This document shows positions 1 through 60,303 of a stretch of 60,303 nucleotides of DNA, piece after piece. Source of the DNA: Candidatus Zambryskiibacteriota bacterium (GTDB lineage Bacteria > Patescibacteriota > Minisyncoccia > Phycocordibacterales > DATDWN01); contig PPGI01000010.1 in the NCBI GenBank assembly GCA_003173855.1, positions 1 through 60,303 on the forward strand. The letters are read 5' to 3'. The position numbers and the translations under genes are program-made. Within the stretch, counting starts at the first letter, position 1; every line of letters begins with the position of its first letter. The notes under the pieces were generated by a model, which saw only the letters and a program-made list of their open reading frames with translations, had not been told where the DNA came from and ran no database searches.

Positions 1-70
1 CGAGGAGACGTACAATAGTACGTTGACGAGAATTTTTCGAAGTCCAACAACGAAATGCGCCAGTTTTGGA
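1..70 (-). repeat. Partial palindromic intergenic element, family 1 (cut by window edge)
   Basis: Reverse complement cgttgttggacttcgaaaaattctcgtcaacgtactattgtacgtctcctcg aligns with 7592-7645; lies just after the rnj stop. Confidence 0.7.
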
Positions 71-76
71 AGTTTT

Positions 77-1864
77 CTACACTCCTAAGATTACAGGGAT
101 GACTATAGGTTTCTTCGCAGTTTTTTGGAACAAGAATCTAGCCACTTCGTCAGCAAGTGTTGCTTTAACTAGATCAAAATCGATTGGATTCATGCCAGCT
201 GTGGTGTTTTCAACTGTTTTTTTGATAATCATTCGGGCGTGATTTAGAAGTTCCTGTGATTCACGAAGATAAACAAAACCTCGAGAAATAATATCTGGAG
301 ATTTTTTCAATTTTCCTGTTTTAGTATTGATTGAAACAACGACAAGAAAGATTCCGTCTTGAGCAAGCATTTTTCTGTCTCGCATAACCATTTCCTGAAC
401 ATTTCCAACAGAGAAACCATCAACAAGTACCAGATTTGAAGGCACTTTTTCTTTCAGCATTCGGATTTTCTGGCCTTGGTCATAAATTTCTACGATTGAA
501 CCATTGTCTGGAATAACAATATTTTCTTTTGGATGTCCGAGCGATTGGGAAAGTTCAGCATGCTGGCAAAGCATGTAGTGGTTTCCGTGAACTGGCATAA
601 AGAATTTGTAAGGAATTTGTTGGTGAATCCATTTAAGTTCGTCTCGGTTTCCGTGTCCTGAAGCATGAATGTCAGAATCAAGATATGTAACAATTTTAGC
701 ACCAGATCGGTAAAGGTTGTCTTTCAGATTAATAACTGACCTGTAGTTTGTTGGAATAACAGAAGAGGAGAGGAGGACAGTGTCAGTTGGTTTTAAGTGA
801 ACATATTTGTGAGTTTTATTTGCAATACGCATTAGAGCTGCAAATTCCTCACCTTGGGCACCAGTTACAAGCATAACAATCCTATCTGGCGGATAATTTT
901 CAATATCTTCAAGAGGAATGATGTTTGTTACTTCAGCAAGTTTTAAATGTTTAATGATTTCAATGTTTGATTTCATTGAACGGCCTTCAATCACCATTTT
1001 CTTTCCGTATTTTTCTGCAGCCTTTATGATAGCGATGATTCGTTCAACTTGAGAAGCAAACGTAGCAATGATCAATCGGCTTTTGGTTTCTTTGATAAAA
1101 CGATCAATGTTTTCGATAACCACATCTTCTGAAAGTGAAAACCCGGGTTTTTCAATCGAAGTTGAGTCCATCGTAAGCAAAAGCACATTCATGTCTTTAA
1201 ACATTTTGTACTGCTCGACTTCTTCTTCCGTTGGAACACCTTTGACGTTATCAACACGAACATCTTCAATGAAAACAATATTTCCATAAGGAGTCTCAAT
1301 GATTAATCCCATTGAATCGGGAATAGTGTGTGAAATAGGAAATGTTTTTACTCGAAGTTGTCCGACTGTGATAGCTTCGTTGCCATCAATAATTGCGATA
1401 TCGAGTGGTTTTAAGTGAGGAAATTCTTCCTGGCGTTTTTTAATCATCACTGCACCGAATTGTCTTGTATAAATTTTTGGATAGCCAATTCGATCAATGA
1501 TAAATGGAATGCCGCCAATGTGATCTAGGTGACCATGAGTTATAAAAAGAGCCCGAATTCGATCTTTATTATCTTCAAGATATTTAGTGTTTGGCAAAAT
1601 GTAATCAATTCCAGGAGTATCTTCGTCTTTAAATTGAAAACCAGCATCAATAATGATGATATCGTCTTTATATTCAATAGCTGTCATATTTCGGCCGACT
1701 TCCTCAACTCCTCCAAGCGGAATAACTCGAATACTGTCTCCGATAGGCGGGATAACATCCTCAGTTTTTTTAGTCATTTTTAACGGAATGTCTCGACGAC
1801 CAAATTGTCTCCTAGGTCGGGGACCGCGCGCATGATGTCTTGATTCTTGTGTTTGATTTTCCAT
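77..1864 (-). CDS. rnj: Ribonuclease J
   Basis: GGVEEVGRNMT start, THGHLDHIG metallo-beta-lactamase motif, HASGH, MPVHG, SRGFVY C-terminal motif. Confidence 0.95.
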   Translation of the reverse strand: MENQTQESRHHARGPRPRRQFGRRDIPLKMTKKTEDVIPPIGDSIRVIPLGGVEEVGRNMTAIEYKDDIIIIDAGFQFKDEDTPGIDYILPNTKYLEDNKDRIRALFITHGHLDHIGGIPFIIDRIGYPKIYTRQFGAVMIKKRQEEFPHLKPLDIAIIDGNEAITVGQLRVKTFPISHTIPDSMGLIIETPYGNIVFIEDVRVDNVKGVPTEEEVEQYKMFKDMNVLLLTMDSTSIEKPGFSLSEDVVIENIDRFIKETKSRLIIATFASQVERIIAIIKAAEKYGKKMVIEGRSMKSNIEIIKHLKLAEVTNIIPLEDIENYPPDRIVMLVTGAQGEEFAALMRIANKTHKYVHLKPTDTVLLSSSVIPTNYRSVINLKDNLYRSGAKIVTYLDSDIHASGHGNRDELKWIHQQIPYKFFMPVHGNHYMLCQHAELSQSLGHPKENIVIPDNGSIVEIYDQGQKIRMLKEKVPSNLVLVDGFSVGNVQEMVMRDRKMLAQDGIFLVVVSINTKTGKLKKSPDIISRGFVYLRESQELLNHARMIIKKTVENTTAGMNPIDFDLVKATLADEVARFLFQKTAKKPIVIPVILGV

Positions 1865-1869
1865 ATGAA

Positions 1870-3615
1870 TTAATTATTATTTTGTTTTGCAAAAAATTTC
1901 CAAACGTTATTTGTCTCAATGTACCATTTATATACATTTCCAAACCGCTCATTTGCAGTTGTAAGAGTTCCTAATTCCACACCGTGGACTTTATTTGGAA
2001 CAATGTAGATAAAATATGGAGCGTAGGTGAATACTGCCGGTACGTCGTTTGTTATTTCATTGTTTATACCAGATAAGTTATCCTTTTGTAAATCCGGATC
2101 ATTTGTTTTTCTAAAATTTTCAAGCATTTTGTCAGCACGAAGATTCGTATAAAGTGCAATATTTAATCCTGGACTGACACGTTCTGAAGAATGCCAAAAT
2201 GGATAAAGATCAAGATCTCGTCCGACCACTTCGCCAAAAAGAAGCGAATCGTATTTTCGATTTCGAATAATATTTTGATTTAAATCTCCGAGTTCAAAAA
2301 TTTTTACTTCAACTAAAGCTCCGATTTTTTCCCATTGTTTCTGGAGCAAATAGGCTGCAGCTTTTAATTCAGGTGCGTCACCTGTGGAAATTGAAAATGA
2401 GAGGGTTGTTGTATTTCCTTTTTTATCTTTTTTTTCAAAAATTCCCGAATCATTTTGCTTCCAGCCTGCGCGAGTAAGTATTGCTTCGGCAAGAGTAACT
2501 CTGTCTTCTGAAGATGTCGCTTTATTGCCCAAATTTTGAGGTGGAATAGGAGAATCGATCGGTTCACCATAACCTTGGAGCACAGAATTAATGATTTCCT
2601 GCTTGTCTGTAGCTTTATTTAGAGCGAGTCTTACTTCTTTATTAACCAAAACAGGCGCAACATTTTGATTGAAGAAAACGCCGAAAATTCTCGGCAATGG
2701 TGAAAGCAAAACAATTTCGTTGTCGATTTTTAAATTTGGAAGTTCTTTAGGAGTTACTCCGTGAATACTTTCAACATTTCCGTCTTTAAAGTTTGAAATT
2801 AGATTTTCCATATCAGGATATGATTTGATAACCAAATTTGTGATGTAGGGTTCTCCCAAAGCATATTTATTGAAAGCTTTTAAATGGTATTCAGATGGTA
2901 AACCGCTTCCGTTGTAAGTTATGTAATCTACTTTGTATGGTCCAGAACCAATTGGTTTTGTGTTGTATTGGCTAAATGGAAATTCTTCGTTTGTTGCTTT
3001 GCTCCAAATATGTTTTGGCAATATTCCTGTTGTTAGATTCTCAATAAATGGTGAATAAGCTTGACTTAATGTAAATCTTACAGTTTTATCATCAACTTTT
3101 GTGACTTTTACACCTTGCCAGTTTGCTTCGCGTGGACTCTTAAGGCTTGGGTCTTGTGCTCGCTCCACTGTAAAAACCACATCATCTGCTGTCACTTTTA
3201 TACCATCATGGAATGTGGCATTTTTTAATGTAGCTGTGTATGTTAGGCCATCTTCAGATATGTTGTATGTTTCTGCAAGATCAGGGATCAATTGTCCCGA
3301 TGGGTCAACACGCAAAAGGCCTGAATAAATTAATGTTGAGAGATCTTTATCTGTATCAGATGATGCAAGAATTGGGTTAATGAAACGGGGTGATCCTATA
3401 ACACCTTCAGTCAAAGTTCCTCCATAATCCGGAACTGCTACAAGAAATAATTTATTAACTTGGTAAAGAAGGACAAGCGCACTTATTCCAAATACAAAAA
3501 CCAGAAAATAAAATACAGCTTTTTCTGTTACTGAAAATGACTTGATTACTCGAAGGATTTTGTCCCCGTATGGAATACGCCATCTCTTTTCCTTAAATTC
3601 AAAATTATTATTCAC
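1870..3615 (-). CDS. Peptide ABC transporter substrate-binding protein (family 5, OppA/DppA-like), membrane anchored
   Basis: YGGTLTEG, LIYSGLLR, PDLAE, FHDG..VTADDVVFT, PIGSGPY motifs; N-terminal TM helix. Confidence 0.9.
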   Translation of the reverse strand: MNNNFEFKEKRWRIPYGDKILRVIKSFSVTEKAVFYFLVFVFGISALVLLYQVNKLFLVAVPDYGGTLTEGVIGSPRFINPILASSDTDKDLSTLIYSGLLRVDPSGQLIPDLAETYNISEDGLTYTATLKNATFHDGIKVTADDVVFTVERAQDPSLKSPREANWQGVKVTKVDDKTVRFTLSQAYSPFIENLTTGILPKHIWSKATNEEFPFSQYNTKPIGSGPYKVDYITYNGSGLPSEYHLKAFNKYALGEPYITNLVIKSYPDMENLISNFKDGNVESIHGVTPKELPNLKIDNEIVLLSPLPRIFGVFFNQNVAPVLVNKEVRLALNKATDKQEIINSVLQGYGEPIDSPIPPQNLGNKATSSEDRVTLAEAILTRAGWKQNDSGIFEKKDKKGNTTTLSFSISTGDAPELKAAAYLLQKQWEKIGALVEVKIFELGDLNQNIIRNRKYDSLLFGEVVGRDLDLYPFWHSSERVSPGLNIALYTNLRADKMLENFRKTNDPDLQKDNLSGINNEITNDVPAVFTYAPYFIYIVPNKVHGVELGTLTTANERFGNVYKWYIETNNVWKFFAKQNNN

Positions 3616-3654
3616 GAAATTAGAAAGCGGAAAAATCCGCCAAATTTGAAAATA

Positions 3655-3888
3655 TTACAAAAGTAGCAAGCTAAATGAGGTAGCAGCAAAAAGTATTGCA
3701 ATAATTATGGTTCCTATAAAAATTGTCCTTTCAGATCCTCTTTTTGTGTGATGGCCAGAAGAAAATCCATCTCCGCCACCGAAAGCAGTACCCAAACCAG
3801 CTTCTGTCTGCTGTATTAGGATGCCTCCCATAAGTAGGATAGACAATATGATTTGAACGTATGGTATGTAGGCAGTAATGCCACTCAT
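3655..3888 (-). CDS. secG: Preprotein translocase subunit SecG
   Basis: Two TM helices with ILIQQ..AGLG.AFGG loop and TKRGSE; start moved to MSGITAY. Confidence 0.9.
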   Translation of the reverse strand: MSGITAYIPYVQIILSILLMGGILIQQTEAGLGTAFGGGDGFSSGHHTKRGSERTIFIGTIIIAILFAATSFSLLLL

Positions 3889-3945
3889 CGTTTGATTATC
3901 ATAGCAAGATTGCAAAAATTTGCAAATTACTATATTGTAACGGCG

Positions 3946-5956
<2,011 letters not shown>

Positions 5957-6001
5957 AAAACTAGTGATATAATTTTTGCGTTACAAACTAATCTAAAACA
6001 A

Positions 6002-6580
6002 ATGCCTGAACAATCATTTTTTGCTCGAAATAAAGTTTTAATTATAGTTTTACTTGTGATTGTAGTTCTAGTTTGGTGGGGAGTTGCTACATACAACTCA
6101 TTTATAAGAGGAGGAGAGCAGATTACTGCACAATGGGCACAAGTTGAAAATCAATACCAAAGGCGTTTTGATTTGATTCCAAATGTTGTAAACACTGTAA
6201 AAGGTGTTGCAAAGCAGGAACAAGCTGTGTTTGGTGAAATTGCTGAAGCTAGAACACATTACGCAGGTGCTGTTACTCCAGACCAAAAAGCAGCTGCGGC
6301 AAGCCAAGTCGAGTCAACACTCGGAAGATTGTTAGTTATTGCTGAAAATTATCCAACCTTGCAATCAAGCCAAGCATATAGGGATTTAATTGTGGAACTC
6401 GAGGGAACAGAAAACAGAATTTCAGTTGAGAGAATGAAATACAATGATCTAGTACGTTCGTACGATACGAAAGTAAAAACTTTCCCAACTTCAGTTTTAG
6501 CAAAACTGTTTGGAGTTAGTGCGCATGAGTACTTCAACGTACCTGAGTCCAATCAACAAGCTCCTCAAGTCCAGTTTTAA
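6002..6580 (+). CDS. lemA: LemA family protein
   Basis: N-terminal TM, WAQVENQYQRRFDLIPN, AENYP.L, ENRISVER..YN, FP...LA..FG. Confidence 0.93.
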   Translation: MPEQSFFARNKVLIIVLLVIVVLVWWGVATYNSFIRGGEQITAQWAQVENQYQRRFDLIPNVVNTVKGVAKQEQAVFGEIAEARTHYAGAVTPDQKAAAASQVESTLGRLLVIAENYPTLQSSQAYRDLIVELEGTENRISVERMKYNDLVRSYDTKVKTFPTSVLAKLFGVSAHEYFNVPESNQQAPQVQF

Positions 6581-6582
6581 TT

Positions 6583-6706
6583 CTTTGTAATTTCTTTTTC
6601 GTCATATTTTTCAGAGAGTACGCGATTTTTCTTCTGAAAAATCGCTCAAGTCCTCGGCCGTCGCCTGCGGAGCCTCTCTTCAAAACATGACTCAACGAAA
6701 TTAAAG
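6583..6706. repeat. Palindromic intergenic element, divergent member of family 2
   Basis: Imperfect inverted ends; terminal catgactcaacgaaatt resembles catagctcaacgagact at 33223-33239; immediately after lemA stop. Confidence 0.5.
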
Positions 6707-7569
6707 TGAAAAAAATATTACTCACATCTCTTCTTTTGTTACCAGCAATTTCTTTTTCTTTTACAGTACCCCAAAAACCAACTGGTTTTGTAAATGATTA
6801 CGCGCACATGCTTAATGCTGATCAAGTTAATCAGCTTGAAGCAAAACTTGATGCATATGAAAAACAAAGTACAAATGAAATTGCAGTCGTTACAATACCA
6901 TCGCTTGATGGAGATACGATTGAAAATGTTGCGCAAGAAATATTCACACAATGGGGAATTGGGAAAAAAGATAAAAATAATGGAGTTTTACTCCTAATTT
7001 CTCTTGCAGATCGTAAGACAAGAATTCAAACGGGATATGGAGTTGAAGGAGAGCTAACTGATATTGAAACATCTTATATTCAAAGTGATGTAATTCGTCC
7101 AGCATTTCAGTCGGGTGATTACTATGGAGGAATAAATAATGCGGTTGATAAAATAATAACCGCGCTGGGTGGAAATAATATTGTTCCAGAAAATTATTCA
7201 AACACGAAGATTGATTTTCCATTTCAGCTTGTATTCTTTTTTATCATTATTTTCTTTCAAATAGTTGTTTCAATTTTGGCACGATCAAAATCTTGGTGGG
7301 GAGGAGGTGTGGTTGGAGGAATTATTGGATTAATAATTTGGCATTTCTTTATTGCTTCGCTTTTATTTGCTATTCCACTTATTTTTATTTTGATTGGATT
7401 TGGATTATTCATTGACTATCACGTCTCACGAAGTTATGACAAATATAAAAATTTTGGTGGTAGGCCACCCTGGTTTTTAGGTGGCGGCGGTGGTTTCGGA
7501 GGCGGCGGTGGGTTTGGGGGGTTTGGGGGAGGTGGATCAGGCGGCGGTGGTTCTAGCGGTTCTTGGTAA
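6706..7569 (+). CDS. TPM-domain (YgcG-like) membrane protein with Gly-rich tail
   Basis: GFVNDYA..L, EIAVVTI.SL, WGIG.K.KNNGVLLLI, RIQTGYGVEG; GGGSGGGGSSGSW tail; canonical lemA neighbour; GTG start. Confidence 0.9.
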   Translation: MKKILLTSLLLLPAISFSFTVPQKPTGFVNDYAHMLNADQVNQLEAKLDAYEKQSTNEIAVVTIPSLDGDTIENVAQEIFTQWGIGKKDKNNGVLLLISLADRKTRIQTGYGVEGELTDIETSYIQSDVIRPAFQSGDYYGGINNAVDKIITALGGNNIVPENYSNTKIDFPFQLVFFFIIIFFQIVVSILARSKSWWGGGVVGGIIGLIIWHFFIASLLFAIPLIFILIGFGLFIDYHVSRSYDKYKNFGGRPPWFLGGGGGFGGGGGFGGFGGGGSGGGGSSGSW

Positions 7570-7687
7570 ATCAACAAAATCACCTCATCTGCGTTGTTGC
7601 AGTTCGATTTTTCTCATTCACCGTACTACTTGTACGACTCACTCGCAAAATCTCCTGCGCCTAGCATCTGAGGCAATTTAGTTGATT
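7569..7687 (+). repeat. Palindromic intergenic element, family 1
   Basis: Ends aatcaacaaaatcacctca / tgaggcaatttagttgatt are inverted repeats; core ccgtactacttgtacg; highly similar to 35648-35752. Confidence 0.85.
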
Positions 7688-7717
7688 TTAAATTGTTGAT
7701 ATAATTTAATGTGAAGT

Positions 7718-8311
7718 ATGACTGATGATTTAAAAGCAAAAATTGCTGAACTAGAGAACCAAGTTCACGAGCTTGAGAAAGATTTAATTCACGACTCACT
7801 TACTGGATTAAAAACTCGTGCTTTTTTTGAAGAAGAAACAAATACCTATCTCGCAACTATTTCAAAGGCAGTAGAAGGTGGACCACGAAAAAATTGGTTT
7901 GGTTTCAGAAATTTAAGCATTTTATTTTTTGATATTGATCATTTTAAAAAAATAAATGATACGTACGGACATGATGTTGGGGATATGGTTTTAAAAAAAG
8001 TTGCAAATAAAATTAATAAAAATGTTAGAGAAGGTGATACTGTTGCAAGATGGGGAGGAGAAGAAATGGTGGCGTCGCTTTTAGGCGCAAATGAGGAGGA
8101 TGCTAAAGATAAAGCTGAAAGAATTAGAAAAAAAATAGAACAGTTAGAGTTTGAAGGAAAGCCTGATTTAAAAGTAACAATAAGCATAGGAATAGCTAAA
8201 AATTTCGAAAATTCTACGGCAAAAGATTTGCTTAAAAATGCTGATCTTGCTTTATATGAAGCCAAGCGAAGTGGTAGAAATAAAGTAGTGGCATTTTCAC
8301 AACTTAAGTAG
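7718..8311 (+). CDS. Diguanylate cyclase (stand-alone GGDEF domain)
   Basis: HDSLTGL, FFDIDHFKKINDTYGHDVGD, RWGGEE active site, REGD I-site, TISIG, AKRSGRN. Confidence 0.92.
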   Translation: MTDDLKAKIAELENQVHELEKDLIHDSLTGLKTRAFFEEETNTYLATISKAVEGGPRKNWFGFRNLSILFFDIDHFKKINDTYGHDVGDMVLKKVANKINKNVREGDTVARWGGEEMVASLLGANEEDAKDKAERIRKKIEQLEFEGKPDLKVTISIGIAKNFENSTAKDLLKNADLALYEAKRSGRNKVVAFSQLK

Positions 8312-8336
8312 TATTGTTTCAATAGAAAGGAGAAAC

Positions 8337-8846
8337 ATGATAAAACGCTTTGAAGCGATTGAGGCTTCTCTAGTTTTTCTCATGAGGGATAACCAAATTT
8401 TACTTGCAAATAAAGTTAGAAAAATAGGGAAAGGATACCTTAATGGGTATGGGGGTAAACTAGAAAAAGGAGAAACGCCGGAAAGTAATGCTTCACGAGA
8501 AGTTTTTACTGAAGCACAGACCATCGTTCTAGAAAAAGATCTTGAGAAGGTTGCAATTGCTTATTTTTGGAATGTGCGTGAAGAGCAAGAAGATCTTCTT
8601 GTGAGAGTTCATGTATTTGTTAGTAAAAAATGGTACCGTGATCCTGTTTCAACAGAAGAAATGTCCGATCCGGAATGGCATGAGATTTCTTCCCTCAATG
8701 AGCTTCCGCTAATGCTTGCTGATTACCAGTGGTTACCTGTAGCTCTTTCTGGAAAGAAAATCTATGCCGAAGCGTGGTATGGTCCCGAACAAAAAACTTT
8801 ACTACGTGATGTAAGAATCACTGAAGTAGAGAAATTTGAAGAGTAG
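8337..8846 (+). CDS. NUDIX hydrolase (8-oxo-dGTPase MTH1/MutT-like)
   Basis: LNGYGGKLEKGETPESNASREVFTE NUDIX box; TEEM.P.W and M..AD..WLP features; SD aggag. Confidence 0.8.
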   Translation: MIKRFEAIEASLVFLMRDNQILLANKVRKIGKGYLNGYGGKLEKGETPESNASREVFTEAQTIVLEKDLEKVAIAYFWNVREEQEDLLVRVHVFVSKKWYRDPVSTEEMSDPEWHEISSLNELPLMLADYQWLPVALSGKKIYAEAWYGPEQKTLLRDVRITEVEKFEE

Positions 8847-8863
8847 CGCAAGCTACTCTTTTC
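8840..8863 (+). terminator. Intrinsic terminator-like hairpin
   Basis: AGAGTAGC-GCAA-GCTACTCT followed by T run. Confidence 0.65.
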
Positions 8864-8883
8864 GTTTCTGATATAATTTAGTT

Positions 8884-9393
8884 ATGACTATTCCTCAAAT
8901 TAAAAACAAAGAGCTACACAGAATTACAACAACTACTCTTATTTATAAACCTTATGGAAAAGATTTTAAATATTTAATTACAAAAAGGGCAATGCACAAA
9001 AAAGCTCATCCGGGTATGTGGACTATTCCAGGAGGCGGACTTTCAGTTGATGACTATATAAATACACCTATGAGCGAGCATGGAGAAAACCTTTGGTACA
9101 ATGTACTGGAAAAATCTCTGCATCGGGAAATTAAAGAAGAAGTTGGTTTAGAAATTGGTACACCAAAACTTATTGTTGATCTAACATTTATCAGACCCGA
9201 TGGTATTCCTGTTATTTGTTTTAGTATGTACACACCGTACGTTTCTGGAGAAGTTGATATCGGAAATGATCCTGAGGGAGATACGACAGATTTTGCTTGG
9301 GTGACATTGGAAGAAGCGAAAAAATATGATTTGATACCTGGGATTTGGGATGAAATACGTCAGGTAGATGAAATCCTAAAAAATAATAAATAA
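8884..9393 (+). CDS. NUDIX hydrolase
   Basis: PGMWTIPGG...SLHREIKEEVGLEI. Confidence 0.85.
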   Translation: MTIPQIKNKELHRITTTTLIYKPYGKDFKYLITKRAMHKKAHPGMWTIPGGGLSVDDYINTPMSEHGENLWYNVLEKSLHREIKEEVGLEIGTPKLIVDLTFIRPDGIPVICFSMYTPYVSGEVDIGNDPEGDTTDFAWVTLEEAKKYDLIPGIWDEIRQVDEILKNNK

Positions 9394-9394
9394 A

Positions 9395-9479
9395 GGAGAG
9401 ATGCGAGAGTGGTTTAATCGGCAGTCCTGGAAAGACTGTGTAGGGAAACTTACCGAGGGTTCGAATCCCTCTCTCTCCG
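9395..9479 (+). tRNA. tRNA-Ser (GGA)
   Basis: GGAGAGA/TCTCTCC acceptor, CAGTC-CT-GGA-AA-GACTG anticodon arm, long variable arm, GGTTCGAATCC T arm; CCA not encoded. Confidence 0.95.
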
Positions 9480-9509
9480 CAAAGTTAGCTAATGCTATAA
9501 TAAAGGCTC

Positions 9510-10439
9510 ATGCTGAAAACTTACAAAATTTTTTTTCTGGTTGCTGTAATCGGCTTTGCTATTTTCTATAGAACAAAATTAGAAAATATTTGGGCTGAAG
9601 CTTACCAGCATTATCTTCCATGTAAAACGCCAATTGCCTATAGCATTGGTACTTTTGATACTCGATTTGGCATATCCAAAGTCGAATTTTTAAGTGCATT
9701 AGCACAAGCTGAATCAATTTGGGAAACTCCAATAAACAAGCAATTATTTAAATATGATCCAAATGGCAATTTAAAAGTAAATTTAATTTATGATAATCGG
9801 CAAAGGGCAACTGATCAATTAAAATCTATGGGACTTGTTGTTAGTGATAACAGAGCATCATATGACGAACTTAAAGCAAAATATGATTCACTTATTCTAG
9901 AGTACAACCAAAAACGTGCAACTTTTCAAGCTGACCTAAGTAATTTTCAACTAGCAAAAACATCTTATGAAAAAGAAGTTCAACAGATAAATGCTCGAGG
10001 TGGAGCAACAAGAGAGGAGTACAACAGACTAAATACTGAAAAAAATGTTTTAAATTCTCGAGTCACTTCGCTCAATTTAGAGCAAGATCAGTTGAATCAA
10101 ATGGTTGACCAAATCAATACTTTGGCTAAAACATTGAATGATTTAGCTTCGACGCTTAATATTAATGTCCAAAAATTTAACACAGTTGGCTCAAGTTTGT
10201 CAGGTGAGTTTGATGAAGGAATTTATAAATCAAGTCCAGATGGCCAGGAGATTGATATTTACCAATTTGAAAACAGAGATAAATTAGTGCGCGTTCTTGC
10301 TCACGAACTTGGACACGCGCTTGGTCTTGAACATGTCGATGATCCAAAAGCGATCATGTACAAATTAAATGTAGGGGAGAATGAAAAATTAACTTCTGCT
10401 GATTTAGGAGAATTAAAAAATCTTTGCGGTATTAAATAA
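9510..10439 (+). CDS. Matrixin-like (M10) zinc metalloprotease with central coiled coil
   Basis: HELGHALGLEH zinc motif plus AIMY Met-turn; N-terminal TM. Confidence 0.88.
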   Translation: MLKTYKIFFLVAVIGFAIFYRTKLENIWAEAYQHYLPCKTPIAYSIGTFDTRFGISKVEFLSALAQAESIWETPINKQLFKYDPNGNLKVNLIYDNRQRATDQLKSMGLVVSDNRASYDELKAKYDSLILEYNQKRATFQADLSNFQLAKTSYEKEVQQINARGGATREEYNRLNTEKNVLNSRVTSLNLEQDQLNQMVDQINTLAKTLNDLASTLNINVQKFNTVGSSLSGEFDEGIYKSSPDGQEIDIYQFENRDKLVRVLAHELGHALGLEHVDDPKAIMYKLNVGENEKLTSADLGELKNLCGIK

Positions 10440-10442
10440 TTT

Positions 10443-11531
10443 ATGAAAAAATTTATTAAAATCTGTTTCTATCTTTTGATCATTCTTTTTGCAGTTACAA
10501 TTTTATCTAAATCATCAATCAAACATAATGTGAATGTAAAGCCATCTCGGGCACTCCATGTTCCAGCTGTTGGAGCGATACGTTGGGATGCGTGGTATTC
10601 AGGAAGTAATTTAAGTAAAACTGAGGAAATCGCTCTGTCGCCAGAGAAATGGCATTATCGTCTGCCTTTTTATGCAGTGATTCCAAAAAAGGGAACTGTT
10701 CAGATTAGATTGGATACACAGGCACAAATGGACTTTGAAATTCGAGCAGCCAAAGCTGGAGGATTAGATTATTGGGCGTTTGGTTATTATGGTGATAATG
10801 ATAAAAATGCTAATGCATTAAAAAAATATTTAAATAGTGCTCATAAAGCTGACATGAGATATGCTCTACTTTTATTTCCACAAGCAATTGGGAAAAGTGG
10901 ATGGCTTGGTCAAGTCGTTGCTCACTTTTCTGATCCACTGTATATGAAGGTTCTAAATGGTCGACCACTTTTATATGTATTTGATGCCGGAGGATCGATT
11001 TCAAAAAATGATTTGGAAAGTGTGAGAAGTGCTGCAAAATCCGCAGGTCTGCCAAACCCATACATTGCTTGGATGACATGGGATGTGCAGGATGGGAAGT
11101 GTGAAAGTCATGACTGCGATGCTATTGCCAATTATGGATTATCACCTACAGGAAATCCCCTGGAAGTTGTGCCGTATCAAAATTTAGCAAATGTGGATCT
11201 TAAATTTTCTCAAGATGCCGAGAATAGAGGCTTAAAAGTTATCCCACCAGTTGGCACTGGTTGGGATCCACGACCTGGGTATGATTATCCGCCGCCATGG
11301 GGAGCAGGTTACAAGACGGCAGTTACAAATGGGACACCTCAGGAGATTGCAGAAAATTTAAATACTGCTATACATTGGGCAAACAGCAATGGATCTGCTG
11401 AATCAAAAGTAATTCTCATATATGCATGGAATGAATTTGAGGAAGGAGGATGGCTAACACCGATGCTACAAGGTGGAGCAGAGAGACTCACTGCGATAAG
11501 CTCTGTTATGAGCACGCTTCCTAAAAAATAA
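10443..11531 (+). CDS. Secreted GH99/GH71-like glycoside hydrolase
   Basis: VGAIRWDAW, LDYWAF, GRPLLYVF, GWDPRP, IYAWNEFEEGGW motifs; N-terminal signal/TM. Confidence 0.7.
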   Translation: MKKFIKICFYLLIILFAVTILSKSSIKHNVNVKPSRALHVPAVGAIRWDAWYSGSNLSKTEEIALSPEKWHYRLPFYAVIPKKGTVQIRLDTQAQMDFEIRAAKAGGLDYWAFGYYGDNDKNANALKKYLNSAHKADMRYALLLFPQAIGKSGWLGQVVAHFSDPLYMKVLNGRPLLYVFDAGGSISKNDLESVRSAAKSAGLPNPYIAWMTWDVQDGKCESHDCDAIANYGLSPTGNPLEVVPYQNLANVDLKFSQDAENRGLKVIPPVGTGWDPRPGYDYPPPWGAGYKTAVTNGTPQEIAENLNTAIHWANSNGSAESKVILIYAWNEFEEGGWLTPMLQGGAERLTAISSVMSTLPKK

Positions 11532-11541
11532 AATTAATATT

Positions 11542-11615
11542 GCGGAATTAGTTAAATGGTAGAACGGCCGCTTCCCAAGCGGCAAATACGAGTTCGATTC
11601 TCGTATTCCGCACCA
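11542..11615 (+). tRNA. tRNA-Gly (CCC)
   Basis: GCGGAAT/ATTCCGC acceptor, GCCGC-TT-CCC-AA-GCGGC anticodon arm, ACGAG-TTCGATT-CTCGT T arm, encoded CCA. Confidence 0.95.
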
Positions 11616-11679
11616 TTGACTTTGTTTAATAACTATGCTAATACGATGGCGTACTTATATTTAAATCAAAGAAATCAAT

Positions 11680-13038
11680 ATGCCGTCTTACTCAAAAATT
11701 GCCTTATTTTCAGCCATTTTATTGGTATTTTTTACTTCGTCAGCTTATGCTCAAGTTGTTTCTTCAACTCCTCCAACAGTTTCAATCGGAGTAGGAAATG
11801 GCAATACTCCAGCAAATACTGGTCCTCAACATGGCTCAATTTTTCATGGAAACATTCCTGTTTATGCAACTGTAAACGATCCAGATAACGATTTAGAAAA
11901 TTATCACTTTCGAGTTGTGAAAGATGGTGGCAGTTTAGGTTTTACTTGCACAGTTCCAGACGGATTATTTTTGCCTGAAAATCAAGGTTATGCATCATCA
12001 ACTCTTGGAAAAGATGCTTGCGGATATGTTTACAATCAGTCAATTTATACTGGAACCAATTTTACAAACTCAATTATTACTACTTTAAACACAATTGATC
12101 TTGGCGCTTATTCTGGTGATGGAAATTATTGGCTAATTCTTGGTGCTCGAGATACTACAGGAAACCGTACAAATCCTGACTATTTGACTGATTCACAAGT
12201 AGAAATCACTGTTGATAATACAGCTCCCATGACAACAAGTTCAATAGGAAACAGGAGAGATTCTGACTTATTTACAATTTTCGGAACGTCAACTGATACA
12301 AATGGTGTGGCAAACACAACTGTTTCATATGCAAATTTTGATGGAACAAATTGCGGAACTTTTTCACAAGCAGGAATTTTAAATGGGGGAAATACGGCAG
12401 TCTTTCCTTGGACATTCGAATTTAATCCAAATACCGACGGAAATTATTGTCTTTCTGTTTCTAGTACTGATCTCGTAGGAAACAAAGAAACTGATAATAC
12501 AATTGAAACTAATATTCCGTTTCTTTCTTCAACAACTCCAACGCCAACACCTACGCCATCACCAAGTCCAAGTCCAGCACCGTCTCCGTCCCCAACTCCA
12601 GCACCAAATTCAGCTCCTGTAGGAGGAAATGGCCCAATTGTTGGCACATTTGGGAAAATTAATGGTCAAGGATCAAATGACGGACAAGTTCTTGGTGAAT
12701 CAACAACAACACTCCCATCGGGCTGTGTACCTGTACTAACTTCTTACCTAATCAGCGGCGGCAAGAATAATAAAGAAGATGTAAAAACACTCCAGAATTT
12801 TTTGAATAAATATTTTGGAACAAATATTCCAGTAAACGGAATTTTTGGTCCGCAAACTCTTGCCGCAGTTTATAAATTCCAGGCAAAAGAAAGTGAAGAA
12901 GTCTTAATGCCTTGGGTCAGAGCTGGATTGTGGAAGAGCGCAAACCCAACTGGTTACGTTTACAAAACTACATCACGACGAATAAATATGCTGAGCTGCA
13001 TTGGTGAAATAAATATCCCAATGCCGCAGCTTCCTTAA
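11680..13038 (+). CDS. Secreted beta-rich (Ig-like) protein with Pro-Thr/Ser linker and C-terminal peptidoglycan-binding-like domain
   Basis: Signal peptide ending AYA, ITVDNTAP Ig-type motif, TPTPTPTPSPSPSP, DVKTLQNFLN..VNGIFGPQTLAAVYKFQ. Confidence 0.75.
   Translation: MPSYSKIALFSAILLVFFTSSAYAQVVSSTPPTVSIGVGNGNTPANTGPQHGSIFHGNIPVYATVNDPDNDLENYHFRVVKDGGSLGFTCTVPDGLFLPENQGYASSTLGKDACGYVYNQSIYTGTNFTNSIITTLNTIDLGAYSGDGNYWLILGARDTTGNRTNPDYLTDSQVEITVDNTAPMTTSSIGNRRDSDLFTIFGTSTDTNGVANTTVSYANFDGTNCGTFSQAGILNGGNTAVFPWTFEFNPNTDGNYCLSVSSTDLVGNKETDNTIETNIPFLSSTTPTPTPTPSPSPSPAPSPSPTPAPNSAPVGGNGPIVGTFGKINGQGSNDGQVLGESTTTLPSGCVPVLTSYLISGGKNNKEDVKTLQNFLNKYFGTNIPVNGIFGPQTLAAVYKFQAKESEEVLMPWVRAGLWKSANPTGYVYKTTSRRINMLSCIGEINIPMPQLP
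12537..12606 (+). repeat. Pro-Thr/Pro-Ser coding repeat
   Basis: cca/ccg + aca/act/agt codon repeats. Confidence 0.85.
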
Positions 13039-13042
13039 TGAG

Positions 13043-13063
13043 AATCGCCTCCGGGCGATTTTT
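13043..13063 (+). terminator. Intrinsic terminator-like hairpin
   Basis: AATCGCC-TCCG-GGCGATT plus T run right after the stop at 13038. Confidence 0.65.
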
Positions 13064-13079
13064 CATTTATAATAAAATT

Positions 13080-14033
13080 ATGGATTTTTTAAAGAAGTGG
13101 TTTGTACCTGGTCAAAAAAATGGCTATAAACCGCATTTATTTTCTGAAACCGGAATAGGTGTTCTTTTTTCTTTGATTATTTTTGTTTTTTTGATAGCTA
13201 GTTTAGGTAATTTTATTATTAGCAGAACTGGTCTAACGGCTTTAGTTTTACCGAATGTTTTAGTTGATGAAGCAAATAGTGATCGACAAGCTCTGCAATA
13301 TAGAGAACTAACAATAAATCCAATACTAGTTCGAGCAGCGCAATTGAAAGCCAATGATATGGCAACTAAAGGTTATTTTGCCCATCAAAGTCCTGATGGA
13401 CATTCGCCATGGTACTGGTTTAGCGAAGCAGGGTATGATTTTAGTTATGCTGGAGAAAACTTGGCAGTAAATTTTACTGATTCAAGTGATGTAAATGCTG
13501 CATGGATGAATTCGCCATCTCACAGAGCAAATATATTAAATAGTAATTTTACTGAAATTGGCATTGCCACTGCAGAAGGAATTTATAACGGAAAAGCCAC
13601 AACATTTGTGGTCGAAATGTTTGGCAGGCCAGCGTTTGAAAATTTGGCTACAAATATAGCTTTAAATGCAGAAACTAAGACAAAAATCGCTACTACAACC
13701 AAAATTGTTCGAACATCGAGTGTTCTTGGTGCTAGTGAGGAAAACGATCTTTATATTGCTGTAAAAAAGGAGAGTGCTGCCACAACTTTTGCCGAAAATA
13801 CAAATTATTCTAATTGGATTGGACGATTGTTCTCTTCTCCAAAAAGAATAATGAGCTTTATTTATATTGTTCTTGCTGTGCTAATTACTATCGGATTAAT
13901 CCTTATGATTGTGATTGAAATAAAAAAACAACATCCAATTTATATTATGTTTGGTCTAGGACTTCTCTTTTTAATGCTTGTTCTTACGTATCTTTATCAA
14001 AATTTATTGTTTGGACCACTTCTCATCGTTTAA
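13080..14033 (+). CDS. CAP/SCP-domain membrane protein
   Basis: AAQLKANDMA..GYFAH.SPDG, YAGENLA, AWMNSPSHRANIL, EIGIA; TM helices at both ends; start moved to MDFLKKW. Confidence 0.9.
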   Translation: MDFLKKWFVPGQKNGYKPHLFSETGIGVLFSLIIFVFLIASLGNFIISRTGLTALVLPNVLVDEANSDRQALQYRELTINPILVRAAQLKANDMATKGYFAHQSPDGHSPWYWFSEAGYDFSYAGENLAVNFTDSSDVNAAWMNSPSHRANILNSNFTEIGIATAEGIYNGKATTFVVEMFGRPAFENLATNIALNAETKTKIATTTKIVRTSSVLGASEENDLYIAVKKESAATTFAENTNYSNWIGRLFSSPKRIMSFIYIVLAVLITIGLILMIVIEIKKQHPIYIMFGLGLLFLMLVLTYLYQNLLFGPLLIV

Positions 14034-14121
14034 GGCAAGGTAAGTTCGTCAAACTTCATCACGTCTTCATTTACAGCCAGGTGGAATTTAACATAACTTT
14101 CTGCTAAGGTAACAAAATACG

Positions 14122-15180
14122 ATGGAAATAAAAAAGATTGTGAAGCCGAAATTCATTATTTTAAGCCTTTTATTTACACTTATTATCCCGTTTTTCCCAT
14201 TTCCTAATATATCAGGGCTGTGGGCTACAGAGGCTAAAACAAAGCAACATGGCAGGTGGGCAACTGACTCTACACCATCTCCAGATCCAAGTCCTAGCCC
14301 AGTGCCAACACCAAGTCCAAGTCCAGCACCAAGCCCAACTCCAACTCCGACGCCTACACCGACACCAGTTACAAGCCCTACGCCAACTCCAGTAGCAGGA
14401 ACAATACAATGGGGAGCTTATGCTGGAGAAACTGTTAGTGAAATACAAAATTTTGAAACTCTTATGGGCAAACAAACAGAAATTGTAAGTGTCTTTTATG
14501 CATTCACTGATGATTTTCCAACAACTTATCAATCAGCAATTGGCGCAAAAGGGAAAACACTTTTAATTTTTTGGGAGCCAACAACCAATCTTGATCAAAT
14601 AAATAATGGAAACCAAGATGCTTATTTACGTGCTTTTGCCGCTGGAGCCAAAGCTTATGGTTATCCAATAATTCTTGCGCCATTCCATGAAGTTAACGGC
14701 AATTGGGATGTTTGGGATGGAACAGTAAGCAATAACTCTCCAGCCAAGTTTCTAACTGCTTGGAAGCACGTTCATGACCTTTTCATTGGTGTAAATAACG
14801 TTAAATTTGCTTTATCTTATAATGCTGGTTCGGTTCCAGATGTTGTCGGAAATCAAATGAGCGATTACTATCCTGGAGATAATTACGTTGATTATCTTGG
14901 ACTTGATGGCTTCAATTTTGGTTCTCCTTGGCAATCATTTGATGCTATTTTTGCCGTTCCAATAATTGAATTAGAAAGTTACCACAAACCAATTTATATT
15001 TTCTCAATGGCTTCAACTGCTGGAGCGGGGAAGGCTGCATGGATTAGTGATTTTGGATCTGAAGTTTATAAATTCCCAATTTCAGGCTGGGTTTGGTTTA
15101 ATCAAAATGGAACTGATGGAAATTGGCTCGTAAACTCTGATTCAGCTTCATTAACTGCATTCAAGCAAATTTTGCCTTAG
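14122..15180 (+). CDS. GH26-like (beta-mannanase/endoglucanase H family) protein with Pro-Thr linker
   Basis: LLIFWEP, FHEVNGNW, YYPGDNYVDYLGLDGFN, KPIYIF, GWVWFN. Confidence 0.8.
   Translation: MEIKKIVKPKFIILSLLFTLIIPFFPFPNISGLWATEAKTKQHGRWATDSTPSPDPSPSPVPTPSPSPAPSPTPTPTPTPTPVTSPTPTPVAGTIQWGAYAGETVSEIQNFETLMGKQTEIVSVFYAFTDDFPTTYQSAIGAKGKTLLIFWEPTTNLDQINNGNQDAYLRAFAAGAKAYGYPIILAPFHEVNGNWDVWDGTVSNNSPAKFLTAWKHVHDLFIGVNNVKFALSYNAGSVPDVVGNQMSDYYPGDNYVDYLGLDGFNFGSPWQSFDAIFAVPIIELESYHKPIYIFSMASTAGAGKAAWISDFGSEVYKFPISGWVWFNQNGTDGNWLVNSDSASLTAFKQILP
14272..14392 (+). repeat. Pro-Thr/Pro-Ser coding repeat
   Basis: TPSPDPSPSPVPTPSPSPAPSPTPTPTPTPTP. Confidence 0.85.
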
Positions 15181-15330
15181 TCAAGTAGACAAATCAAAAA
15201 AAATAACTAGTATCGGTTAAGAATTTTCTTTTACATAAGCCTCGTTGCAAATTAGTTGCAGCAGGCTTGCTTTTTTTAAGAAAATGTGTTTATATTAGCC
15301 GGTCAAATTGGGGCTATAAACATATACAAT

Positions 15331-16341
15331 ATGCGAATTTCAATAGTCATTCCATGTCATAACGAAGAGAAGTCGATTGCTAAATGTATCGATTCTTGTC
15401 TTGCGCAGACCAGAAAAGCTGATCAGATTTTAGTTATTAACGATGGAAGCACAGATAATTCTCGAAAAATTTTGGAAACTTACAAAAAAGATATTGAAGT
15501 TTTAACAATTCCAGTAGCAACAGGTAATAAAAGCCGTGCTCAAGAAAAAGGTCTCTCTTATGTAACAGGTGATATTTTTATTGCAACTGACGGAGATACT
15601 TTGCTTGATAAAAATTTTGTAAAACGAATCGAAGAAGATTTTAAAGATCCAAAAGTCATTGCCGTTGGAGGATATGTTAAAAGTCTTCGCTACAATTGGC
15701 TGACTGCATGCCGCGCTCTCGATTATACAGTTGGACAAAATATCGATAAGCTTGCCCAAGACTATGTAAATTACATGCTTGTTATTCCTGGCGCAGCAGG
15801 AGCATTTCGAACTAACATTTTTAAAAAGCTTGGTTTTGACCACGACACCCTAACAGAAGATTTGGATTTTACTTATAAACTCCATAAACTAGGCCATAAA
15901 ATTAAATATGATAGGGAAGCCATTTGCTATACTCAGGATCCTGCAGATTTTTCATCTTATGTAAATCAAATGCGAAGATGGTTTGGTGGCGGTTGGCAAT
16001 GTTTTATGAAGCATGCCAGTGTTCCATCTCGACCGGGCATGGCACTTGAACTCTCGCTAATTTACGGAGAAGGCTTGGTTTTCTCTCTTTTAATTTTCCT
16101 TCTTCCGTTTATAAATATCTTTTTTGCTCTGACATTGCTATTTTCAAATCTTGTTATTGTTCTTGCACTTGCAATCTTTGCCGGCGCTAAAGAAAAGCGA
16201 TGGGATTTTCTCTTAATTCTTCCACAATACTTATTTTTAAAATATGTAAACGCTTGGATTTATCTTGAACAATTCACAAAAGAAGTTGTTTTAAAAAGAA
16301 AAAATATGGCCTGGTTTCATCCAGACAGAGTAAGAATATAA
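15331..16341 (+). CDS. Processive GT2 polysaccharide synthase (IcaA/PgaC/NodC-like)
   Basis: IVIPCHNEE, INDGSTD, TDGDT (DxD), PGAAGAFR, TEDLD, QMRRW; C-terminal TM helices; start moved to MRISIV. Confidence 0.9.
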   Translation: MRISIVIPCHNEEKSIAKCIDSCLAQTRKADQILVINDGSTDNSRKILETYKKDIEVLTIPVATGNKSRAQEKGLSYVTGDIFIATDGDTLLDKNFVKRIEEDFKDPKVIAVGGYVKSLRYNWLTACRALDYTVGQNIDKLAQDYVNYMLVIPGAAGAFRTNIFKKLGFDHDTLTEDLDFTYKLHKLGHKIKYDREAICYTQDPADFSSYVNQMRRWFGGGWQCFMKHASVPSRPGMALELSLIYGEGLVFSLLIFLLPFINIFFALTLLFSNLVIVLALAIFAGAKEKRWDFLLILPQYLFLKYVNAWIYLEQFTKEVVLKRKNMAWFHPDRVRI

Positions 16342-16345
16342 ATTT

Positions 16346-16447
16346 ATGCCAACAGTACCATTTGTAGGACTATCGATGATCATAAACCTCGTAATCGTAA
16401 CGAGCGTTAAATTAGGCCGTAAAATGTTCGAAATTTTGAGCGAATAA
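16346..16447 (+). CDS. 33-aa single-TM peptide (not in ORF track)
   Basis: MPTVPFVGLSMIINLVIVTSVKLGRKMFEILSE; begins 4 nt after the GT2 stop and ends 1 nt before the next ATG. Confidence 0.65.
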   Translation: MPTVPFVGLSMIINLVIVTSVKLGRKMFEILSE

Positions 16448-16448
16448 T

Positions 16449-16814
16449 ATGAAATTTATCTCAGTCACAATTGTTATAGCAGTCTTTACGATGGTTCTTA
16501 TGGGATCGTATTTAATCCTAATTCAGAGTTTTCGAAGTGATACTTCAAATTACAGAATCGTAAAAGAAATCATTTCAAAACAATTTGATATTGTCAGAGC
16601 CGACAGCTTAAAAGAAAAATTAACTTGCTTAACAACTTCACAAAATTATTCGATTGTCGATTTTATGAAAGCAAATAATATTGATAGTTCTTTTGAAGCC
16701 AGAGCTGTCTTAGCAAAAAAAATTAATATAAATGATTACGATGGTACTCCGGATGAAAATTCTAAGCTAATTAAATATTTAATTAGTCAAAAATGCCAAG
16801 AAACAGTTACATAA
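16449..16814 (+). CDS. Membrane-anchored protein with DUF3597-like cell-wall-binding module
   Basis: N-terminal TM; SIVDFMKANNIDSSFEARAVLAKKININDYDGTPDENSKL resembles the SIVD..DSSF..R..LA module of Firmicute endolysins. Confidence 0.6.
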   Translation: MKFISVTIVIAVFTMVLMGSYLILIQSFRSDTSNYRIVKEIISKQFDIVRADSLKEKLTCLTTSQNYSIVDFMKANNIDSSFEARAVLAKKININDYDGTPDENSKLIKYLISQKCQETVT

Positions 16815-16888
16815 TGTTTTTTGCTTGCATTATATAAAGGGTTATGGCAAGGTTTAAAAAATTTAATACAGAATTAATAGAAAAGAAT

Positions 16889-19312
16889 ATGAAAACGAAA
16901 ATTACAAAAAAAATGATGAAAAGAAAGGATTTGATAGATGTCCACTTTTTAATAAGCTCGGCATTGTTTAGTGTTTTAGTTGTATTTTCCACTGTTGTCT
17001 TACAGCCTCTTTCACTTAAAGCCGAAGATGTAAATTTAATTCCTAACGCAGATTTTCTAAATCAAACGATCCCTGGTATTCCAGATAATTGGTTTCAAGG
17101 CGGTTACGGAGTAAGCACTTCAACATTTGCATTTCCGGTTATAGGTTCAACAGGAGCTCCCACTGATAACGCAGTAAACGTTACAATCACAAATTATCAA
17201 AGTGGTGACGCGAAGTGGTACTTTTCTCCAGTTCCCGTAACAGCAGGACGAACTTACGTTTTTTCAGATTCATATAAATCAGATACGCAATCACAAATAA
17301 TTGCAGAGTATTTTGATACAAACTTAGTTCCACTATCACCAACAGATCCGGGAACAAGAGGGTGGTTTGGAGTAGTCCCAGCATCAACCGAATGGGCAAC
17401 AACGACAAACAGCTTTACACCTCCAGCCGGTGCAGCTTACATGACTGTTTTCCATTCTCTACAAGGCAATGGCTCGCTTACAACAGATGACTCTAAGCTT
17501 ATATTGCTTCCGCCTCCACCGCAGTTTGCTAATGGGGTAGTGACACTTACATTCGATGATGGTTGGGAATCACAATATATAAATGCTTTTCCAGCACTAA
17601 AAAACGCGGGATACAAAGGATCATTCTATTTAATTTCAAGCACACTAATTCCTGGTGCAGAAGTTGATCCAAATATTCTTTGCCAAAACGTTCAATCTTA
17701 TTGTGATCAAGGCGTAATTTCTGAAACCCCAAGCTCTTGGATGGCAGCCGGACAATATCCAGATCCAAACACTGACACTTACACATTTGCTGACACATTT
17801 GATGCAAGTGCAACAAGCACAATTACAGTTAGTTACTTTGATCAAAATAATAATCCAATAGATGGCGAGCAAAATATTGTCCTTCAAACTCTTGAGTCGG
17901 GAACAGGACAAAATGTTTCAGTGAAATTTACAATTCCTCCAGCAGTTTTTGCCCTAACCAGTACATCATCTCCAGTAGGCCCATCATTTGCTATTGTTCA
18001 TTTCGTTCCAGATGGAGAGACTATTCATGTAACAAGTCCAAAGGTAACAAAAAAACAAAGCGGAGCTGACACCTACATGGTTCCGTCGCAAATTCTTGAT
18101 ATGCAGGCAAATGGCATGGAAATCGGGGCTCACACAGTAGATCACTGCAACCTTGCACTTCTTGATCAAGATAACAGCTCATCTTTAACAGGAGCATGTG
18201 CTTCAAATCTTTTAGTTCCAGTAACACCTGAATACGAAATCAATACTTCTCGATCAACAATACAGTCGTTTGGAGCAACACCTGTTGATACATTTGTTTA
18301 TCCATACGGAGGATTTAATGCTCATGTTGAGTCATTAATAAACCAAGCAGGATTTATTTCTTCGCGAACAGTAAATGTCGGATTCAATACAAAAAATTCT
18401 GATTTGTACGCTCTTAACACACAGTTAGTTGATAAGCCGCTTACTGATAATCCAACTGGTTTAAATACAGTTGAGTCTTGGATTGATACAGCCCTAAACA
18501 ATAAATCATGGCTCATTCTTACATTCCACAATGTTCAAACTCCAGAACAAATGGCTGCTAATCAATCAGCTCGACCAGGAAGTGTTGATGAATCAACGAC
18601 CTCGGTATTCTTTCAAGCGGTTGTTGATTATTTAAAGGCACATAATGTTTGTGTAGCAACAATGCATGATGCAACCAATGCTCTTAAATCTGATCAAGAT
18701 CCATGTAATTCCCAAACAAATACACCGCCTCCAACACCGACACCTACACCTACACCTACTCCAACTCCTACGCCCACTCCAACTCCAACACCAACTCCTG
18801 ATCCAACTCCAACACCAACACCAGCACCATCAGGAGGTGGCGGAGGAGGTGGAGGTGGTGGTCCAACAATATATGAAATTATTGCAAGATCAGCTTCGTC
18901 GACATCTTCATCATCAACTGGCCAAGTTTTGGGAGAAAGCACAAGTTCTCCATTAACAGGCATGGATCTTCTAAATGCACTTAAAGTAAAACTTGCTTCT
19001 CTATATAAGCAGCTAGTTACACTTCAATTCAAAGCTTCTGGTTGTTCATATGTCTGGACTACAGATCTATCATTTGGCTCGTATTCATCTGATGTAAATA
19101 GTCTTCAAACAACATTAAACTCAAGTTCTCTGACTGAAGTTGGGAACAAAGGATTTGAAACATCATTCTTTGGACTTTCAACAAAAGCGGCAGTTATTAA
19201 ATTCCAAAATATTTTCCTTGAGGAAACTATGAAACCATTGGGATTAACTTCTGGAAATGGAATTGTTGGATCTACAACACGCGCAGTCTTGAATACCATT
19301 TGTTCCAAATAG
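16889..19312 (+). CDS. Secreted CE4/NodB polysaccharide deacetylase with CBM-like domains, Pro-Thr linker and peptidoglycan-binding-like C-terminus
   Basis: LTFDDG, EIGAHTVDH, FVYPYG, LILTFH CE4 motifs; NLIPNADF..W CBM4/9-like N-terminus; FFGLSTKAAVIKFQ..GNGIVGSTTR. Confidence 0.85.
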   Translation: MKTKITKKMMKRKDLIDVHFLISSALFSVLVVFSTVVLQPLSLKAEDVNLIPNADFLNQTIPGIPDNWFQGGYGVSTSTFAFPVIGSTGAPTDNAVNVTITNYQSGDAKWYFSPVPVTAGRTYVFSDSYKSDTQSQIIAEYFDTNLVPLSPTDPGTRGWFGVVPASTEWATTTNSFTPPAGAAYMTVFHSLQGNGSLTTDDSKLILLPPPPQFANGVVTLTFDDGWESQYINAFPALKNAGYKGSFYLISSTLIPGAEVDPNILCQNVQSYCDQGVISETPSSWMAAGQYPDPNTDTYTFADTFDASATSTITVSYFDQNNNPIDGEQNIVLQTLESGTGQNVSVKFTIPPAVFALTSTSSPVGPSFAIVHFVPDGETIHVTSPKVTKKQSGADTYMVPSQILDMQANGMEIGAHTVDHCNLALLDQDNSSSLTGACASNLLVPVTPEYEINTSRSTIQSFGATPVDTFVYPYGGFNAHVESLINQAGFISSRTVNVGFNTKNSDLYALNTQLVDKPLTDNPTGLNTVESWIDTALNNKSWLILTFHNVQTPEQMAANQSARPGSVDESTTSVFFQAVVDYLKAHNVCVATMHDATNALKSDQDPCNSQTNTPPPTPTPTPTPTPTPTPTPTPTPTPDPTPTPTPAPSGGGGGGGGGGPTIYEIIARSASSTSSSSTGQVLGESTSSPLTGMDLLNALKVKLASLYKQLVTLQFKASGCSYVWTTDLSFGSYSSDVNSLQTTLNSSSLTEVGNKGFETSFFGLSTKAAVIKFQNIFLEETMKPLGLTSGNGIVGSTTRAVLNTICSK
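18721..18857 (+). repeat. Pro-Thr repeat followed by poly-Gly
   Basis: (PT)n then SGGGGGGGGGG. Confidence 0.9.
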
Positions 19313-19337
19313 ATTCTAAGTTTGTGGAAATTTTAAC

Positions 19338-19362
19338 AAAAGTCAGCTTAAGGCTGGCTTTT
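19338..19362 (+). terminator. Bidirectional terminator-like hairpin
   Basis: AAAAGTCAGC-TTAAG-GCTGGCTTTT. Confidence 0.6.
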
Positions 19363-19381
19363 GTGTTATCTTTAGTTTGTC

Positions 19382-19468
19382 GGAGAGGTGGCTGAGTGGT
19401 TTAAAGCACTGGTTTCGAAAACCAGCATTCCTTAATTGGAATCGCGAGTTCGAATCTCGCCCTCTCCG
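19382..19468 (+). tRNA. tRNA-Ser (CGA)
   Basis: GGAGAGG/CCTCTCC acceptor, CTGGT-TT-CGA-AA-ACCAG anticodon arm, long variable arm, GCGAG-TTCGAAT-CTCGC T arm. Confidence 0.95.
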
Positions 19469-19618
19469 CAGTGAACGTAGTGAAAACTGCGAAGAGGCGG
19501 ACTAGCTTTCGAAGAAAGCGTAAGTCGATTCGAAACCCGATTGAGATATTTTGGAGCTTGCGAGAAAATATCCAATTGGGGTACTGAAACTGTAAGTTTC
19601 GAATCTCGCCCTCTCCGC
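19449..19618 (+). repeat. tRNA 3'-end direct duplication (21 bp) bracketing a ~130-bp palindromic insert
   Basis: ttcgaatctcgccctctccgc at 19449-19469 and 19598-19618. Confidence 0.9.
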
Positions 19619-19670
19619 TATTTGATTTTAAATATCAACTATAGTATTTTTAAAATAGAAAGGAGCACTT

Positions 19671-19901
19671 ATGGGACATACGTGGAGAGAATTGGATCCA
19701 GCTGGGGCTGAGGCTCACAACAAAAGAATAGAAAGGTTGTTAAATCTGCAGAAAAAAATTGGCGATTCGCCTCTAAGCGAATTCACAGTAAATGAATTCG
19801 GTTCTATTATGAGAATCATGGGTTGGCAACATAATTCTGCAGGACAAGTAGAACCTTATGAATCCGACTTCGTACGCCTTGAGAGCAAAGTCATAAAATA
19901 A
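19671..19901 (+). CDS. Hypothetical protein (orphan)
   Basis: SD aggag; followed by perfect 16-bp inverted repeat 19912-19949. Confidence 0.6.
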   Translation: MGHTWRELDPAGAEAHNKRIERLLNLQKKIGDSPLSEFTVNEFGSIMRIMGWQHNSAGQVEPYESDFVRLESKVIK

Positions 19902-19989
19902 AAACTTAGTTCTTTTAAAATCCATTGATTAATTTCAATGGATTTTAAAATTTATGGACAGAAAAGTTTTTTTAATAGATAATGGCCGA

Positions 19990-20679
19990 ATGAAAAATAT
20001 TTTTTTGAGCATTATTGTGGTCGCGATTGTGATTGTTGGAGGATACTATTTGTTTCGAGACAAAAAACCACCAGTTGATAATTCTGGGCTACTTTCAAAT
20101 GTAAATTCGTATGGAACGACAACGGAATCGACTCAAACACTTCAAGCGACAACAACAAACCAAACTACAACAACACCATCAACACCATCTCCAACAATTA
20201 ACAATAAAAAATCACATATGATAACAATCAAAACAAATTACGGAACAATAGTTTTTGAAACATATGATAATGACGCGCCAAATACCTCTGCAAACTTCGT
20301 AAAGCTTGCAACAAAAGGATTCTACGATAACCTTACATTTCACAGAGTAATCAAGGGTTTTATGATCCAAGGAGGGGATCCAAATGGAAATGGAACAGGT
20401 GGGCCAGGGTATCAATTTGCAGATGAGTTAAATCCAAATACTCCATCTTACAAAGCAGGTTATAAAAAAGGCGTTGTGGCGATGGCTAATGCTGGTCCAA
20501 ACACAAATGGTAGTCAATTTTTCATAATGACTGCAGATTATCCTCTTCCAAATCAGTACACAATTTTTGGTCATGTAGTTTCTGGTCAAGATGTAGTTGA
20601 TAAAATCGCAAATGTTCCAACTGGCCAAAATGACAAGCCAATTTCTCCTGTTAAGATGGAAAAAGTGACAGTAAATTAA
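19990..20679 (+). CDS. Cyclophilin-type peptidyl-prolyl isomerase, membrane anchored
   Basis: FHRVIKGFMIQGGDP, GTGGPGY.FADE, AMANAGPNTNGSQFFI; Thr-rich linker. Confidence 0.95.
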   Translation: MKNIFLSIIVVAIVIVGGYYLFRDKKPPVDNSGLLSNVNSYGTTTESTQTLQATTTNQTTTTPSTPSPTINNKKSHMITIKTNYGTIVFETYDNDAPNTSANFVKLATKGFYDNLTFHRVIKGFMIQGGDPNGNGTGGPGYQFADELNPNTPSYKAGYKKGVVAMANAGPNTNGSQFFIMTADYPLPNQYTIFGHVVSGQDVVDKIANVPTGQNDKPISPVKMEKVTVN

Positions 20680-20692
20680 ATTTACTTTAAAG

Positions 20693-20722
20693 TTGACTTT
20701 CTGTATTGATTAATGCTATAAT
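20693..20722 (+). promoter_or_regulatory. Sigma70 promoter of the RRM gene
   Basis: TTGACT-18 nt-TATAAT with TG extension. Confidence 0.7.
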
Positions 20723-20828
20723 GCGACCAATGTAAGTATCTCGTAGGTTTCGAGGCGCAAGCTAAGAAAAGAAGAGAGCTAGTCGCCTTACAGCATTTAA
20801 TAAATAGAGACTAGGTAAAAAATTAGCT

Positions 20829-21140
20829 ATGGCTAAGAAGTTATATGTAGGAGGTATTTCTTATGGCACAACAGAACAAGGCCTAAGAGATGCTTTCGCA
20901 CAAGTTGGTGAAGTTGCTTCAGCTTCAATTATCATGGACAGAATGACAGGCAGATCAAAAGGATTCGGTTTCGTCGAAATGGCAAGTGATGCAGATGCTG
21001 AAAAAGCTATCCAAAAGTGGAATGGTCAGGAACTAGATGGACGAAAGCTTACAGTAAATGAAGCTCGTCCAATGGAACCTCGAGCACCACGATCTGGCGG
21101 ATTTGATCGAAATAACGATCGAGGAGGCCGAACTTGGTAA
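20829..21140 (+). CDS. RRM (RNP-1) RNA-binding protein
   Basis: KLYVGG RNP2, GRSKGFGFVEM RNP1, VNEARP, Gly/Arg tail. Confidence 0.95.
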   Translation: MAKKLYVGGISYGTTEQGLRDAFAQVGEVASASIIMDRMTGRSKGFGFVEMASDADAEKAIQKWNGQELDGRKLTVNEARPMEPRAPRSGGFDRNNDRGGRTW

Positions 21141-21269
21141 ATTTTTGATCTTTTTAAATAATTTCTGCGTTGCTCGTTTGCGTTTGCTTCCGTGCAGTAC
21201 TACTTGTACAACCTGGTCGCAATACGCACTCGCGCCTTGAAATTAATTAAAAATTTTCAAAAATTAATT
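21139..21269 (+). repeat. Palindromic intergenic element, family 1 subgroup
   Basis: cgtttgcttccgtgcagtactacttgtacaacctggtcgcaatac is near-identical to 25890-25945; AT-rich inverted ends. Confidence 0.8.
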
Positions 21270-21330
21270 CAAACAAAAAACACCAATTGTGGTGTTTTTT
21301 GTTGTCCAATACTCTGTTAATATTATATAT

Positions 21331-21795
21331 ATGAATTATCGTCGGGCGACTCTTGAAATTTTTGCATTTGCCGCTTTTTTTATCGCTATTGTTGTTGTTC
21401 TTGCAAATTATTCTTATCCATCGCAAGTAATTTTGGGTGGAAAAGTTTTCCGAGTTGAAGTTGTCGATACCGAAGCTTTGCTTCAAAAAGGTTTATCGGG
21501 CCATGCGCCACTTCAAAACAATGAAGGAATGTTTTTTGTTTTCCAAACTCCTGATAATTACGGCTTTTGGATGAAGGATATGACATTTCCTATCGATATT
21601 ATTTGGATGGACCAAAATTTTAAAATTACTCACATCGAAAGTCGAGTTTCGCCTGACACATATCCAAAAATTTTCTATCCAAATGCTAATTCACTATATG
21701 TTTTAGAGATTTCGGCTGGCGAGGCTAGTTCTTTGGGTGTTGGAGTGGGGGGTATGGTAACTTTTGTCAGAAATTCAGGTAGATTCGGCTTATAA
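21331..21795 (+). CDS. DUF192 family protein
   Basis: GLS...L..NEGMFFVF, FWMKDM.FPIDIIW, YVLEISAG. Confidence 0.9.
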   Translation: MNYRRATLEIFAFAAFFIAIVVVLANYSYPSQVILGGKVFRVEVVDTEALLQKGLSGHAPLQNNEGMFFVFQTPDNYGFWMKDMTFPIDIIWMDQNFKITHIESRVSPDTYPKIFYPNANSLYVLEISAGEASSLGVGVGGMVTFVRNSGRFGL

Positions 21796-21850
21796 ATTGT
21801 ACATTTTTTGACATGTAATTTTTTTTATTTTTAAGTATTAAATTTGTATG

Positions 21851-21859
21851 TTATCCACA
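21851..21859 (+). promoter_or_regulatory. DnaA box upstream of nrdA
   Basis: Perfect TTATCCACA 75 nt before nrdA. Confidence 0.55.
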
Positions 21860-21933
21860 TGGTTTTGATTACTTATATTATGTACAATTAGATAAATAAA
21901 TCCGGATGTTTTAATTATTTTCTAAATTTCGAA

Positions 21934-24675
21934 ATGGCATTAACAGTAACAAGACATGATGGTAGAAAAGTTCCGTTCAATGCGGATGAAATCAACCGAT
22001 CTATTGAACGAGCTTGTTACGGACTATTTGATCCAGTTTCAAAAGTGACACAAATTGCAACAGAAACCCAATTAACCATTTACGATGGTATTACTACTTA
22101 TGAAATGGACCAAGCCACAATCAATGCTGCCGTTCAAAATATAAAAGATGATCCAGAATACGATATTGTTGCTAAAAGATTGCTTCTAAAAACTGTTTAT
22201 CGACAAGTTATACCAGAATTTCACTCCCATGAACCATACGAGACATTTGTTCTAAAACATAAACTGGGTTTTATTGACTATATTAATAAACATGTAGCTT
22301 CTGGAATTCTACACCAGAACATGAAAGAGAAATTTGATCTCCAAGCTTTATCTCAAACTCTTGATGTTACGCGTGATGAGCTCTTTCAGTACGCTGGACT
22401 TGATGGATTGATCAATCGCTACTTAATTAAAGATCCAAAACAAAATCCAATCGAAACTCCGCAATATTTTTTCATGCGAATTGCCATGGGACTTTCTTAT
22501 AACGAGAAAAATCCTACAGAAATGGCAATGAAGTTCTACAAAAAAATGTCGCGACTCGAGTATATTGCCGGCGGCTCGACAAATTTGGCAGCTGGGAAAA
22601 TAAAACCAGCTCTTTCTAATTGTTATTTGCTCGAAATTCAAGACGACATGGGCAATATTGCAAAATCAGTTTCTGATGTGATGCTTTTGTCCAAAGGTTC
22701 AGGTGGAATTGGTGCATCGGTTACAAAACTTCGTGCTTCTGGATCACCTCTGAAGTCTGCTGGAGGAGGAACTTCAACTGGCCCAACTCCATTTGCCAAA
22801 ATAATTGATACTGCAATCCGTGCAATTCAACGCGGAGGCAAGAAAAAAGGCGCACTTTGTTTCTATATGGAAAATTGGCACTACGATTTTCCAGAATTCT
22901 TGGACTGGAAGCACAATGCTGGAGATGACTACATGAGAATGAGAACAGCTAACACCGCCTGCTTCCTATCTGATGAATTTATGAAGCGAGTTTCTCACGG
23001 GGAAGATTGGTATATGTTTGATCCAGCGGAAACTATGGATCTGTCGGAAATTTATGGTCAAGCTTTTTCCAAGAGATATGCAGAATATATTGAAAAAGCT
23101 GAACGAGGGGAGCTTCGAGTATATAAGAAAGTGCCAGCAACGGAACAGTATAGGCAAATTTTGGTTGCTCTTCAGACAACTTCACACCCATGGTTAGTTT
23201 GGAAAGATTCTATAAATCTTCGGGCTTTAAACAACAATACCGGTACGATTCACATGTCGAATCTTTGTACGGAAATCTGTCTGCCACAAGACAGAGAAAA
23301 TATCGCTGTATGTAATCTAGCATCTCTTAATCTTTCTGCTCATATAAAAAATCGGGAAGTTAATTGGGCTCGACTTGAAGAATCTGTCCGTTTAGCAATC
23401 CGCCAACTTGATAACTTGATTGATATAAATGTTCTTCCAATTCCAGAAGCTGCAAAATCAGACAGAGAAAACAGGGCAATTGGTCTCGGAGTGATGGGTT
23501 TTTCTGACACGATCGAGCAACTTGGTATGTCGTATGACTCACCGCATGCTTGGGATTTTGCTGATCGCATTTTTGAATTTATTTCTTATATGGCAATTGA
23601 CGAGTCAGCTAACCTTGCGGCAGAACGTGGAAGCTACATGAATTTTAATGGTTCAGAATGGTCAAAAGGTCATGTGCCAGTAGATACTTTGGCAAAATTG
23701 GAACTTGAGCGTGGAAGAGAACTTACAGTTTCAAAAGTTTCAAAGCATAAGGGTCTAAATTGGGATATTTTGCGTGAAAAAGTTAAAAGAGGGATGCGAA
23801 ATGCAACTTTAATGGCTGTTGCTCCAAATGCAAACATCGGACTCTTGGCAGCAACTACACCAGGAATTGATGCTCGTTTTGCTCAAGTCTTCTCTCGAAA
23901 TAAAATTTCAGGAAAATATTTAGATATCAATCATAATTTGGTCAAAGATTTAAAAAATATGGGGATTTGGGATGATGTTAAAGATTTGATCATTGAACTT
24001 CAGGGAGATATTAGTTCAATCGAGAAAATTCCTCAGCATATTAAAGATGTCTATAAAACTTCATTTACCACTTCTCCATATGCATATGTTGAAGTAGCTG
24101 CACGAGCTCAAAAATGGATTGACCAAGCACTTTCTCGAAATATGTATCTTGAAACACGCGATGTTGATGAAACAATGAAAATTTATTCAACAGCTTGGGA
24201 AAAAGGTCTTAAATCAACATACTATTTACACATGAAGCCTCGACATACGGCAGAACAATCAACAACAAACGTAAACAAAGCTCAAAAAATCGGAAAAGTT
24301 GGTTTCGGAGTCTTAAATTTCTCAAGCTCTCCAGCTTTTTCGGCACCATTACAAAAATCTTTAACTATTGACGAATCAAATCCAAGTGAGCCCATGTTTG
24401 TACCATCAGAAGCTCCTGCTACAGTAAAAGTTGTTGAAGAAATTAAAGTTGAGCCTACTCCAGTTGCTTCTCAAGTTATAATCAAAGAGACTGTAGCAGT
24501 TGAAACAGTTGCAAATATAGGTGATACAATTCAAATTGAAGAGGAACCAATGGTTTCAGTTAGAATTTCACATCAGATTCCGACACCTGAAGTTAATACG
24601 CCAACTCCTAATGTCTCTTTTGGACCGGAAGATCCGGCAGAGGATGAGGGCAACGTCTGCATCAGCTGTCAGTAG
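21934..24675 (+). CDS. nrdA: Class I ribonucleotide reductase large subunit with ATP cone
   Basis: N-terminal ATP cone, LSNCYL, SNLCTEI, VCNLAS, STYYLH, C-terminal CISCQ. Confidence 0.96.
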   Translation: MALTVTRHDGRKVPFNADEINRSIERACYGLFDPVSKVTQIATETQLTIYDGITTYEMDQATINAAVQNIKDDPEYDIVAKRLLLKTVYRQVIPEFHSHEPYETFVLKHKLGFIDYINKHVASGILHQNMKEKFDLQALSQTLDVTRDELFQYAGLDGLINRYLIKDPKQNPIETPQYFFMRIAMGLSYNEKNPTEMAMKFYKKMSRLEYIAGGSTNLAAGKIKPALSNCYLLEIQDDMGNIAKSVSDVMLLSKGSGGIGASVTKLRASGSPLKSAGGGTSTGPTPFAKIIDTAIRAIQRGGKKKGALCFYMENWHYDFPEFLDWKHNAGDDYMRMRTANTACFLSDEFMKRVSHGEDWYMFDPAETMDLSEIYGQAFSKRYAEYIEKAERGELRVYKKVPATEQYRQILVALQTTSHPWLVWKDSINLRALNNNTGTIHMSNLCTEICLPQDRENIAVCNLASLNLSAHIKNREVNWARLEESVRLAIRQLDNLIDINVLPIPEAAKSDRENRAIGLGVMGFSDTIEQLGMSYDSPHAWDFADRIFEFISYMAIDESANLAAERGSYMNFNGSEWSKGHVPVDTLAKLELERGRELTVSKVSKHKGLNWDILREKVKRGMRNATLMAVAPNANIGLLAATTPGIDARFAQVFSRNKISGKYLDINHNLVKDLKNMGIWDDVKDLIIELQGDISSIEKIPQHIKDVYKTSFTTSPYAYVEVAARAQKWIDQALSRNMYLETRDVDETMKIYSTAWEKGLKSTYYLHMKPRHTAEQSTTNVNKAQKIGKVGFGVLNFSSSPAFSAPLQKSLTIDESNPSEPMFVPSEAPATVKVVEEIKVEPTPVASQVIIKETVAVETVANIGDTIQIEEEPMVSVRISHQIPTPEVNTPTPNVSFGPEDPAEDEGNVCISCQ

Positions 24676-24685
24676 ATTGAAAAAT

Positions 24686-24805
24686 AAATCTCATTGAGCC
24701 ATAATTTTTTCAGCGCATCGCGGAGTGCGTGAAGCACGAGCGCGAGGAAATTTTCGAGTACGAAAATATTCCGGTGATAAAAAAATTATGATGAAAAAGA
24801 GATTT
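24686..24805 (+). repeat. Palindromic intergenic element, family 2
   Basis: tttttcagcgcatcgcggagtgcgtgaagcacgagcgcgaggaaa matches the reverse complement of 33175-33220 almost perfectly. Confidence 0.9.
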
Positions 24806-24851
24806 TTGTTGACCAAAATTAGAAGTCCTGTAAAATGTAATCACTAAACAT

Positions 24852-25862
24852 ATGACACTGATTGGAAAAGCAAGTCCCGAAGATATGAATCTCCACCCAC
24901 TGAACTACAAGTGGGCATACGAACTTTACAATCAAGCAGTTAGAAACACATGGTTTCCTCACGAAATTGCTCTTAAAGAAGATTTAGACGACTTTGCAAA
25001 GATGACAGATGATGAAAAGCATGCAGTGAAATTTTTAATGGCTTTTTTCAATCCTGCAGAGCTAATTGTAAATCGTTCCATTGCACTTGGGATCTATCCA
25101 TATCTAAAATCTCCAGAATGTCATCTTTATTTAGCAAAGCAAATGTGGGAAGAAGCAAATCACTGTGTTGCTTTTGAATATGTGCTTGAGACATTCCCAT
25201 TTGATCGAACTACTGTTTTCAATACTCACCTTGAGGTGCCTTCAATGATTGCTAAGGAAGTTTACATTAACAAGTACATGAAGCGAATGACTGACGACAG
25301 GCTCGATATCTCAACTGTGGATGGCAAAAAAGACTTTATTCGCAATCTTGTAGCAACCAATATTGTTATGGAGGGTGTTTGGTTTTATTCTGGCTTCATG
25401 GTTGCTCTATCATTTCGTCAGAGAAATCAGTTGCGAAATTTTGGTTCGATGATCAACTGGGTGCTACGAGATGAGTCACTTCACCTTAAATTTGGAATAA
25501 ATCTAATTCACAATATTTTAGAAGAAAATACAGAACTTTTGACAGAAGAGTTTGCAGCAGAAATTCGAAACATCATTATTGAAGGAGTGGATCTTGAAGT
25601 TAATTACAACAAAGACCTTTTTCCAAACGGAATTCTGGGATTAAATGCTGATTATGTAAACCAATACGTGCAGTACGTTGCCGACAGGCGATTGCAGGAG
25701 CTTGGAATGCCAAAATATTACAATGTAACCAATCCCGCAAAATGGATGTCAACTGCAACTGATGTTTTTGAATTGGTTAACTTTTTTGAATCGCAAAATA
25801 CAAGCTATGAGGTTGATTCACACGCATCAACTAAGAAAGAAACTCCTAGCGTCGCTGAATAG
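24852..25862 (+). CDS. nrdB: Ribonucleotide reductase small subunit, class Ic-type
   Basis: PAELIV, EEANHCVAF, MEGVWFYSGF, RDESLH, NFFE..NTSY. Confidence 0.93.
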   Translation: MTLIGKASPEDMNLHPLNYKWAYELYNQAVRNTWFPHEIALKEDLDDFAKMTDDEKHAVKFLMAFFNPAELIVNRSIALGIYPYLKSPECHLYLAKQMWEEANHCVAFEYVLETFPFDRTTVFNTHLEVPSMIAKEVYINKYMKRMTDDRLDISTVDGKKDFIRNLVATNIVMEGVWFYSGFMVALSFRQRNQLRNFGSMINWVLRDESLHLKFGINLIHNILEENTELLTEEFAAEIRNIIIEGVDLEVNYNKDLFPNGILGLNADYVNQYVQYVADRRLQELGMPKYYNVTNPAKWMSTATDVFELVNFFESQNTSYEVDSHASTKKETPSVAE

Positions 25863-25981
25863 AACTTCCCAATTTGGCCAATTTCTTTGTCGCAGGCTCC
25901 GTTTGCTCCCGCGCAGTATTTTTTATACAGCTTGGTCGCAATACTCGCTTGCTTCGCGAACTTGTCTCAAATTTGAAAGTT
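25863..25981 (+). repeat. Palindromic intergenic element, family 1 subgroup
   Basis: Inverted ends aacttcccaatttgg / caaatttgaaagtt; core shared with the 21139-21269 element. Confidence 0.8.
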
Positions 25982-26002
25982 TGTGGTGACTTTTAAATTA
26001 AC

Positions 26003-26030
26003 TTGACAGGAAAATTTAACATGCTATACT
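26003..26030 (+). promoter_or_regulatory. Sigma70 promoter
   Basis: TTGACA-16 nt-TATACT with TG extension. Confidence 0.7.
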
Positions 26031-26034
26031 TTGG

Positions 26035-26302
26035 TTGTTCAGGTAGTTCTACCAAGCTTCATCTGAACAATTGAGCCTTCAAAAAGCTTGGTTTCCTAGT
26101 AGACAAATTAGTTTACTAGCCGCGGATTACGATCCACCGGTACCGTGGGCAAGTTGACAGAGTGGTACGTTGGAAGTGGCAACCCCCAACGTAAAAATAT
26201 CTTGTTTCTTGAGGTTCCGGATTTGGTGGAGTTGCCCACGCGAATCCGGAACAGCTGCAGTTCTTTCGTTTCGTTTATCGCTCCGCGCTCCGGAGCTTTT
26301 TT
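26035..26302 (+). ncRNA. Candidate structured non-coding RNA (unassigned)
   Basis: Starts at the predicted TSS, five or more stems, predicted pseudoknot, ends in GCTCCG/CGGAGC + T6 terminator; no SD-led ORF. Confidence 0.65.
26280..26302 (+). terminator. Intrinsic terminator
   Basis: GCTCCG-CGCTC-CGGAGC-TTTTTT. Confidence 0.7.
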
Positions 26303-26360
26303 CTTGACTAAATTTTAATATTAGAGAAGATAAGAAAAGAAAGTTCCGAAAGGAGATGTT

Positions 26361-26524
26361 ATGAGCGAAGGGATGGTCGTCAGCCAGCTGATCCTTACTC
26401 TGAAAAAATCAAAAGACAGATCGCTGAGGAAGATGATTCTGAACTCTTACGTGAGATTGTGAGAGAAAATATTGGCCATGTATCACTTGAGTGTGAGTGG
26501 CCTCCCGAATTTCTCGACGAATGA
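26361..26524 (+). pseudogene. Small orphan ORF, probably frameshifted
   Basis: aggag-ATG frame stops at 26462; the other frame (DGRQPADPY..EFLDE) runs to 26524 just before hairpin GCCTGGTG/CACCAGGC. Confidence 0.4.
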
Positions 26525-26592
26525 ACTACGAGCCTGGTGTATATGCACCAGGCTTCGCTTTTGATATAATTTTTACATAATTAAAAAAATTC

Positions 26593-27612
26593 ATGGCTAA
26601 AATAAAAGTTGCTATAAACGGTTTTGGAAGAATTGGTCGAGCATTTCTCAAAGAATCTTGGGCAAGAGATGAACTTGAGGTCGTCGCAGTTAATGACTTG
26701 GGAAATCTCGAAAATATGGCATATCTTTTAAAATACGACACTGTTTATCGAAATTGGAATCATGACGTTAGAGTTTCTGGCGAAGATCTAGTTATTGATG
26801 GACGCAAAGTAAAATTTGTTTCGGAAAAAGAGCCAACAAAATTGCCATGGCGAGATTTAGGCATTGATGTGGTTGTCGAATCGACAGGACTTTTTACTTC
26901 GTATGACAAAGCTAAAGTTCATATTGATGCAGGGGCTAAACGTGTAGTTATTTCTGCTCCAGCAAAAGGCGAAGGAGATGTAAAAGGTGAGACAATTCTT
27001 TTGGGCATAAACGAGGATAAGTTTGGCACTTGCGAGATTACTTCCAATGCCTCGTGCACAACAAATGCAGCATCGCCATTGCTTTCGATTTTGGACGAAA
27101 AACTAGGAATTGAGAAAGCAATCTTAAATACAGTGCATGGTTATACTGCAAGCCAAGCCCTGGTTGATGGACCATCAAAAAAAGATCTACGTGAAGGTCG
27201 TGCTGCTGCTCAAAATATTGTGCCCTCGTCAACTGGAGCAGCTATTGCTGTAACAAAAGCTTTTACGAAATTGGAAGGTTTGTTTGACGGAATCTCTATT
27301 AGGGTACCAGTTCCTGTTGGTTCAATTGTTGATGTTACGTTTATTTCTAAAAAACAGACTTCTGCCGAAGAAGTAAATAATATTTTACGCGAAGCTGCTA
27401 AAGACTCACGTTGGAAAAATATTTTCTCAGCAACTGATGAAGAGCTGGTTTCCTCTGATATTTTAGGCAGTCATTATGGCTCAATTGCAGATTTGAAAAT
27501 GACACGAGTTGTCGACAAAAATCTGGTCAAAGTTATGGCTTGGTATGACAACGAAGCAGGCTACACCTATACTTTAGTTCAACACGTTATAAAAACAGGT
27601 TCTACAATTTAG
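26593..27612 (+). CDS. gap: Glyceraldehyde-3-phosphate dehydrogenase, type I
   Basis: INGFGRIGR, SNASCTTN, STGAA, WYDNE. Confidence 0.97.
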   Translation: MAKIKVAINGFGRIGRAFLKESWARDELEVVAVNDLGNLENMAYLLKYDTVYRNWNHDVRVSGEDLVIDGRKVKFVSEKEPTKLPWRDLGIDVVVESTGLFTSYDKAKVHIDAGAKRVVISAPAKGEGDVKGETILLGINEDKFGTCEITSNASCTTNAASPLLSILDEKLGIEKAILNTVHGYTASQALVDGPSKKDLREGRAAAQNIVPSSTGAAIAVTKAFTKLEGLFDGISIRVPVPVGSIVDVTFISKKQTSAEEVNNILREAAKDSRWKNIFSATDEELVSSDILGSHYGSIADLKMTRVVDKNLVKVMAWYDNEAGYTYTLVQHVIKTGSTI

Positions 27613-27614
27613 AA

Positions 27615-28061
27615 ATGAAAATCTATATTGCCTCAGATCATGCTGGTTTTGAGCTTAAAAGGGAATTAATTTCATATTTAATTCAAAATAATTTTGATAT
27701 TGTTGATTGTGGGCCAGATAAATTTGATCATGAGGATGATTATCCTGACTATGTTTCCATTGTTGGTGAACATATTTCAAATGACAGCGATTCAAAGGGA
27801 GTTATTATAGGCTATTCGGGGCAAGGAGAAGCAATAGTGGTAAATCGCTTCAGCAATGTCCGTTGCGCGGTTTATTATGGTGGTCCAAAGCATATTTTGA
27901 CGCTTTCTCGAGAGCATAACGATGCAAATGTTCTCTCGCTTGGCTCGCATTTTTTGACGAATCAAGAAGCCAAAGATGCCGTTATCATGTGGTTAAATAC
28001 AGAATTCCCTGGAGAAGAAAGGCATATTCGGAGAATTAAAAAAATTGAAAGATATGATTGA
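27615..28061 (+). CDS. rpiB: Ribose-5-phosphate isomerase B
   Basis: IASDHAG, DDYPD, GYSGQGE (Cys-less, Glu-type active site), REHNDANVL, RH.RRI. Confidence 0.93.
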   Translation: MKIYIASDHAGFELKRELISYLIQNNFDIVDCGPDKFDHEDDYPDYVSIVGEHISNDSDSKGVIIGYSGQGEAIVVNRFSNVRCAVYYGGPKHILTLSREHNDANVLSLGSHFLTNQEAKDAVIMWLNTEFPGEERHIRRIKKIERYD

Positions 28062-28725
28062 AGTCATTCCTGCAATAATTCCAGAAAATTTAGAACAACT
28101 GGAAACTGAAATAAAAAAAGTTTCTCATTTTGCTAAACTCGTGCAAATTGATATTTCTGATGGGCAATTTACACAAACGAAAACATGGCCCTACAACGGT
28201 CGTGACAAAGATTTCTTTGAAAAATTAAAATCTCAAGAGGTTGGCTGGCCTGAATGGGACAATGTTGATATTGAAGTTCATTTGATGGTGAAATCTCCAG
28301 AAAATATAATCGAGGCCTGGATTCAGTCTGGTATTTCCAGTGTAGTTTTTCACATTGAAGCAACAGAAGTTCCTGATCAAATAATTAATATCTGCAGACA
28401 ACACGAAGTTGCGGTTGGTGCAGCAATCAAACCCTCAACTCCTATTTCTCTCGTCGAACCAATAGCTGAAGCCCTAGATTTTATTCAAGTAATGGGAAGC
28501 GATAACTTGGGAAGCCATGGAATTACGCTTCGGCATGAATCAGTAAAAATGATTAAAGAAATTCATGCAAAATACCCAAATAAAAAAATAGCAATTGATA
28601 TCGGCGTAGATGAAGAATCTCGAGATTTGTTGGTTGAAGCGGGAGCGACACGTCTTGTATCAGGCGGAGCAATTTTAAAGGCTTCTAATCCACAACGCGC
28701 TTACGAAATACTTGAAGGGAATTAA
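28054..28725 (+). CDS. rpe: Ribulose-phosphate 3-epimerase (divergent)
   Basis: QIDISDG.F, EVHLMV, FH.EA, AIKPSTP, QVMG, IAIDIG, LVSGGAI. Confidence 0.8.
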   Translation: MIEVIPAIIPENLEQLETEIKKVSHFAKLVQIDISDGQFTQTKTWPYNGRDKDFFEKLKSQEVGWPEWDNVDIEVHLMVKSPENIIEAWIQSGISSVVFHIEATEVPDQIINICRQHEVAVGAAIKPSTPISLVEPIAEALDFIQVMGSDNLGSHGITLRHESVKMIKEIHAKYPNKKIAIDIGVDEESRDLLVEAGATRLVSGGAILKASNPQRAYEILEGN

Positions 28726-28762
28726 ATTGCCTAAGAAATTATAGGGCGTATAATTATTTTAA

Positions 28763-29662
28763 ATGTCCATTAACTTAACTGATGAAAAAATAAAGTTCCT
28801 TGAAGAAAAAGCAAAAGATATTCGCATTTCGATAATCGAAATGCTTGTAGCTGCTGGTTCCGGACATTCTGCTGGACCTCTTGGTATGGCAGATATTTTT
28901 GCCACACTTTATTTTTTTATTTTGCGGCATGATCCAAAAAAACCAGATTGGGAAGGACGCGACAGGCTAATTCTTTCAAATGGTCATATAAACCCAGTTT
29001 TATATTCAACAATGGCCCATGCTGGTTATTTTCCTGTTGCAGAACTTTTGACATTACGGAAATTTGGTACACGTTTGCAGGGTCATCCTCACCGCGAATA
29101 TCTTCCGATGCTAGAGACATCATCTGGCCCGCTTGGTTCGGGGCTTTCACAAGCTGTTGGTATGGCAATTGCTGACAGAATGGATCACGGAAAAACCTCG
29201 GACAGATTTTTTTATTGCTTAATGTCAGATGGTGAGCTAGATGAGGGACAAAGTTGGGAAGCAATGCTTCTTGCTGCGCGAGAAAAACTTGGCAATTTAA
29301 TTGTAATAGTTGACCGAAACAATATTCAAATTGATGGCAACACAGAAGATGTGATGCCTTTGGAAAAATTGTCGCACAAATTCGAAAGTTTTAATTTCCA
29401 TGTCGAAGAAATTGATGGTCATGACTATCGTGCAATTGCTGAAGCTGTTGGCCGAGCTCAAGCGGTTTTTGATGGGCCATCAGTGATTATTGCGAGGACT
29501 ATTCCAGGGAAAGGAGTGTCATTTATGGAACGAGATTACAAGTGGCATGGTTCTCCGCCGGGAACAGAGATGGCAGGTGAGCCGCCAAAAGACGAACAGG
29601 CAAAGATTGCATTGCATGATCTTAGAACTTTAGGAGGACAAATAACAAGTGAACACGAATGA
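28763..29662 (+). CDS. Transketolase N-terminal (TPP-binding) subunit
   Basis: SGHSAG, RDRLILSNGH, LQGHP, SGPLGSGLS, SDGELDEGQSWEA, KWHG. Confidence 0.95.
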   Translation: MSINLTDEKIKFLEEKAKDIRISIIEMLVAAGSGHSAGPLGMADIFATLYFFILRHDPKKPDWEGRDRLILSNGHINPVLYSTMAHAGYFPVAELLTLRKFGTRLQGHPHREYLPMLETSSGPLGSGLSQAVGMAIADRMDHGKTSDRFFYCLMSDGELDEGQSWEAMLLAAREKLGNLIVIVDRNNIQIDGNTEDVMPLEKLSHKFESFNFHVEEIDGHDYRAIAEAVGRAQAVFDGPSVIIARTIPGKGVSFMERDYKWHGSPPGTEMAGEPPKDEQAKIALHDLRTLGGQITSEHE

Positions 29663-30657
29663 TAAATCAATCGCAAAAATTAAATCCGAAACTTTTTGAT
29701 AAAAAAGTCGACGAAGTGCCGATAAGGAAAGGTTTTGGACAAGGTTTGCTTGAAATCGGCGAAAAAAATCCGAAAGTTGTTGGACTTTGCGCAGATTTGA
29801 CTGAATCAACACAGATGCATTTGTTTCGAAATAAATTTCCAAATCGATTTGTGGAAATTGGTGTGGCTGAACAAAATCTTGCAGGTGTGGCAAGCGGAAT
29901 GTCAGCAATGGGGAAAATTCCGTACATTTCAAGTTATGCCATGTTTTCTCCGGGGCGAAACTGGGAACAGATTCGTACGACAATTTGCTATAATGACAGA
30001 CAAGTAATAATTGCTGGATCTCATGCAGGAGTTTCTGTTGGTCCTGACGGCGGAACTCATCAAGCGATCGAAGACATTGCTATTACTCGCGTAATTCCAA
30101 ATATGATTGTTATTTCTCCCTGCGACCATATCGAAGCACGAAAAGCCACTATTGCTGCAGCAGAAACTGGAAAACCAACATACATTCGTTTAGCTCGGGA
30201 AAAAACTCCAGTGATTACAACAAATGAGACTCCTTTTGTTATTGGAAAAGCTCAACTTTTTTATGGAGAACAAAGTGACAGAGCAGACGTAGGAATCGCA
30301 GCAACGGGAGCATTAGTTTACAAAGCACTAAAAGTTGCTGAACAATTATCTAAAGAAAATATAAAAGCTAAATTTCTAAATATTTCAACAATCAAGCCGA
30401 TTGATATTGAACAAGTCGTCTCGCTCGCTAAAACTTGCGGAGCAATTGTTACAGTCGAAGAACATCAAATTCATGGTGGGCTAGGCAGTGCAGTTTCGGA
30501 AGTCGTGACTCAAAATTTTCCAGTTCCAATAGAATTTATAGGGGTCCAAGATAAATTTGGTCAATCCGGTACTCCAGATGAACTTTTAGAGCATTATGGA
30601 ATGGGCGAGTCACATATTTTTGCCGCAGCTAAGAAGGTTATTGGAAGAAAGTCTTAA
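29659..30657 (+). CDS. Transketolase C-terminal subunit
   Basis: ADLTES, EIGVAEQN, GPDGGTHQAIED, VEEHQ..GGLGS. Confidence 0.95.
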   Translation: MINQSQKLNPKLFDKKVDEVPIRKGFGQGLLEIGEKNPKVVGLCADLTESTQMHLFRNKFPNRFVEIGVAEQNLAGVASGMSAMGKIPYISSYAMFSPGRNWEQIRTTICYNDRQVIIAGSHAGVSVGPDGGTHQAIEDIAITRVIPNMIVISPCDHIEARKATIAAAETGKPTYIRLAREKTPVITTNETPFVIGKAQLFYGEQSDRADVGIAATGALVYKALKVAEQLSKENIKAKFLNISTIKPIDIEQVVSLAKTCGAIVTVEEHQIHGGLGSAVSEVVTQNFPVPIEFIGVQDKFGQSGTPDELLEHYGMGESHIFAAAKKVIGRKS

Positions 30658-30685
30658 TTATGGTAGTTTAATCGCGGAGGTTTGT

Positions 30686-31036
30686 ATGACTGGAGTAACC
30701 CCAGGAATCTATCGTCATTTCAAAGGCAATTTGTATTTTGTTTTCGGTCTTATCTTTGATGGTAATGATCCGACAAACGAAGGTAAAGCTTTTGTTCAGT
30801 ATCACCCATTATACCAAGTTGAAAACATTGGATGGAGATACAGAACACCGACAGATTTTACAGAACAGGTTGTGCGAGAAGGATATTCAGGTCCAAGATT
30901 TACAAAAATCGAGGATTTGAAAGAGGTCCCAGATTCAGCTGGAACAATTTTTGATAAATTGGGAATTCGAGGGCCTGGTGGAACTTGGTCAGTCAGTTTT
31001 ACATTCTGGCCTCAATATTCATTGGTTTCTAAATGA
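30686..31036 (+). CDS. DUF1653 family protein
   Basis: GIYRHFKGNLY..V.Y..LY..W.R...F....PRF; SD ggagg. Confidence 0.8.
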   Translation: MTGVTPGIYRHFKGNLYFVFGLIFDGNDPTNEGKAFVQYHPLYQVENIGWRYRTPTDFTEQVVREGYSGPRFTKIEDLKEVPDSAGTIFDKLGIRGPGGTWSVSFTFWPQYSLVSK

Positions 31037-31040
31037 CAAT

Positions 31041-31064
31041 AGGCGCGGAGAGATCCGCGCCTTT
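31041..31064 (+). terminator. Intrinsic terminator-like hairpin
   Basis: AGGCGCGGA-GAGA-TCCGCGCCT-TT. Confidence 0.65.
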
Positions 31065-31214
31065 GACTTTAATAAATTTTAGTATTTAATTAAACCAGAA
31101 CTTTTATTTACCAAAATTCTTTGGTAAATGGTATTTTATTTGGAAGGAGAAAAGATAACAAAAGTATCAGCCTAACAGGTTTGCCGCGCACGAAATATGT
31201 GCGCGGTTCGTCTT

Positions 31215-32204
31215 TTATATTGTCTTTATTTTATAAATTTCAGGAGCCTTGTTTAAAAATTCTTCTAATTTTTCTCTTGATAAGAGGCCTTTTTGAGCAC
31301 CGACTTGAAGCACAACTGACATGGCATTAATTGGTCCCCAAGTTAGAGCTTCTTCGATTGATTTGCCAACAGTAAGTGCTGAAATTATTGTAGAAAAGAA
31401 AGCGTCACCGGCACCAGTTCTCTCAAAAGGTGTGTGAGGGTACACGGGAATAAACAAATATAAGTCCCGATCTTTCTCATATGCATATGCTCCTTCAAAA
31501 CCATCGGTAATAAAAACGTATTTTGGTCCGAGATTGGACATTTCTTTCAGTAGTTTTTTAACATCGCGATCTTTTTCTCCCAGTATTCTTTGCGCTTCCT
31601 CGACATTTATACAAATTGCATTAGCTTGAGAATAAATAAAAGAAAGTTTTTCCTTTCCTTGCTTCATGTCAAAAACTCCTGGTTGAAAAGCAAGATTAAT
31701 ATTTGGATGGGCTTGTAAATATTTTGAAATTTGCTGGTACATTTCAAATGAATGCTCACCAAGAGAGCTTAGATAAATCCATTTTGGTTCACCGATGTCT
31801 CCCAATTGGTAATTGAACTGTTCGTGTTTGACTAGAATTGTTCTGTCAACATCGTACCAGAGCACGTAGTGATAGTTTGTTTTCTTTCCATCTTCTGTTC
31901 GAACAAAATCAAGGTTTACATTGTTTGATTTAAGCGACTCAATACAATCTTTGCCGTTTTGATCATTGCCAACGTATGTTAAAAGCGCTGAATTGAGTCC
32001 AAGTCGTGCTGCTGAAACTGAGGCGTTTGCTGCATTTCCAACGGCATTGCAAATTTCAACAGATTCATATGGGACTTTGTCGCCATATCGAACAGCTAGT
32101 TTGCAGTTTTGTTTATTTTCATCACAGATAACTTCCACATCTTGAAGTTTAATAAATGCATCAATCACTACATCTCCGATAGCCAGAATTTCTAAGTTTG
32201 CCAT
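31215..32204 (-). CDS. PfkB-family carbohydrate kinase
   Basis: VGNAANASVSAARLG, ITDG.EGA, ERTGAGDAF. Confidence 0.9.
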   Translation of the reverse strand: MANLEILAIGDVVIDAFIKLQDVEVICDENKQNCKLAVRYGDKVPYESVEICNAVGNAANASVSAARLGLNSALLTYVGNDQNGKDCIESLKSNNVNLDFVRTEDGKKTNYHYVLWYDVDRTILVKHEQFNYQLGDIGEPKWIYLSSLGEHSFEMYQQISKYLQAHPNINLAFQPGVFDMKQGKEKLSFIYSQANAICINVEEAQRILGEKDRDVKKLLKEMSNLGPKYVFITDGFEGAYAYEKDRDLYLFIPVYPHTPFERTGAGDAFFSTIISALTVGKSIEEALTWGPINAMSVVLQVGAQKGLLSREKLEEFLNKAPEIYKIKTI

Positions 32205-32250
32205 TTAAAAATTATAGCATGATCAAATTTTAATGTGCTACAATAAAACT

Positions 32251-33117
32251 ATGAAAACATTGAGAGAGATTGTTCTGGACGCAAGAAATCGAAAAGTTGC
32301 TGTTGGCCATTTCAATATTTCTAATCTTGAAACATTGTGGGGAATTTTTAACGCTGCAAAGGGCCTCGATGTTCCAGTTATTATCGGAGTTTCGGAAGGC
32401 GAGCGTGATTTTATCGGGGTTCCACAAGTTGTTGCTTTAGTAAAAAGTTTCCACGAGGAATTTGATTATCCGATTTATCTAAATGCTGATCACACATATT
32501 CGTTTGATAAGGTAAAAGTGGCTATTGATGCAGGTTTTGATAGTGTTATTTTTGATGGAGCAAAACTTGAGTTCGAAGATAATATAAAACAAACAAAACA
32601 ATGTGTTGAATATGCTCGAAGTACTGGTCGAGATGTTTTAGTTGAAGGAGAGCTTGGTTTTATAGGAGTTTCTTCAAAAATTTTGGATGCTGTGCCAGAA
32701 GGAGTTGATTTATCAGAAAAATCGCTGACTGATCCGGAAAAAGCTAAACAATTTGTCGAACAAACAGGTATTGATATGTTAGCACCTGCTGTTGGAAACT
32801 TTCACGGCATGCTTCGCGGTGGAGTTGATCCAAAATTAAATATCGAACGTATTAAGGCCATTTCCCAGACTATAGGAATCCCTCTTGTACTTCACGGAGG
32901 TTCAGGAAATCAGGAGGATGATTTTCGTGGAGCAATCGCAAATGGTATGGCGATAATTCACATTAACACCGAAATTCGTGCTGCTTACAAACAGGGATTA
33001 AAAATAGGGTTAAATGAAAATCCTGACGAAATTGCTCCGTATAAATTCCTAAAACCAGCAGTAAAAGCAGTCCAAGATGTGGCTGAGAAAAAACTGAGAG
33101 TATTCAACAATCTTTAA
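32251..33117 (+). CDS. fba: Class II fructose-bisphosphate aldolase
   Basis: FNISNLE, NADHT, DSVIFDG, VEGELG, GNFHG, LVLHGGSG, HINTE. Confidence 0.92.
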   Translation: MKTLREIVLDARNRKVAVGHFNISNLETLWGIFNAAKGLDVPVIIGVSEGERDFIGVPQVVALVKSFHEEFDYPIYLNADHTYSFDKVKVAIDAGFDSVIFDGAKLEFEDNIKQTKQCVEYARSTGRDVLVEGELGFIGVSSKILDAVPEGVDLSEKSLTDPEKAKQFVEQTGIDMLAPAVGNFHGMLRGGVDPKLNIERIKAISQTIGIPLVLHGGSGNQEDDFRGAIANGMAIIHINTEIRAAYKQGLKIGLNENPDEIAPYKFLKPAVKAVQDVAEKKLRVFNNL

Positions 33118-33247
33118 TCAAGTCTCTTATTCACTATGACTTTTTCATCACCGGAATAATTTTTTGCTAAAAATTTTCCTCGCGCTCGTGTCTTCACGCA
33201 CTCCGTGATGCGCTGAAAAAGTCATAGCTCAACGAGACTTGATTAAA
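33113..33247 (-). repeat. Palindromic intergenic element, family 2
   Basis: Perfect 14-bp IR TTTAATCAAGTCTC/GAGACTTGATTAAA overlapping the fba stop; interior matches 24686-24805 in reverse. Confidence 0.9.
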
Positions 33248-33273
33248 TCGATTTTTTCTATTATACTCTCGAA

Positions 33274-33924
33274 ATGTTAACTTTGGATGCTACAAAGCGA
33301 GATAATAAGGAAAACCTAGAAAAACTGCGAAAAGCCGGCAAAATTCCTGCTGTTTTTTACGGTAAAAAGACTCCATCAACGCCGATAACTTTGGCAATGA
33401 AGGATTTTATTAAGGTTTGGCATAAAGCTGGAGAATCATCTGTTGTTACTATAAAAACTCCAGAGGGAAGTGTTGATACATTGATTCATGATGTTGATAT
33501 TGACCCAGTTCACGACACTCCTCGCCATGCAGATTTTTATGTTTTCGAAAAAGGAAAGAAACTTGAAGTTTCTGTTCCTCTTGAATTCGTTGGCACTTCT
33601 CCAGCCGTTAAAGATCTTGGTGGAATTTTAATTAAAGCTTTGCACGAATTAAAAATTTCTGCTGAACCTACAAATATTCCACATAATTTGGAAGTAGACA
33701 TTTCTCCTCTAGCTCAACTTGGGGATACTATCGTGGCAAGTTCGGTTAAATTGCCAGCAGGTGTGACATTAGTTGAAAACGCAGGTGAAGTTGTAGCTTC
33801 AGCAGTTGCTCCAAAGGAAGAAAAAGAAGAGGAACCAGTTGATTTGTCAGCGATTGAAGTAGAGAAGAAGGGTAAAATCGAAGAGCCTAAAGAAGCAGAG
33901 GCCACTCAGGCAAAACAAGAGTAA
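33274..33924 (+). CDS. rplY: 50S ribosomal protein L25 (CTC-type)
   Basis: LR..GKIPAVFYG, DPV.D.P.HADF, VSVPL.FVG.SPAVK.GG, IP..LEVDIS. Confidence 0.93.
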   Translation: MLTLDATKRDNKENLEKLRKAGKIPAVFYGKKTPSTPITLAMKDFIKVWHKAGESSVVTIKTPEGSVDTLIHDVDIDPVHDTPRHADFYVFEKGKKLEVSVPLEFVGTSPAVKDLGGILIKALHELKISAEPTNIPHNLEVDISPLAQLGDTIVASSVKLPAGVTLVENAGEVVASAVAPKEEKEEEPVDLSAIEVEKKGKIEEPKEAEATQAKQE

Positions 33925-33969
33925 TTTAGGTCATTTCAAATCGTCTCTATTTGCGTGTATAATTTAGAT

Positions 33970-35358
33970 ATGCGGAGACGGTTATTTTTATTCCCAAAAA
34001 GATATTTTTTTGTAATTTGTTTAGTGATATTTACGGTTTTAGCGGGTAAGGTCGAAGCCTTAACCCAAGCTGAACAGGAAGCCGAATGGCAGGCAGAACT
34101 ACAACAAACTGAGGCAGATATTGCTAAATGGCAGTCGATTTTGGATAGTACCAAAGCAAACACCAAATCTCTTAAAGGTGAGGCGGCAATTTTGACTGCC
34201 AAAATTAACCAAGCAAAAGCTTTTATTAAGCAAAAAAACATTGAAATTGCCAAACTTGAGAAAGATATTGAGGCAAAAAATGAGCACATCCAGACTTTGC
34301 AGGAAAAAATTAATACCGGGCATGATTCACTAGCCCAGCTTTTGCGAAAGACAAACGAAATAGACAATTTTACTCTTCCCGAAGTGGTTTTAAGCAGGAC
34401 AAATCTTTCAGATTTTTTTAGTGATGTTCAGACTTTTCAATCAGTTAACCGTTCTCTAGATGATTTATTTATTCAAATTCGCGGATTGCAATCGCAAACT
34501 GAACAAGAAAAAGCAGCGCTTGACAAGCAAAAAGATAAAGAAACTGACACAAAAGTCGCTGCTCAACACGAGCAAGCCCAAATTCAAGCTGATGAAACCC
34601 AAAAGGAATATTTGATTAAGGTAAGTCAGACAAATGAAAAAACTTACGCTCAAGTGGTAGCAGATAAGCAGGCTCAAGCAGCAAAAATCCGTGCAGCACT
34701 CTTTGCGTTGCGTGACACGGCCTCGATTTCTTTCGGTGATGCTCTTAAATATGCCCAAGAGGCAAGTGCAAAAACTGGTGTTCGTCCAGCGTTCTTGCTC
34801 GCTATTATTACTCAAGAATCAAATCTTGGACAAAATGTCGGATCTTGTTTTGTTACCAATTCTGATACTGGAGATGGTGTAGGAAAAAATACAGGAACAA
34901 TTTTCCAGCAAGTGATGAAAGCTCCACGCGACACAGTGCCATTTCTATCAATTACAAATAGGTTGGGCAGAGATTGGAAATCCACCCCCGTTTCTTGTCC
35001 GCTTGGTGTAAATTATTCTGCAAGTCGAGGATATGGTGGGGGTATGGGACCATCACAGTTTATTCCGTCCACTTGGGAATTATTTAAGGACGAAGTTGGA
35101 GGTATGCTTGGAATTGCTGCTGATAGTGCTGATCCTTGGAATCCAGAGCACTCATTTATGGCCACAGCAATTTATATGCAGCAACTCGGAGCAGTTTCTG
35201 GATCGTACAGTGCGGAACGAAATGCAGCCTGTAAATATTATTCCGGATCCGCCTGTTCTTCGACAAGGAGACCGCCAAATATTTCTTATGGGAATTCTGT
35301 GATGAGTATTGCCGAGAAGATTCAGACAACCATGATTGACCCTCTACAAAACTTGTAA
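33970..35358 (+). CDS. Secreted coiled-coil protein with C-terminal lytic murein transglycosylase domain
   Basis: Signal peptide, long heptad region, LAIITQESNLG catalytic Glu, GGMGPSQFIPSTW, ADPWN. Confidence 0.85.
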   Translation: MRRRLFLFPKRYFFVICLVIFTVLAGKVEALTQAEQEAEWQAELQQTEADIAKWQSILDSTKANTKSLKGEAAILTAKINQAKAFIKQKNIEIAKLEKDIEAKNEHIQTLQEKINTGHDSLAQLLRKTNEIDNFTLPEVVLSRTNLSDFFSDVQTFQSVNRSLDDLFIQIRGLQSQTEQEKAALDKQKDKETDTKVAAQHEQAQIQADETQKEYLIKVSQTNEKTYAQVVADKQAQAAKIRAALFALRDTASISFGDALKYAQEASAKTGVRPAFLLAIITQESNLGQNVGSCFVTNSDTGDGVGKNTGTIFQQVMKAPRDTVPFLSITNRLGRDWKSTPVSCPLGVNYSASRGYGGGMGPSQFIPSTWELFKDEVGGMLGIAADSADPWNPEHSFMATAIYMQQLGAVSGSYSAERNAACKYYSGSACSSTRRPPNISYGNSVMSIAEKIQTTMIDPLQNL

Positions 35359-35390
35359 AAACAAGTCTTTTTTGGTAGTGTATTTGAGCA

Positions 35391-35654
35391 ATGAAAAAGG
35401 AAATACATCCACAAAATTACAGACCAGTCCTATTTATCGACAACTCAAATGACGCAGAGTTCGTTATTTCATCAACTGTAAATACGACCGAAACTGGTAA
35501 GGCAAAGGATGGCAAAACATATCCACTATATAGGCTTGAAATCACAAGTGCTTCGCATCCATTTTATACTGGAACAGAAAAGGCACTCGACACCGCAGGA
35601 AGAGCAGAACGGTTCCGAGCAAAGCAAGCTAAATCACAGAAATCAAAAAAATAA
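35391..35654 (+). CDS. rpmE2: 50S ribosomal protein L31 type B (Zn-free)
   Basis: MKKEIHP.NY, LEITSASHPFYTG, DTAGR.ERF; no Cys. Confidence 0.95.
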   Translation: MKKEIHPQNYRPVLFIDNSNDAEFVISSTVNTTETGKAKDGKTYPLYRLEITSASHPFYTGTEKALDTAGRAERFRAKQAKSQKSKK

Positions 35655-35752
35655 CCTCATCTACTTTGTTGCAGTTCAATTTTTCTCGTTCACCTTACTA
35701 CATGTAAGGCTCACTCGAAAAATTTCCTGCGCCTAGTATCTGAGGCTATTTT
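35648..35752 (+). repeat. Palindromic intergenic element, family 1
   Basis: cctcat..gttgcagttc..tttttctc.ttcacc..ctcactcg..tcctgcgcctag.atctgaggc, collinear with 7569-7687. Confidence 0.9.
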
Positions 35753-35787
35753 ATTAATTTCTGATTATTACTTGTATAATTAATTGA

Positions 35788-36765
35788 ATGGATCTAGAAA
35801 AATTCCAAAATAATCCAAAAACTTCTTATCTTGTTTCTGAATACAAGCGTCTTTTGACGCAAGAAGAAGAAACAAAGAAAATGATAGAGAGTGATCCGAC
35901 TCTGCGTGATTTGGCGCACGGAGAACTTGAGGAATTACGTGTACAAAAAGAAAATTTGATGCAACAAATGCAAGATATTGTTAGTGACGAAGAAAAAGAA
36001 GATGAATTTCCAAACGAAATTATTCTTGAAGTTCGTGCCGGTGCCGGTGGAGAAGAAGCATCTCTTTTTGCCGAAGAACTTGCCAGTATGTATACAAAAT
36101 ATGCCCAAAACCAAGGTTGGAGAGTCTCAAAAATTGACGAGTCACAAAGTGCAGTTGGGGGATACAAGGAAGCTTCTTTTGAGATTCGTGGCAAGGATGT
36201 TTATAAACAATTACGTTTTGAAACCGGAGTCCATCGTGTTCAACGTGTGCCAGCCACAGAAAAGATTGGTCGGGTGCACACTTCAACAGCATCAGTTGCT
36301 ATTCTTCCAGTTCGAAAGAAAACCTCTGTTGTTATTAGTCCAGCCGATTTAGAAATCGAAACCTCTCGTTCCGGTGGAGCAGGTGGGCAGAATGTAAACA
36401 AAGTAGAAACTGCTGTGCGTATTATTCATAAGCCAACTGGGATTGATGTCCGCTCGACTGCCGAAAGAAGCCAACTTAAAAATCGTGAACGGGCAATGTC
36501 CATTCTCCAAGCCAAGTTAGAGCTGAAAAAAGAAGAAGAAGAAGCAGCAAAATATTCTGCTGACAGGAAAAGTCAGATTGGTACAGCAGACAGGTCAGAA
36601 AAGATTAGGACTTATAATATTTTGCAGGACAGAATTACTGATCATCGCATCAAGCAATCATGGCATAATATTGATCGAATTTTGGAAGGTGGGATTGACC
36701 CTATTGTCGAAGCTCTGGAAAATTTTGATGGAAAGTCGGTTGTAAGTATTGAGGACGAAGAATAA
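35788..36765 (+). CDS. prfA: Peptide chain release factor 1
   Basis: GGQ motif ([11 protein letters not shown]), PAT specificity motif, [11 protein letters not shown]. Confidence 0.95.
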
Positions 36766-36804
36766 TTTGCAACACACAGGTATTTGTGATAAATTGACTC
36801 TTGC

Positions 36805-37524
36805 ATGGCAAAAGCAGAAACAACAGTGAATGGAGAAAACGCCTTGGTTCAAGGCCTTTTTTCTGCTGGGGCACACTTTGGTTTTATAAAATCTCGCCGA
36901 CACCCATCTTCTAAACCTTACATTTATGGAGTTAAAAACAAGATCGAAATATTTGATCTTCTAAAGACCGAGGTCGCTCTTAAAAAAGCTCTAGATTTCG
37001 TTGAATCAATTGCTTCAAAAGGTGGCAAAATTCTCTTAATTTCAGGCAAAAATGAGGCAAAAGAGGCGATTTCGAAGGCTGCAAATGAAATTAGCATGCC
37101 GTATGTTGCAGGACGGTTTATTGGTGGAACTTTGACTAACTTCCCACAAATTAAAAAGCGAGTAGAGAAACTTGAGACACTTGTAGATCAAAAGGAAAAA
37201 GGCGAGCTAAATAAATATACAAAAAAGGAAAGACTTTTGATTGATAGGGAAATTGAAAAATTGAAAGAATTTTTCTCAGGTCTAACTTTAATGAAAAATC
37301 TTCCACACGCTATTTTTGTAGTTGATTCTAAAAAGGAATCAATTGCTGTGAAAGAAGCAAGGACTATGGGTATTCCAGTTATCAGCATTTCTGGAACAGA
37401 TAACAATTTAAATGAAGTTGAATTTCCAATTCCTGGCAATGATTCATCAAAAACATCTATTGAATTTTTCTTAAATCAAATTGTTGAAGCTTACAAGCGT
37501 GGACAATTAAAAAAAGCCGAATAA
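36805..37524 (+). CDS. rpsB: 30S ribosomal protein S2
   Basis: AGAHFG, RFIGGTLTNF, LPHAIFVVD, PIPGND. Confidence 0.96.
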   Translation: MAKAETTVNGENALVQGLFSAGAHFGFIKSRRHPSSKPYIYGVKNKIEIFDLLKTEVALKKALDFVESIASKGGKILLISGKNEAKEAISKAANEISMPYVAGRFIGGTLTNFPQIKKRVEKLETLVDQKEKGELNKYTKKERLLIDREIEKLKEFFSGLTLMKNLPHAIFVVDSKKESIAVKEARTMGIPVISISGTDNNLNEVEFPIPGNDSSKTSIEFFLNQIVEAYKRGQLKKAE

Positions 37525-37527
37525 TTT

Positions 37528-38016
37528 TTGACAAATATGAATATAGGAACAGATCTCGTAAAAAAATTGCGTGACATGACAGGTGTCTCAGTCATGGAAT
37601 GTCGCAAAGCCTTAGAAGAGGCAGCTGGGGATATCGAAAGGGCAAAAGAAGTATTGCTTAAAAAAAGCGCTGGTATGGCCGCTAAAAAGGGCGACAGAAC
37701 TCTTGGGGCAGGTATTGTTGCAAGCTATATTCACACTACCGGAACAGTTGGGGTTATGATAGAATTATTAAGTGAGACAGACTTCGTTGCACAAAACGAA
37801 GAATTTAAAAAACTGGCTCGCGACATAGCAATGCAGATTGCTGCCACTGATCCTCAAGCGATTAGAAAAGAGGATGTAAAAGACGGCAGTGAGGCATTGC
37901 TAGATCAATCATTTATTAAAAATCCACAATTAACGATTGCGAACTTAATTGAAAGTGCGATTCAGAAATTCGGCGAAAGAATAGAAATTGGCAAGTTCGT
38001 TCGTTATTCAATTTAA
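37528..38016 (+). CDS. tsf: Elongation factor Ts (short form)
   Basis: VKKLRDMTG.SVMECRKAL, ELLSETDFVA, MQIAA; 162 aa; follows rpsB. Confidence 0.95.
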   Translation: MTNMNIGTDLVKKLRDMTGVSVMECRKALEEAAGDIERAKEVLLKKSAGMAAKKGDRTLGAGIVASYIHTTGTVGVMIELLSETDFVAQNEEFKKLARDIAMQIAATDPQAIRKEDVKDGSEALLDQSFIKNPQLTIANLIESAIQKFGERIEIGKFVRYSI

Positions 38017-38023
38017 AATTATT

Positions 38024-38392
38024 ATGAATACAGCTATTGTGTTGTTTTTTGCATCTCTAGTAGGAATCTGCGGGATGCTTGCCTGGAAAGCTTTTGAAAT
38101 CAAGGTTAAAAGAATTCACTTTATTTCAAATCTATTCAGAAAAGGAGATGAAATTGTTCACAATTTTGAAAATAAACTAGAGTTAAAATATAAGCGATAT
38201 GAAATGATCGCAAACCTTTTTGTTTTTGATTTCGTGCCAGCTTACGCTTATGAAAAATTAGTCAAAATGAAAGACTATGTGGCTAAGAAATACTATATGA
38301 CTGGTGAAGGCTTTCGTGGCCGACGAGTATTGCGATCTGATGGGTCGGTTTCTTTCTTTCTTGAGCAACTTTCAGACGAAAAAGTTAAATAA
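38024..38392 (+). CDS. Hypothetical membrane protein
   Basis: N-terminal TM, 122 aa, co-oriented with rpsB-tsf. Confidence 0.65.
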   Translation: MNTAIVLFFASLVGICGMLAWKAFEIKVKRIHFISNLFRKGDEIVHNFENKLELKYKRYEMIANLFVFDFVPAYAYEKLVKMKDYVAKKYYMTGEGFRGRRVLRSDGSVSFFLEQLSDEKVK

Positions 38393-38439
38393 TTCCAAAA
38401 TTACCTCATCCTGCATTTGAGGCAATTTTGAAATTATTT
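38387..38439. repeat. Collapsed family 1 element (termini only)
   Basis: aaataattccaaaattacctca / tgaggcaattttgaaattattt, 20 of 22 complementary, same cctca/tgagg junction as 7569 and 35648. Confidence 0.75.
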
Positions 38440-38478
38440 GAAAATTATAGGAAATCGTGCTAACTTTAAAGGGTTTTC

Positions 38479-38551
38479 GCCACCTTAGCTCAGTTGGTAG
38501 AGCAGCCGTTTTGTAAACGGCAGGTCGTCAGTTCAAGCCTGACAGGTGGCT
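38479..38551 (+). tRNA. tRNA-Thr (TGT)
   Basis: GCCACCT/AGGTGGC acceptor, GCCGT-TT-TGT-AA-ACGGC anticodon arm, GTCAG-TTCAAGC-CTGAC T arm. Confidence 0.95.
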
Positions 38552-38639
38552 CACGTAGTGAGCCTACACTGTCAGGCTGCCTGAGAGGTGAGGTCGGGAT
38601 TGGGAAAACCGTGGGTTTCCCAGGTGACAAGGTGGCTCA
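38536..38639 (+). repeat. tRNA-Thr 3'-end inverted and direct duplication element
   Basis: gcctgacag..gctcac-gta-gtgagc..ctgtcaggc hairpin; tgacaaggtggctca at 38625-38639 repeats tgacaggtggctca. Confidence 0.75.
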
Positions 38640-38640
38640 A

Positions 38641-39339
38641 TTATTTCTTCGTGCTTGTGGCATTCGCAGATTCAGCCTTTGCTTTCATTTGAGCCAACTC
38701 TGGAATATTTTTAACTAAATCATCGATAGATTGGAAACCGTAAAATATCTTGTCTTTATAAATAATTGCCGGAAGATTTCTTGTAATTTTATTTGTTGCT
38801 ATCAAAGTATTTACTGCTGAAATGCCAATATTGTAATCGAAAGAATAAATTCGAAATTCTGGATAAGTTTGGCGCAGACTTGTTAGAACGTATCCTTCTC
38901 TCGTACAATCTGCACAATTATTGTCATCAGAATAGAAATAAATTATCGAAAGCGCAGTTTTATGGCATTTGTCAGCAATTTTATTCATCAAAAGATAGTC
39001 TTTAATTTCAAGCAAAGAATAGTACTGTTTTAAAGTTCGAACTTCCGGATCATTTACACCGCGCTGGTCTTCTGTATAAGCGAGCTTATCCTCAAGAGTT
39101 CCAAGTTCTGTTGAAAGTGAGCTTGTAGCGGTAAAATCTTTGCAAGAAGAGTTTTCAAGAAGCGAGTATTGTGTTTCTGAACTAAGCAGGTCAATAGAAA
39201 TTTTGTCTTGAATGTTTCTAATATCATCGAGTTTTTTTTGTCCAAGATAATTTGACACGTAAATAGCAGTTGCAAAAATTATTGCAGTAATTACAAATGA
39301 ATAGATATATTTCTTAAGATCGAGTTGTCGTGGTGGCAT
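38641..39339 (-). CDS. Membrane-anchored hypothetical protein with coiled coil and CxxC (thioredoxin-like) C-terminus
   Basis: TM helix, IIYFYS..NCADC, RIYSFD, LPAIIY; directly downstream of GT2. Confidence 0.7.
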   Translation of the reverse strand: MPPRQLDLKKYIYSFVITAIIFATAIYVSNYLGQKKLDDIRNIQDKISIDLLSSETQYSLLENSSCKDFTATSSLSTELGTLEDKLAYTEDQRGVNDPEVRTLKQYYSLLEIKDYLLMNKIADKCHKTALSIIYFYSDDNNCADCTREGYVLTSLRQTYPEFRIYSFDYNIGISAVNTLIATNKITRNLPAIIYKDKIFYGFQSIDDLVKNIPELAQMKAKAESANATSTKK

Positions 39340-39358
39340 ATAGATTATTCAAAAAGTT

Positions 39359-40606
39359 TTAACGCCAGGTAGTTTTTACTGAGAAAGCAGCGTTCCACAT
39401 CGATTTTGCAATCCAAATAGGCGCGATAAATATATACAAAGTGAAGTAATAAATCAAATCCATACCAGGTTTTACGTGACCTTCTGACATTTTTCGAGAA
39501 GCCATAATCATTGAAAAAGTCCCGATAAAAGTTGCTAGAGTAATTAGTGCCATGATCTGGGTATTTATATAAAACCAATCAAAATTCCAGTGAGGAAGGA
39601 GTGTCGCCCAACCCACAGTTTCCAGTCGAACATAAAGTTTAGAAATATTATTTGCAAAATTAAATATTGAAATACTTGCTACAGAAATTATTGAAATAAC
39701 TGAAATTCCCGCCATAGGTAGAACAAACAATCCTAGATTTCCATATTTTCGATTGAAAAACATATTTCGATAATCAATTGCATTCTTGATAAAGCCATAT
39801 GACCATCGAATACGTTGTCGCAGAAGTTTTTTAATAGTTTTTGGCGGTACTGTATAAACGATTGCGCTATGAGCATGAGCAATTTTGTAGCCATTTTTTT
39901 GCATGCGAAGAGCAATTTCAATATCCTCTGTATTGTGAGCGTGTCTGTAACCTCCTAAATTTTCGAAAACTTCCTTCCTGAAAATAGAGAATGGTCCGGG
40001 AGTAATATAAACTGCCTGCATGTAGTGGAACATTTTGCGAGTAAAGATTCCAAATCCATATTCCACTTTTTGCAAAAGTTCCAAAAAATTTTTTGGTTTC
40101 CAGAGTTTAACTGACGGAGCAACTGCCATAATTTCTTTATTTTGAAAGTAAACAACAATTCGTTTCAGGGCCTCTTTATCAACGTAAGAATCTGCATCAA
40201 GACAGCCAACTAAATCAGTTTCTATTTTTCCTAGTCCAAAGTTAAGAGCTGTAAATTTTCCTCCGTTTTCTTTGCTAAATACTCGGATTTGCGGATGATT
40301 TTCAAATTTTTGGATTTTTTCCCAAGTTTTGTCAGTAGATCCATCATTAACTATTAAAATTTTGAGCTTATCTTTTGGATAGTCAAGATCTAGAAGCGAG
40401 TGGACTGTCTTTGAAACCGTATTTTCCTCGTTCCAGCAGGGTACGATTATTGAGACACTTGGGTAAGTTTTGACCCCAAGCTCGATTAACCGGTCCTCCT
40501 CTTTCATGTAAAAGCGGCTTTCAATATAAGTTATTAATAAAAGGATCTCGAAGTTAAGCGAGGCGAAGAGAAAGAAGTAAGTTATTATGTTGGTAACGCT
40601 TACCAT
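39359..40606 (-). CDS. Processive GT2 glycosyltransferase (PgaC/IcaA-like)
   Basis: IIVPCWNEE, VNDGSTD, NGGK..ALN, LDADS, TPGPFSIFR, TEDIE, RQRIRW. Confidence 0.92.
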   Translation of the reverse strand: MVSVTNIITYFFLFASLNFEILLLITYIESRFYMKEEDRLIELGVKTYPSVSIIVPCWNEENTVSKTVHSLLDLDYPKDKLKILIVNDGSTDKTWEKIQKFENHPQIRVFSKENGGKFTALNFGLGKIETDLVGCLDADSYVDKEALKRIVVYFQNKEIMAVAPSVKLWKPKNFLELLQKVEYGFGIFTRKMFHYMQAVYITPGPFSIFRKEVFENLGGYRHAHNTEDIEIALRMQKNGYKIAHAHSAIVYTVPPKTIKKLLRQRIRWSYGFIKNAIDYRNMFFNRKYGNLGLFVLPMAGISVISIISVASISIFNFANNISKLYVRLETVGWATLLPHWNFDWFYINTQIMALITLATFIGTFSMIMASRKMSEGHVKPGMDLIYYFTLYIFIAPIWIAKSMWNAAFSVKTTWR

Positions 40607-40700
40607 GAATATTAAAACGCAATGAAAATAGTACCTTTTTTATTCACTTTTTACAACTTTTTAGCTATACTAGCTAAATAATTATAGTAATACGAATATT

Positions 40701-41450
40701 ATGAAGATTGGCGAAATTACTCAAAACGCTTCAGGGAAACTCCACCCACTAACTCTTGTTCAAGCCAAAATTGGCGAAATTTTCACCGGTATGGGCTTTA
40801 CGATTGCCGATGGTCCAGAAATTGAGACGGAATTTTACAACTTTGATGCTTTAAATATTCCAGAACATCATCCAGCACGAGATATGTGGGATACTTTTTG
40901 GCTAAAGCCACTAAATCTTCGAAAACTTTTACGCACGCACACTTCGAATGTTCAAATCCGCTATATGGAGAAAAATAAACCTCCAATAAAAATTATTGCT
41001 CCAGGAAAAGTTTATCGTCACGAAGCCACGGACGCCACTCACGAAGCCCAGTTTTATCAACTTGAATGTCTGGTTGTTGGAACAGATGTTTCTCTTGCAA
41101 ATTTGAAGTGGACGCTTGAGACATTCTTTGAAAAATTTTTTGGAAAGAAAACCACAATTCGTTTTCGTCCAAGCTTTTTCCCATTCGTTGAACCAGGACT
41201 CGAGACAGACATGTCATGCTTTAAGTGCTCTGGTATGGGTTGCTCAATCTGTAAAAATACAGGTTGGATTGAAATGGGTGGATCCGGAATGGTCCATCCG
41301 AAAGTACTTCTTAGTGTCGGAATTGATTCGAAAAAATATCGTGGGTTTGCTTTCGGTTACGGTATTGATCGTCTAGCAATGCTTAAATATGGAATTGAAG
41401 ATGTTCGTCTTTTCTATCAAGGAGATCTTCGATTAGTTTCGCAATTTTAA
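40701..41450 (+). CDS. pheS: Phenylalanine-tRNA ligase alpha subunit (N-terminally short)
   Basis: [46 protein letters not shown]. Confidence 0.96.
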
Positions 41451-43354
41451 TGAAAATATCGTACAAATGGTTAAAAGAATATATCGTTGAACCTTTGCCG
41501 CCAATAAATAAGTTGGTCGACAATTTAACAATGCACTCGTTTGAAATTGAAAGTGTTGAAGAGCAAGGTGATGACAAAATTCTAGATGTGAAAGTTCTTC
41601 CAAATCGTGCACACGATTGCCTTTGTCATTATGGGGTTGCTCTTGAAGCGGCAGCTTTAACTGGATTGACTCCGCGCTGGACGCTTCCTCACCAGCCATT
41701 TTCTCCATTTGATGGAATCGAGTTAAATATTGATACAAAAAAATGTAAACGTGCGGTAATGGTCCACATTAAAGATTTGAAAGTCGGTCGAAGTCCAGCG
41801 TGGCTTAAAGAAAAAATAGCAATATACGGACTAAAAAGTATAAATTCTGTTGTCGATCTTACAAATTATTTGATGTATGCCTATGGACAGCCGATGCATG
41901 CTTTTGATGCTGAAAAAATTTCAAAAAATGCAAGTGGCCAATTTGAAATCACAATTCGCAATGCCGAGCCGGGCGAAAAAATTACATTACTTAATAAAAA
42001 AGAATACGCACTTGATCCTTCAATGACGGTTATTGCGGATTCAAAGAACGCACTTGATGTAGCAGGTGTAATGGGAGGACTTTCTTCGGGTGTTACAACA
42101 TCAACAAAAGAAATTATTCTTTCACTTTCGAATTTCAACGCAGTATCGATTCGAAAAACTGCAAAAGCTTTAGGAATTAGGACTGATGCCTCAACACGCT
42201 TTGAAAACGAAATTTCAGAGAGTTTGATTGATCGATCACTTCCGTTTGCACTTAAAATGATTAGTGAAATCGCAAAAGGAAAATTTGTCGGTGGTGTTGA
42301 TATAAATCAAGATCCACAAAAAGAAATAATAGTTCCAACTTCAGTTAGTCAAATAAATAACATTCTAGGTTTAGATTTAAAAAGAGAAGCAATTGTTGGA
42401 ATACTTGGAAAACAGAGATTAATTTCAGATAAAAAAGGTGACGATTTAGAAATCAAAATTCCTCCTGAGAGGCTCGATCTTACTATTCCAGAAGATATTG
42501 CTGAAGAAGTCGGCAGACTTTATGGTTTCGATCAGATCCAATCTTCTGAGCTTAATGTTTTGCAGACCGTGATGGTCAATCGAGAAAATTATTTTTCTTA
42601 TTTCTTGCGAGAATTATTAATAAAGCAAGGATTTTCTGAAGTTTATACTTATGGATTTACCGATAGTGGGGAAGTTGAAATTGAAAATCCTTTAGCTTCT
42701 GACAAAAAATTTGTACGAGCAGATTTAAGGGAAGGTATGGAAGCGTCGCTTGTATTCAATTTTAAATATATAGATTTCTTGGGTCTTAAGGAAATTAAAA
42801 TATTTGAAATTGGAAAAGTCTTTAAAAAATCTGGAGAAGTCTTGCATTTGTCTTTAGGCACAAAGTTTCCTAAAAGCAAAAATAAACATCAAGATGATGA
42901 GGAAGTCGCACGTATCATTCGTTTGATTGACGAAACTTTCGGAGCCCCACTCAAAGGGATTTCAATCGTAGGCGGTGTAGCGGAAATTGATTTTCAAAAA
43001 ATTATTTCCGAGACCAAACTTAAACCCGATCTCAAAAATTTGCCAAAAAGCGAAACGAAAAAAATCGATTACAAACCAATTTCTCCATATCCATTTGCTA
43101 TTCGTGATGTGGCTGTTTTCGTTCCAAAAGAAACTTCAAAATCTCAAATTAAAACTATTATTGAAAAACACTTAACTTCAATTGTGCATAGCTTCTCGCT
43201 TTTTGATGTTTTTGAAAAAGAAGACAAAACCTCATACGCTTGGCGTCTTGTTTTTCAGTCTCAAGAAAAAACTTTAACTGATGAGGAAATAAATTCTGTT
43301 ATGGACTCGATTTACGAAGATCTGAAATCTCAAAAAGATTTTGAAATACGATAA
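41450..43354 (+). CDS. pheT: Phenylalanine-tRNA ligase beta subunit (no B2 domain)
   Basis: [49 protein letters not shown]-terminal FDX-ACB. Confidence 0.95.
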   Translation: MKISYKWLKEYIVEPLPPINKLVDNLTMHSFEIESVEEQGDDKILDVKVLPNRAHDCLCHYGVALEAAALTGLTPRWTLPHQPFSPFDGIELNIDTKKCKRAVMVHIKDLKVGRSPAWLKEKIAIYGLKSINSVVDLTNYLMYAYGQPMHAFDAEKISKNASGQFEITIRNAEPGEKITLLNKKEYALDPSMTVIADSKNALDVAGVMGGLSSGVTTSTKEIILSLSNFNAVSIRKTAKALGIRTDASTRFENEISESLIDRSLPFALKMISEIAKGKFVGGVDINQDPQKEIIVPTSVSQINNILGLDLKREAIVGILGKQRLISDKKGDDLEIKIPPERLDLTIPEDIAEEVGRLYGFDQIQSSELNVLQTVMVNRENYFSYFLRELLIKQGFSEVYTYGFTDSGEVEIENPLASDKKFVRADLREGMEASLVFNFKYIDFLGLKEIKIFEIGKVFKKSGEVLHLSLGTKFPKSKNKHQDDEEVARIIRLIDETFGAPLKGISIVGGVAEIDFQKIISETKLKPDLKNLPKSETKKIDYKPISPYPFAIRDVAVFVPKETSKSQIKTIIEKHLTSIVHSFSLFDVFEKEDKTSYAWRLVFQSQEKTLTDEEINSVMDSIYEDLKSQKDFEIR

Positions 43355-43377
43355 AAGGCGCATCTCGCTGCGCCTTT
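43354..43377. terminator. Bidirectional terminator between convergent genes
   Basis: AAAGGCGCA-TCTCGC-TGCGCCTTT. Confidence 0.7.
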
Positions 43378-43398
43378 AGATGAACCTGTTTGTTTGGA

Positions 43399-43628
43399 TT
43401 AACCCCATTGTCTGGTATGGCCACAGACTTTGCATTTCCAGTAATTTCCACCAACCAATGTGTGCTCAGTGACCTTGAGCATTTCAGTGACTGTTTTTCG
43501 CACGATGCTCATTTGTCCTCACTCATATTGGGTGTTGACATTCCCTTTTCGCGATCATATGCGGAGTACAATTTATTGCACTTTGATCCTTCACAGCAAA
43601 GTTGCACGACTTTTAGAGTTTGGTCCAT
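43399..43628 (-). pseudogene. Small Cys/His-rich protein split into 39-aa and 37-aa ATGA-overlapping ORFs (not in ORF track)
   Basis: ggagg SD; MDQTLKVVQLCCEGSKCN..SEDK* (43509-43628) and MSIVR..HTLVGGNYWKCKVCGHTRQWG* (43399-43512). Confidence 0.55.
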
Positions 43629-43689
43629 GCACCCTCCAATTTTCTTGTAGAAATATATGATTTTCATGTAATTTGTCAAATAAACAAAA

Positions 43690-43740
43690 ACCCCGAACAG
43701 AGGTCGTACAAATTTTCTGTACGAGGTTTCTGTTCGGGAT
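43690..43740. repeat. Long hairpin with gtac core
   Basis: CCCGAACAGA-GGTCGTACA-AATTTTC-TGTACGAGGTT-TCTGTTCGGG. Confidence 0.65.
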
Positions 43741-43748
43741 ATTTCACC

Positions 43749-44054
43749 CTACTTCAACCATGGACTGTTTTCGCCTTCTTTCCAAAAACTGTGGTCAAAG
43801 TCGGATACTCCCAAATTTTCCACGTCCGGATCATCCAAATCGAGCCAAACGTGGAGCATTTCATCTGCTTCAACCCACATTACGTCTTGAACTACGAAAT
43901 TACCATGTTTTTTGTACCTAGAGTCACCACTTGCACCCAAGAGTGCGAATTGGAACGTCATCTTTTCGCTGGGTAGAAAGGAAAGTTCAAGTTCTCTCCA
44001 GAGCCAAACTTCACCAATCTCCTTGTCTAGCCTGACATCTATGATCACTTTCAT
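43749..44054 (-). CDS. Hypothetical protein (orphan)
   Basis: SD gaggtg, upstream TTGACA, acidic globular 101 aa, followed by hairpin. Confidence 0.6.
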   Translation of the reverse strand: MKVIIDVRLDKEIGEVWLWRELELSFLPSEKMTFQFALLGASGDSRYKKHGNFVVQDVMWVEADEMLHVWLDLDDPDVENLGVSDFDHSFWKEGENSPWLK

Positions 44055-44174
44055 TCAGCACCTCTTGTAAAATAATATAATATTCCTTAAAAATGTCAAG
44101 GTATTTTAGACCACAAAATTAGCTGAATTTCTCTTGTGAAGAGAGCCTGAATTTGCTATAATTTAATCAACAAA

Positions 44175-46235
44175 ATGGCTGAAAAAACCGCTAAAAATAA
44201 AGCTTACAGCGCAGAATCGATCCAGGTGCTTGAAGGACTAGAACCTGTAAGAAAACGACCAGGAATGTACATTGGAACAACTGGTACTGATGGACTCCAC
44301 CATTTGATCTGGGAAATTTTTGACAACGCTCGTGATGAAGCAATGGGAGGCTTTGCAAATGATATCGAAGTAACACTTCTCCCTGGTAATCGTGTGCGAG
44401 TAACTGACAACGGACGAGGCATCCCGGTTGATATTCATAAGCAAACAAAAGTTTCTGCGCTAGAAACTATTATGACAACACTTCATGCCGGAGGAAAATT
44501 CGGCGGGGAAGATGGAGGGTACAAAGTTTCTGGAGGTTTGCATGGAGTCGGTGCGTCTGTTGTGAATGCACTTTCAAGCTACTGTAAAGTAACAGTTCAC
44601 AAAGATGGCGGTGAATATGTTCAGGAATACTCTCAAGGCAAGAAAAAAGCCGCTGTTAAAAAAATTGGTTCTACAAAACTATCAGGAACAATTGTTGTCT
44701 TTGAACCAGACAAAGCAATTTTCCCAATCATTGATTTCTCATTTAAACGAGTGGTTGATCATTTGCGTCAACAAGCATATTTGGTCAAAGGTCTTCGCAT
44801 CACTGTAATCGATGCTTCAAAATACGAAGGAAAAATAAAAGAAGAGGATGTTTTTAAAATTTCTGAACTTGGACTTGAGATTCCATCGATGTCATTTTAT
44901 TTTGAAGGCGGTTTGCTTAGCTTAGTGAAGTTTTACAATAGTCCACTTAAACCAATTCACAAAAATATTTTCTATGTTGAGAAAAAAATTAACGAGTATG
45001 AATCAGTGGAAGTGTCACTTCAATATGTTGACGATATTTCTGCTCGAATTTTGGCTTTTGCAAACAACATCCATACTCCAGAAGGAGGTACGCACTTAAC
45101 TGGTTTTAAAACAGCTCTCACTCGAACACTAAACACGTACGGAAGGAAAAATAATTTAATTAAAGAATCAGAAGACAATTTCACCGGTGAGGATGTTTTG
45201 GAAGGTTTAACTGCTGTTATTTCCGTAAAACTTCGAGAAATTCAATTTGAAGGTCAGACAAAAGGCAAACTTGGTACTGTTGAAGCCCAGGGAACAGTAA
45301 ATACAGTTTTCTCTGAAGCATTCACATATTTTCTTGAAGAAAATCCAGACGATGCAAGGGCTATCATAAACAAAGTAGTTCTTGCACTCAAAGCTCGCAA
45401 GGCGGCCAAAGCTGCAAAGGATTCAGTGTTACGAAAAGGAGCACTTGAGGGCATGACACTTCCAGGAAAACTTGCTGATTGTCAGTCAAAGTCAGCTGAA
45501 GATTCAGAACTGTTTATTGTGGAGGGAGATTCTGCTGGTGGAACTGCAAAAACTGGAAGAGATCGACGAACACAAGCGATATTGCCGCTTCGAGGAAAAA
45601 TTCTAAACATTGAACGAGCTCGACTTGATCGAATGCTTGAATCAGAACAAATTAAAAATCTTGTCATTGCATTGGGAACTGCAATAGGAGATACATTTGA
45701 TATTTCAAAACTTCGCTATCACAAAATTATTATTGCAACAGATGCTGACGTTGACGGTGCTCACATACGAACTTTGATTCTAACTTTGCTTTACAGATTC
45801 TTTAGACCTTTGATTGATGGTGGATATATTTACATTGCTCAACCACCACTTTATAAAATCAAAAAGGGAAAAGAAATTCACTACGCATATTCAGATGATG
45901 AGAAAGCAAAAGTTGTAGGAAAAGACGAAGTTGAGGAAGCTACAGAACCACAGCCAGAGGAAGAAGTTGCCGAAGTTGAAGAAGCTGAAAAAGATGAGAA
46001 AAAAACAACGAAGAAATCAAAAGTTTCAATCCAGCGCTACAAAGGTTTGGGTGAAATGAATGCTGAAGAACTTTGGGAGACAACTATGGATCCAGAGAGA
46101 CGAATCCTAAAACAAGTAACAATCGAAGATGGAGTGGCTGCTGATAAAGTCTTCGATATCTTAATGGGAACTGACGTCCCAGCCAGAAAATCTTTTATTC
46201 AAAGCAATGCAACCAAAGCAAATTTGGATGTATAA
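44175..46235 (+). CDS. gyrB: DNA gyrase subunit B
   Basis: LEGLEPVRKRPGMYIG, SGGLHGVGASVVNALS, VEGDSAGG, LPLRGK, TDADVDG, QRYKGLGEM. Confidence 0.97.
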   Translation: MAEKTAKNKAYSAESIQVLEGLEPVRKRPGMYIGTTGTDGLHHLIWEIFDNARDEAMGGFANDIEVTLLPGNRVRVTDNGRGIPVDIHKQTKVSALETIMTTLHAGGKFGGEDGGYKVSGGLHGVGASVVNALSSYCKVTVHKDGGEYVQEYSQGKKKAAVKKIGSTKLSGTIVVFEPDKAIFPIIDFSFKRVVDHLRQQAYLVKGLRITVIDASKYEGKIKEEDVFKISELGLEIPSMSFYFEGGLLSLVKFYNSPLKPIHKNIFYVEKKINEYESVEVSLQYVDDISARILAFANNIHTPEGGTHLTGFKTALTRTLNTYGRKNNLIKESEDNFTGEDVLEGLTAVISVKLREIQFEGQTKGKLGTVEAQGTVNTVFSEAFTYFLEENPDDARAIINKVVLALKARKAAKAAKDSVLRKGALEGMTLPGKLADCQSKSAEDSELFIVEGDSAGGTAKTGRDRRTQAILPLRGKILNIERARLDRMLESEQIKNLVIALGTAIGDTFDISKLRYHKIIIATDADVDGAHIRTLILTLLYRFFRPLIDGGYIYIAQPPLYKIKKGKEIHYAYSDDEKAKVVGKDEVEEATEPQPEEEVAEVEEAEKDEKKTTKKSKVSIQRYKGLGEMNAEELWETTMDPERRILKQVTIEDGVAADKVFDILMGTDVPARKSFIQSNATKANLDV

Positions 46236-46722
46236 GAGAATTCTTATCGTTGGAGATTCAGGTAGAGGTAAGTCTACTTTTGCAAAGATATTATCTGAAA
46301 AGTTGAAAATTCCATTTTATTCAACTGATGATTATTTTTGGAAGTTAAAATACACAGTACCTAATGATAGAGAACAAAGTGTAATTGAAATAAATAAATT
46401 ATATGAACAAGGCAATTGGATAGTAGAAGGTTCTACAAGGCGACTAATTTTAAATGGGCTAGAAAAATCAGATATTATATTTTATTTAAAATTCAGGAAT
46501 ATTTTATTTCAACACCTTTCAATCATAAAGAGAAATTTACTAGCAAAAGATGAAAAATTCAGTGATTTATACCGATTATTGAAACATACAACATATAAAA
46601 AATATAAAAAGGGATATGGTGCACACCTTCCACCGCTTGATGAATTAATTGTTCCTCATATGGACAAAACTAAAGTTCTCCATTCTTACAAAGAAATAAA
46701 TAAATTTTTAGATTCTATTTAG
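46228..46722 (+). CDS. P-loop kinase (FlaR/adenylate-kinase-like)
   Basis: RILIVGDSGRGKST, STDDYFW, WIVEG; overlaps the gyrB stop; more AT-rich. Confidence 0.75.
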   Translation: MYKRILIVGDSGRGKSTFAKILSEKLKIPFYSTDDYFWKLKYTVPNDREQSVIEINKLYEQGNWIVEGSTRRLILNGLEKSDIIFYLKFRNILFQHLSIIKRNLLAKDEKFSDLYRLLKHTTYKKYKKGYGAHLPPLDELIVPHMDKTKVLHSYKEINKFLDSI

Positions 46723-46966
46723 TTTCCTCCTTCTTTTCGGAATATTCGGATTTAGGGATATCGTGAACTCGAGGTTTTTGAGGAACAATTGCGACAGCGA
46801 TAAGATAGGCGATTATAGCTGGGAAAACTCCAGTAGCGATAGTGATTAACACATAAGCAAGTCGGAGAACTGTGGCATCAATGTCCAAATATTCTCCAAC
46901 TCCACCGATTACTCCTGAAAAAACTTGGTTTGTATCACTTTTATATAATTTTTTTGTTGTATTCAT
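46715..46966 (-). CDS. PspC-domain protein
   Basis: KKLYKS..N.VFSGVIGGVGEYLDID.TVLRL, AYLI. Confidence 0.9.
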   Translation of the reverse strand: MNTTKKLYKSDTNQVFSGVIGGVGEYLDIDATVLRLAYVLITIATGVFPAIIAYLIAVAIVPQKPRVHDIPKSEYSEKKEETK

Positions 46967-47007
46967 ATAATTAATATTTTTTATACTTCGATATATCGCA
47001 GTGGTTA

Positions 47008-48252
47008 CTATTTCTTGTTTTTAATTTCGTTTAATAATTTTTGAATTACTTCTTCTTGATTTAGCTGACCTAGCTGACCTTTGTCTCGAGATTCAAGTGT
47101 AACTTTGCCTGATTCAATGTCTTTATCACCAATTACAACCCAGTACGGAACTTTATTTGTCTTAGCATCACGAACTTTTGATCCCATGTTCGCATCTTCT
47201 GTATCAATTTCTGCTCGGATCTCGTTTTCAATAAGTAAATCATAAAACTTTTGTGAAGCATCGTTGTGGTTTGTTCGAACTGGAATGACTTTGACTTGAA
47301 CAGGAGAAAGCCAAAGAGGGAAATTACCCTCATATTTTTCAATAAGAAATGCCATGATGCGCTCGATTGCACCAATTGATGAGCGGTGAATGACAGCTTT
47401 GATTAATTTATCCTTGCCATCTTTATCAGTGTAAGAAAGTTCAAATCGTCCAGGTGCAAGAAAATCGTATTGAACTGTAAAAGCTGTATTTTCAAGTCCG
47501 CGAACATCTTTCATTTGAACATCGATTTTTGGACCGTAAAATGCAGCTTCGTCTTTGGCTTCTTCAAATTTTACATCTTGGTTTTTTAGGACATCACGAA
47601 GAACTTCTTCGGCTGCGTCCCAAGATTTGTCGTCTTTAAAATATTTTTCATTGTTATCACGATCACCAAGAGAAAGTCTGTACCAAAAATCTTCTCCTTT
47701 TTTAAGTCCAAAAACTCCACAGACATAAGTGATTAAATCTAGAGCTTTTTTGACTTCTTCTTTTGCTTGATCATTATCTGTTACAAGAATGTGAGCGTCG
47801 GCAAGGCAAAATGATCTAACCCTAACAAGGCCTGTTAAATTTCCTGAAGCTTCGTATCGATAGAGTTTTGCCATTTCAGCGATTCGCACAGGAAAATCTC
47901 GATAAGAATGTGGTTTTGATAAATAGAGTTCGTAATGATGCGGACAAGTCATTGGGCGAAGCATGAATTCCTCGTCATCAATTGTTATCGGAGCATACAT
48001 TGTGTCTTTGTAATACGGATAGTGACCGGACTTTTTATACAAATCGAGTTTGGCAATATCAGGAGTCGATACATGTTTGTATCCACGCTTTATTTCTTCA
48101 TCAACAATAAATCTCTCAAGTTCACGACGAATTGCTGCACCTTTTTCGGTGTAAAGTGGAAGACCTTTTCCAACGACATCTGAAAAGGTAAATAGATCGA
48201 GTTCTTTGCCCAGCACTCGATGATCGTTTTTGTCCATTTCGTTCTCTGCCAT
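47008..48252 (-). CDS. thrS: Threonine-tRNA ligase lacking N-terminal TGS/editing domains
   Basis: DHR.LGKELDLF, RPMTCPHH, YRYEASG.L.GL.RVR, AAFYGPKID, IHRSSIGAIER, PLWLSPVQ. Confidence 0.95.
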   Translation of the reverse strand: MAENEMDKNDHRVLGKELDLFTFSDVVGKGLPLYTEKGAAIRRELERFIVDEEIKRGYKHVSTPDIAKLDLYKKSGHYPYYKDTMYAPITIDDEEFMLRPMTCPHHYELYLSKPHSYRDFPVRIAEMAKLYRYEASGNLTGLVRVRSFCLADAHILVTDNDQAKEEVKKALDLITYVCGVFGLKKGEDFWYRLSLGDRDNNEKYFKDDKSWDAAEEVLRDVLKNQDVKFEEAKDEAAFYGPKIDVQMKDVRGLENTAFTVQYDFLAPGRFELSYTDKDGKDKLIKAVIHRSSIGAIERIMAFLIEKYEGNFPLWLSPVQVKVIPVRTNHNDASQKFYDLLIENEIRAEIDTEDANMGSKVRDAKTNKVPYWVVIGDKDIESGKVTLESRDKGQLGQLNQEEVIQKLLNEIKNKK

Positions 48253-48305
48253 GAAATTAGCATAGCATGTTTTCATATTTGTGATAATGTTTTCGCAGAG
48301 GGTAT

Positions 48306-48467
48306 ATGAGAGAGCCAAGTTTGGAAGAATCGGTAAGAAGAAGCGAACTTTTTCAGCTCATAAAAGAGAAAATAAAGAAAGGAGAAATGGAACTTATTCA
48401 CTTAGAGTGGTTTACAAAACTTACTCCAAAAGAGCTCAACTTTTTCTTAATAAACTGGAAGAAATAA
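48306..48467 (+). CDS. 53-aa hypothetical protein (not in ORF track)
   Basis: SD gaggg; MREPSLEESVRR..INWKK; followed by AATCCGCAC/GTGCGGATT hairpin. Confidence 0.55.
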   Translation: MREPSLEESVRRSELFQLIKEKIKKGEMELIHLEWFTKLTPKELNFFLINWKK

Positions 48468-48492
48468 TCCGCACTTGTAATGAGTGCGGATT
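48466..48492 (+). terminator. Terminator-like hairpin
   Basis: AATCCGCAC-TTGTAATGA-GTGCGGATT. Confidence 0.55.
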
Positions 48493-48542
48493 CTGTTTGT
48501 AAAAGTTTTGTTTTTATTGCATAATCCGGCCAGAGGTACAAA

Positions 48543-49484
48543 ATGAGAATAACTGTGCGTCTTGCGGCTATTGTTTTCGTCGCGACATCGGCGTACGGTT
48601 GTGACGCTTGCAAGGAAGAACTTGCTCCAACAGAAACTTCTGAAGTGCATCTATCACAGCCGCTTGTTGTAACTTATGCAGCAGGCGATTTGGCGGAGTG
48701 CTTTCCCGGACATCCGAATAGTGCGTACACTGGAGGACGTTACGGTCACGAACTTGTCGCTGATTTACTCGCGACACTTCGACTGGATGGCGTTTCGCGG
48801 ATTTTCCTTGCACTAGGCGACATCGCTTACTATCAAGGAACACCGGAGCAATTTCTCTGCTACGACAAGTCGTTCGGACGGTTCAAGTCTGCAACGAAAT
48901 TCACACCAGGGAATCACGAGTACCAGCAAGACAAAACGGCTGCTGCCTACTATTCCTACACTGGATTACCGCAGTACTACACTTTTAATCCAGTGGGTGA
49001 TTACTGGCACATTGTTTCTGGTAACTCGAACTTTGTTGGAGCTGAGAAACAATCATACCTTGCCTGGCTGGAAGCTGATTTAAGCCAGAACACTCGACCT
49101 TGCACGCTCGTTTTCTTTCACGAGCCGCGATACTCGTCTGGTGATGTAGACATGTCGACAGTTGCGGATGAGTTCTCAATTCTCTACAAGCATCACGTGA
49201 CGCTTTTACTTTCAGGTCATGATCATGCTTTTGAGAAGTTTCGTCCGATGAATGACAATGGACAAATTGACGAAGCAAATGGTGTTGTCCAGTTTGTAGT
49301 CGGAACCGGTGGAGCAGATCGTGGCCAAAAGAAAAGAAGTATGTCGGCTAGTGAGTTCTGGGACGGACAAGTTCTTGGAGTTCTAGAACTTATTCTTGGT
49401 CCGGGAGATTGGAGCTGGAGATTTGTTCCGGTTCCGGAAACTGGATCAGGATATTCTGGACCGCCTGGTAAATGTCATGGCTAA
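48543..49484 (+). CDS. Calcineurin-like metallophosphoesterase lipoprotein
   Basis: AAGD, LGDIAY, PGNHEY, FFHEP, SGHDH motifs; signal peptide with Cys (YGCD); GC-richer than neighbours. Confidence 0.88.
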   Translation: MRITVRLAAIVFVATSAYGCDACKEELAPTETSEVHLSQPLVVTYAAGDLAECFPGHPNSAYTGGRYGHELVADLLATLRLDGVSRIFLALGDIAYYQGTPEQFLCYDKSFGRFKSATKFTPGNHEYQQDKTAAAYYSYTGLPQYYTFNPVGDYWHIVSGNSNFVGAEKQSYLAWLEADLSQNTRPCTLVFFHEPRYSSGDVDMSTVADEFSILYKHHVTLLLSGHDHAFEKFRPMNDNGQIDEANGVVQFVVGTGGADRGQKKRSMSASEFWDGQVLGVLELILGPGDWSWRFVPVPETGSGYSGPPGKCHG

Positions 49485-49488
49485 AAGT

Positions 49489-49514
49489 AGCGCCGCACGC
49501 ACGCGGCGCTTTTA
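49489..49514 (+). terminator. Intrinsic terminator
   Basis: AGCGCCGC-ACGCAC-GCGGCGCT-TTT. Confidence 0.7.
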
Positions 49515-49556
49515 AATTATAAAAAAATTTGCAATAATTACTTACCGGAGGTTCTT

Positions 49557-49817
49557 ATGCGAGAAAAAGATTTTCCGCCGAAGATTAAGGTTCCAGATGG
49601 TGGTGGGTTGGTGTTCATGCTTTATGGTTACCTTCTTGTCATCGTTGGAGCAATTGTCATCTTGGCAATTGTAACTATCGCTCTTGTCATCGCTGGGTTC
49701 AAATATCTTGCACTGTTCGGTGCAGTTTGTGTTGGTGTTGGACTTGCACTTGCCAATGAAGGAGGTAAGAGATTGAAAAAAGCCAAACTAGAAGAAAAAT
49801 CTAGTAAGGCAGCCTGA
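49557..49817 (+). CDS. Small two-TM hypothetical protein
   Basis: SD ggagg; hydrophobic hairpin; basic C-terminus. Confidence 0.65.
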   Translation: MREKDFPPKIKVPDGGGLVFMLYGYLLVIVGAIVILAIVTIALVIAGFKYLALFGAVCVGVGLALANEGGKRLKKAKLEEKSSKAA

Positions 49818-49854
49818 AGCCGTTGTTGCATGAATTCGCAATAACGGCTTTTTA

Positions 49855-49976
49855 AATTCGAAAAATTTTTGCTTAAGTTCGAGGCGGAATGAGAAAATGT
49901 GAGGAGCCTTACAAAATGTTAGGTGACGAGTATTTTTGAAATTCCAACGATGAAATTAAGCAAAAAGATTCGAATT
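49855..49976 (-). repeat. Palindromic intergenic element, family 1
   Basis: IR aattcgaaaaatttttgcttaa / ttaagcaaaaagattcgaatt overlapping the dnaE stop; reverse complement core ctcgtcacc..tgtaaggctc matches 35686-35712. Confidence 0.8.
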
Positions 49977-52900
49977 ACTCCATTAACTTAACTTTGTCGA
50001 TGAGTACAGACTTCTCGCCATTCCTCATTGAAAAAGTTCCTTTAACAACAATGCAGGATTCTGGAGTTAACAAATCTTCGAATTCTTCAAAAACTTTTGG
50101 AAAAGCAACAGCTTCGATCGTGTCCGTGAGGTCAGCGATTGAGAGAAAGATCATTTTTTCGCCTTTTTTTGTCATTACAGATTTTATTCCTTCAACAATT
50201 CCGCCAAAAACTACACTCTCTCTTTCCTTTCCGTTTTCCTTTAATTTTTTTATATTATTTTCTTTATTTTCAAGTTTTTCTTTAAAACTCTCGAGTGGGT
50301 GACCAGAAATATAAAGGCCAAGCAATTCTTTTTCCCACAACAACTTATCTGCCTCGTTTGATTTCGGAGCGGGTTCAAGTTTTATTTCTGCAGCTTCTGT
50401 TTGTCCTCCAAAAAGTGAGTCTTGTTCTGATTCTTTTGACCTTTCTTCTTTATTAAATGTAAGCAATCGGTCGAGATTGTGAAGTAGAAGTGCTCTGTCT
50501 CCAAATGAATCAAGCGCACCAGCTTTAATCAAAGATTCTAGAGATTTTTTATTTAAATTTTTATCTTTAATTCTAGAAAGAAAGTCTGACAAGCTTTTAA
50601 ATGGTCCATTTGCTTTTCTTTCTTCGATAATTGATGTTGCAACTCCTTCACCGAAATTTTTTATAGTCGTTAATCCAAATCGAATGGAATCAACCTTAAC
50701 ATTTCCGGCAGCGGCAATTTTTCTTGCAGCTTCAGTTCCTGCATGAGCGGAAATCACGCTAAATCCCTCAAACGATTGGTTAACATCTGGAGGAAGTATT
50801 GGAATTTGCATTCGCTTACATTCCTGGATTATTTCAGAAATCATTTCAATATTTCCAGATTCAGCCGTAAGCACAGCAGACATATAAATTGCAGGAAAAT
50901 TAGCTTTCATGTATGCCGTTTGATACGCAACTTTTCCGTAGCTTGCCGCATGAGCTTTGTTGAAACCATAACCTTGGAATGGTTCAAACAATTGCCAAAG
51001 TTCTTCAGCTTTTTGTTTACTCATCCCACCGTGTGTTTGGCAGCCTTCGACGAATTTAACATGTTGCTTTGCCATCTCTTCCGGAATTTTCTTGCCAACA
51101 GCTTTTCTAAATTTATCAACTTCAGCCCAATCATATCCAGCAACGTGAATTGCAGTCATCAAAAGGTCGTCTTGATAAACTAGAACTCCATAAGTTCTGT
51201 CCAAAAAGTCTTTCATTTTTGGATGCAAATATATCACTTTTTTCTTGCCATGTTTCCGCTCAATGTACTCTTTGATGTTATCCATTGGGCCAGGACGATA
51301 AAGTGCTACCATCACATTGATATCGTGAATTGTTGTTGGAATAAGTTCTTTTAGTGCTCGTGTCATCCCATCGCCATTTAACTGGAAAAGTCCGACAGTT
51401 TCTCCGCGCGCAAGCATTTCATATGTTTTTTTATCATCGACTGGAATATTTTCAATGTCTATTTTTACTCCTTCAATTTTTTGAGTAATTTTTACTGCAT
51501 CAGCAAGGATTGAAAGGTTTCTAATTCCAAGAAAATCAAATTTCAGAAGTCCGACGCCATCTTCTCCAACAGAGTGCATATCGTATTGGGTGATAATTTT
51601 ATGCTGTCCATTTTCTTGGCCCTTGGTATCGTATTGAAGCGGTACATAGTCTGTAAGCGGCGTAGGAGAAATCACCACGCCTGCAGCATGTACACTGATG
51701 TGACGGGCACAACCTTCGATTTTTTTAGCCATGTCAATAATCGTTTTTACATCAGCTTCTGTCTCATATCGTGATTTTAATTCCGGTTCTTCTTTCATTG
51801 CTCGGTCAATAGTCATTGGAAAACCCTGTGCTCCCATCGGAATAAGTTTGGCAATCGAATCACCGAGTGTATAAGGAAATCCAAGAGCACGAGTAACATC
51901 ACGTACAGATCCGCGAGCCATCATCGTACCGAATGTACCAATTTGGGCGACTTTATCGAGCCCATATTTTGAACGAGCATAATCGATCATTTCGTCTCGG
52001 CGATTATCGGCAAAATCCATATCAATATCAGGAGCTGAAGGGCGAAATGGATTTAGGAATCTTTCAAATGGTAAATTGTATTCAATCGGGTTTACGTTTG
52101 TAATTCCCGCAAGATAGGTGACAAGAGAACCGGCAACCGAACCTCGAATAGTGGTTAGGATTCCGTGCTCATGGGCATAACGGAGAAGATCAGCTACAAC
52201 TAAAAAATAAGTTGCATAACCTTTATCTTCGATAACTTTTAATTCGTACTCCATTCGTTCTATAATTTCAGGAGTTTTTTTTAATTTTCTTTTTTCTAAA
52301 CCATCATTGACGAATTTTCGAAACTCCTTGTCATATGTTGAATTTTTTGGAATCGGAAAGTTTGGCATGAACCATTTGCCGATTGAAATTTCCAAATTAC
52401 ATCTGTCTGCAATTTTTTGATTATTTTCCAGAGCTTCAGGTAAATCCTTAAAATATTCTTTAGCTTTTTTTCCAGATATAAAAGAAAAATCCTCATCTTT
52501 AATTTCTATTTTTTCATCATTTTGAGCTTGAATTGCAATCAATGTTTGTCTTGCCACTCTGTCTTCTGGAGAAATGTAGTAAACATCATGTGAAGCGACA
52601 ACTTGCATTTTGTTTTCTTTTACAAAGATCTGGATCTTTCTCATATCTTCGTCATGACCTTTAATTTCTGGGTGATGTGTAATTTCAAAAAAGAAATTAT
52701 CTTTACCAAAAGTTTTTTTGTACCAAGAAAGTCTTTCATTAGCTTGATCAAAATTTGCAAGTTTAAGGGATTGTAGAATATCGGATGAAAAGGATGGAAG
52801 AATTGCAATTAATCCTTCGTTGTATTTTTCAAGTAATTCTCGATCAATTCGAGGTTTATAATAAAAACCTTCAAGATGTGCCAAAGTCACAAGTTGAATC

Positions 52901-53208
52901 AAGTTTTTATAACCAGTCTCATTCTCTGCTAGCAAAACTAATCTGTAACGCTCTTTATCAATTCCTGCTTGCTTATCAAGGCGTGACCTAGAAGCAAGAT
53001 AAGCATCAATTCCGATAATTGGTTTGATTTCTTTTTTCTTACAAGCTTCAAAAAATTCAATTGCTCCGTATAAATTGCAATTGTCAGTTAAGGCGAGTGC
53101 TGACATTTCATTTTTCTTCGCTTCGTTTACTAATGCATCAATTTTTGGTAGCGCGTTTAAAAGAGAATAGTGGGAATGCACATGTAAATGACTAAACTTC
53201 TTAGACAT
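49975..53208 (-). CDS. dnaE: DNA polymerase III alpha subunit
   Basis: HLHVHS PHP start, RGSVAGSL, PDIDMDF, HAAGVVI, KFDFLG, YGFNKAH, OB-fold C-terminus. Confidence 0.97.
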   Translation of the reverse strand: MSKKFSHLHVHSHYSLLNALPKIDALVNEAKKNEMSALALTDNCNLYGAIEFFEACKKKEIKPIIGIDAYLASRSRLDKQAGIDKERYRLVLLAENETGYKNLIQLVTLAHLEGFYYKPRIDRELLEKYNEGLIAILPSFSSDILQSLKLANFDQANERLSWYKKTFGKDNFFFEITHHPEIKGHDEDMRKIQIFVKENKMQVVASHDVYYISPEDRVARQTLIAIQAQNDEKIEIKDEDFSFISGKKAKEYFKDLPEALENNQKIADRCNLEISIGKWFMPNFPIPKNSTYDKEFRKFVNDGLEKRKLKKTPEIIERMEYELKVIEDKGYATYFLVVADLLRYAHEHGILTTIRGSVAGSLVTYLAGITNVNPIEYNLPFERFLNPFRPSAPDIDMDFADNRRDEMIDYARSKYGLDKVAQIGTFGTMMARGSVRDVTRALGFPYTLGDSIAKLIPMGAQGFPMTIDRAMKEEPELKSRYETEADVKTIIDMAKKIEGCARHISVHAAGVVISPTPLTDYVPLQYDTKGQENGQHKIITQYDMHSVGEDGVGLLKFDFLGIRNLSILADAVKITQKIEGVKIDIENIPVDDKKTYEMLARGETVGLFQLNGDGMTRALKELIPTTIHDINVMVALYRPGPMDNIKEYIERKHGKKKVIYLHPKMKDFLDRTYGVLVYQDDLLMTAIHVAGYDWAEVDKFRKAVGKKIPEEMAKQHVKFVEGCQTHGGMSKQKAEELWQLFEPFQGYGFNKAHAASYGKVAYQTAYMKANFPAIYMSAVLTAESGNIEMISEIIQECKRMQIPILPPDVNQSFEGFSVISAHAGTEAARKIAAAGNVKVDSIRFGLTTIKNFGEGVATSIIEERKANGPFKSLSDFLSRIKDKNLNKKSLESLIKAGALDSFGDRALLLHNLDRLLTFNKEERSKESEQDSLFGGQTEAAEIKLEPAPKSNEADKLLWEKELLGLYISGHPLESFKEKLENKENNIKKLKENGKERESVVFGGIVEGIKSVMTKKGEKMIFLSIADLTDTIEAVAFPKVFEEFEDLLTPESCIVVKGTFSMRNGEKSVLIDKVKLME

Positions 53209-53308
53209 ATTTTGGCTATTATATCACGCAATATTTAAATCAACTTCGATTGACTAAATCGATTTTTTCGGTCAAAATACCTATCAGAACCTCATTCGTG
53301 GAGGACAC

Positions 53309-53530
53309 ATGCTTCGAGTTGTTGAAACAGTGGTTATTACAATCGTTTGGGCAGTTTGGGGTGCTCCAGGTGCAGTGTTTTTTATCCATCTCATTCGTGG
53401 ACCAAAGAAGAAAAAGGAACCTTCGTATTTGTTTCTTTTTGTTCTCTATGTCTTCACGATGATCAGCAGACCATCTGCCTCGAGACCACGCCTAGTGTGG
53501 CCGCCCGAAAAAAGTAAACAGATCCACTAG
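53309..53530 (+). CDS. Small membrane hypothetical protein
   Basis: SD ggagg; two hydrophobic segments; terminator AGAGCCGC/GCGGCTCT at 53537-53559. Confidence 0.55.
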   Translation: MLRVVETVVITIVWAVWGAPGAVFFIHLIRGPKKKKEPSYLFLFVLYVFTMISRPSASRPRLVWPPEKSKQIH

Positions 53531-53579
53531 GATTTGAGAGCCGCGCGTGCGGCTCTTTTCGTTATGATAAAATATTTGT

Positions 53580-54173
53580 ATGAGTTTTATTGTCGGAATT
53601 GATGAAGTTGGACGAGGACCTTTGGCTGGTCCGGTTTCGGTTGGCATTGTTTTGTGTGCAGAAGAAATTTATCCACATCTTCGGCTTCTTCGGTCACTTC
53701 CAAAACAAGGGATAGATTCTAAAAAACTCCTGCCAGAAGAACGTGAAGAGTATTCTCTAGTTTTAAAAAATTTGAGAGACGAAGGAAAAATTTCGTATTC
53801 AATTGTTCATATTTCAAATCAAATTATCGATGAGAAGGGATTAACTTTTGCGATTAAAAAAGCAATTAATACTGGCATTAAACTTTTAAATATTTCTTGT
53901 GATTGCCAAGTTTTGCTGGATGGGGGACTTCGACTTCCAAAAAAATTCAAACTTCAAAAAACAATAATTCGAGGTGATGAAAAAGAGAAAATAATAGCTT
54001 GGGCTTCAATTCTCGCTAAAGTCGCTCGTGACAATATAATGTGTGAACATGCCAAAACATTTCCTCAATATGGCTTTGAATATCATAAGGGTTACGCGAC
54101 TAGACAACACTTCGAAGCTATTTATGAACATGGCCTCTCAGATATACACAGGAAGAGTTGGAAAATCATTTGA
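53580..54173 (+). CDS. rnhB: Ribonuclease HII
   Basis: GIDEVGRGPLAGPV, DSKKL, LDG, IIRGD, ASILAKV.RD, HKGY. Confidence 0.95.
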   Translation: MSFIVGIDEVGRGPLAGPVSVGIVLCAEEIYPHLRLLRSLPKQGIDSKKLLPEEREEYSLVLKNLRDEGKISYSIVHISNQIIDEKGLTFAIKKAINTGIKLLNISCDCQVLLDGGLRLPKKFKLQKTIIRGDEKEKIIAWASILAKVARDNIMCEHAKTFPQYGFEYHKGYATRQHFEAIYEHGLSDIHRKSWKII

Positions 54174-54216
54174 CTTTCATAATATTTGTGTTACCCTTCA
54201 ATCAGAGAGGCAGATA

Positions 54217-54750
54217 ATGTACAGAGAGATTCCGGGGATCGACACCTATGTTTTCAGCATCATTCACCGAGTGAGTGATGCGAGAGAGACAGAGGTTCTT
54301 GTCCAAGCGGAACGCTCTGTAAATGAGCGTTACGCACATATTGGCACACGGATCAAGTTTCCAGGCGGTCGCTACGAAGTTTTTGATGGCGATCTCATCC
54401 AAGCAGTTCGTCGAGAAAATGTCCAGGAAACCGGGCTACTTCTTAAGGAAGATGCCAAAGTTGAGCAACTCATGAAGTACCTTAAGCTGAAACAGCTTCG
54501 GATTTTCTTTCTTATCGAGTTCAATCAGTTCGAGGGAAAAATTCGAACTGGAGAACCGATACGAGACGGGGGGTCCTTAATCGCACCTCCTAAATGGATG
54601 ACGCTTCAGGCTCTCCAGGTGGAGATCCAAGAAAAGCGAATGCAACATACCCACGAACCTGGACTTGTAGCGGCTGCTCGTCGGCTTGCACAGCTTGGTT
54701 TGCTTAAAACAGGATCATCACCTCACCGGACGACATTGAGTCGTCCATAA
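54217..54750 (+). CDS. NUDIX-fold protein (orphan)
   Basis: KFPGGRYE..DGDL..AVRRE..QETGL; SD gagg; GC-richer. Confidence 0.7.
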   Translation: MYREIPGIDTYVFSIIHRVSDARETEVLVQAERSVNERYAHIGTRIKFPGGRYEVFDGDLIQAVRRENVQETGLLLKEDAKVEQLMKYLKLKQLRIFFLIEFNQFEGKIRTGEPIRDGGSLIAPPKWMTLQALQVEIQEKRMQHTHEPGLVAAARRLAQLGLLKTGSSPHRTTLSRP

Positions 54751-54830
54751 CAACGCCGGTCACAATTTGGCTGGCGTTTTTCTTTGCTTAAACTTGATTT
54801 TTTTAGAAGTTTTGGTAATGTAAACACACT

Positions 54831-55058
54831 ATGGTTGTACGAATGCGTAGTACAAAAAGTCACCGAAACAACAGGCGTTCACATGACGCTTTGTCTTTTC
54901 CGTCTGTCACAATGGATAAAAATACTAATGTGCCACATTTACGACACCGAGCATCTCTTGTTACTGGCGAATATCGTGGACGAACAGTTATCGATCTTCA
55001 AGCTAAGTTGGAAAAGAAAGCTAAGAAACAAAAACAAGCTCGTTCAGAGGGAAGATAA
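54831..55058 (+). CDS. rpmF: 50S ribosomal protein L32 (Cys-free)
   Basis: TKSHRNNRRSHDAL, HLRHRA..TGEYRG. Confidence 0.88.
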   Translation: MVVRMRSTKSHRNNRRSHDALSFPSVTMDKNTNVPHLRHRASLVTGEYRGRTVIDLQAKLEKKAKKQKQARSEGR

Positions 55059-55105
55059 TAGTGGAGTTTTTTTGAACTTGGTGTATACTGTGGTCAAGAG
55101 TTCTT

Positions 55106-56017
55106 ATGGCAAACAGGCACCTTTCGAGATCAATAGTTCTCCAGTCACTTTTCGAATGGGATTTTTGTCAAAAAAATTCCAAAGAAGCACATGATATTTT
55201 TGTGCGCAATGCAAAGGAATTCGCTCCAGGGATGAGCGACTTTTCGTTTATGGAAAATCTTGTTAAAGGAGTTTTAGAAAAACAAAAAGATATTGATTTG
55301 ATTATTGAAAAGGCTGCTCCAGATTGGCCGATTGCAAAAATTTCAATAATTGACCGAAATATTTTGAGGATTGGTTTGTTTGAGCTTCTTTTTGCCGACA
55401 GAACTCAAGTGCCGCCAAAAGTTGCCATCAATGAAGCCATTGAACTTTCAAAAACTTTTGGTGGAGAAACTTCTTCGAAATTTGTTAACGGAGTTTTAGG
55501 TGCAGTTTACAAAGAACTTGGTGAACCAGGAAAAGATGAGACATCGAAGGGGAAAACTGCTGGGCCTGTTCCAGTACAATATCTTGGTGGAGCAGTAGTT
55601 TTTGCTCGAGACAAAGATGACATTTATCTTGCGTTAGTTCACGATGTTTTCGGTCGCTGGACTCTATCAAAAGGAAAAATAGAGGAAGGAGAAAATATTG
55701 AAGAGGGTACAATTCGAGAGATTAAAGAAGAGCTAGGAATTGATATTAAAATCAAAGAAAAGTTGGGAGACAATGAGTACGTTGCATATCATCCGGAAAA
55801 GGGAAAGATGAAAAAACATGTTACATACTTTTTGGCTGAATCAAAGTTTGTCGATCTTATACCAGAGAAAAAAGGAGGGCTCGATGACGTGAGGTGGTTT
55901 AAACTTTCTGATATCCTTGACCTTAACTTTTATAATGATATTCTCCCATTAATAACAAAGGCGATTAATATATTAGTGAAGAAAGATGATCAATCGTCAA
56001 AGCGAGCTGTATCTTAA
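55106..56017 (+). CDS. nusB: NusB fused to C-terminal NUDIX hydrolase
   Basis: RHLSR...QSLF, W...I..IDRNILR, VAINEAIELSK.FG, FVNGVLG; then WTLSKGKIEEGE..IREIKEELG. Confidence 0.92.
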   Translation: MANRHLSRSIVLQSLFEWDFCQKNSKEAHDIFVRNAKEFAPGMSDFSFMENLVKGVLEKQKDIDLIIEKAAPDWPIAKISIIDRNILRIGLFELLFADRTQVPPKVAINEAIELSKTFGGETSSKFVNGVLGAVYKELGEPGKDETSKGKTAGPVPVQYLGGAVVFARDKDDIYLALVHDVFGRWTLSKGKIEEGENIEEGTIREIKEELGIDIKIKEKLGDNEYVAYHPEKGKMKKHVTYFLAESKFVDLIPEKKGGLDDVRWFKLSDILDLNFYNDILPLITKAINILVKKDDQSSKRAVS

Positions 56018-56142
56018 AAAGAGACTTCGCAGGCCGAGAGCTCGGTCTTGTCAACGTCCGGCTTGCTGGCTCATTGACAAGTCGGAGAGCCGAGAACAAG
56101 TTAGCAAAGCGCTGGCGGAGCGAACGGTTTCTTTTTAAGATA
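56010..56142. repeat. Palindromic intergenic element (family 3), GC-rich interior
   Basis: IR TATCTTAAAAAGAGAC / GTTTCTTTTTAAGATA (15 of 16) overlapping the nusB stop; internal cttgtcaa/ttgacaag hairpin. Confidence 0.8.
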
Positions 56143-56157
56143 TAGCGAGTGATTTAA

Positions 56158-56850
56158 ATGGAATTATCAGATTTCGAAAAAAAAATAGGAATTAAATTTA
56201 AAGATGAAGGGCTTTTAACTCAAGCTTTTGTTCACCGTTCTTATATAAATGAAAACAAAAGTTCAGGACTAGAAAACAATGAGCGTTTAGAATTTTTAGG
56301 TGACGCAGTGCTTGAACTTGTTATAACTGATTTTTTGTACAAAAAATATCCAAATAAATCAGAAGGTGATTTGACGGCTTACAGGAGCGCTCTTGTTAAT
56401 GCAGATACTTGCGCTGAAATTGCAAAAAAAATTGGCATGGAATCACACCTGCTTTTATCAAAAGGCGAGTCGAAGGACAAAGGTCGTGCGCGACAGTATA
56501 TTTTAGCCAATGCTCTTGAGGCCTTGATTGGGGCAATTTATCTTGATCAAGAATATGATGTTGCAAAAAAGTTTATTGAAAAACATTTTACACCTCTGAT
56601 TGATGAAATAGTTTCCGGAAAAACATTTATTGATGCCAAAAGTTTGTTTCAGGAAAAAGCACAAGAATTTGACGGAGTTACTCCAACATATAAAACTGTT
56701 AAAGAATCAGGACCAGATCATGAAAAAAGATTTACAGTTGGTGTTTATGTTGGCAAAGAGTTGGTAGCGACTGGAGAAGGTGAATCAAAACAGGATGCTG
56801 AACAGCAAGCAGCCCGCGATGCCTTGTTGAAGAGAGGTTGGAGTGTATAA
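56158..56850 (+). CDS. rnc: Ribonuclease III
   Basis: NNERLEFLGDAVLEL signature, EALIGAIYLD, dsRBD (GPDHEK.F). Confidence 0.97.
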   Translation: MELSDFEKKIGIKFKDEGLLTQAFVHRSYINENKSSGLENNERLEFLGDAVLELVITDFLYKKYPNKSEGDLTAYRSALVNADTCAEIAKKIGMESHLLLSKGESKDKGRARQYILANALEALIGAIYLDQEYDVAKKFIEKHFTPLIDEIVSGKTFIDAKSLFQEKAQEFDGVTPTYKTVKESGPDHEKRFTVGVYVGKELVATGEGESKQDAEQQAARDALLKRGWSV

Positions 56851-56865
56851 ATCGAAAGGTCCGCT

Positions 56866-57237
56866 TTACGCGGACCCCTTTCTTGCTTGCCCCATTACAA
56901 GTGCATCACTGATTGAGAGTGGTGTATCGACATGGTGTATTTCGATTTCTACTCCCATTTGAGTTGCAGTTTTAGCAATAGTACGCAAAAACTCATGACC
57001 ACACTGAATGCGATCGCTATAAGCTGCGTCAGTACATGTACCACGAAGAATGCTTATGAATTCTCCAGCGGCAGAACCTGCAAATTCGAGAATATGCAAT
57101 TCTGACAATTCTCGTTCTCTCCACCTTATATCGTGAACTTCGTTTGGCCAAAGATCGAGAAAACTAAGGGCCATGTAGTTTGAATTTTCTTCAACCCATT
57201 TTCCTAGAGCATCGTAAAACTCGCCAAAAGTGGCCAT
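56866..57237 (-). CDS. Hypothetical protein (orphan)
   Basis: SD ggagg; hairpin TCCGC/GCGGA at its 3' end. Confidence 0.6.
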   Translation of the reverse strand: MATFGEFYDALGKWVEENSNYMALSFLDLWPNEVHDIRWRERELSELHILEFAGSAAGEFISILRGTCTDAAYSDRIQCGHEFLRTIAKTATQMGVEIEIHHVDTPLSISDALVMGQARKGSA

Positions 57238-57281
57238 AAACCCTCCGTTTTTAGCTTAGCAAATGATATAATTAACTCCAA

Positions 57282-59525
57282 ATGTATTTAAAATCGATTG
57301 AATTATCAGGATTTAAGTCATTTGCGAAAAAGGTGGAGCTTACATTTAACTCAAAAGTTTCAGCTATTGTCGGACCAAATGGTTCTGGGAAATCAAACAT
57401 TGCTGAAGCCTTTCGATTTGTACTTGGTGAGCAGTCAATCAAATCACTTCGCGGGAAAAAAGGTGAAGATCTGATTTTTAATGGTGCTGGAGATTTGCCT
57501 CGGGCAAATCGTGCGTCGGTTAAAGTAACTTTTGATAATTCATCTAAGTTTTTGCCAATTGATTTTGATGAGGTAACAATTGAACGTGTTGTTCACCGCG
57601 ATTCTGTAAACGAGTATTTAATAAATGGTTCGCAAGTAAGACTTAAAGATGTAGTTGAGCTTTTAGGAAGTGCGCATATTGGTGCATCTGGGCACCACAT
57701 AATTTCGCAAGGTGAAGCAGATCGAATTTTGAATGCATCAATCAAGGAGCGAAAAGCAATGATTGAAGATGCTCTGGGACTTAAAATGTATCAGTACAAA
57801 AAAATTGAAAGTGAAAGAAAGTTAGAAAAAACTCGAGAAAATATTAAGCAAGTTGAAAGTTTGCGAAGAGAAATTGCTCCACATTTAAAATTTTTAAAAA
57901 AGCAGGTTGAGAAAGTTGAGAAATCAATCCAAATGAAAGATGAGTTAACCAAGGAAGCTAAGGAATATTTAAAACGGGAGGATGATTATATTAAACAAAC
58001 TGAAGCACATATTAATAATGAAAAAGCTCCACTTCTAAAAAAGGAAAAGGAACTAGAGAAAGAATTGAACGATGCAAAACATGTTTTAGAAAAAGCGAAA
58101 AATAAAGATGTTAAAAGTGAGGAGTTAATCGAACTTGAAAAAAGTTTGCACAATATACGGGATGAAAAAGATTCACTATCACGCGATTTTGGAAGACTGG
58201 ATGGGGAACTTTCGTCACTCGTGAAAATTGTTAAAAAGCAGGAGGAAATTGCTCATTCAAGTGAACATAAAACAGTAACACTTGTTTCAGTTGAACAACT
58301 ATCGACAAAAATTGAAGATAGAGTAAATAATGCAAAATCATCAAATGATGTTTCTGTATTAATTAAAACTCTTGATGAAGTAGCTCTATTAGTTTCAGAT
58401 TTTATTGATCGAAATAAAGAAAAAATTGATAACTCACTGATCGTAGATGCTCAAAGAGATATCGAAACTCTCAGGAAATCAAAAAAACAAATTGAGAAAA
58501 CACTAGAGGAAATCAGGGAAAAAGAAGAAGAATTTACGACAAGATACAATTCATTAAAATCAGAAATTGAAAAAGAAAAGGATCGTAATAGAGATGCCGA
58601 AAAAGCTGTTTTTCGAATAATGGCCGAATCCCAGGAAGTTCGCTCAAAATTACATGATCTGGATTCAAAACAGAATAATTTAAATTTAGTTAAGGAAGAT
58701 TACAGGCGAGAACTAACAGAGCTCGGACACTTGTTGGGACAATATATTTTGGATTTTAAAAACCTAGATTTTGATTATAACGAGCCAAGATCAAATCAAG
58801 AAGAACGCAGAAGAAAAATTGAAAAAATAAAAATTCGACTGGAGGATTCTGGTGGTATTGGTGCGACAGATGTTATGAAAGAATTTAGCGAAGCGACTGA
58901 CCGAGATCAATTTTTGGAAAAAGAACTTGTTGATTTGGATAAGTCAGCGACATCACTTACTGAATTAATTACTGATTTGGATAATAGATTATCTACAGAA
59001 TTTAAAACGGGAGTTGAAAAAATAAACCATCAATTTCGAGAATATTTTGCTCTTATGTTTGGTGGGGGAGATGCAAAGCTTTCGGTTACAGTTGCTCCAA
59101 AGAAAAAGAAAAAAGATACAGATATTCCACTGGATGAAGATTTGGAAACGGAAGATATTGAAGAATCCGAAGAAGGTATTGATATTGATGTTAATTTGCC
59201 GAAGAAAAAAGTAAAAGGTCTGATGATGTTGTCAGGAGGTGAAAGAGCGCTAACATCAATTGCGCTTCTCTTTGCAATTTCTCAAGTAAATCCACCACCG
59301 TTTATTATTTTAGATGAAACTGATGCCGCGCTTGATGAAGCAAATTCTAAAAAATATGGAGATATGGTTGAAAGCCTTTCAAGTCGTTCTCAACTTATTG
59401 TTATTACTCATAACCGCGAAACAATGTCTCGGGCTGGAATTCTTTATGGTATAACAATGGGTTCGGGAGGAGGGTCGAAATTATTAAGCGTCGCCTTCGA
59501 TGAAGCAGTTGCTGTCGCCAAATAA
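57282..59525 (+). CDS. smc: SMC-family ATPase, short (747 aa)
   Basis: MYLKSIELSGFKSF, GPNGSGKSN Walker A, ISQG Q-loop, LSGGE signature, ILDETDAALD Walker B/D-loop, ITH. Confidence 0.9.
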   Translation: MYLKSIELSGFKSFAKKVELTFNSKVSAIVGPNGSGKSNIAEAFRFVLGEQSIKSLRGKKGEDLIFNGAGDLPRANRASVKVTFDNSSKFLPIDFDEVTIERVVHRDSVNEYLINGSQVRLKDVVELLGSAHIGASGHHIISQGEADRILNASIKERKAMIEDALGLKMYQYKKIESERKLEKTRENIKQVESLRREIAPHLKFLKKQVEKVEKSIQMKDELTKEAKEYLKREDDYIKQTEAHINNEKAPLLKKEKELEKELNDAKHVLEKAKNKDVKSEELIELEKSLHNIRDEKDSLSRDFGRLDGELSSLVKIVKKQEEIAHSSEHKTVTLVSVEQLSTKIEDRVNNAKSSNDVSVLIKTLDEVALLVSDFIDRNKEKIDNSLIVDAQRDIETLRKSKKQIEKTLEEIREKEEEFTTRYNSLKSEIEKEKDRNRDAEKAVFRIMAESQEVRSKLHDLDSKQNNLNLVKEDYRRELTELGHLLGQYILDFKNLDFDYNEPRSNQEERRRKIEKIKIRLEDSGGIGATDVMKEFSEATDRDQFLEKELVDLDKSATSLTELITDLDNRLSTEFKTGVEKINHQFREYFALMFGGGDAKLSVTVAPKKKKKDTDIPLDEDLETEDIEESEEGIDIDVNLPKKKVKGLMMLSGGERALTSIALLFAISQVNPPPFIILDETDAALDEANSKKYGDMVESLSSRSQLIVITHNRETMSRAGILYGITMGSGGGSKLLSVAFDEAVAVAK

Positions 59526-59570
59526 GCCAAAGGGCGGATAAAATTGAATCCGCCCTCTTAATCAAAACCA

Positions 59571-59867
59571 CTAGTTAACAATTTTCTCCACTATTTCGTG
59601 CCTGACGATCGCGAGTACTGAGTCAAGCCAATTATCAAAATATCTTGGCTTGCCACATAACGAACAGATCTGGTGTTCCCACCTTTTGAACCTTGATTTT
59701 TCGATGCAGAGAAGCTGTGACCCTGCCGAGTCCACTTCACTATGCAGGCAAAAAACCCACTGGTGTTGATGTACATCTCCTCTGTGTAAGATGTCCTCGA
59801 CGGTAGACTCACCGTCCTCAAGCACAATTCTTTCGTAGCGAATTATCCTGTGCACGAGATCCTCCAA
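59571..59867 (-). CDS. Hypothetical protein (orphan); true start may be GTG at 59855
   Basis: ggagg precedes GTG; hairpin AGGGCGGAT/ATCCGCCCT at 59530-59555. Confidence 0.5.
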   Translation of the reverse strand: MEDLVHRIIRYERIVLEDGESTVEDILHRGDVHQHQWVFCLHSEVDSAGSQLLCIEKSRFKRWEHQICSLCGKPRYFDNWLDSVLAIVRHEIVEKIVN

Positions 59868-59903
59868 AGAAATCGTAGCAAAATATTGAATTTATACAAA
59901 TAA

Positions 59904-60303
59904 CTAAATCAAAATATAATCCAAAACTCTCTTCTCAAGATCTGCTCCAACAACTTTAAATTTTACAATATCACCCAAAGTATATTTCTTTTTTGATTTT
60001 TGTCCGATGACAGTATAATTTTTCTCATCAAGAGACCAATAATCATCACCCAAATCACGAAGTTTTACCATTCCCTCACATTTTGTTTCTTTCTCTTCAA
60101 TATAGATACCCCATTCCGTTACTCCAGTAATTGTTCCCTCGAATATCTCACCAATATGTTCTTTCATGTACTCGACTTGCTTGTATTTTATCGAAGCGCG
60201 TTCAGCATCAGCCGCCTTTTTCTCAAGCTCAGAAGATTCTAGACAAATTCTTTCAAATTTTTCATATTCGTTTTGTTCAATTTTTCCATCTTTCAATTCT
60301 CGT
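59904..60303 (-). CDS. rnr: Ribonuclease R, C-terminal part (continues past window)
   Basis: A.DAERAS.KYKQVEYM..HIGE.FEG.ITGVTEWG, CEGMV, S1 domain. Confidence 0.88.
   Translation of the reverse strand, partial: RELKDGKIEQNEYEKFERICLESSELEKKAADAERASIKYKQVEYMKEHIGEIFEGTITGVTEWGIYIEEKETKCEGMVKLRDLGDDYWSLDEKNYTVIGQKSKKKYTLGDIVKFKVVGADLEKRVLDYILI

Follow-up and report, generated by a model that had tools for sequence, protein, structure and literature searches.

A first-pass annotation of the 60,303-nucleotide stretch analysed here (the window), which derives from a Zambryskibacteria-like Patescibacterium, listed seven related palindromic elements at gene ends. The question that they raise is whether they are modules that insert next to stop codons, or hairpins that are kept there for the sake of the upstream mRNA. 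All seven were recovered, at the positions listed or a few bases off, as five full-length copies (A, C, D, E and F), one copy cut by the window edge (Z) and one internally deleted copy (G) of a ~125-bp imperfect palindrome, hereafter family 1:

1..79, minus strand: copy Z, cut by the window start (partial match, nhmmer E=5e-4)
7567..7690, plus strand: copy A, A/E subfamily (covariance model 109 bits)
21138..21269, plus strand: copy C, C/D subfamily (covariance model 99.6 bits)
21274..21301, plus strand: canonical terminator (A-tract, GC hairpin, T-tract) downstream of copy C
25860..25982, plus strand: copy D, C/D core with AACTTCC-type ends (covariance model 92.7 bits)
35640..35762, plus strand: copy E, A/E subfamily (covariance model 114.5 bits)
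38385..38442, plus strand: copy G, arms only with the core deleted, a 58-nt hairpin
49853..49977, minus strand: copy F, F/Z subfamily (covariance model 96.3 bits)

These copies are far above chance: the five full ones gave nhmmer E-values of 3e-24 to 2e-29 and covariance-model E-values of 1e-16 to 2e-21, and folding z-scores of the window copies range from -2.6 to -9.2. The core sequence quoted initially matches copies A and E, with 87-88% identity between their cores, but the C/D and F/Z subfamilies have diverged from it (47-67% identity to the others), with an architecture common to all. The family 1 core spans ~80 nt and has two "shoulder" blocks, reading CGTTGTTGC and GCGCCTAG on the mRNA strand, between which lies a covarying stem capped by GTAC-N5-GTAC. 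Arms made of A-runs and T-runs lie outside the core, and each copy as a whole forms a single long imperfect palindrome.

Searching with a covariance model of the window copies revealed 40 further ones, distributed among 27 of 40 genomes of close relatives (47 matches including the window), as well as 82 copies on metagenome contigs. The modelled pairs are standard in 91.7% and 95.0% (62% and 74% in the shuffled control), and 31 and 28 of the 33 pairs show changes on both sides, i.e. compensatory ones; these figures strongly support the earlier suggestion of a long hairpin around a conserved core. Family 1 is restricted to the Zambryskibacteria-like clade of Patescibacteria and is best read as a set of dispersed, non-autonomous, ~125-bp hairpin-forming repeats, i.e. 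gene-end modules similar to REPINs or MITEs.

As the first-pass annotation had noticed, the stop codon of the upstream gene lies inside the hairpin base or at most 2 nt away, which was true for seven of seven window copies (host genes: RNase J, a TPM-domain protein, an RRM protein, NrdB, L31, a 134-aa ORF and DnaE). Copy Z, read on the minus strand, has the RNase J stop TAG (gene at 77..1864, minus strand) at its start and continues with TAGAAAACTTCCAAAACTGG... up to the GTAC tip. The base of copy A takes in the TPM-domain gene's TAA stop (7567-7569), and the TGaTATAAT -10 box of the GGDEF gene lies downstream. Copy C starts with the TAA stop of the gene for the RRM RNA-binding protein and has the canonical terminator on its other side, which places it inside the 3' UTR; this layout is repeated in eight orthologous loci. 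Copy D begins on the TAG stop of nrdB and is followed by a TTGACA..TATACT promoter. In copy E, the 5' arm includes the four final codons of L31 together with the TAA stop (35652-35654), to which the 3' arm is complementary, and the prfA promoter follows. The copy G hairpin encloses the TAA stop of ORF 37988..38392, and copy F abuts the dnaE stop (49975..53208, minus strand) between convergent genes, beside the terminator of ORF 49557..49817.

The same anchoring was observed when copies from relatives and metagenomes were tallied: of 110 unique copies, 97 have the stop of a long ORF between positions -17 and +6 relative to their sense 5' edge, whereas the reverse-orientation control gave such a stop in only 30 of 110, at scattered positions. 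With this single orientation, the stop codon is part of the hairpin base. Copies F and Z, which belong to genes on the other strand, indicate that orientation tracks the copy's own gene and not the replication strand. The abutted stops are TAA or TAG in 94 of 97 cases, and stop usage at the copies is no different from the background (71% TAA, 24% TAG and 5% TGA). The downstream flank mostly contains the -10 box of the next gene; copies fill the short spacer from a stop codon to the next promoter or convergent gene.

The two strands of family 1 are not equivalent. Relative to the host gene, it is the antisense strand that folds more stably, in six of six window copies and in 44 of 46 copies overall, with a mean advantage of 10.3 kcal/mol. 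Mismatches on the mRNA strand are C.A and C.U, which the complementary strand reads as G.U and tandem G.A; counted on the antisense strand, G.U and A.C stand at 107:20 and 202:24, and G.A and C.U at 44:5 and 51:5. The canonical terminators in the same loci (n=42) have the opposite bias, with 13 sense G.U versus 3 sense A.C. From these counts, evolution appears to preserve the fold of the strand complementary to the mRNA, which implies that the constraint acts on the single-stranded form of that strand. In REP stems, G.T pairs have been interpreted as pointing to a function in single-stranded form (PMC3733652). The constrained form of family 1 may be either an antisense RNA that runs into the end of the gene or a single-stranded DNA intermediate of the spreading process; no conserved antisense promoter at a fixed distance from the element was found among the flanks of the copies.

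The outer 8-10 bp of the arms, which may include the last codons of the host, differ from copy to copy but pair within each copy. Immediately beyond the model, the 14-nt flanks are distinct in 108 of 110 copies, and an arm is complementary to its own partner at a mean of 7.1 of 12 positions versus 3.5 with the partner of another copy. The idea of copy-specific inverted ends is borne out by this pairing and these flanks, but only in part: there is a common arm plan (A-run, ~3 variable nt, A-run, mirrored by T-runs), with an A-run of at least four in 78 and a T-run of at least four in 77 of 110 copies, and members of one large subfamily have the ends AACTTCCAAA..TTTGGAAGTT in common, which follow TAA or TAG without a gap. 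The 3' partner of TAG stops is CTA, an inverted rather than a direct repeat. Because the outer arms lack the asymmetry of G.U over A.C (29 vs 27), their upkeep differs from the constraint on the core.

Pairwise comparisons show that core and arms are decoupled. Copies L087 and L138, located on one 505-kb contig, have cores that are 98% identical and outer arms that are different but self-complementary; L088 and L151 (95% core identity) have AT-rich and GC-rich arms, respectively, and the cores of L026 and L021 are 97% identical at different genes. Family 1 cores group by genome, not by site. At the rpmE site, the 3' arms follow the L31 tail codons across genomes, and the tail codons complementary to the 3' arm also occur in a genome without the element. 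The notion that insertion makes an inverted copy of the target gains from the decoupled pair on the 505-kb contig and from the rpmE arm that complements genuine L31 codons, although core gene conversion or compensatory change could look alike and the arms vary over a short part only. As to how the arms are rebuilt, we infer that the outer stem may be remade at each site against the last codons of the host, giving the copy-specific ends; the free 3' arm would follow the constrained 5' arm, either by compensatory change or by templated copying, for example if the strand is switched inside the palindrome.

Orthologous loci with and without the element were compared, and presence/absence differences were seen. 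The tktN|tktC junction is a 4-nt gap in most genomes and holds an element in four, with two different core types within the same arms and flank. At rpmE-prfA, the occupant depends on the genome and is a canonical terminator, a member of family 1 or of family 2, or another palindrome. The element at the copy G junction is absent in six relatives (L016, L036, L010, L024, L029 and L175). Of family 1, L009 has only a 5'-half remnant. Family 1 is polymorphic by site and may comprise duplicative or mobile modules that appear and vanish at orthologous junctions, replace each other and occupy sites at which relatives carry an ordinary terminator. Both this mobility and an enzyme behind it are putative, and the near-identical cores at different sites could be due to gene conversion instead of transposition.

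For the host, the elements would most likely work as bidirectional terminator or insulator hairpins where transcription units end. Known systems close to this are bidirectional intrinsic terminators and the sequence-conserved "mobile terminator" repeats reported in some bacteria. Family 1 shares with these the layout of A-run, hairpin and T-run at transcription-unit ends, and at rpmE-prfA it takes the place of the canonical terminator of relatives. For 85 of 108 copies, no canonical terminator was found within 110 nt. The remaining 23 of 108, including all copies at RRM genes, are followed by one, so the element is not needed for termination there. What also counts against a terminator role is that tested intrinsic terminators have 5-14 GC-rich pairs and not a ~50-bp stem with an AT-rich base, and that the sense RNA is the weaker folder.

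A second family, unrelated to family 1 and with a similar gene-end habit, is also present in the window:

6589..6701, plus strand: family 2, weak third copy (E=4.9e-5) after a LemA-family gene (6002..6580)
24683..24806, minus strand: family 2 element, a Y-shaped hairpin in reversed orientation in the nrdA-nrdB spacer
33113..33247, plus strand: family 2 element, whose base TTTAATCAAGTCTC / GAGACTTGATTAAA includes the TAA stop of fba

Family 2 has the ends TAAC..GTTA and an antisense folding bias too (24 of 27); the copy at 6589..6701, for example, folds at -48.0 kcal/mol on the antisense and -37.6 kcal/mol on the sense strand. The reversed copy lies only ~10 nt from the nrdA stop.

A Pfam search of essentially all window ORFs of at least 80 aa (a few short overlapping ones being skipped) gave no transposase, integrase or HUH protein, in agreement with the first reading of the window. 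Neither an autonomous copy nor split halves of family 1 were found in the ~1.9 Mb of sequence searched, and no mobilising enzyme, autonomous partner or unambiguous target duplication was found. Several readings have to be weighed against these results. One origin proposed at first was selection for a sense-strand 3'-UTR RNA hairpin that stabilises or regulates the upstream mRNA; its pyrimidine-rich internal loops might bind the RRM protein of the clade, whose gene always has a copy. The fixed position relative to the stop, the conserved CU-rich unpaired blocks on the sense strand and the sense folds of the window copies (still -27 to -37 kcal/mol, z-scores -2.6 to -7.8) agree with it, and in at least nine genomes the element lies between the RRM stop and a canonical terminator, so it must be sense-transcribed. 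It predicts sense G.U intermediates, however, and compensation has passed through sense C.A, the opposite of what the canonical terminators of the same genomes show, which makes a selected sense RNA improbable. Another reading is a selfish element without host function that spreads via single-stranded DNA, by the logic of REPINs or IS200/IS605. One strand would be the folded active substrate of a putative enzyme, and insertions at stop codons would survive only if the complement that folds weakly ends up in the mRNA, since translation termination would be hampered by a very stable hairpin at the stop codon. REPINs have two conserved inverted blocks and a spacer hairpin kept by compensatory changes, and are extragenic, mostly downstream of genes (PMC3116915; PMC3733652); REP termini are reported as a source of TAG stop codons (PMC3733652). 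Family 1 resembles them as a non-autonomous palindromic repeat of ~100 nt with a similar layout of blocks and covarying spacer. The fold kept on one strand with G.T-type and G.A-type mismatches, the presence/absence polymorphism, the near-identical cores at different sites, and the decayed remnant and internally deleted copy fit a selfish element as well. So do reversed copies in L016, L019 and L039, which lie 12-20 nt upstream of the nrdB start without a visible promoter and 37-46 nt from the nrdA stop, not on it; the reversed family 2 copy of the window, so close to that stop, does not. Y1/RAYT enzymes occur in the phylum, but every RAYT gene found in relatives is flanked by its own unrelated REPs of 20-34 nt and never by family 1. 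Moreover, the GTAG/CGTC tag is absent, the two blocks do not repeat a single REP (the loop reads GTTGTT versus TAGGCG), the ends vary while the middle is conserved, and orientation is strict and set by the abutted gene, not by the replication strand as in IS608-type transposition. REPINs moved by RAYT are thus a fair analogy, but membership fails. Some junctions always hold some hairpin (a terminator or one of several families), which suggests that a hairpin is needed; a purely selfish element is possible, yet we consider it rather doubtful.

ERIC/IRU and Correia-type MITEs are imperfect palindromes of ~100-150 bp that insert at TA in transcribed intergenic regions and form RNA hairpins with orientation-dependent effects on neighbouring mRNAs, sometimes as terminators or RNase targets. 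Their terminal repeats are the same in every copy and both orientations occur, whereas family 1 has variable termini, a dominant orientation, a stop codon within the stem and a conserved fold on the antisense strand. Mycobacterial MIRUs are also small and intergenic, with ends that overlap the flanking genes' stop and start codons, but they are tandem direct repeats within operons, carry tiny ORFs and are not single long hairpins. An ordinary TIR-type MITE, moved by a DDE transposase in trans and inserted at TA/TAA with a short palindromic duplication, would seem to run through the stop codon because TA is self-complementary. The large subfamily with common ends, the prevalence of TAA or TAG at abutted stops and the filled tktN sites gaaTAA[AACTTCC..GAAAGTT]T(T/A)A, compatible with a TA/TAA duplication relative to the empty L001 site, are in line with such an element. 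On the other hand, A/E termini vary around a conserved interior, the reverse of a TIR element, covariation runs along the entire length, strand asymmetry is unexpected for double-strand cut-and-paste, stop usage matches the background, TAG stops have inverted CTA partners, and autonomous or split copies did not turn up in the ~1.9 Mb searched; we regard a MITE of this type as unlikely. Far more remote is an integron-type system whose attC-like single-strand recombination sites would be dispersed in the chromosome. Only the folded bottom strand of attC is used in recombination (PMC2727003), and attC sites including the Vibrio VCR share with family 1 a folded strand antisense to the upstream ORF, stop overlap, fixed orientation and a length of 110-130 nt; the TAAC..GTTA ends of family 2 point the same way. 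This reading is weak: cassette arrays are absent, the copies come after housekeeping genes that lie 5-14 kb from each other, the window encodes no integrase, the RYYYAAC / GTTRRRY (R''/R') boxes are not conserved at the base, and a variable base with a conserved middle is the reverse of attC.

Against the explanation that we prefer count the missing antisense promoter at a fixed distance, the outer arms with their lack of strand asymmetry, the failure to find a mobilising enzyme, and the reversed copies in L016, L019 and L039, whose more stable strand, with no promoter visible, is probably read through within the operon. As a whole, we give about an even chance to a mobile gene-end hairpin module whose fold is kept on the strand opposite to the mRNA. 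As the evidence points, a mobile gene-end module of this kind would be one so far undescribed for Patescibacteria.

The first-pass annotation had described at least seven related palindromic elements in the window, and all seven stretches aligned in a single register once each was oriented like the gene that it meets at the stop codon. Here, sense denotes the mRNA strand of the abutted upstream gene and antisense the template strand. The copies of this family (family 1) are:

7567-7690, + strand, copy A
21138-21269, + strand, copy C
25860-25982, + strand, copy D
35640-35762, + strand, copy E
49853-49977, - strand, copy F
1-79, - strand, copy Z (truncated)
38385-38442, copy G (short, arms only)

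An HMM built from the five full copies and run over the 60 kb matched these five with E-values of 3e-24 to 2e-29, copy Z at 5e-4 and copy G weakly, and detected no copy beyond the seven. Every copy folds as one long imperfect hairpin with the tip GTAC-N5-GTAC (z-scores of -2.6 to -9.2 against dinucleotide shuffles). Three subfamilies could be distinguished (A/E, C/D and F/Z), core identity being 87-88% inside A/E and 47-67% otherwise.

A covariance model derived from the five window copies gave 47 matches in the window and 80 loci of relatives; these loci, the best 80 among species-representative genomes, all came from Patescibacteria/Parcubacteria MAGs. Matches were present in 27 of 40 close relatives (transketolase at least 78% identical), and 40 more distant genomes yielded one weak match only. 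In addition, a scan of metagenomes with an A/E-core pattern retrieved 98 loci, and the model found 82 copies in the 80 metagenome loci searched. Standard pairs made up 91.7% and 95.0% of the pair cells in the genome and metagenome sets, respectively (controls: 62% and 74% when shuffled, ~40% when the partner was offset by 1-3 columns), and changes on both sides were found at 31/33 and 28/33 pairs. Conservation is highest in two internal "shoulder" blocks (sense strand: CATCTGCGTTGTTGC and GCGCCTAGCATCT), which lie ~48 nt apart and do not represent a single unit repeated in inverted form; covariation is seen both in the stem that they enclose and in the arms beyond them. Comparison of the elements with Rfam gave no match at the gathering score and none at E<=5. 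Family 1 is a genuine repeat family, abundant and conserved in structure, and the earlier suggestion of a hairpin around a conserved core is borne out by covariation in copies that extend to relatives and metagenomes.

The window is chromosomal DNA of 36-40% G+C, whose monotonically climbing cumulative GC skew makes the + strand the leading strand throughout. Its gene content is housekeeping (RNase J, GroES/EL, ribonucleotide reductase, split transketolase, GAPDH, L31, RF1, S2, EF-Ts, PheRS, GyrB, DnaE, RNase III at 56158-56850 and SMC), and the N-terminal transketolase subunit is 90% identical to a Candidatus Zambryskibacteriota MAG protein. Approximately one gene end in ten carries family 1 in the window, as do many gene ends in related genomes. 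Several other features were noticed in this region. A NusB domain and a NUDIX hydrolase domain are fused in a single ORF (55106-56017), and four further ORFs match NUDIX. The final 21 nt of tRNA-Ser(CGA) (19382-19469) are repeated exactly 128 nt downstream (19598-19618), which looks like a putative attachment-site scar of an integrative element. Three large cell-wall or glycan enzyme genes contain imperfect 6- to 12-nt periodic repeats of the CCAAC/ACCTAC type (12525-12621, 14261-14402 and 18706-18840), which probably encode low-complexity linkers.

The placement at the stop codon of the upstream gene, previously noted for the window copies, holds far more widely. In the window, the stop codon lies inside the hairpin base or within 2 nt of it in 7/7 copies. 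Among 110 unique full copies with flanks, the stop of an ORF of at least 60 codons begins at -17 to +6 of the model's sense 5' edge in 97, as against 30 of 110, at scattered positions, in the opposite-orientation control. The stops abutted by these 97 copies comprise 76 TAA, 18 TAG and 3 TGA; a preference for TA-containing stops was rejected, as this usage (78%, 19% and 3%) equals the background (71%, 24% and 5%). Copies F and Z abut lagging-strand genes and are flipped along with them, and therefore orientation tracks the gene and not replication. The exceptions to the orientation rule are orthologous copies in three of the compared loci from related genomes or metagenomes (L016, L019 and L039), which are reversed between nrdA and nrdB, 37-46 nt past the nrdA stop and 12-20 nt ahead of the nrdB start. 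The idea that the inverted repeat ends exactly at the stop was also abandoned: crude outward extension gave a broad spread with no sharp rule, the repeat ending within +/-3 nt of the stop in 23/97 copies and enclosing it in 57/97.

The 5' arm consists of an A-run, about three variable bases and another A-run, mirrored by T-runs on the 3' side, and its signal fades ~8 nt outside the model, the usual place of the stop codon's T. In 108/110 copies, the 14 nt immediately beyond the model form a distinct sequence, and a 5' flank pairs with its own 3' partner at a mean of 7.1/12 positions, compared with 3.5/12 for the flanks of other copies; examples of such end pairs are TAAAACGACC../..GGTCGTTTTA, TAGAAGCC../..GGCTTCTA and AAGCGCCC../..GGGCGCTT. 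Thus, of the claim that the ends are inverted and copy-specific, the distinct yet self-paired character stood, with the qualification that the variable part is short and that one subfamily (and only one) has common ends, AACTTCCAAA..TTTGGAAGTT. On one 505-kb contig, two copies (L087 and L138) have cores 98% identical and different outer arms, each paired with its own partner, and a 95% identical core is found inside AT-rich arms in L088 and GC-rich arms in L151. At the rpmE site, real L31 codons make up the 5' arm: the L31 tail reads ..KAKKSTK* where the element is present (L060) and ..KAKKSK* where it is absent (L012). The 3' arm there is complementary to the L31 codons at 17/18 positions and tracks the differing L31 tails in five to seven genomes.

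The first-pass annotation had considered selection for a long hairpin in the 3'-UTR RNA, which would favor the sense strand. The data point the other way. The antisense strand is the better folder in 6/6 window copies (e.g., -45.5 vs -33.0 kcal/mol) and in 44/46 copies with flanks, with a mean gain of 10.3 kcal/mol. Non-Watson-Crick cells of the antisense strand include 107 G.U vs 20 A.C and 44 G.A/A.G vs 5 C.U in the first set, and 202 vs 24 and 51 vs 5, respectively, in the independent metagenome set, where G.U was found at 21/33 paired positions. The antisense core reads as an almost unbroken helix containing up to three tandem 5'-GA/3'-AG motifs; at the G.U and tandem G.A positions the mRNA strand has C.A and C.U mismatches. 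The outer arms have no such asymmetry (G.U 29 vs A.C 27). Mutational bias was rejected as the source, because the opposite bias is found in 42 canonical terminators that separate co-directional genes in these loci (sense G.U 13 vs sense A.C 3) and flipped copies still follow the gene. The strand signal implies selection on the template strand in a single-stranded form, either an antisense RNA or a single-stranded DNA intermediate. Only antisense RNA is by nature tied to the orientation of the gene; an antisense promoter at a conserved fixed distance was not seen, and inspection by eye revealed no convincing promoter inside the elements. A single-stranded DNA intermediate would require some host-level counter-selection of stable hairpins at the stop codons of mRNAs.

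A second, unrelated family of ~125-nt Y-shaped hairpins (family 2) also sits at gene ends, with the following copies (others exist in relatives):

24683-24806, window, ~125-nt Y-shaped hairpin, nrdA-nrdB, reversed orientation
33113-33247, window, family 2 copy
6589-6701, window, weak family 2 copy
18932-19062 of locus L001, copy in a relative

Seventeen of 27 full copies of family 2 abut a stop, enclosing the upstream stop with arms like TAACGAAG../..CTTCGTTA; in 24/27 the antisense strand is again the better folder.

Comparison of orthologous loci revealed presence/absence polymorphism of family 1 at three junctions (tktN-tktC, rpmE-prfA and ORF134-tRNA-Thr). Most genomes have gaaTAAnATG at tktN-tktC (a 4-nt gap) and the window has a 4-nt overlap (29655-29665); in four genomes the junction holds a family 1 copy together with a spacer that bears a promoter, and the homologous spacer of L001 lacks the element. 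Arms and 3' flank are common to the four filled sites, whose cores are of two different kinds. The rpmE-prfA spacer contains a canonical terminator in L012, L018, L019, L020 and L029, family 1 in the window and five genome-scan loci, a 5'-half remnant of the element in L009, family 2 in five or six loci and different palindromes in others. The stop and the -35 box of tRNA-Thr are separated by copy G, an insertion of 45 nt that is missing from six relatives. Copy E resembles its paralogue A (0.87) more than it does the copies at rpmE sites elsewhere (0.67-0.75). The polymorphic junctions, the core swaps and the likeness of E to A exclude strict vertical descent and require repeated insertion or core conversion.

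The same junctions receive other inserts. The tktN-tktC junction (loci L001-L039) is an insertion hot spot for several insert types, including a ~170-nt structured insert (L002, L009, L015 and L028), a ~270-nt GC-rich insert with its own terminator (L007, L021 and L026) and small membrane-protein ORFs. Unrelated palindromic inserts occur in the rpmE-prfA spacer of L033/L037 and of L009, L022 and L028 (e.g., TAGATAGTCTA..TAGACTATA and the 'tgtaaaatgcaaaat' type); with such varied palindromes at one site, several hairpin families appear to compete for one gene-end niche.

With regard to function, the host-level effect would most likely be that of a bidirectional terminator or insulator module. 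The elements occupy the gap between the stop and the -10 box of the next gene, often 6-12 nt ahead of the ATG; a canonical terminator within 110 nt is absent for 85/108 copies and present after 23/108. The arms form an A-run/hairpin/T-run layout both ways (T-run of at least 4 in 77/110, inside the 3' arm), and family 1 stands at sites where relatives have bidirectional terminators, such as rpmE-prfA. Position, scarcity of canonical terminators, layout and terminator replacement together argue for this reading. On the other hand, every copy that follows the RRM protein gene (20829-21140 in the window) precedes a canonical terminator, transcription probably passes through the reversed nrdA-nrdB copies, and the stem is unlike tested terminators: it is ~50 bp long with an AT-rich base, the sense RNA is the weaker folder, and the short GC-rich stem directly before a sense U-tract of an intrinsic (rho-independent) terminator is absent.

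Two further observations concern these spacers. A TGnTATAAT-like -10 box typically lies just 6-12 nt 5' of the downstream ATG (window 7700-7720, 35770-35790 and 26003-26031, and flanks of many loci), which suggests leaderless or very short-leader mRNAs in this clade. Located 3' of copy D is a 730-nt gene-free spacer (25995-26592) bearing a TTGACA..TATACT promoter, which has no match in Rfam or in the compared loci. It contains a GC-richer ~270-nt stretch (26031-26304) that ends in a canonical terminator and has a predicted MFE of -95.6 kcal/mol (a raw value, not compared with shuffles), followed by a small ORF (~26361-26525). This stretch may be an undescribed non-coding RNA.

The closest known systems are REPINs; ERIC and Correia-type MITEs and attC sites are also close. 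REPINs have inverted conserved blocks, a covarying spacer and extragenic 3' positions (PMC3116915), and REP termini can supply stop codons, with G.T pairs noted in REP stems (PMC3733652). Family 1 has two conserved blocks with a covarying stem between them; the blocks are not one inverted unit, none of the RAYT genes found in relatives is flanked by the family 1 repeat, and there is no unpaired GTAG (or CGTC) tag beside the stem, GYAG-like GCAG/GTAG being found only inside a paired block of the antisense strand. Family 1 resembles TIR-type MITEs in its polymorphism at orthologous sites, but it lacks their fixed termini, so that an ordinary MITE with identical inverted repeats genome-wide does not fit the 108/110 distinct flanks or the 95-98% identical cores with different arms. 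A duplication of TA or TAA would fit the tktN sites, but the sequence is of low complexity, TA is its own complement, and TAG stops have CTA as their partner. Integron attC sites are folded on the bottom strand, comparable to the better antisense folding of family 1 in 44/46 copies, the antisense strand being, we infer, the functional one; however, family 1 has no RYYYAAC .. GTTRRRY base boxes (its A-run/T-run bases carry variable triplets around a conserved interior), and there are no cassette arrays and no integrase in the window, copies lying 5-14 kb apart after housekeeping genes. Family 1 lacks a defining feature of each of REPINs, MITEs and attC sites. We class it with the palindromic-repeat (REPIN/MITE) kind as a distinct variant, whose hallmarks are strict one-orientation anchoring at stop codons, ends that vary round a conserved middle and a fold preserved on the template strand. 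As far as limited searches covered the open literature, repeats of this kind have not been described in Patescibacteria.

As to the mobilizing enzyme, Pfam searches of essentially all ORFs of the window found no transposase, integrase or HUH nuclease, in agreement with the first-pass annotation. No element halves flank an ORF, as an autonomous copy would have, in ~1.9 Mb of loci, and two pattern scans of viral contigs gave zero matches, so that nothing points to phages as carriers. A motif search and then Pfam located seven IS200-like Y1/RAYT-type genes in relatives (L023, L064, L044, L078, L070 and L052), PF01797 being confirmed for L023 and L064 (29 and 36 bits, cut-off 23). Those with coordinates are:

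L023, 13193-13849, Y1/RAYT gene, flanking REPs at 13160-13184 and 13860-13880
L064, 283-960, Y1/RAYT gene
L078, 11850-12290, Y1/RAYT gene

Each gene is bordered on both sides by its own 20-34 nt REP palindrome, that of L023 being TGTGGAAGACGGTCTTCCACA followed by GTAG. A REP palindrome followed by GTAG beside a RAYT gene is the classic REP/RAYT arrangement, and such units, to judge from these loci, seem to exist in the Patescibacteria phylum. The suspected tie between family 1 and RAYT/IS200-like nucleases was not upheld: none of the genes found is flanked by family 1 or family 2, each having its own short REP, and RAYT was rejected as a demonstrated mobilizer. Since most of these genes come from distant genomes without family 1, RAYT is a lead only. 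It is rather unlikely, in our estimation, that families 1 and 2 form one class of gene-end modules that would spread as a folded single template strand and build their outer stems by inverted target capture. In such a scheme, the outer stem would form on arrival by strand switching, the host's last codons being copied inverted; this would be a stop-codon-targeted route of transposition or recombination able to do without fixed terminal repeats.

The genomes of Patescibacteria (the candidate phyla radiation, CPR) are very small and densely packed, and to our knowledge the gene-end signals and mobile DNA of these bacteria are almost unstudied; family 1 bears on both. It is a gene-end hairpin module exchangeable with ordinary terminators, which extends into coding sequence, can shape protein C-termini and can mislead the annotation of stops and terminators. 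The G.U and tandem G.A pairs on the template strand of two unrelated families are a clean signal, which raises the question of whether pervasive antisense transcription is halted at stop codons or the elements spread as single-stranded DNA. If the ends are truly rebuilt from the target, the mechanism would lie outside the current classes of bacterial mobile elements.

Follow-up and report, generated by a model that had tools for sequence, protein, structure and literature searches.

A candidate five-gene surface-polysaccharide cluster in a Patescibacteria genome

The locus studied here lies in a 60,303-nt stretch of DNA (contig PPGI01000010.1 of a Candidatus Zambryskiibacteriota bacterium, assembly GCA_003173855.1), hereafter called the window. 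It raises the question of which genes in a run between two tRNA genes belong together, and what they make. Seven ORFs (g1 to g7) and both flanking tRNAs were found as the initial annotation had described them, with all ORFs on the + strand (Table 1). Five of these genes belong to a cluster that is conserved in many Patescibacteria; most likely, its products synthesize a surface sugar polymer, deacetylate it in part and trim it. The cluster is related to the biofilm PNAG systems of other bacteria but is built differently.

Table 1. Features of the gene run (positions are those of the window).
Feature	Positions	Strand	Description	Basis
tRNA-Gly(CCC)	11542-11615		Flanks the gene run	
g1	11680..13038	+	Secreted; weak Big_13 repeats, PT linker, PG_binding_1	Pfam
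Hairpin after g1	13037-13067		Terminator-like	RNA fold
g2	13038..14033	+	CAP/YkwD-family protein with TM segments	Pfam, NCBIfam
g3	14122..15180	+	Secreted GH26-like protein; N-terminal signal/TM segment, catalytic-type barrel	Pfam GH26
g3 linker	about 14275-14394		Pro/Ser/Thr	
g3 acid/base Glu	14683-14700		E190 in FHEVNG	
g3 S295	14998-15015		In IFSMAS; at position of CtLic26A nucleophile E222	
Hairpin between g3 (GH26) and g4 (GT2)	15236..15284	+	Terminator-like, with U-run	
g4	15331..16341	+	Membrane GT2 synthase, 336 aa	Pfam, NCBIfam
g4 NDGS	15433-15450			
g4 DGDT	15583-15600			
g4 PGAAGAFR	15787-15810			
g4 TEDLDFT	15853-15873			
g4 QMRRW	15967-15981			
g5	16346..16447	+	Hydrophobic 33-aa TM peptide, "TM1" helix VPFVGLSMIINLVIV	HMM
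g6	16449..16814	+	121 aa; N-terminal TM ("TM2") and extracellular DUF3597-C-like domain	Pfam
g6 DUF3597-C-like domain	16680-16760		IDSSFEARAVLA...YDGTPDEN	
g7	16844..19312	+	822-aa surface deacetylase, N-terminal signal anchor	Pfam CE4
g7 CBM4/9-like module	about 17009-17527			
g7 motif in CE4, first part	17549-17566		TFDDGW	
g7 insertion	about 17654-18013		Beta-rich	
g7 motifs in CE4, second part	18131-18145; 18299-18310; 18518-18529		HTVDH; YPYG; LTFH	
g7 linker	about 18680-18913		PT/Gly	
g7 C-terminus	about 18914-19309		PG_binding_1-like	
Hairpin after g7	19336..19364	+	Terminator-like; -17.5 kcal/mol, z -5.6	
tRNA-Ser(CGA)	19382-19469		Flanks the gene run; just after the g7 hairpin	

The gene run and its conserved core

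Gene neighborhoods were compared across 80 related Patescibacteria loci, of which 32 were fully flanked (at least 9 kb on either side). The conserved unit is five ORFs, namely those for the GH26-like protein, the GT2, the 33-aa peptide, the DUF3597-like protein and the CBM-CE4 protein; the other two are neighbors. Homologues of the CE4 protein were present in 66/80 loci and those of the GH26-like protein in 49/80. In the fully flanked subset, a deacetylase (CE4 or DUF2334) was found in 29 of 32 loci, and a GH26-like homologue lay within 10 kb of the GT2 gene in 28. No unrelated family was common to more than 12 of the 80 loci, which served as an internal control for the conservation of the neighborhood. 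Gene order was fixed: 50 of 52 loci had a co-oriented CE4 gene downstream, and the GH26 gene was upstream and co-oriented in 15 loci and downstream but oppositely oriented in 30. A gene for a GlmU N-terminal domain (UDP-GlcNAc diphosphorylase) was located immediately upstream of the GT2 gene in L005, L049/L053 and L070. GlmU is also a housekeeping enzyme, and the adjacency was seen in few loci.

The initial annotation had made its proposal depend on co-occurrence in other genomes, and this was found for the GT2, the TM peptide, the CBM-CE4 protein and the GH26-like protein. The seven-gene system that it envisaged was thereby retained for g3-g7, which are conserved, but not for the CAP protein (g2) or the Ig/PG-binding protein (g1), which are set apart by hairpins. 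In g1, PG_binding_1 scored 31.9 bits (cut-off 23), and the Ig-like Big_13 repeats reached only 20-22 bits, under the cut-off of 27. The Ig part had a homologue in a single locus of the 80 (L034); the 13 other matches were to the PG-binding domain only. The assignment of g2 was clear (Pfam CAP, 61.6 bits; NCBIfam YkwD, 106 bits), and a CAP gene occurred in 1-2 of the 80 loci. Both the Ig part of g1 and the CAP protein were missing from the contig of the closest relative. A metalloprotease and further secreted proteins are encoded near the cluster in the window.

A single operon is contradicted by the terminator-like hairpins 3' of g1, g3 and g7. The hairpin between the GH26 and GT2 genes had a folding energy of -17.4 kcal/mol (z -3.8), with equally good folds in 0/200 shuffled sequences, and its position suggests that the GT2 gene begins a separate transcription unit. 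The true start of g2 is probably the ATG at 13080, past the hairpin. Similarly, the mechanical ORF of g4 begins with a GTG at 15286, and the true start is probably the ATG at 15331 (MRISIV), as in homologues.

The putative synthase and its split membrane partner

The motif set of the GT2 and, as modeled, its fold are those of membrane-embedded polymerizing GT2 synthases. Its D, DxD, TED and QxxRW motifs were invariant in an alignment with 20 homologues (58-75% identity), and it features three long C-terminal helices without an N-terminal TM segment. The best fold matches of its AF2 model (pLDDT 88.6) were the hyaluronan synthases XlHAS1 and CvHAS (TMq 0.75-0.78). The nearest curated family was PgaC_IcaA (122.8 bits vs. 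a cut-off of 422; CelA, 32 bits); positions 46-371 of the 407 in that profile were covered, and thus a terminal segment is missing at both profile ends. More distant relatives (190-210 bits) were CE4-GT2 and GH18-CE4-GT2 fusion proteins, for which the best family was likewise PgaC_IcaA.

In ca. 65 of the 80 loci, the GT2 stop codon is directly followed by an ORF that opens with a TM1 helix (P-F-x-G-L-S-x3-H/N; G 98%, S/T 99% and H/N 99% in the consensus). This helix opens peptides of 28-50 aa, 2-TM proteins of 90-250 aa, DUF2334 and CBM-CE4 proteins, and proteins of >2000 aa. The fusions observed were TM1-CBM-CE4 (L041), TM1-...-6xCBM-CE4 (L016, L017, L052), TM1-...-5xCBM (L020, L055) and TM1-TM2-DUF2334/CE4-like (a seven-locus family, of which L066 and L078 were inspected over their full length). 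Here, g5 stands alone and begins 4 nt past the GT2 stop. It matched the TM1 HMM at E 4.8e-6, although that HMM was made from the loci of other genomes only, with g5 not included; the ORF is more than chance.

The domain in g6 was recognized narrowly (Pfam DUF3597, 30.4 bits vs. a cut-off of 29.8), with a weak PDB match to 2gqb. A DUF3597 domain was carried by the partner in 19 of the 80 loci, fused in ca. 10 and split as here in ca. 9. The initial annotation had listed the peptide and the DUF3597 protein as two separate elements; they are two halves of one 2-TM partner, which most genomes encode as one protein. Gene adjacency and fusions, and these alone, point to a contact between this partner and the GT2.

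The secreted deacetylase and GH26-like protein

The CE4 domain of g7 scored 63.4 bits in Pfam over two segments, between which lies an insertion of ca. 130 aa. Its catalytic motifs are intact and are conserved in homologues, and its best curated matches were HfsH and PgaB. The N-terminal CBM was weak by sequence (18.4 bits vs. CBM_4_9), with PF02018 present in many homologues; its AF2 model (pLDDT 86.9) matched CBM4-2, CBM16 and CBM22 in Foldseek (TMt 0.61-0.68). The C-terminal PG_binding_1 domain was below the cut-off (19.5 bits) and is homologous to that of g1 (pairwise E 9e-7). PG_binding_1 domains were also present on GH26 relatives. Because such modules are located on enzymes (the CE4 protein and, in relatives, the GH26 protein) and not on the glycan, a glycan tethered through three wall-binding modules, as first proposed, was an over-reading.

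For g3, the Pfam GH26 score was 39.3 bits, and the best solved relative was the Clostridium thermocellum lichenase Lic26A (E 5e-40), which is also the nearest characterized GH26 and is a beta-1,3-1,4-glucanase, not a GlcNAc-ase. The acid/base Glu (E109) was kept in 54/54 cluster-linked GH26-like copies. At the position of the nucleophile, E222, these copies had Ser (53/54) or Ala (1/54). The position was readable in 91 of 120 database homologues, of which 88 had Ser, 2 Ala, 1 Pro and none Glu.

The proposed system, its alternatives and known relatives

We assign a probability of roughly 0.6 to g3-g7 encoding, as separate parts, a PgaC/IcaA/MatB-type system for the synthase-dependent production of a surface polysaccharide. 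The best reading would be a split system whose product is a GlcNAc-type polymer, de-N-acetylated in part; its exact sugar and linkage are not readable from sequence. Such a polymer may serve as a sheath, in aggregation or in attachment to a host. The GT2 would polymerize a beta-linked, GlcNAc-containing glycan from UDP-GlcNAc at the cytoplasmic face and thread the chain outward. The partner, divided here between g5 and g6, would comprise an N-out TM1, a basic cytoplasmic loop, and a TM2 with an extracellular domain. It would pack on the three C-terminal GT2 helices, replacing TM helices that are present in PgaC/IcaA and the hyaluronan synthases but absent from this GT2, and would keep extracellular modules at the polymer exit. 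There, the wall-anchored CBM-CE4 protein would strip part of the N-acetyl groups off the emerging chain. The GH26-like protein, having lost its enzymic nucleophile, may trim or release the polymer; the 2-acetamido group of the substrate itself would possibly serve as the nucleophile, in the manner of GH18 and GH20 enzymes. The Ser substitution in this family is equally consistent with a binding protein that has no activity. An outer-membrane porin would be unnecessary in this envelope. No porin or exporter was seen, in keeping with a synthase that also translocates its product.

It is unlikely that the product is not GlcNAc-based, i.e. that the GT2 makes a beta-glucan (e.g. mixed-linkage) or mannan, with the GH26-like protein as a cognate glucanase- or mannanase-type partner and the CE4 domain removing O-acetyl groups or having some other substrate. 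The finding that Lic26A is the closest solved relative of the GH26-like protein speaks for such a product, but 53 of the 54 copies have Ser in place of the nucleophile that a lichenase or mannanase requires. The CBM of g7 resembles the xylan-, glucan- and mannan-binding CBM4, CBM16 and CBM22, and the CE4 families include acetylxylan esterases; the top curated matches of this CE4, however, are HfsH and PgaB. The TED/QxxRW half of the GT2 has its best sequence alignment with the cellulose synthase BcsA (E 2e-5), yet the nearest curated family is PgaC/IcaA, with CelA far behind in bits. Further, the fused relatives join a GT2 to GH18 and CE4 domains, each typical of GlcNAc polymers, and the GlmU-N gene adjoins the GT2 gene in some loci.

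There is a similarly small chance that the GT2 works non-processively, as a membrane glycosyltransferase of minimal cellulose-synthase-like fold whose acceptor is a glycolipid, lipid carrier or wall polymer, and that the wall glycan whose synthesis it feeds, peptidoglycan or another, is remodeled by the CE4, CBM and GH26 proteins. The three C-terminal helices without an N-terminal TM segment are compatible with this, as is the good structural match to the whole length of PcManGT, a size-matched, non-channel membrane mannosyltransferase of 345 aa (TMt 0.67-0.68). Sequence similarity to PcManGT, however, is confined to query residues 13-219, the GT-A part; the TED and QxxRW motifs can be aligned with BcsA, no structures match better than those of the hyaluronan synthases, and the relatives are PgaC-like fusion proteins. 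Peptidoglycan is a frequent CE4 substrate, and PG_binding_1 domains occur on g7 and the GH26 relatives; still, a lipid glycosyltransferase would hardly account for a conserved TM partner that anchors the deacetylase at the GT2. We consider it improbable that the secreted CBM-CE4 and GH26-like proteins target foreign glycans (host wall, chitin or environmental polymers) for attack or feeding, with a regulatory or historical rather than mechanistic linkage to the GT2. Patescibacteria are thought to be host-dependent, proteins of >2000 aa with five or six CBM repeats exist, and the metalloprotease and other secreted proteins are close by. Against this stand the strict gene order, the TM1 ORF starting a few bases from the GT2 stop, the deacetylases that, in several genomes, are anchored in the membrane by TM1, and the fusion of the triad in single polypeptides of other bacteria, with GH and CE4 outside and GT2 inside; the GH26-like protein is also without the nucleophile that a digestive GH26 should have.

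The synthase-dependent system that we prefer was compared with the ica and pga systems by family profile search. None of the proteins reached the thresholds for PgaC/IcaA, PgaB/IcaB or PgaD/IcaD (PgaB, 33 bits vs. 322; IcaB, 12.7 bits vs. 248), and there was no match to PgaD or IcaD among the cluster proteins. The proposal of a conserved and functionally linked unit of GT2, small membrane partner and CE4 deacetylase, with an architecture unlike that of ica/pga, was borne out; the functional link is supported by the fusions of the TM helix to deacetylases and from the CE4-GT2 and GH18-CE4-GT2 relatives. Streptomyces MatB, a CE4-TM-GT2 protein, makes PNAG (PMC5972031).

Layout of the locus and composition of the cluster

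The seven plus-strand ORFs (g1-g7) that the initial annotation had placed between tRNA-Gly and tRNA-Ser were all present just as listed. Profile searches bore out its domain calls for the seven proteins, save that the Ig-like signal in g1 was weak. The PG_binding_1 domain (PF01471) of g1 scored 31.9 bits (cut-off, 23), g2 was assigned to CAP/YkwD, and g5 is a hydrophobic ORF of 33 aa. A PDB sequence search with g1 yielded no useful match. The long, low-complexity linkers of g1, g3, and g7 (the last with a nine-Gly run in its linker region) led to spurious matches to internalin, TonB, and similar models. Coordinates are collected in the table.

Features of the locus and its surroundings, in window coordinates
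Feature	Position	Strand	Remark
Stand-alone GGDEF diguanylate cyclase	7718-8311	+	197 aa; ~7 kb 5' of the GT2 gene; N-terminal coiled coil, GGEEM active-site motif
Secreted-protein gene	9510-10439	+	one of a pair just 5' of tRNA-Gly
Secreted-protein gene	10443-11531	+	second of the pair
tRNA-Gly	11542-11615		flank of the seven-ORF run
Seven-ORF run (g1-g7)	11680-19312	+	
Pro-Thr/Pro-Ser linker, g1	12535-12576		
Terminator-like hairpin	13037-13067		overlaps the CAP ORF (g2) at its mechanical start
Suggested start of g2	13080		ATG (MDFLKKW)
Pro-Thr/Pro-Ser linker, g3	14275-14394		
Most likely start of GT2 (g4)	15331		ATG; 336 aa
Pro-Thr/Pro-Ser linker, g7	18725-18860		
tRNA-Ser	19382-19469		flank of the seven-ORF run
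Cyclophilin-type prolyl isomerase	19954-20679	+	just 3' of tRNA-Ser

The seven-gene run is more than one operon. Stable, terminator-like hairpins with U-rich tracts behind them were located 3' of g1, g3, and g7, and three transcription units are therefore likely: g1 alone, g2-g3, and the genes for GT2, the peptide, the DUF3597-like protein, and the CE4 protein (g4-g7). Because the first hairpin overlaps the mechanical start of g2, the ATG 3' of it is suggested as the real one. The start most likely used by GT2 gives a protein that matches its homologues in length.

The GT2 family is conserved at 55-75% identity across many Patescibacteria MAGs. Gene neighborhoods were compared in 80 loci from species-representative genomes, many of which end at contig ends; a locus was considered fully flanked if at least 9 kb was available on each side of the GT2 gene (n = 32). 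Two of the loci, L049 and L053, are contigs of one MAG (JBDTWD01), which is counted twice in the locus statistics; their GT2, TM1 (the transmembrane helix encoded right after GT2), and GlmU-N regions are identical, reflecting duplication either of the region or in the assembly. Homologues of the g7 protein were found in 66/80 loci and GH26-like genes in 49/80. Among the fully flanked loci, a CE4 or DUF2334 deacetylase was present in 29/32 and a GH26-like gene in 28/32; a further tally gave much the same figures. As an internal control, all neighboring ORFs were clustered all-versus-all; beyond the cluster families and the small partner of GT2, no family was common to more than 12 loci. Gene order in the cluster is fixed. 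The CE4 gene lay 3' of GT2 on the same strand in 50/52 loci, and the GH26-like gene was either just 5' of GT2 on the same strand, as in the window (15 loci), or 3' and convergent (30 loci).

The central idea of the initial annotation was correct, and its gene list was two genes too long. The CAP gene was found in 1-2/80 loci, and only one of the 80 encodes the Ig part of g1; g2 and g1 were rejected as members on this poor co-occurrence and on the separating hairpins. The contig of the closest relative features GH26(+PG_binding), GT2, a 129-aa ORF, and CE4(+HYR), and both the CAP and the Ig genes are absent from it. PgaCD and BcsA are regulated elsewhere by c-di-GMP. Such control was rejected as part of the present system, a GGDEF domain being encoded nearby in just one of the 80 loci (L044). 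Nor was a riboswitch or any other Rfam match found.

Several other genes surround the cluster. One of the secreted-protein genes 5' of tRNA-Gly encodes an M10/matrixin-like zinc protease with a long coiled coil, and the other a WbsX-like (PF14307) protein. A 54%-identical homologue of the protease is located 6.5 kb 5' of GT2 in L034, the closest genome locus; neither protein recurred otherwise in the related loci. The cyclophilin-type isomerase is probably extracellular, as judged from its N-terminal TM segment and Thr-rich linker; no such gene was found near GT2 in the 80 loci. In 9-12 loci (among them L006, L016, L017, L018, L020, L029, L039, L047, and L055), a gene for a class F sortase (NCBIfam, 182.9 bits, over the cut-off) lies on the GT2 strand, ~0.8 kb 5' of GT2; none was found in the window. 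The sortase is possibly linked to the anchoring of very long CBM proteins.

The GT2 synthase and its membrane partner

The motifs NDGS, DGDT, TEDLDFT, and QMRRW, corresponding to the D, DxD, TED, and QxxRW elements of GT-A synthases, were present in g4 and invariant in 20 homologues. The AF2 model (pLDDT 88.6) featured a GT-A domain, an interface helix bearing QxxRW, and three long C-terminal helices. Its best fold matches were hyaluronan synthases (TMq 0.75-0.78), followed by BcsA and chitin synthases. PcManGT, an archaeal mannosyltransferase of matched size that forms no channel, likewise matched the model. PcManGT aligns by sequence over the GT-A part only, whereas the TED/QxxRW half of GT2 aligns to BcsA (E = 2e-5); because the similarity is confined in this way, a PcManGT-like assignment was retained just as a rival reading.

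The best curated family for GT2 was PgaC/IcaA (TIGR03937), at 122.8 bits versus a cut-off of 422.3; NodC scored 65.7 bits and CelA 32 bits. The alignment spans positions 46-371 of the 407 in the PgaC/IcaA profile, and GT2 therefore lacks a terminal segment at each profile end. When 1.84 billion representatives were searched with the GT2 profile, CE4-GT2 and GH18-CE4-GT2 fusions were among the relatives ranking next (190-210 bits); they include a protein of a Bacillota MAG, and their best curated family was likewise PgaC/IcaA. The triad of hydrolase, deacetylase, and synthase, a gene cluster here, is thus a single polypeptide elsewhere. A gene for a UDP-GlcNAc diphosphorylase of ~260 aa, which matches GlmU models at 195 bits but comprises only the N-terminal uridyltransferase domain, adjoins GT2 on its 5' side in L005, L049/L053, and L070, and is farther off in L021 and L077; the 60-kb window yielded no copy. 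The adjacency lends minor support to UDP-GlcNAc as the donor.

In most loci, GT2 is followed by an ORF whose start lies no more than a few bases from the GT2 stop codon, in many cases with an overlap, and whose first element is the TM1 helix. An HMM of TM1 that was trained on other genomes located the helix directly 3' of GT2 in ~65/80 loci and almost nowhere else, and it matched the window's g5 at E = 4.8e-6. The consensus is P-F-x-G(98%)-L/I-S/T(99%)-x3-H(88%)/N(11%) followed by basic residues; the window has N. Usually, TM1 is succeeded by a basic loop, a second TM helix (TM2), and a short tail, for a total of 90-250 aa. A DUF3597-C-like domain terminates the partner in 19/80 loci, of which ~10 are fused and ~9 split. 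The split form comprises a free TM1 peptide of 28-50 aa and a TM2-DUF3597C protein, a layout identical to that of g5 and g6; the DUF3597 match of g6 (PF12200, 30.4 bits versus a gathering score of 29.8) covers the C-terminal part only. The initial annotation had listed the 33-aa peptide and the DUF3597 protein as two items. The peptide is real, and the two are one split partner; a chance ORF or frameshift remnant was rejected as an explanation of g5, given the recurrence of the split form in ~9 other loci and of more free TM1 peptides elsewhere.

Searches of Pfam and NCBIfam returned no family for the partner besides the weak DUF3597 match, and no PgaD/IcaD match was found in g5, g6, or five full-length partners. 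The place analogous to that of PgaD/IcaD is taken by a different two-TM partner. The positive-inside rule suggests a short N-terminus outside, a cytoplasmic loop, and a C-terminal domain outside.

TM1 also occurs in fusions, which tie the helix that accompanies GT2 to an extracellular deacetylase. One protein family, represented in seven loci, has it ahead of a DUF2334/CE4-like deacetylase (the proteins from L066 and L078 were read in their entirety), and in L041 it is fused to the CBM-CE4 protein itself. In L016, L017, and L052, TM1 opens proteins that exceed 2000 aa and contain six CBM repeats, with CE4 at the end; similar TM1 proteins with five CBM repeats were found in L020 and L055. Candidate natural fusions of GT2 to its partner among longer GT2 homologues (P0119, P0026, P0369, and others) were rejected, as their tails differ from TM1. 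Surface proteins of ~1850-2450 aa adjoin GT2 in L016 (11057-18151), L017, L020, L052, L055, L010, L021, L022, and L025. The first five carry five or six tandem copies of one CBM; in the other four, the opening region resembles, by eye, a beta-propeller or sugar dehydrogenase.

The GH26-like protein and the deacetylase

The GH26 (beta/alpha)8 domain of g3 scored 39.3 bits in Pfam (cut-off, 20.2) and aligned to Clostridium thermocellum Lic26A across the whole barrel (residues 96-350, E = 5e-40). The catalytic residues of Lic26A, Glu109 (acid/base, strand 4) and Glu222 (nucleophile, strand 7), agree in numbering with the g3 alignment. The equivalent of Glu109 is kept in 54/54 cluster-linked homologues. 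Position 222, inside a well-aligned K-P-I-x-I-x-S motif, is Ser in 53/54 and Ala in 1/54. It was legible in 91 of 120 further database homologues (Ser 88, Ala 2, Pro 1, Glu 0). The acid/base Glu is thus present, and the nucleophile Glu is missing. Besides E222S, the family differs invariantly from Lic26A by T165N, H170Y, and H257N, and many other residues of the active-site strands are shared.

The nucleophile has been lost consistently across the family while the remainder of the site is preserved, a pattern that speaks against a classical retaining GH26 enzyme. Given E222S and the other invariant changes, g3 probably either acts on a substrate different from that of Lic26A or is no classical retaining hydrolase. 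GH18 and GH20 use substrate-assisted catalysis on 2-acetamido sugars, and the loss would fit cleavage of such a sugar by analogy with them; in the fusion proteins, GH18 takes the place held in the cluster by the GH26-like protein. The Ser replacement could instead mean that g3 is a binding protein.

The CE4 domain of g7 (Polysacc_deac_1) scored 63.4 bits in Pfam and is interrupted by an insertion of ~130 aa. Because TFDDG, HTVDH, YPYG, and LTFH are present and conserved in homologues, the enzyme is probably active. Its best curated matches were HfsH and PgaB, both far under the cut-off (PgaB, 33.2 bits versus 321.9; IcaB, 12.7 versus 248). Many homologues carry a second CBM between the first two CE4 motifs, and in the window's closest relatives the CE4 insert is annotated HYR. 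The N-terminal module matched CBM_4_9 (PF02018) at 18.4 bits, under the cut-off of 25.9, and many homologues carry PF02018; an AF2 model of residues 56-612 (pLDDT 86.9) matched CBM4-2, CBM16, and CBM22 (TMt 0.61-0.68). The C-terminal PG_binding_1 match (19.5 bits) was also under the cut-off and is homologous to the g1 domain (E = 9e-7). At the level of homology and predicted structure, both weak calls appear to hold up.

Proposed mechanism and comparison with known systems

In the mechanism that we propose, a processive GT2 would use a UDP-sugar to polymerize a beta-glycan, most likely one built on GlcNAc, and move the chain outward. The TM1/TM2 partner would pack on the three helices of GT2 and set extracellular modules at the exit, where the wall-anchored CBM-CE4 protein would remove part of the chain's N-acetyl groups; the GH26-like protein may trim or release the chain. 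On the boldest reading, to which we assign a probability of roughly one in four, Patescibacteria would have a minimal glycan-synthase complex not described before. In it, a three-helix GT2 would be completed in trans by a conserved 25-residue helix (P-F-x-G-L-S-x3-H) that doubles as an anchor placing the deacetylase or other modules at the channel exit; the GH26-like protein would be the first GH26 subfamily to have dispensed with an enzymic nucleophile in favor of substrate-assisted cleavage, acting on a GlcNAc polymer that has been deacetylated in part; and this polymer would form a main surface layer or attachment matrix of these epibionts.

No description of the cluster in Patescibacteria/CPR was found in literature searches; in the two Patescibacteria papers that contain "pgaC", the term concerned other bacteria or was part of a DOI. 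A 2020 survey of synthase-dependent operons leaves these phyla unmentioned and names Gram-negative pga operons alone as having a hydrolase domain (PMC7112194). A cluster of monoderm type that includes a hydrolase of its own would extend the picture given by that survey. The cluster departs from PNAG systems in its shortened synthase; in an unrelated partner with a different predicted topology, which in some genomes is a free peptide of 30 aa; in the CBM/wall-binding deacetylase; and in a GH26-like hydrolase without the nucleophile. The genomes of Patescibacteria are very small and their biosynthetic pathways few; to our knowledge, little is known of how they build their surfaces and stick to hosts. 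Because it is 55-75% identical across many lineages and locked to the same partners, GT2 is a concrete, testable candidate for producing a Patescibacteria surface polymer. Two leads for enzymology follow: a micro-subunit, the TM helix, that may complete a synthase and tether a modifying enzyme, and an entire GH26 subfamily whose catalytic nucleophile is replaced by Ser.

Hyaluronan synthases (CvHAS, XlHAS1) and BcsA share TED/QxxRW with GT2 and supply its best folds, at sequence identities of just 16-18%. Much of these longer proteins is left unmatched by GT2 (TMt 0.52-0.57 for the hyaluronan synthases and ~0.3 for BcsA), and the unmatched part includes further TM helices. GT2 has no PilZ domain or gating-loop homology, and the cluster has no BcsB-like partner. 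In rhizobial NodC/NodB, a QxxRW GT2 likewise adjoins a CE4 enzyme, NodB acting on the GlcNAc product of NodC, and NodC is also small with few TM helices. However, GT2 scores closer to PgaC than to NodC, NodB is cytoplasmic, and the Nod system has no TM partner, CBM, or hydrolase. The fusion proteins (for example, MDP4179927.1, from the Bacillota MAG; P0415, P0437, P0438, P0453, and P0476) share the triad of GH, CE4, and GT2; unlike the cluster, they are single, uncharacterized polypeptides with GH18 rather than a GH26-like hydrolase.

With Pga (E. coli PgaABCD) and Ica (Staphylococcus IcaADBC), the cluster has in common a membrane GT2 with D, DxD, TED, and QxxRW, a small two-TM partner encoded beside it, and a CE4 deacetylase outside the membrane. 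The Pga deacetylase, PgaB, comes with a glycoside hydrolase activity, which resides in its C-terminal domain (PMC5933820). The cluster differs in that all of its scores are far under the family cut-offs and GT2 is shortened at both profile ends; the partner has no sequence similarity to PgaD/IcaD, is predicted to be N-out/C-out, and has extracellular domains; in place of the GH153 domain of PgaB, a separate GH26-like protein is the hydrolase; and the CE4 protein bears CBM and PG-binding modules. No gene for the PgaA outer-membrane porin or the acyltransferase-like IcaC was found in the window from 9.5 to 21.8 kb, and no such family recurs in the 80 loci.

MatB of Streptomyces, which makes PNAG, consists of an extracellular CE4 domain, one TM helix, and an intracellular GT2 (PMC5972031) and is a characterized member of the CE4/GT2-fusion architectural class. 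Like the cluster, MatAB is a monoderm-type system in which a TM helix holds CE4 at the synthase; the GT domain is nearest to PgaC in both, and MatAB also has an unannotated small or unknown partner (MatA). Unlike in MatAB, CE4 and GT2 are separate genes here, in the order GT2, TM partner, CE4; CE4 and GT2 on one polypeptide were found in 0/80 loci, not in the window, and only in more distant relatives. The tether is the TM1 helix, which varies from genome to genome in being free or part of either the partner or the deacetylase, and the cluster includes a GH26-like gene. Although it falls below every membership threshold of those families, the cluster would, by this comparison, work like the PNAG machinery of Pga, Ica, and MatAB.

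Follow-up and report, generated by a model that had tools for sequence, protein, structure and literature searches.

Three exported proteins encoded within 6 kb of the window (the whole 60,303-nucleotide stretch of DNA that was analysed) carry an eight-residue VLG box where a low-complexity stalk meets an envelope anchor, and this box is a real, signal-like element, selected at the protein level, and not a by-product of low-complexity sequence. In this genome and its relatives, the box is independent of sortase. Our combined account treats the three motifs as copies of one short linear motif that occurs across the phylum at the stalk-anchor junction, is read in trans and, in the version that we favour, undergoes endoproteolysis; we put it forward at somewhat less than even confidence. 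Taken separately, and judged from sequence, it is probable that the box is read in trans, and that the reading consists of cleavage is a tentative suggestion. Patescibacteria, which are ultra-small and live on other cells to which they attach, account for much of bacterial diversity, and to our knowledge almost nothing is known of how their surface is built and turned over. A box that recurs where stalk and anchor meet, in surface enzymes as in adhesins and irrespective of the anchor type, suggests that these proteins share a step of handling (release, modification or tethering), and it offers both a simple searchable marker of the surface proteome and a precise target for peptide-level proteomics and mutagenesis.

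Three VLG boxes between stalk and anchor

All three motifs described in an earlier note on this DNA were located by translation: GQVLGESTT at residues 335-343 of the first protein, P1 (nt 12682-12708), SSVLGASEE at residues 227-235 of the open reading frame of the CAP protein (13038-14033; nt 13716-13742), and GQVLGESTS at residues 693-701 of the polysaccharide deacetylase (nt 18920-18946). The features of the region are as follows:

11680-13038, plus strand: P1, a 452-residue exported Ig-like (Big_13-like) surface protein with the first box (translation, Pfam)
12526-12681, plus strand: low-complexity stalk of P1, TPTPSPSP... then GGNGPIVGTFGKINGQGSND (translation)
12682-12705, plus strand: VLG box of P1, GQVLGEST, residues 335-342 (V, L and G invariant in the 47-row alignment A1; AF2 pLDDT <50)
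12724-13035, plus strand: Cys-clamped PG_binding_1 anchor module of P1, Cys349 to the C-terminal ...PMPQLP (Pfam PF01471, AF2, Foldseek)
13040-13063, plus strand: terminator-like hairpin between P1 and the CAP gene
13080-14033, plus strand: TM-CAP-2TM protein (Pfam CAP, 1.6e-16; AF2)
13722-13736, plus strand: VLG box core of the CAP protein, VLGAS, residues 229-233 of the frame opening at 13038 (translation; AF2 pLDDT <50)
16844-19312, plus strand: exported polysaccharide deacetylase with the third box (Pfam Polysacc_deac_1, 2.5e-17)
18707-18919, plus strand: low-complexity stalk of the deacetylase, (PT)n, G10 and S/T-rich (translation)
18920-18943, plus strand: VLG box of the deacetylase, GQVLGEST, residues 693-700, then SSPLTG (translation)
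18947-19309, plus strand: helix + PG_binding_1-like anchor of the deacetylase (phmmer; PF01471 below cut-off)

As the earlier note had described, a Ser/Thr/Gly-rich linker precedes the box and a C-terminal anchor or peptidoglycan-binding part follows it in all three proteins. The low-complexity linkers read TPTPSPSP...GGNGP in P1, TKIATTTKIVRTSS in the CAP protein and PTPTP...GGGGGGGG...SSTSSSST in the deacetylase, and the parts downstream are a PG_binding_1-type domain (P1 and the deacetylase) or two C-terminal membrane helices (the CAP protein). A fourth box-bearing protein, with the box VLGTTT, is encoded on another contig (C5:13507-15255). The view that the three proteins are otherwise unrelated needs correcting for P1 and the deacetylase, whose anchor domains are distant relatives of each other (phmmer E = 0.0012).

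The P1 anchor is a PG_binding_1 domain (PF01471, 31.9 bits against a cut-off of 23) with 4673 relatives in the representative library, and its AF2 model (pLDDT >90) is matched by Foldseek to CtpB, SleC, SleB and the C. difficile PG-binding protein 5tv7. It has the same fold as these anchors and those of phage endolysins; the Patescibacteria subtype, however, is distinguished by a Cys clamp, a PW...TGYVYKTT extension and a tail, PxPQLP, at the C-terminus. We know of no VLG-type box ahead of the domain in solved non-covalent PG_binding_1 relatives. The deacetylase anchor scores below the PF01471 cut-off (16.7 bits) and matches the N-terminal helix+PGB module of a protein encoded at C13:55867-59382 (phmmer E = 1.7e-11). 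The CAP protein belongs to the CAP / SCP / YkwD superfamily (PF00188, 61.6 bits against a cut-off of 21.1), with H116, E140, H162 and E173 invariant in 93 sequences; its AF2 model (pTM 0.81) has helices at 37-64, 268-293 and 300-324, and the membrane helices begin about 35 residues past the box.

Conservation, disorder and distribution of the box

Across all open reading frames of the 651-kb genome, VLG[EA]S occurs just four times, and three of these fall within the 6 kb considered here. The looser pattern VLG[AET][ST] was observed seven times in this genome against 1.84 ± 1.3 in residue shuffles, and four of the seven occurrences lie in exported proteins, after low-complexity linkers. Beyond this genome, a degenerate DNA pattern gave 37 box matches in 33 of 401 Patescibacteria genomes against 4 matches of a reversed-pattern control, with synonymous codons varying among the 37. 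Nearly all of the boxes lay in exported proteins, closely followed by an LPXTG-type signal or a membrane anchor. By context, about 15 stood ahead of LPXTG-like signals, 3 ahead of membrane anchors and 2 ahead of PGB domains, and 5 were in other exported proteins; there were also one cytoplasmic protein, three chance V-F-G matches and two of unclear context. The box is thus strongly enriched in exported proteins, both in its own genome and in the 401-genome scan once contexts were read, which is the outcome that the earlier note had proposed to look for. Its idea of a lineage-specific sorting, cleavage or glycosylation signal stands in part: the element is selected, signal-like and typical of the lineage, with all three functions as candidates, but it is spread over the phylum, beyond this lineage. 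The box was absent from the papers and curated models that we searched.

Since the motif is short and adjoins biased sequence, it might have arisen by chance, as a compositional by-product or by recent duplication of DNA within the genome. The excess over shuffles, the excess over control matches and alignment A1, in which V, L and G are invariant while the flanks vary, speak against the first two; the two GQVLGEST copies, in P1 and the deacetylase, differ at 6 of 23 nucleotides and so did not arise by recent duplication of DNA. We regard these explanations as refuted by the four sets of counts, with a negligible probability left to them.

When 162 Cys-clamped PGB modules were taken from about 150 clusters (50% identity), VLG stood at most 60 residues upstream in 138 of them. 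The consensus (162 boxes, about 150 protein clusters) is G-[Q/E]-V-L-G-[A/T/E]-[S/T]-T, with G at position -2 in 94% of boxes, S or T at +4 in 130/162 and T at +5 in 128/162. The distance from the box to the first Cys of the module ranges from 2 to 26 residues (median 8), and 24 modules (15%) have two copies of the box. Modules that lack VLG are mostly N-terminal ones, placed after a signal peptide, or later tandem copies; a few have near-variants (ILG, LLG, VAG, VQG, VLS) or no box. Some small proteins (e.g. P0158) consist of a membrane helix, the box and a PGB domain alone. With its conserved core, variable disordered flanks, variable spacing and occasional tandem copies, the box has the properties of a short linear motif. 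The P1 stalk also contains a GNGP(I/V)xG-like box, which is found again in 41 of 131 homologous modules.

The earlier note had allowed that the motif might simply be the first strand of the downstream domain, and a structural role as such a strand or as a cap would suit its constant proximity to a downstream module and the short strand (residues 239-241) that follows it in the CAP model. However, the box is not a strand of the downstream domain, because AF2, run with deep alignments, leaves it disordered in both modelled proteins: pLDDT is below 50 for the P1 box (against >90 for the PGB domain) and for residues 220-235 of the CAP protein, which include the box, with no secondary structure in either. 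The variable spacing, the duplicated copies, the absence of a box from N-terminal modules after a signal peptide and from second-copy modules, and its occurrence before four unrelated kinds of anchor likewise disfavour the structural reading, the probability of which we consider very small.

Relation to sortase and its signals

The resemblance to LPXTG sorting signals (TIGR01167 / PF00746; classes A-F) is considerable: both are short, conserved, C-proximal motifs of exported surface proteins placed after a low-complexity, wall-spanning stalk, and in other Patescibacteria classes the VLG box lies 0-10 residues upstream of LPXTG-like pentapeptides. About 15 of roughly 27 true boxes in the pattern scan precede an LPXTG-like motif with TM and basic tail by 0-10 residues, LPx(G/S)C stands at the place of LPxTG in 37/131 PGB modules, and SPLTG follows the deacetylase box directly. 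These observations would be explained if the box were an exosite handle by which Patescibacteria sortases dock their substrates as well as partners that are not cleaved, and if the copies ahead of PGB domains were inherited relics.

The box is nevertheless distinct from the pentapeptide, and no curated LPXTG model covers it. The sole sortase of this genome (C7:121263-121853) lies beside an 85-residue substrate (PGVPTTG + TM + KSK) that has no box, and a regular-expression scan of the genome found one true LPXTG-type signal, VPTTG, in a gene other than the box genes; no sortase was linked to box-bearing substrates in this genome. Boxes also occur in two relatives, G324 (99% complete) and G026 (100% complete), in neither of which a sortase was found at E <= 0.1. 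It is on this evidence, a sole sortase with a box-less adjacent substrate and two near-complete relatives with boxes and no sortase, that we call the box independent of sortase in these genomes. The architecture of the box proteins agrees: directly after the stalk, no LPXTG-like pentapeptide is present in the CAP protein, and P1 and the deacetylase offer just LPSGC and SPLTG, respectively; none of the four box proteins has a hydrophobic segment and basic tail right after a pentapeptide at its C-terminus. P1 and the deacetylase end in PG-binding domains instead, and the boxes of the window precede such folded domains or a 35-residue spacer with membrane helices, not TM + basic tail. Moreover, the box is the most conserved junction element in proteins that are unable to be sortase substrates, unlike a decaying relic, and we consider a sortase handle distinctly unlikely. 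The C-terminal domains recognised by exosortase, archaeosortase and rhombosortase (PEP-CTERM, PGF-CTERM, GlyGly-CTERM etc.) gave no NCBIfam match in the window proteins or box-bearing C-termini, and the architecture of the box proteins differs from the motif + TM + basic cluster of those systems. The sortase-independent cases narrow the possible mechanisms.

Possible cleavage, modification or binding at the box

The box occupies a disordered segment at that end of the stalk which is nearer the membrane or wall, 2-26 residues before the part that holds the protein in the envelope. In the window this holder is the Cys-clamped PG_binding_1 domain (P1), the helix + PG_binding_1 unit (the deacetylase) or the two C-terminal membrane helices (the CAP protein); in other classes it is a sortase signal of LPXTG type or simply a membrane anchor. 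In the mechanism that we tentatively favour, an extracytoplasmic envelope factor would read the box in trans, endoproteolysis would occur within or just after V-L-G, and the passenger with its stalk would be separated from the anchor, amounting to shedding or maturation.

The c-region of type I signal-peptidase sites follows a -3/-1 rule, with a helix breaker, a small or aliphatic residue at -3 and a small one at -1. The box resembles such a region through its small residue at P1 (G; A or S in variants), V or I at P3 and G at P5, and read as G(-5) x V(-3) L(-2) G(-1) / A(+1) it fits the rule. Cleavage is also suggested by the N-terminal versions of the anchor modules, in which a cleavage site for the signal peptide stands where the box would be (e.g. 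...AEAQSDLPESC vs ...VLGASTDLPASC), and by the variation of the G position among G, A and S in CAP homologues. Of 120 such homologues, about half keep VLG at the box column, the rest having VLA, VLS or IVG. Type I signal peptidase itself fits less well, however, as the box has no adjacent hydrophobic h-region and its V-L-G hardly varies, in contrast to the A-x-A-like variation of signal-peptide sites. The genome has a single S26 peptidase gene, and no protease gene was found linked to the box-bearing genes. Against cleavage in general, the proteins of TM + box + PGB alone lack a passenger that could be shed, the close association with LPXTG in several classes would fit a sortase-related role there, and the conserved [S/T]-T that follows the box is explained no less well by a modification site.

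Such a site would mark the Ser/Thr after the box, or the S/T-rich stalk, for O-glycosylation or some other covalent change, made for example by a GT-C membrane glycosyltransferase of the PMT family. The hydroxyl residues that follow V-L-G in most boxes (positions +4 and +5), the tandem copies, which are typical of sequons, and the setting within disordered S/T/G/P-rich stalks are all consistent with this. The genome also has three PMT_2 genes on contig C15, and in family f21 a PMT_2 gene is flanked by the CAP gene on one side and, on the other, by the gene of a giant surface protein with several boxes. The Bacteroidota O-glycosylation sequon, D-(S/T)-(A/I/L/V/M/T), is likewise a short Ser/Thr motif in disordered linkers of exported proteins and is sometimes repeated; the box, however, differs in sequence and is confined to the stalk-anchor junction, not scattered. 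Both hydroxyl positions admit other residues (A, C, I, V and Q), glycosylation of a long stalk at just one or two sites at its far end would be an odd pattern, and no glycosyltransferase, PMT_2 included, was found linked to box genes in this genome and 80 related loci. We regard modification as unlikely.

Binding without catalysis would account for the same junction if the box were an epitope for a wall or membrane partner, either the TM-CAP-2TM protein or peptidoglycan, that holds the stalk base in place at the envelope. The CAP protein is present in each of the 33 box-positive genomes, compared with 287/401 overall (naive P about 1e-5, a figure that ignores kinship among the genomes), and a CAP homologue is encoded directly downstream of P1-type genes in 56/80 loci. 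The TM + box + PGB-only proteins would suit a ligand, the CAP protein's own box could be a pseudo-ligand, and DalA, a bacterial CAP lipoprotein, binds peptidoglycan (PMC10470522). However, beyond P1-type genes and family f21 the box genes do not lie near a CAP gene, and in the AF2 model of the CAP protein the box is not docked on the CAP domain; we give a purely binding role a low probability.

More specifically, the box could be a ligand or substrate of the near-universal Patescibacteria TM-CAP-2TM protein, an idea to which we likewise give a low probability. The membrane-anchored CAP domain, with its invariant His and Glu residues, would recognise the box at the stalk base, the recognised proteins would then be tethered to the membrane or processed, and the CAP protein's own box would act as a pseudo-substrate. 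If true, this would be an undescribed envelope-protein handling system that serves sortase-anchored, PG-binding and membrane-anchored proteins alike. The CAP gene itself most likely starts at 13080, after the terminator-like hairpin at 13040-13063: the CAP profile match begins at 13080, and 13038 is the start given by the open reading frame lister.

The VLG box and its carriers in the genome

The VLG box is an eight-residue motif, G-[Q/E]-V-L-G-[A/T/E]-[S/T]-T, and the three instances that an earlier note had reported from this DNA are indeed present: GQVLGEST at nt 12682-12705 and again at nt 18920-18943, and SSVLGAS at ~13716-13736. The genome (651 kb in 16 contigs, the window being C7:1-60303; completeness estimate 97%) holds them in a row of plus-strand genes for exported envelope proteins at 10.4-19.3 kb, assigned by translation and Pfam:

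10443-11531, +: WbsX-like protein
11680-13038, +: P1, with an Ig-like passenger, a TP-rich and G-rich stalk, and a PG_binding_1 domain
12622-12660: second junction box of P1 (aa 315-327)
13038-14033 (ORF), +: CAP-domain protein that has a membrane helix at the N-terminus and two at the C-terminus
14122-15180, +: GH26-like protein
15286-16341, +: GT2 protein with C-terminal membrane helices
16449-16814, +: DUF3597 protein
16844-19312, +: polysaccharide deacetylase with a long (PT)n-G10-S/T stalk, a C-terminal helix and a PG_binding_1-like domain

The box proteins are flanked by exported or membrane polysaccharide-handling genes (WbsX-like, GH26-like, GT2, DUF3597 and deacetylase), and the cluster at 10443-19312 probably represents a locus for envelope glycans.

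In the complete ORF set of the genome there are four instances of VLG[EA]S, three of them in the window. The wider pattern VLG[AET][ST] was observed seven times over all ORFs (vs. 1.84 ± 1.3 in shuffled proteins), and four of these seven copies belong to exported proteins, where they immediately follow low-complexity sequence; chance is accordingly a disfavoured explanation. The codons of the two GQVLGEST copies differ at 6 of 23 positions, so that their identity is maintained at the protein level and does not reflect a recent DNA copy. The fourth box, ...GGGSGVPSTPTVLGTTTESSSSC, is found on another contig in a DUF11-type surface protein (C5:13507-15255). This protein of 582 aa has an N-terminal region rich in Asp/His/Asn/Lys, and its VLGTTT box is followed by a Cys-clamped PG_binding_1 (PGB) anchor module, a G-rich segment, and a TM helix with a basic tail; no recognisable LPXTG was found in it, and the same architecture occurs in another Patescibacteria genome, G026.

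A disordered motif outside the anchor fold

Searching 1.84 billion cluster representatives with the last 122 residues of P1 (E <= 1e-3) returned 4673 matches, most of whose alignments begin at or upstream of the box. In the best 150 of these 4673 proteins, which contain 162 Cys-clamped PG_binding_1 modules, V-L-G lies no more than 60 residues upstream of 138 of the 162 modules, the consensus being G(94%)-[Q/E]-V-L-G-[A>T>E]-[S>T]-T (n=162 boxes) and the distance from box to first Cys 2-26 residues (median 8); a pair of boxes is present in 24 of the modules. The 24 modules that lack V-L-G are mostly N-terminal ones behind a signal peptide, or second or third tandem copies, while a few have near-variants (ILG, LLG, VAG, VQG, VLS) or are boxless. 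In the CAP family, VLG occupies the same alignment column in about half of 120 homologues (42-59% identity), and the others have VLA, VLS or IVG at that column, with freely variable flanks. The corresponding search with the deacetylase C-terminus gave only eight matches, the query being swamped by low-complexity words, and none of the helix-plus-PGB proteins among those eight has a box, so the box does not belong invariably to that PGB subtype.

The earlier note had allowed that the motif might simply be the first strand of the downstream domain, and AlphaFold2 models of the P1 module (47-row alignment) and the CAP protein (93-row alignment) speak against this, since the box is disordered in both. 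In the P1 model, the domain is predicted from the Cys onward at pLDDT >90 and the box segment at pLDDT <50 with no secondary structure, yet V, L and G are invariant across the 47 rows. In the CAP protein (pTM 0.81), residues 220-235 likewise fall below a pLDDT of 50; this stretch has the CAP domain (ending at ~199) on one side and, on the other, a short strand followed by the C-terminal pair of helices. A position outside the fold also accords with the variable spacing, with the tandem copies and with the lack of a box in N-terminal or repeated modules, and the structural-strand explanation is disfavoured. The P1 anchor itself is an ordinary PG_binding_1 fold, with Foldseek matches to CtpB, SleC, SleB and C. 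difficile 5tv7. The analysis as a whole shows a short linear motif of exported proteins that is under selection, lies in disordered sequence and is specific to the junction.

Other features of the modules were also recorded. The C-terminus of the Cys-clamped module carries a conserved ...(I/L)P(M/V)PQLP tail (13015-13035 in P1), with LP at the extreme C-terminus of 103 of 131 PGB modules, and has the look of another short motif. Upstream of the VLG box, at a distance of 10-25 residues, there is a second junction box, GGNGP(I/V)xGxFG or SGPLSIGFVNTN; it is present in 41 of 131 homologous modules (about a third), and others have basic RR/HRR pairs. Three further exported proteins of this genome have a PG_binding_1 module right behind the signal peptide and no VLG box: those at C13:55867-59382 and C4:55012-55941 have a coiled-coil-like helix ahead of the PG_binding_1 domain, and that at C4:37069-38124 just a short A/T/P-rich stretch. 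The first of these, at 1171 aa, is a possible S-layer or major surface protein.

Distribution of the box and its independence of sortase

We compared the back-translated pattern G-[Q/E]-V-L-G-x-[S/T]-T with 401 Patescibacteria genomes and obtained 37 matches in 33 genomes and 27 of 320 genera (vs. 4 matches for the reversed pattern; binomial P ~1e-7). ORF context, read for 30 of the 37 matches, shows that the box is strongly enriched in exported proteins: about 15 boxes lie 0-10 residues upstream of an LPXTG-like motif (LPRTG, LPATG, LPSTG, LPVTG, MANTG, MAGTG or LPAAG) followed by a TM helix and a basic tail, three precede a membrane anchor that has no such motif, two are in the PGB proteins of the window, and five are in other exported or membrane proteins. 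The residue comprises one cytoplasmic enzyme, three chance matches of V-F-G type and two unassigned contexts. The contexts of these 30 matches indicate that the box marks the stalk-anchor junction irrespective of the kind of anchor. The Cys-clamped PGB module, for its part, was found in 8 of 24 sampled genomes of the window's own class vs. 1 of 377 elsewhere (named relatives belong to Giovannoni-, Zambryskii-, Kaiser-, Adler-, Nomura-, Taylor-, Lloyd-, Sung- and Nealsonbacteria), and this near confinement to one class means that the box is more widely distributed than the PGB anchor.

VLGxRR-like repeats stand ahead of sortase signals in some Clostridia. We class the VLG box among the anchor-proximal signals of surface proteins. 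When the window proteins and the box-bearing C-termini were scanned against Pfam and NCBIfam, no curated model covered it, and our literature search, which included the literal motif strings, found no mention of it. What is new here is the clear sortase-independent cases, the structural evidence of disorder, the quantified consensus and spacing, and the conserved pairing of P1-type and CAP genes.

The single sortase of this genome (C7:121263-121853, 196 aa) lies on the same contig, outside the window, in a minimal minus-strand operon (C7:121263-122112) with an 85-aa substrate gene directly upstream of it. This almost passenger-free substrate consists of a signal peptide, a TP-rich stalk, PGVPTTG, a TM helix and KSK; a box ahead of its pentapeptide is absent, and none of the four box proteins of the genome has a sortase-type ending. 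Beyond this genome, two relatives carry boxes, G324 (99% complete; PQVLGVSTTTGRVLGESTC and GQVLGTST) and G026 (100% complete; TGEVLGEAISREESVC), and relaxing the threshold to E <= 0.1 brought up no sortase in either. Two further candidates for boxed but sortase-less genomes, G178 and G211, were dropped because their PGB modules have no box, and only G324 and G026 count. The box is independent of sortase and of anchor type, and the situation in this genome argues against sortase docking as its general function; that it serves as a sortase exosite in the sortase-bearing classes is, in our estimation, improbable. The two kinds of junction are nonetheless alike (...VLGAST-D-LPAGC before PGB domains vs. 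...VLGATT-T-LPATG before sortase anchors), and LPxxC is present in 37 of 131 PGB modules. In the deacetylase, a near-LPXTG pentapeptide, SPLTG (18944-18958, aa 701-705), immediately follows the box, and beyond it come a helix and a PG-binding domain, with no membrane anchor. This likeness suggests a common ancestry of the junctions and is no demonstration of sortase action here.

Candidate readers of the box and the CAP gene neighbourhood

An envelope factor probably reads the box in trans. We tentatively favour putative endoproteolytic processing at the box, as one possibility, because G-x-V-L-G/A matches what signal-peptidase-type sites have at the helix breaker, -3 and -1, because the G position in CAP homologues varies to A or S only, and because N-terminal versions of both anchor modules have a signal-peptide cleavage site at the box's place. 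However, V-L-G is nearly fixed, a hydrophobic h-region is absent, the box genes have no linked protease gene, and there are TM-box-PGB proteins with no passenger to release. The genome has one S26 gene, and an additional signal-peptidase paralogue was rejected as the reader on that ground.

The conserved [S/T]-T might instead be O-glycosylated or otherwise modified, which we consider unlikely. PMT_2 was rejected as a box-linked enzyme, being CAP-adjacent in one family (f21) alone, absent from the 80 related loci and on a different contig here. That contig has three PMT_2-family (GT-C) glycosyltransferase genes within a 7-kb stretch (C15:24179-30589) in this 651-kb genome.

That the box acts as a non-enzymatic ligand, of the CAP protein for instance, seems to us distinctly doubtful. 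In 56 of 80 related loci, the P1-type gene has a homologue of the CAP gene as its immediate downstream neighbour in the same orientation, and most of these pairs overlap or lie close together. Between the P1 and CAP genes of the window there is a terminator-like hairpin (13040-13063), and 13080 is the probable start of the CAP gene. Of the 401 genomes of the phylum, 287 have a member of the TM-CAP-2TM family, among them all 33 box-positive ones (hypergeometric P ~1e-5, a naive value with no correction for phylogeny). The bacterial CAP lipoprotein DalA is a peptidoglycan binder with a role at the divisome (PMC10470522). We regard the CAP-box link as a lead and not a finding. General synteny of CAP and box genes was rejected, as it holds for the P1-type loci and f21 and not for other box loci. 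In f21, the CAP gene is preceded at ~3 kb by the gene of a surface protein of 1320-1356 residues with four to five boxes, and a PMT_2 glycosyltransferase gene lies between the two. Three such proteins (loci L126-L128, in G003, G341 and G059; 1320-1356 aa) have SpaA/DUF11 domains, one box with LPAAG and a TM helix mid-protein, and three further boxes ahead of the TM helix and basic tail with which the protein ends.

Follow-up and report, generated by a model that had tools for sequence, protein, structure and literature searches.

What does a protein do that keeps the fold and the acid/base glutamate of GH26 enzymes and carries serine at the position of the catalytic nucleophile? The question is raised by a gene at positions 14122..15180, on the forward strand, of the window, by which we mean the whole 60,303-nucleotide stretch of Candidatus Zambryskiibacteriota DNA (contig PPGI01000010.1) that was analyzed. 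A first-pass annotation had described a GH26-like protein with an intact HEVNG motif and a strand-7 motif reading KPIYIFSMAS, and both are present in this ORF. From homologous sequences, a structure model, and gene neighborhoods, we conclude that the protein probably acts on a surface polymer of the cell's own, either as a functional enzyme whose mechanism has been altered or as a dedicated binder.

Architecture and active site of the GH26-like protein

The intact ORF encodes 352 amino acids and belongs to GH26 by sequence similarity, (β/α)8 fold, and its H-E acid/base motif. It matches Pfam family PF02156 with 39.3 bits against a cut-off of 20.2, a match that spans aa 179-265 only, and phmmer aligns aa 96-350 with CtLic26A (Lic26A below; E=5e-40; PDB 2bvd/2vi0/2cip) at about 35-40% identity across the whole domain. 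This lichenase of Clostridium thermocellum, the GH26 module of CelH, available as PDB entries 2bv9, 2bvd, 2cip, 2cit, and 2vi0, is the nearest characterized relative. An AF2 model of the (β/α)8 catalytic-type domain (aa 92-352; 14395..15177) reached a pLDDT of 96.5 and a pTM of 0.93; its best Foldseek matches were again Lic26A structures (2cip/2vi0; TM 0.92, rmsd 1.9 Å), and the further matches were all GH26. The family assignment made at first pass holds in superposition as well as in sequence.

Ahead of this domain, the N-terminus (aa 1-35; 14122..14226), a Lys-rich start followed by FIILSLLFTLIIPFFPFP, reads as a signal peptide or membrane anchor, and a Pro/Thr/Ser-rich linker is read at aa 49-91 (14266..14394). 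An N-terminal hydrophobic 15-mer is present in 153 of the 174 full-length homologues that share the serine (S-type). Homology, modeled fold, and secretion signal lead us to propose that the window protein is an extracytoplasmic, membrane-tethered Lic26A-type (β/α)8 domain. Lic26A, in contrast, is part of a cellulosomal multidomain enzyme in a context of plant cell wall degradation, whereas the gene described here lies beside a synthase and a deacetylase. An NCBIfam search placed the protein in no family and returned matches to the low-complexity linker only; among these, TonB, SslE, and BimA were discarded as spurious. Within the window, tblastn found no second, canonical GH26 paralogue that could supply activity.

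In the phmmer alignment, H189-E190 of the HEVNG motif (aa 189-193) falls on H108-E109 of Lic26A (motif HEANG), and Ser295, within KPIYIFSMAS (aa 289-298), falls under Glu222 of the Lic26A motif KPIIIAEFAS. Glu222 of Lic26A is reported as its nucleophile and Glu109 as its acid/base (Taylor et al. 2005). Glu190 (codon GAA, 14689..14691) is the retained acid/base residue, and Ser295 (codon TCA, 15004..15006) occupies the nucleophile position, as had been claimed; the AF2 model places it in strand β7 (model residues 200-207). Chain 2cip, a deposited variant of Lic26A, has Gln at position 222. Two residues of the -1 subsite are exchanged as well: Ala186 (14677..14679) aligns to the position of Arg105, and Phe264 (14911..14913) to that of Tyr185, the Tyr of a D-G-Y motif. 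Arg-197, Tyr-263, and His-200 of BoMan26B are likewise -1-subsite residues of a GH26 enzyme (PMC6556568). By motif position they correspond to window residues 186, 264, and 189, with Arg-197 and Ala186 both four residues ahead of the acid/base Glu and Tyr-263 at the D-x-Y position that Phe264 matches.

Lic26A and the window protein have in common H-E-x-N-G, D166, W198, Y255, D257, D262, N265, K304, W307, and W335, and they differ at Glu222, Tyr185, Arg105, and Val153 of Lic26A, which are Ser, Phe, Ala, and Ala here. The window protein lacks the β7 nucleophile Glu and the -1-subsite Arg and Tyr of GH26, and because the nucleophile is absent, the retaining double displacement used on β-mannan, β-1,3-xylan, or mixed-linkage glucan is impossible as defined.

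Conservation of the serine form

Of the 120 closest homologues, 118 have serine at the nucleophile position, 2 have Ala, and none has Glu. Across 273 aligned domains, position 295 is Ser in 220 and Ala or Gly in 5, and the canonical Glu appears only below about 42% identity. When the acid/base residue, position 264, and position 295 are read as a triplet, 215 domains are E/F/S, 34 are E/Y/E, and few are mixed. All 123 E/F/S sequences included in an NJ tree fall inside one clade of 128 (the S-clade), which the midpoint root separates from 156 canonical sequences, and several independent origins of the Ser form are rejected by this single clade. Among species-representative genomes, the S-clade comes almost only from MAGs of Patescibacteria (CPR), and its members diverge down to about 40% identity. 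Ser reported by tblastn in two low-identity Actinomycetota paralogues (L027 and L071) was not reproduced by MAFFT and was set aside as alignment noise. In the literature searched on GH26, CtLic26A, nucleophile-less clan GH-A proteins, PNAG, and Patescibacteria, we found no description of the S-clade.

Every S-type (123/123) and every E-type (128/128) sequence has Glu190, and all 123 of the S-type have N192; together with W198, D166, D257, D262, N265, K304, W307, and W335, these two positions are as invariant in one clade as in the other, and in the S-clade about 17 active-site residues are invariant besides the acid/base Glu and Asn192. The -1-subsite Arg, found in 119 of 128 E/Y/E and 21 of 21 E/F/E sequences, occurs in 0 of 123 S-clade members, which have A, I, V, or S in its place. 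None of these 123 has Tyr at position 264, and the β5 Val has become Gly or Ala. The alignments indicate a deep clade maintained by selection, with replacement limited to the nucleophile network.

Another Glu or Asp serving at the nucleophile site would be incompatible with the serine claim, and across the 123 S-type sequences no new conserved Asp or Glu was gained in clade-specific columns. A relocated enzymatic nucleophile is rejected, since E152, D166, D257, and D262 are also found in canonical enzymes and E152 varies. At position 189, directly before the acid/base, S-type sequences (n = 123) have H in 39, S in 28, E in 18, D in 17, A in 8, and N in 6; Asp or Glu stands there, with kinship ignored, in 35 of 123, compared with 1 of 149 nucleophile-bearing sequences, and the window protein has His. 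Loss of the acid/base Glu was seen only in the second copy of a tandem protein, P0121 (E190 to Q and F264 to W), and in P0218 (E190 to Q plus Gly at position 295). Drift in these two has the look of relaxed catalytic constraint, unlike the invariant E190 elsewhere, and across the clade the catalytic residues that remain show no such relaxation.

Gene neighborhood and related systems

We propose that the GH26-like protein forms a synthase-dependent surface-polysaccharide module with the products of the next three genes on the same strand. The first encodes a processive membrane GT2 synthase (15331..16341; 336 aa from its ATG) with C-terminal TM helices and matches to Pfam GT2 families, and its NDGSTD, DGD, TED, and QMRRW motifs are invariant in 11 orthologues. 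Its best NCBIfam match is the PNAG synthase PgaC_IcaA (TIGR03937), at 122 bits and below the equivalog cut-off of 422, followed by XrtG-associated GT, MftF, and NodC, and the ortholog profile matches hyaluronan (HAS), cellulose (BcsA), and chitin (Chs) synthases in the PDB. Next comes a small membrane protein with one TM and DUF3597 (16449..16814; PF12200, E=6e-7); of 9 other S-type loci that were inspected, 8 also have a small protein of 1-2 TM after the GT2. The last is a CE4 (NodB-type) polysaccharide deacetylase of 822 aa (16844..19312), which carries the motifs TFDDG and HTVDH and also has a PT/poly-Gly linker and a C-terminal domain. It matches PF01522 in two stretches (E=2.5e-17) and, weakly, HfsH and PgaB in NCBIfam, under the PgaB/IcaB equivalog level, and a PDB sequence search with it gave no match. 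CE4 enzymes de-N-acetylate PNAG- or chitin-like polymers and also remove O-acetyl groups. A terminator-like hairpin found by a terminator scan (19336..19364) closes the cluster, and a tRNA-Ser (19382-19469) follows it. Genes for PG-binding and CAP-domain surface proteins are also among the neighbors.

Between the GH26-like and GT2 genes lies a further terminator-like hairpin with a U-run (15236..15277, same strand; dG -19.4 kcal/mol, z = -3.06 vs shuffles), missed by the consensus terminator scan and found by direct RNA folding. It parts the two genes, so that co-transcription is not to be assumed. A functional tie between their products is nevertheless supported by conserved synteny. When linkage was defined as a GT2 ortholog of at least 300 bits and/or a CE4 of at least 100 bits within 5.7 kb, it was found at 13 of 15 S-type and 0 of 63 E-type loci (Fisher p=4.8e-13, kinship ignored), with varying order and orientation of the linked genes in S-type loci. 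The adjacent GT2 mentioned at first pass is real, and its tie to the GH26-like gene is stronger than had been noted. The four-gene module predicts that CPR/Patescibacteria, which are ultra-small, largely episymbiotic bacteria, make a partly deacetylated surface polysaccharide of their own, and this predicted polymer may serve as an attachment or biofilm matrix.

The pgaABCD/icaADBC systems for PNAG follow the same logic as this module, with a processive GT2, a CE4 deacetylase, and a small membrane protein that may be the counterpart of the one here. They differ in that the GT2 and CE4 here fall well short of the PgaC and PgaB equivalog cut-offs, the small membrane protein here has no sequence similarity to PgaD/IcaD, and a PgaA-like porin is absent, as expected if these bacteria have no outer membrane. 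The C-terminal barrel of PgaB, which is without consensus catalytic motifs, was thought to be inactive and then shown to be a dPNAG hydrolase, GH153 (PMC5933820). GH153 and the window barrel are alike as TIM-barrel glycanase-like modules without canonical catalytic motifs; they show no relationship, the window barrel being derived from GH26. Other processive synthases have membrane-anchored or periplasmic accessory glycanases beside them as well, namely BcsZ (GH8), plant KORRIGAN (GH9), PslG (GH39), and PelA (GH166). KORRIGAN is N-terminally membrane-anchored, as the window protein appears to be, and all four keep their complete canonical catalytic machinery, unlike the S-clade.

Candidate functions of the S-type protein

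The first-pass annotation had offered a pseudo-enzyme or an enzyme of altered mechanism. Decay into a pseudo-enzyme is unlikely, given that the clade has kept the acid/base Glu, Asn192, and the further active-site residues counted above and that Ser and Phe are themselves fixed; a chain guide that only binds, under purifying selection, is possible. The evidence leans slightly toward an altered mechanism: what has been replaced is precisely the nucleophile plus its two partners in the -1 subsite, and the neighboring genes point to a polymer that is N-acetylated. We tentatively favor a functional glycanase that would act on a GlcNAc-type polymer of the adjacent synthase and use the acetamido group of the substrate as its nucleophile. 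Across the S-clade, Ser has taken the place of Glu222 in the nucleophile apparatus (Lic26A numbering), Phe that of Tyr185, and small aliphatic residues that of Arg105, whereas the acid/base Glu and the remaining -1/+1 subsites are kept. The target would be a β-linked N-acetylhexosamine polymer, PNAG-like or chitin-like, which would be cleaved or trimmed. An attack on C1 by the 2-acetamido oxygen of the -1 sugar, coming from the side where the carboxylate is missing, would give an oxazoline/oxazolinium intermediate by neighboring-group participation, while Glu190 would act first as general acid and then as base. The acetamido group may be housed in a Ser295/Phe264/Ala186 pocket (with Ala230), which we place by sequence positions alone.

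Absence of an enzymatic nucleophile together with a retained acid/base is what substrate assistance calls for, and the S-clade has both. Substrate-assisted enzymes of GH18, GH20, GH84, GH85, and GH123 are also TIM barrels with no nucleophile and a single acid/base ending β4, and they resemble the S-clade further in the N-acetylhexosamine substrate that we infer for it and in the D/E-E pair of 28% of its members, a D-E pair being typical of GH20/GH84-type substrate-assisted enzymes. They belong to another clan, however, whereas the S-clade is of GH-A descent with a variable polarizing residue, His-Glu in the window protein, from which the DxxDxDxE and H-x-G-G-D-E motifs are absent. We know of no clan GH-A family that works by substrate assistance, which makes the prior for it modest. 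Also counting against our preference, the GT2 lies far under the PgaC/IcaA cut-off, the CE4 may act on O-acetyl groups, and position 189, expected to polarize the acetamido group, is not fixed. If active, the S-type proteins would be a lineage of GH26 and clan GH-A without the defining β7 nucleophile, substrate assistance would be their probable mechanism, and a separate CAZy subfamily would be justified.

The chief alternative, possible and in our judgment somewhat unlikely, is that the protein is a noncatalytic binding module, whose Lic26A-type groove would guide the nascent chain from the GT2 to the CE4 or the cell surface. Loss of the nucleophile and two -1-subsite partners with no replacement carboxylate conserved is consistent with binding alone, as are the tight synteny with the synthase, the membrane tether and long linker, and the extra binding domains (PG_binding_1 and Big_2) of some homologues; Klotho KL2, a GH-like domain without nucleophile, only binds. 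A mere binder would not readily explain, however, why E190 and N192 are 100% invariant across a clade so diverged, why Ser295 and Phe264 are fixed where any small residue might do, or why both members that lost the Glu show drift at other site residues. Accessory glycanases of characterized synthase-dependent systems, moreover, are active, PgaB GH153 being one example and BcsZ, PelA, and PslG others.

Catalysis by some other altered mechanism, as a glycosidase or transglycosylase whose substrate could be a non-acetamido β-glucan made by the GT2, seems doubtful to us. It might proceed by inversion through a water held by Ser295, with Ser295 itself as nucleophile, or by a GH99-like 1,2-anhydro-sugar route, and the retained acid/base is compatible with these options. 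The fold and subsites are of the mixed-linkage β-glucanase type, and the strict preference for Ser over Ala/Gly suggests that the hydroxyl matters; the rare Ala variants inside the clade speak against this, as does the lack of a conserved general base near the vacated site. The changes from Tyr to Phe and from Arg to aliphatic residues lower the polarity of the site, which argues against an activated water or Ser, and a plain glucan would make the adjoining CE4 harder to account for.

Peptidoglycan, of the cell itself or of a host, is an N-acetylated β-1,4 glycan, and CE4 includes peptidoglycan deacetylases, so an enzyme of the lysozyme or lytic-transglycosylase type working with one Glu, its gene linkage reflecting general wall remodeling, can be imagined. 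PG_binding_1 occurs in about 10 of the 120 closest homologues, and the nearby PG-binding and CAP-domain genes would suit such a role. We nevertheless regard it as quite improbable, since PG_binding_1 is missing from the window protein and most members, in these genomes PG-binding domains often serve to anchor proteins to the wall, and the linkage that resists rearrangement is to a PgaC/IcaA-like synthase, which has no role in peptidoglycan synthesis.

The first-pass comparison with engineered glycosynthases stands as far as the type of substitution is concerned: Cellvibrio Man26A (GH26; PDB 1odz) was altered in the same manner, at the same position, and in the same family. Beyond this it is an analogy, because the engineered enzymes need synthetic α-glycosyl fluoride donors and the context here indicates no natural activated α-donor; the S-clade change, in contrast, is natural and ancient and is accompanied by the Tyr-to-Phe and Arg-to-aliphatic changes that the engineered enzymes do not carry. 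We hold it very unlikely that the protein is a natural glycosynthase-like, nonhydrolytic transglycosylase or ligase, in which Glu190 would serve as general base and couple to an acceptor either an activated α-linked sugar or a GlcNAc chain terminus in its oxazoline form, so that the GT2 product would be extended, branched, or anchored on the CPR cell surface and not cut. Were it true, the engineered Glu-to-Ser glycosynthases would have their first counterpart in nature, and clan GH-A would gain a new type of reaction. The natural co-substitutions (Glu to Ser, Tyr to Phe, Arg to aliphatic) offer a template for studying what makes a nucleophile-less GH-A site stable.

That Ser295 stems from an error in sequencing or assembly, or marks a recent pseudogene with an inactivating mutation private to it, has nothing in its favor except the unusual residue and is refuted, since TCA is two base changes from GAA or GAG, contigs of two independent public metagenome runs span the codon with zero differences (the locus matches soil DNA metagenome runs only), the ORF is intact, and hundreds of independently assembled homologues have the same Ser.

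Database entries name the S-type homologues "beta-mannanase," "mannan endo-1,4-beta-mannosidase," or "endoglucanase," and the S-type protein is probably not the plant-fiber "mannanase" that such entries suggest. With these labels and the GH26 Pfam matches, CAZyme surveys therefore probably over-credit CPR bacteria with hemicellulose degradation.

A GH26 fold with serine at the nucleophile position

The 352-residue protein encoded at 14122..15180 (+) begins with a Lys-rich N-terminus and then a hydrophobic stretch, its signal peptide or anchor; a Pro/Thr/Ser linker of 43 residues (aa 49-91) leads from there into a domain of 261 residues. Pfam recognizes GH26 (PF02156) at 39.3 bits against a cut-off of 20.2, over aa 179-265 only, and a PDB sequence search returned a full-length match (aa 96-350, E=5e-40) to CtLic26A, the lichenase of Clostridium thermocellum. 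An AlphaFold2 model built from 70 homologues (pLDDT 96.5, pTM 0.93) superposed on Lic26A structures with a TM of 0.92 and an rmsd of 1.9 Å in Foldseek, and the remaining matches were solely other GH26 enzymes. When aligned to CtLic26A, H189-E190 of HEVNG lie opposite H108-E109 of HEANG, and KPIYIFSMAS falls under KPIIIAEFAS, placing Ser295, in strand beta7 of the model, opposite Glu222. We take E109 to be the Lic26A acid/base and E222 its nucleophile, roles reportedly described by Taylor et al. in 2005; one deposited CtLic26A variant chain, 2cip, has Gln at the Glu222 position. The first-pass annotation, drawn from the sequence alone, had described a GH26-like protein with HEVNG intact and Ser in place of the nucleophile, and it was right in all details. 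The finding is solid and holds for an entire lineage as well as for a conserved set of genes; what we infer is the mechanism.

A sequencing or assembly artefact is excluded: the Ser295 codon (TCA, 15004-15006) is at least two substitutions from every Glu codon, contigs of two public metagenome runs match it without difference, and homologues share the residue. Of the 120 database proteins most similar to this one (47-100% identity), 118 have Ser at the nucleophile position, two have Ala, and not one has Glu; E190, N192, K289, and P290 are invariant among them.

The serine clade and its active site

Searching 1.84 billion cluster representatives exhaustively gave 299 proteins at E<=1e-30. Above ~180 bits (~42% identity or more) no match carried the nucleophile Glu, nearly all having Ser and four Ala, and canonical KPxAE(T) sequences occurred solely below ~180 bits. 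All domains retrieved in both searches (273) were aligned and scored as triplets at the acid/base (190), the D-G-[Y/F] residue (264), and the nucleophile position (295), giving 215 E/F/S (S-type), 34 E/Y/E, and few mixed cases. Neighbour-joining on 284 domains, with Lic26A and translations of GTDB loci among them, placed 123/123 E/F/S sequences in a single clade of 128. The remaining five of that clade are derived variants (three E/Y/A, one Q/W/S, one Q/Y/G), and the midpoint root lay exactly between this clade and 156 canonical sequences. The single clade and its split from the canonical sequences at the root point to one old origin of the Ser form. Among GTDB species representatives, all S-type loci but one come from Patescibacteria/CPR MAGs (labelled Saccharibacteria, Vogelbacteria, Adlerbacteria, Taylorbacteria, and Paceibacterota); the remaining one sits on a 4.5-kb contig, perhaps wrongly binned, of a Gammaproteobacteria-labelled MAG. 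Canonical loci belong mostly to Actinomycetota, with others in Margulisiibacteriota, Spirochaetota, Chloroflexota, and a few CPR MAGs. Nine loci from Solirubrobacterales and relatives (within L041-L080 of our locus set) hold tandem arrays of three to five canonical Lic26A-like GH26 paralogues, and some copies have exchanged Tyr for Phe with the nucleophile Glu and the Arg kept. This E/F/E type (21 sequences) may be an intermediate state towards the Ser form.

Compared column by column, 123 S-type and 128 E/Y/E sequences share invariant G163, D166, E190, N192, W198, N226, P251, G252, Y255, D257, D262, N265, P290, K304, W307, F326, and W335. Replacements in the S-type are few and functionally clustered: relative to Lic26A, Glu222 becomes Ser295, Tyr185 becomes Phe264, Arg105 becomes Ala, Ile, Val, or Ser (here Ala186), and beta5 Val153 becomes Gly or Ala (here Ala230). 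Position 186 is Arg in 119/128 sequences of the E/Y/E type and 21/21 of the E/F/E type, but never in the S-type (0/123). A structural and phylogenetic GH26 study (PMC6556568) lists Arg-197, His-200, Tyr-263, and both catalytic Glu as conserved -1-subsite residues in BoMan26B numbering, which by motif position are residues 186, 189, 264, 190, and 295. On this correspondence, the nucleophile and two of its -1-subsite partners were exchanged together for small or hydrophobic residues. The loss also survived a search for a substitute, as no column of the comparison gained an acidic residue in the clade and thus no other Glu or Asp takes the nucleophile site. Position 189, just before the acid/base, is variable in the S-type (H 39, S 28, E 18, D 17, A 8, N 6; n=123), forming a D/E-E pair in 35/123 versus 1/149 nucleophile-bearing sequences; the protein studied here has His-Glu.

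Descent and fold make this a GH26 domain of the Lic26A branch. Yet three residues of the GH26 catalytic definition are absent, namely the nucleophile Glu and both Arg and Tyr of subsite -1, and we therefore speak of a GH26-derived, nucleophile-less clade, not of a GH26 enzyme. Source databases call its members beta-mannanase, endoglucanase, or glycosyl hydrolase, and the literature searched contains no description of a Ser-type GH26 clade. A hydrophobic start in 153/174 full-length S-type proteins marks the clade as extracytoplasmic.

Linkage to a processive synthase and proposed function

Downstream of the gene, a terminator-like hairpin (15236-15277; dG -19.4 kcal/mol, z -3.06) is followed by a GT2 (15331-16341) that has C-terminal transmembrane helices and the motifs DGD, TED, and QMRRW, a 121-residue DUF3597 membrane protein (16449-16814, +; PF12200 E=6e-7), and an 822-residue CE4 deacetylase (16844-19312, +) that carries TFDDG and HTVDH; the whole region is framed by tRNA genes and a terminator. 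The best curated match of the GT2 is the PNAG synthase PgaC/IcaA, near full length at 122 bits against a 422-bit equivalog cut-off, ahead of an XrtG-associated GT, MftF, and NodC. In the PDB, a profile of 11 orthologues matches the synthases of hyaluronan, cellulose, and chitin, identifying the GT2 as a processive membrane synthase. The CE4 matches HfsH and PgaB weakly and had no match in a PDB sequence search.

The same neighbours accompany homologues of 55%, 64%, and 50% identity. Across GTDB species representatives, an ortholog of this GT2 (>=300 bits, 49-60% identity) and/or of this CE4 (>=100 bits) lies within 5.7 kb in 13/15 S-type loci, in varying orders and orientations, versus neither in any canonical-Glu locus (0/63; Fisher p=4.8e-13, kinship of loci ignored). 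A small protein with one or two TM segments follows the GT2 in 8/9 other S-type loci examined (noted downstream in L005, L007, L009, L012, L013, and L014) and might act as a synthase partner of the PgaD/IcaD kind. A P-x-T-G-L-S-x-x-x-H segment at the N-terminus is common to several of them: the two-TM form, present in most loci, starts with it, and the one-TM form, here and in L004, carries DUF3597. P0047, an E/Y/A variant, is no longer in the cluster. On a near-complete 827-kb CPR contig (L084; entry 1600-3144 (-) and 4683-6053 (+)), the S-type cluster adjoins a second, chitin-synthase-like GT2 and lies 5 kb from a GGDEF-EAL gene, a hint that c-di-GMP might control it, as it does PNAG and cellulose systems.

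The clade pattern argues against decay: the acid/base Glu, along with most of the sugar-binding site, has stayed invariant throughout a deep clade, Ser and Phe are fixed, and the two members without Glu have changed other site residues too: the second domain of P0121 (E->Q with F->W) and P0218 (E->Q with Gly at 295). P0121 is an 859-residue tandem protein with two S-type domains (260-521 and 603-859), the second of which looks like a binding-only derivative. Where a pseudo-enzyme or an altered mechanism had been offered at first, we think decay unlikely, given invariant Glu190, and put an altered enzyme slightly ahead. Tentatively, the clade would cleave a polymer of beta-linked N-acetylhexosamine through neighbouring-group participation, Glu190 serving as acid/base. 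In GH18/20/84/85-type enzymes, the 2-acetamido group curls under C1 as an intramolecular nucleophile; the site left by Glu, Tyr, and Arg would lie on the alpha face, under C1 of the -1 sugar, where that group must curl to attack. The PgaC/IcaA-like synthase, the CE4, and the D/E-E pairs emerging in the clade accord with this reading, against which the polarizing residue is not fixed and we know of no clan GH-A precedent for substrate-assisted catalysis.

A selected non-catalytic module that binds or guides the chain would account for both nucleophile loss and synteny, but it is a poorer fit to Glu190, Ser, and Phe being absolutely conserved, and we rank it as the main rival, somewhat less likely than the enzyme. 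Other altered chemistry, possibly on a non-acetamido glucan (inversion through a Ser-held water, a Ser nucleophile, or a GH99-like epoxide), is improbable given a less polar vacated site and no conserved base. Still less probable is a peptidoglycan-directed lysozyme or lytic-transglycosylase-like enzyme, which fits PG_binding_1 in ~10/120 homologues but leaves the specific linkage to a processive synthase unexplained.

For the favoured N-acetylhexosamine glycanase, the PNAG system offers a close functional analogue as well as a caution: the PgaB C-terminal barrel, without recognizable catalytic motifs, was thought inactive until shown to hydrolyse dPNAG (GH153; PMC5933820). The system logic resembles pga/ica, although no part of the cluster reaches equivalog level and its barrel is unrelated to GH153. 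The initial comparison with engineered glycosynthases holds for the Glu->Ser change itself, which a GH26 example shares (PDB 1odz), but is a formal analogy only.

Other features of the cluster region

The NodB domain of the CE4 is split, with ~190 residues rather than the usual ~50 between TFDDG (~aa 236-240) and HTVDH (~aa 431-435), and Pfam matches it in two stretches. After it come a PT-repeat, a run of 10 Gly, and a C-terminal domain similar to the end of the 11680-13038 protein that holds PG_binding_1. A second processive-type GT2 (39359-40606, -; 415 aa, Chitin_synth_2 match) is 30% identical to the cluster GT2 and has no GH26-like neighbour. Just upstream of the cluster, beyond tRNA-Gly (11542-11615), are an M10/matrixin-like metalloprotease with a coiled coil (9510-10439, +) and, directly after it, a membrane-anchored WbsX-like (PF14307) TIM-barrel protein (10443-11531, +) with no NCBIfam match. 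The CAP/SCP-domain protein immediately upstream of the GH26-like gene (13038-14033, +), with N- and C-terminal transmembrane segments, lies outside the conserved module, since L015 and L061 are the only loci where a homologue lies close to a GH26-like gene. Long Pro/Thr/Ser linkers in three neighbouring secreted proteins (11680-13038, 14122-15180, 16844-19312) give spurious antisense ORFs (12444-12647, 14212-14532, 18694-18963) and, in metagenome runs, draw short cross-matching contigs of unrelated genes, with loose ends at 14335-14367.
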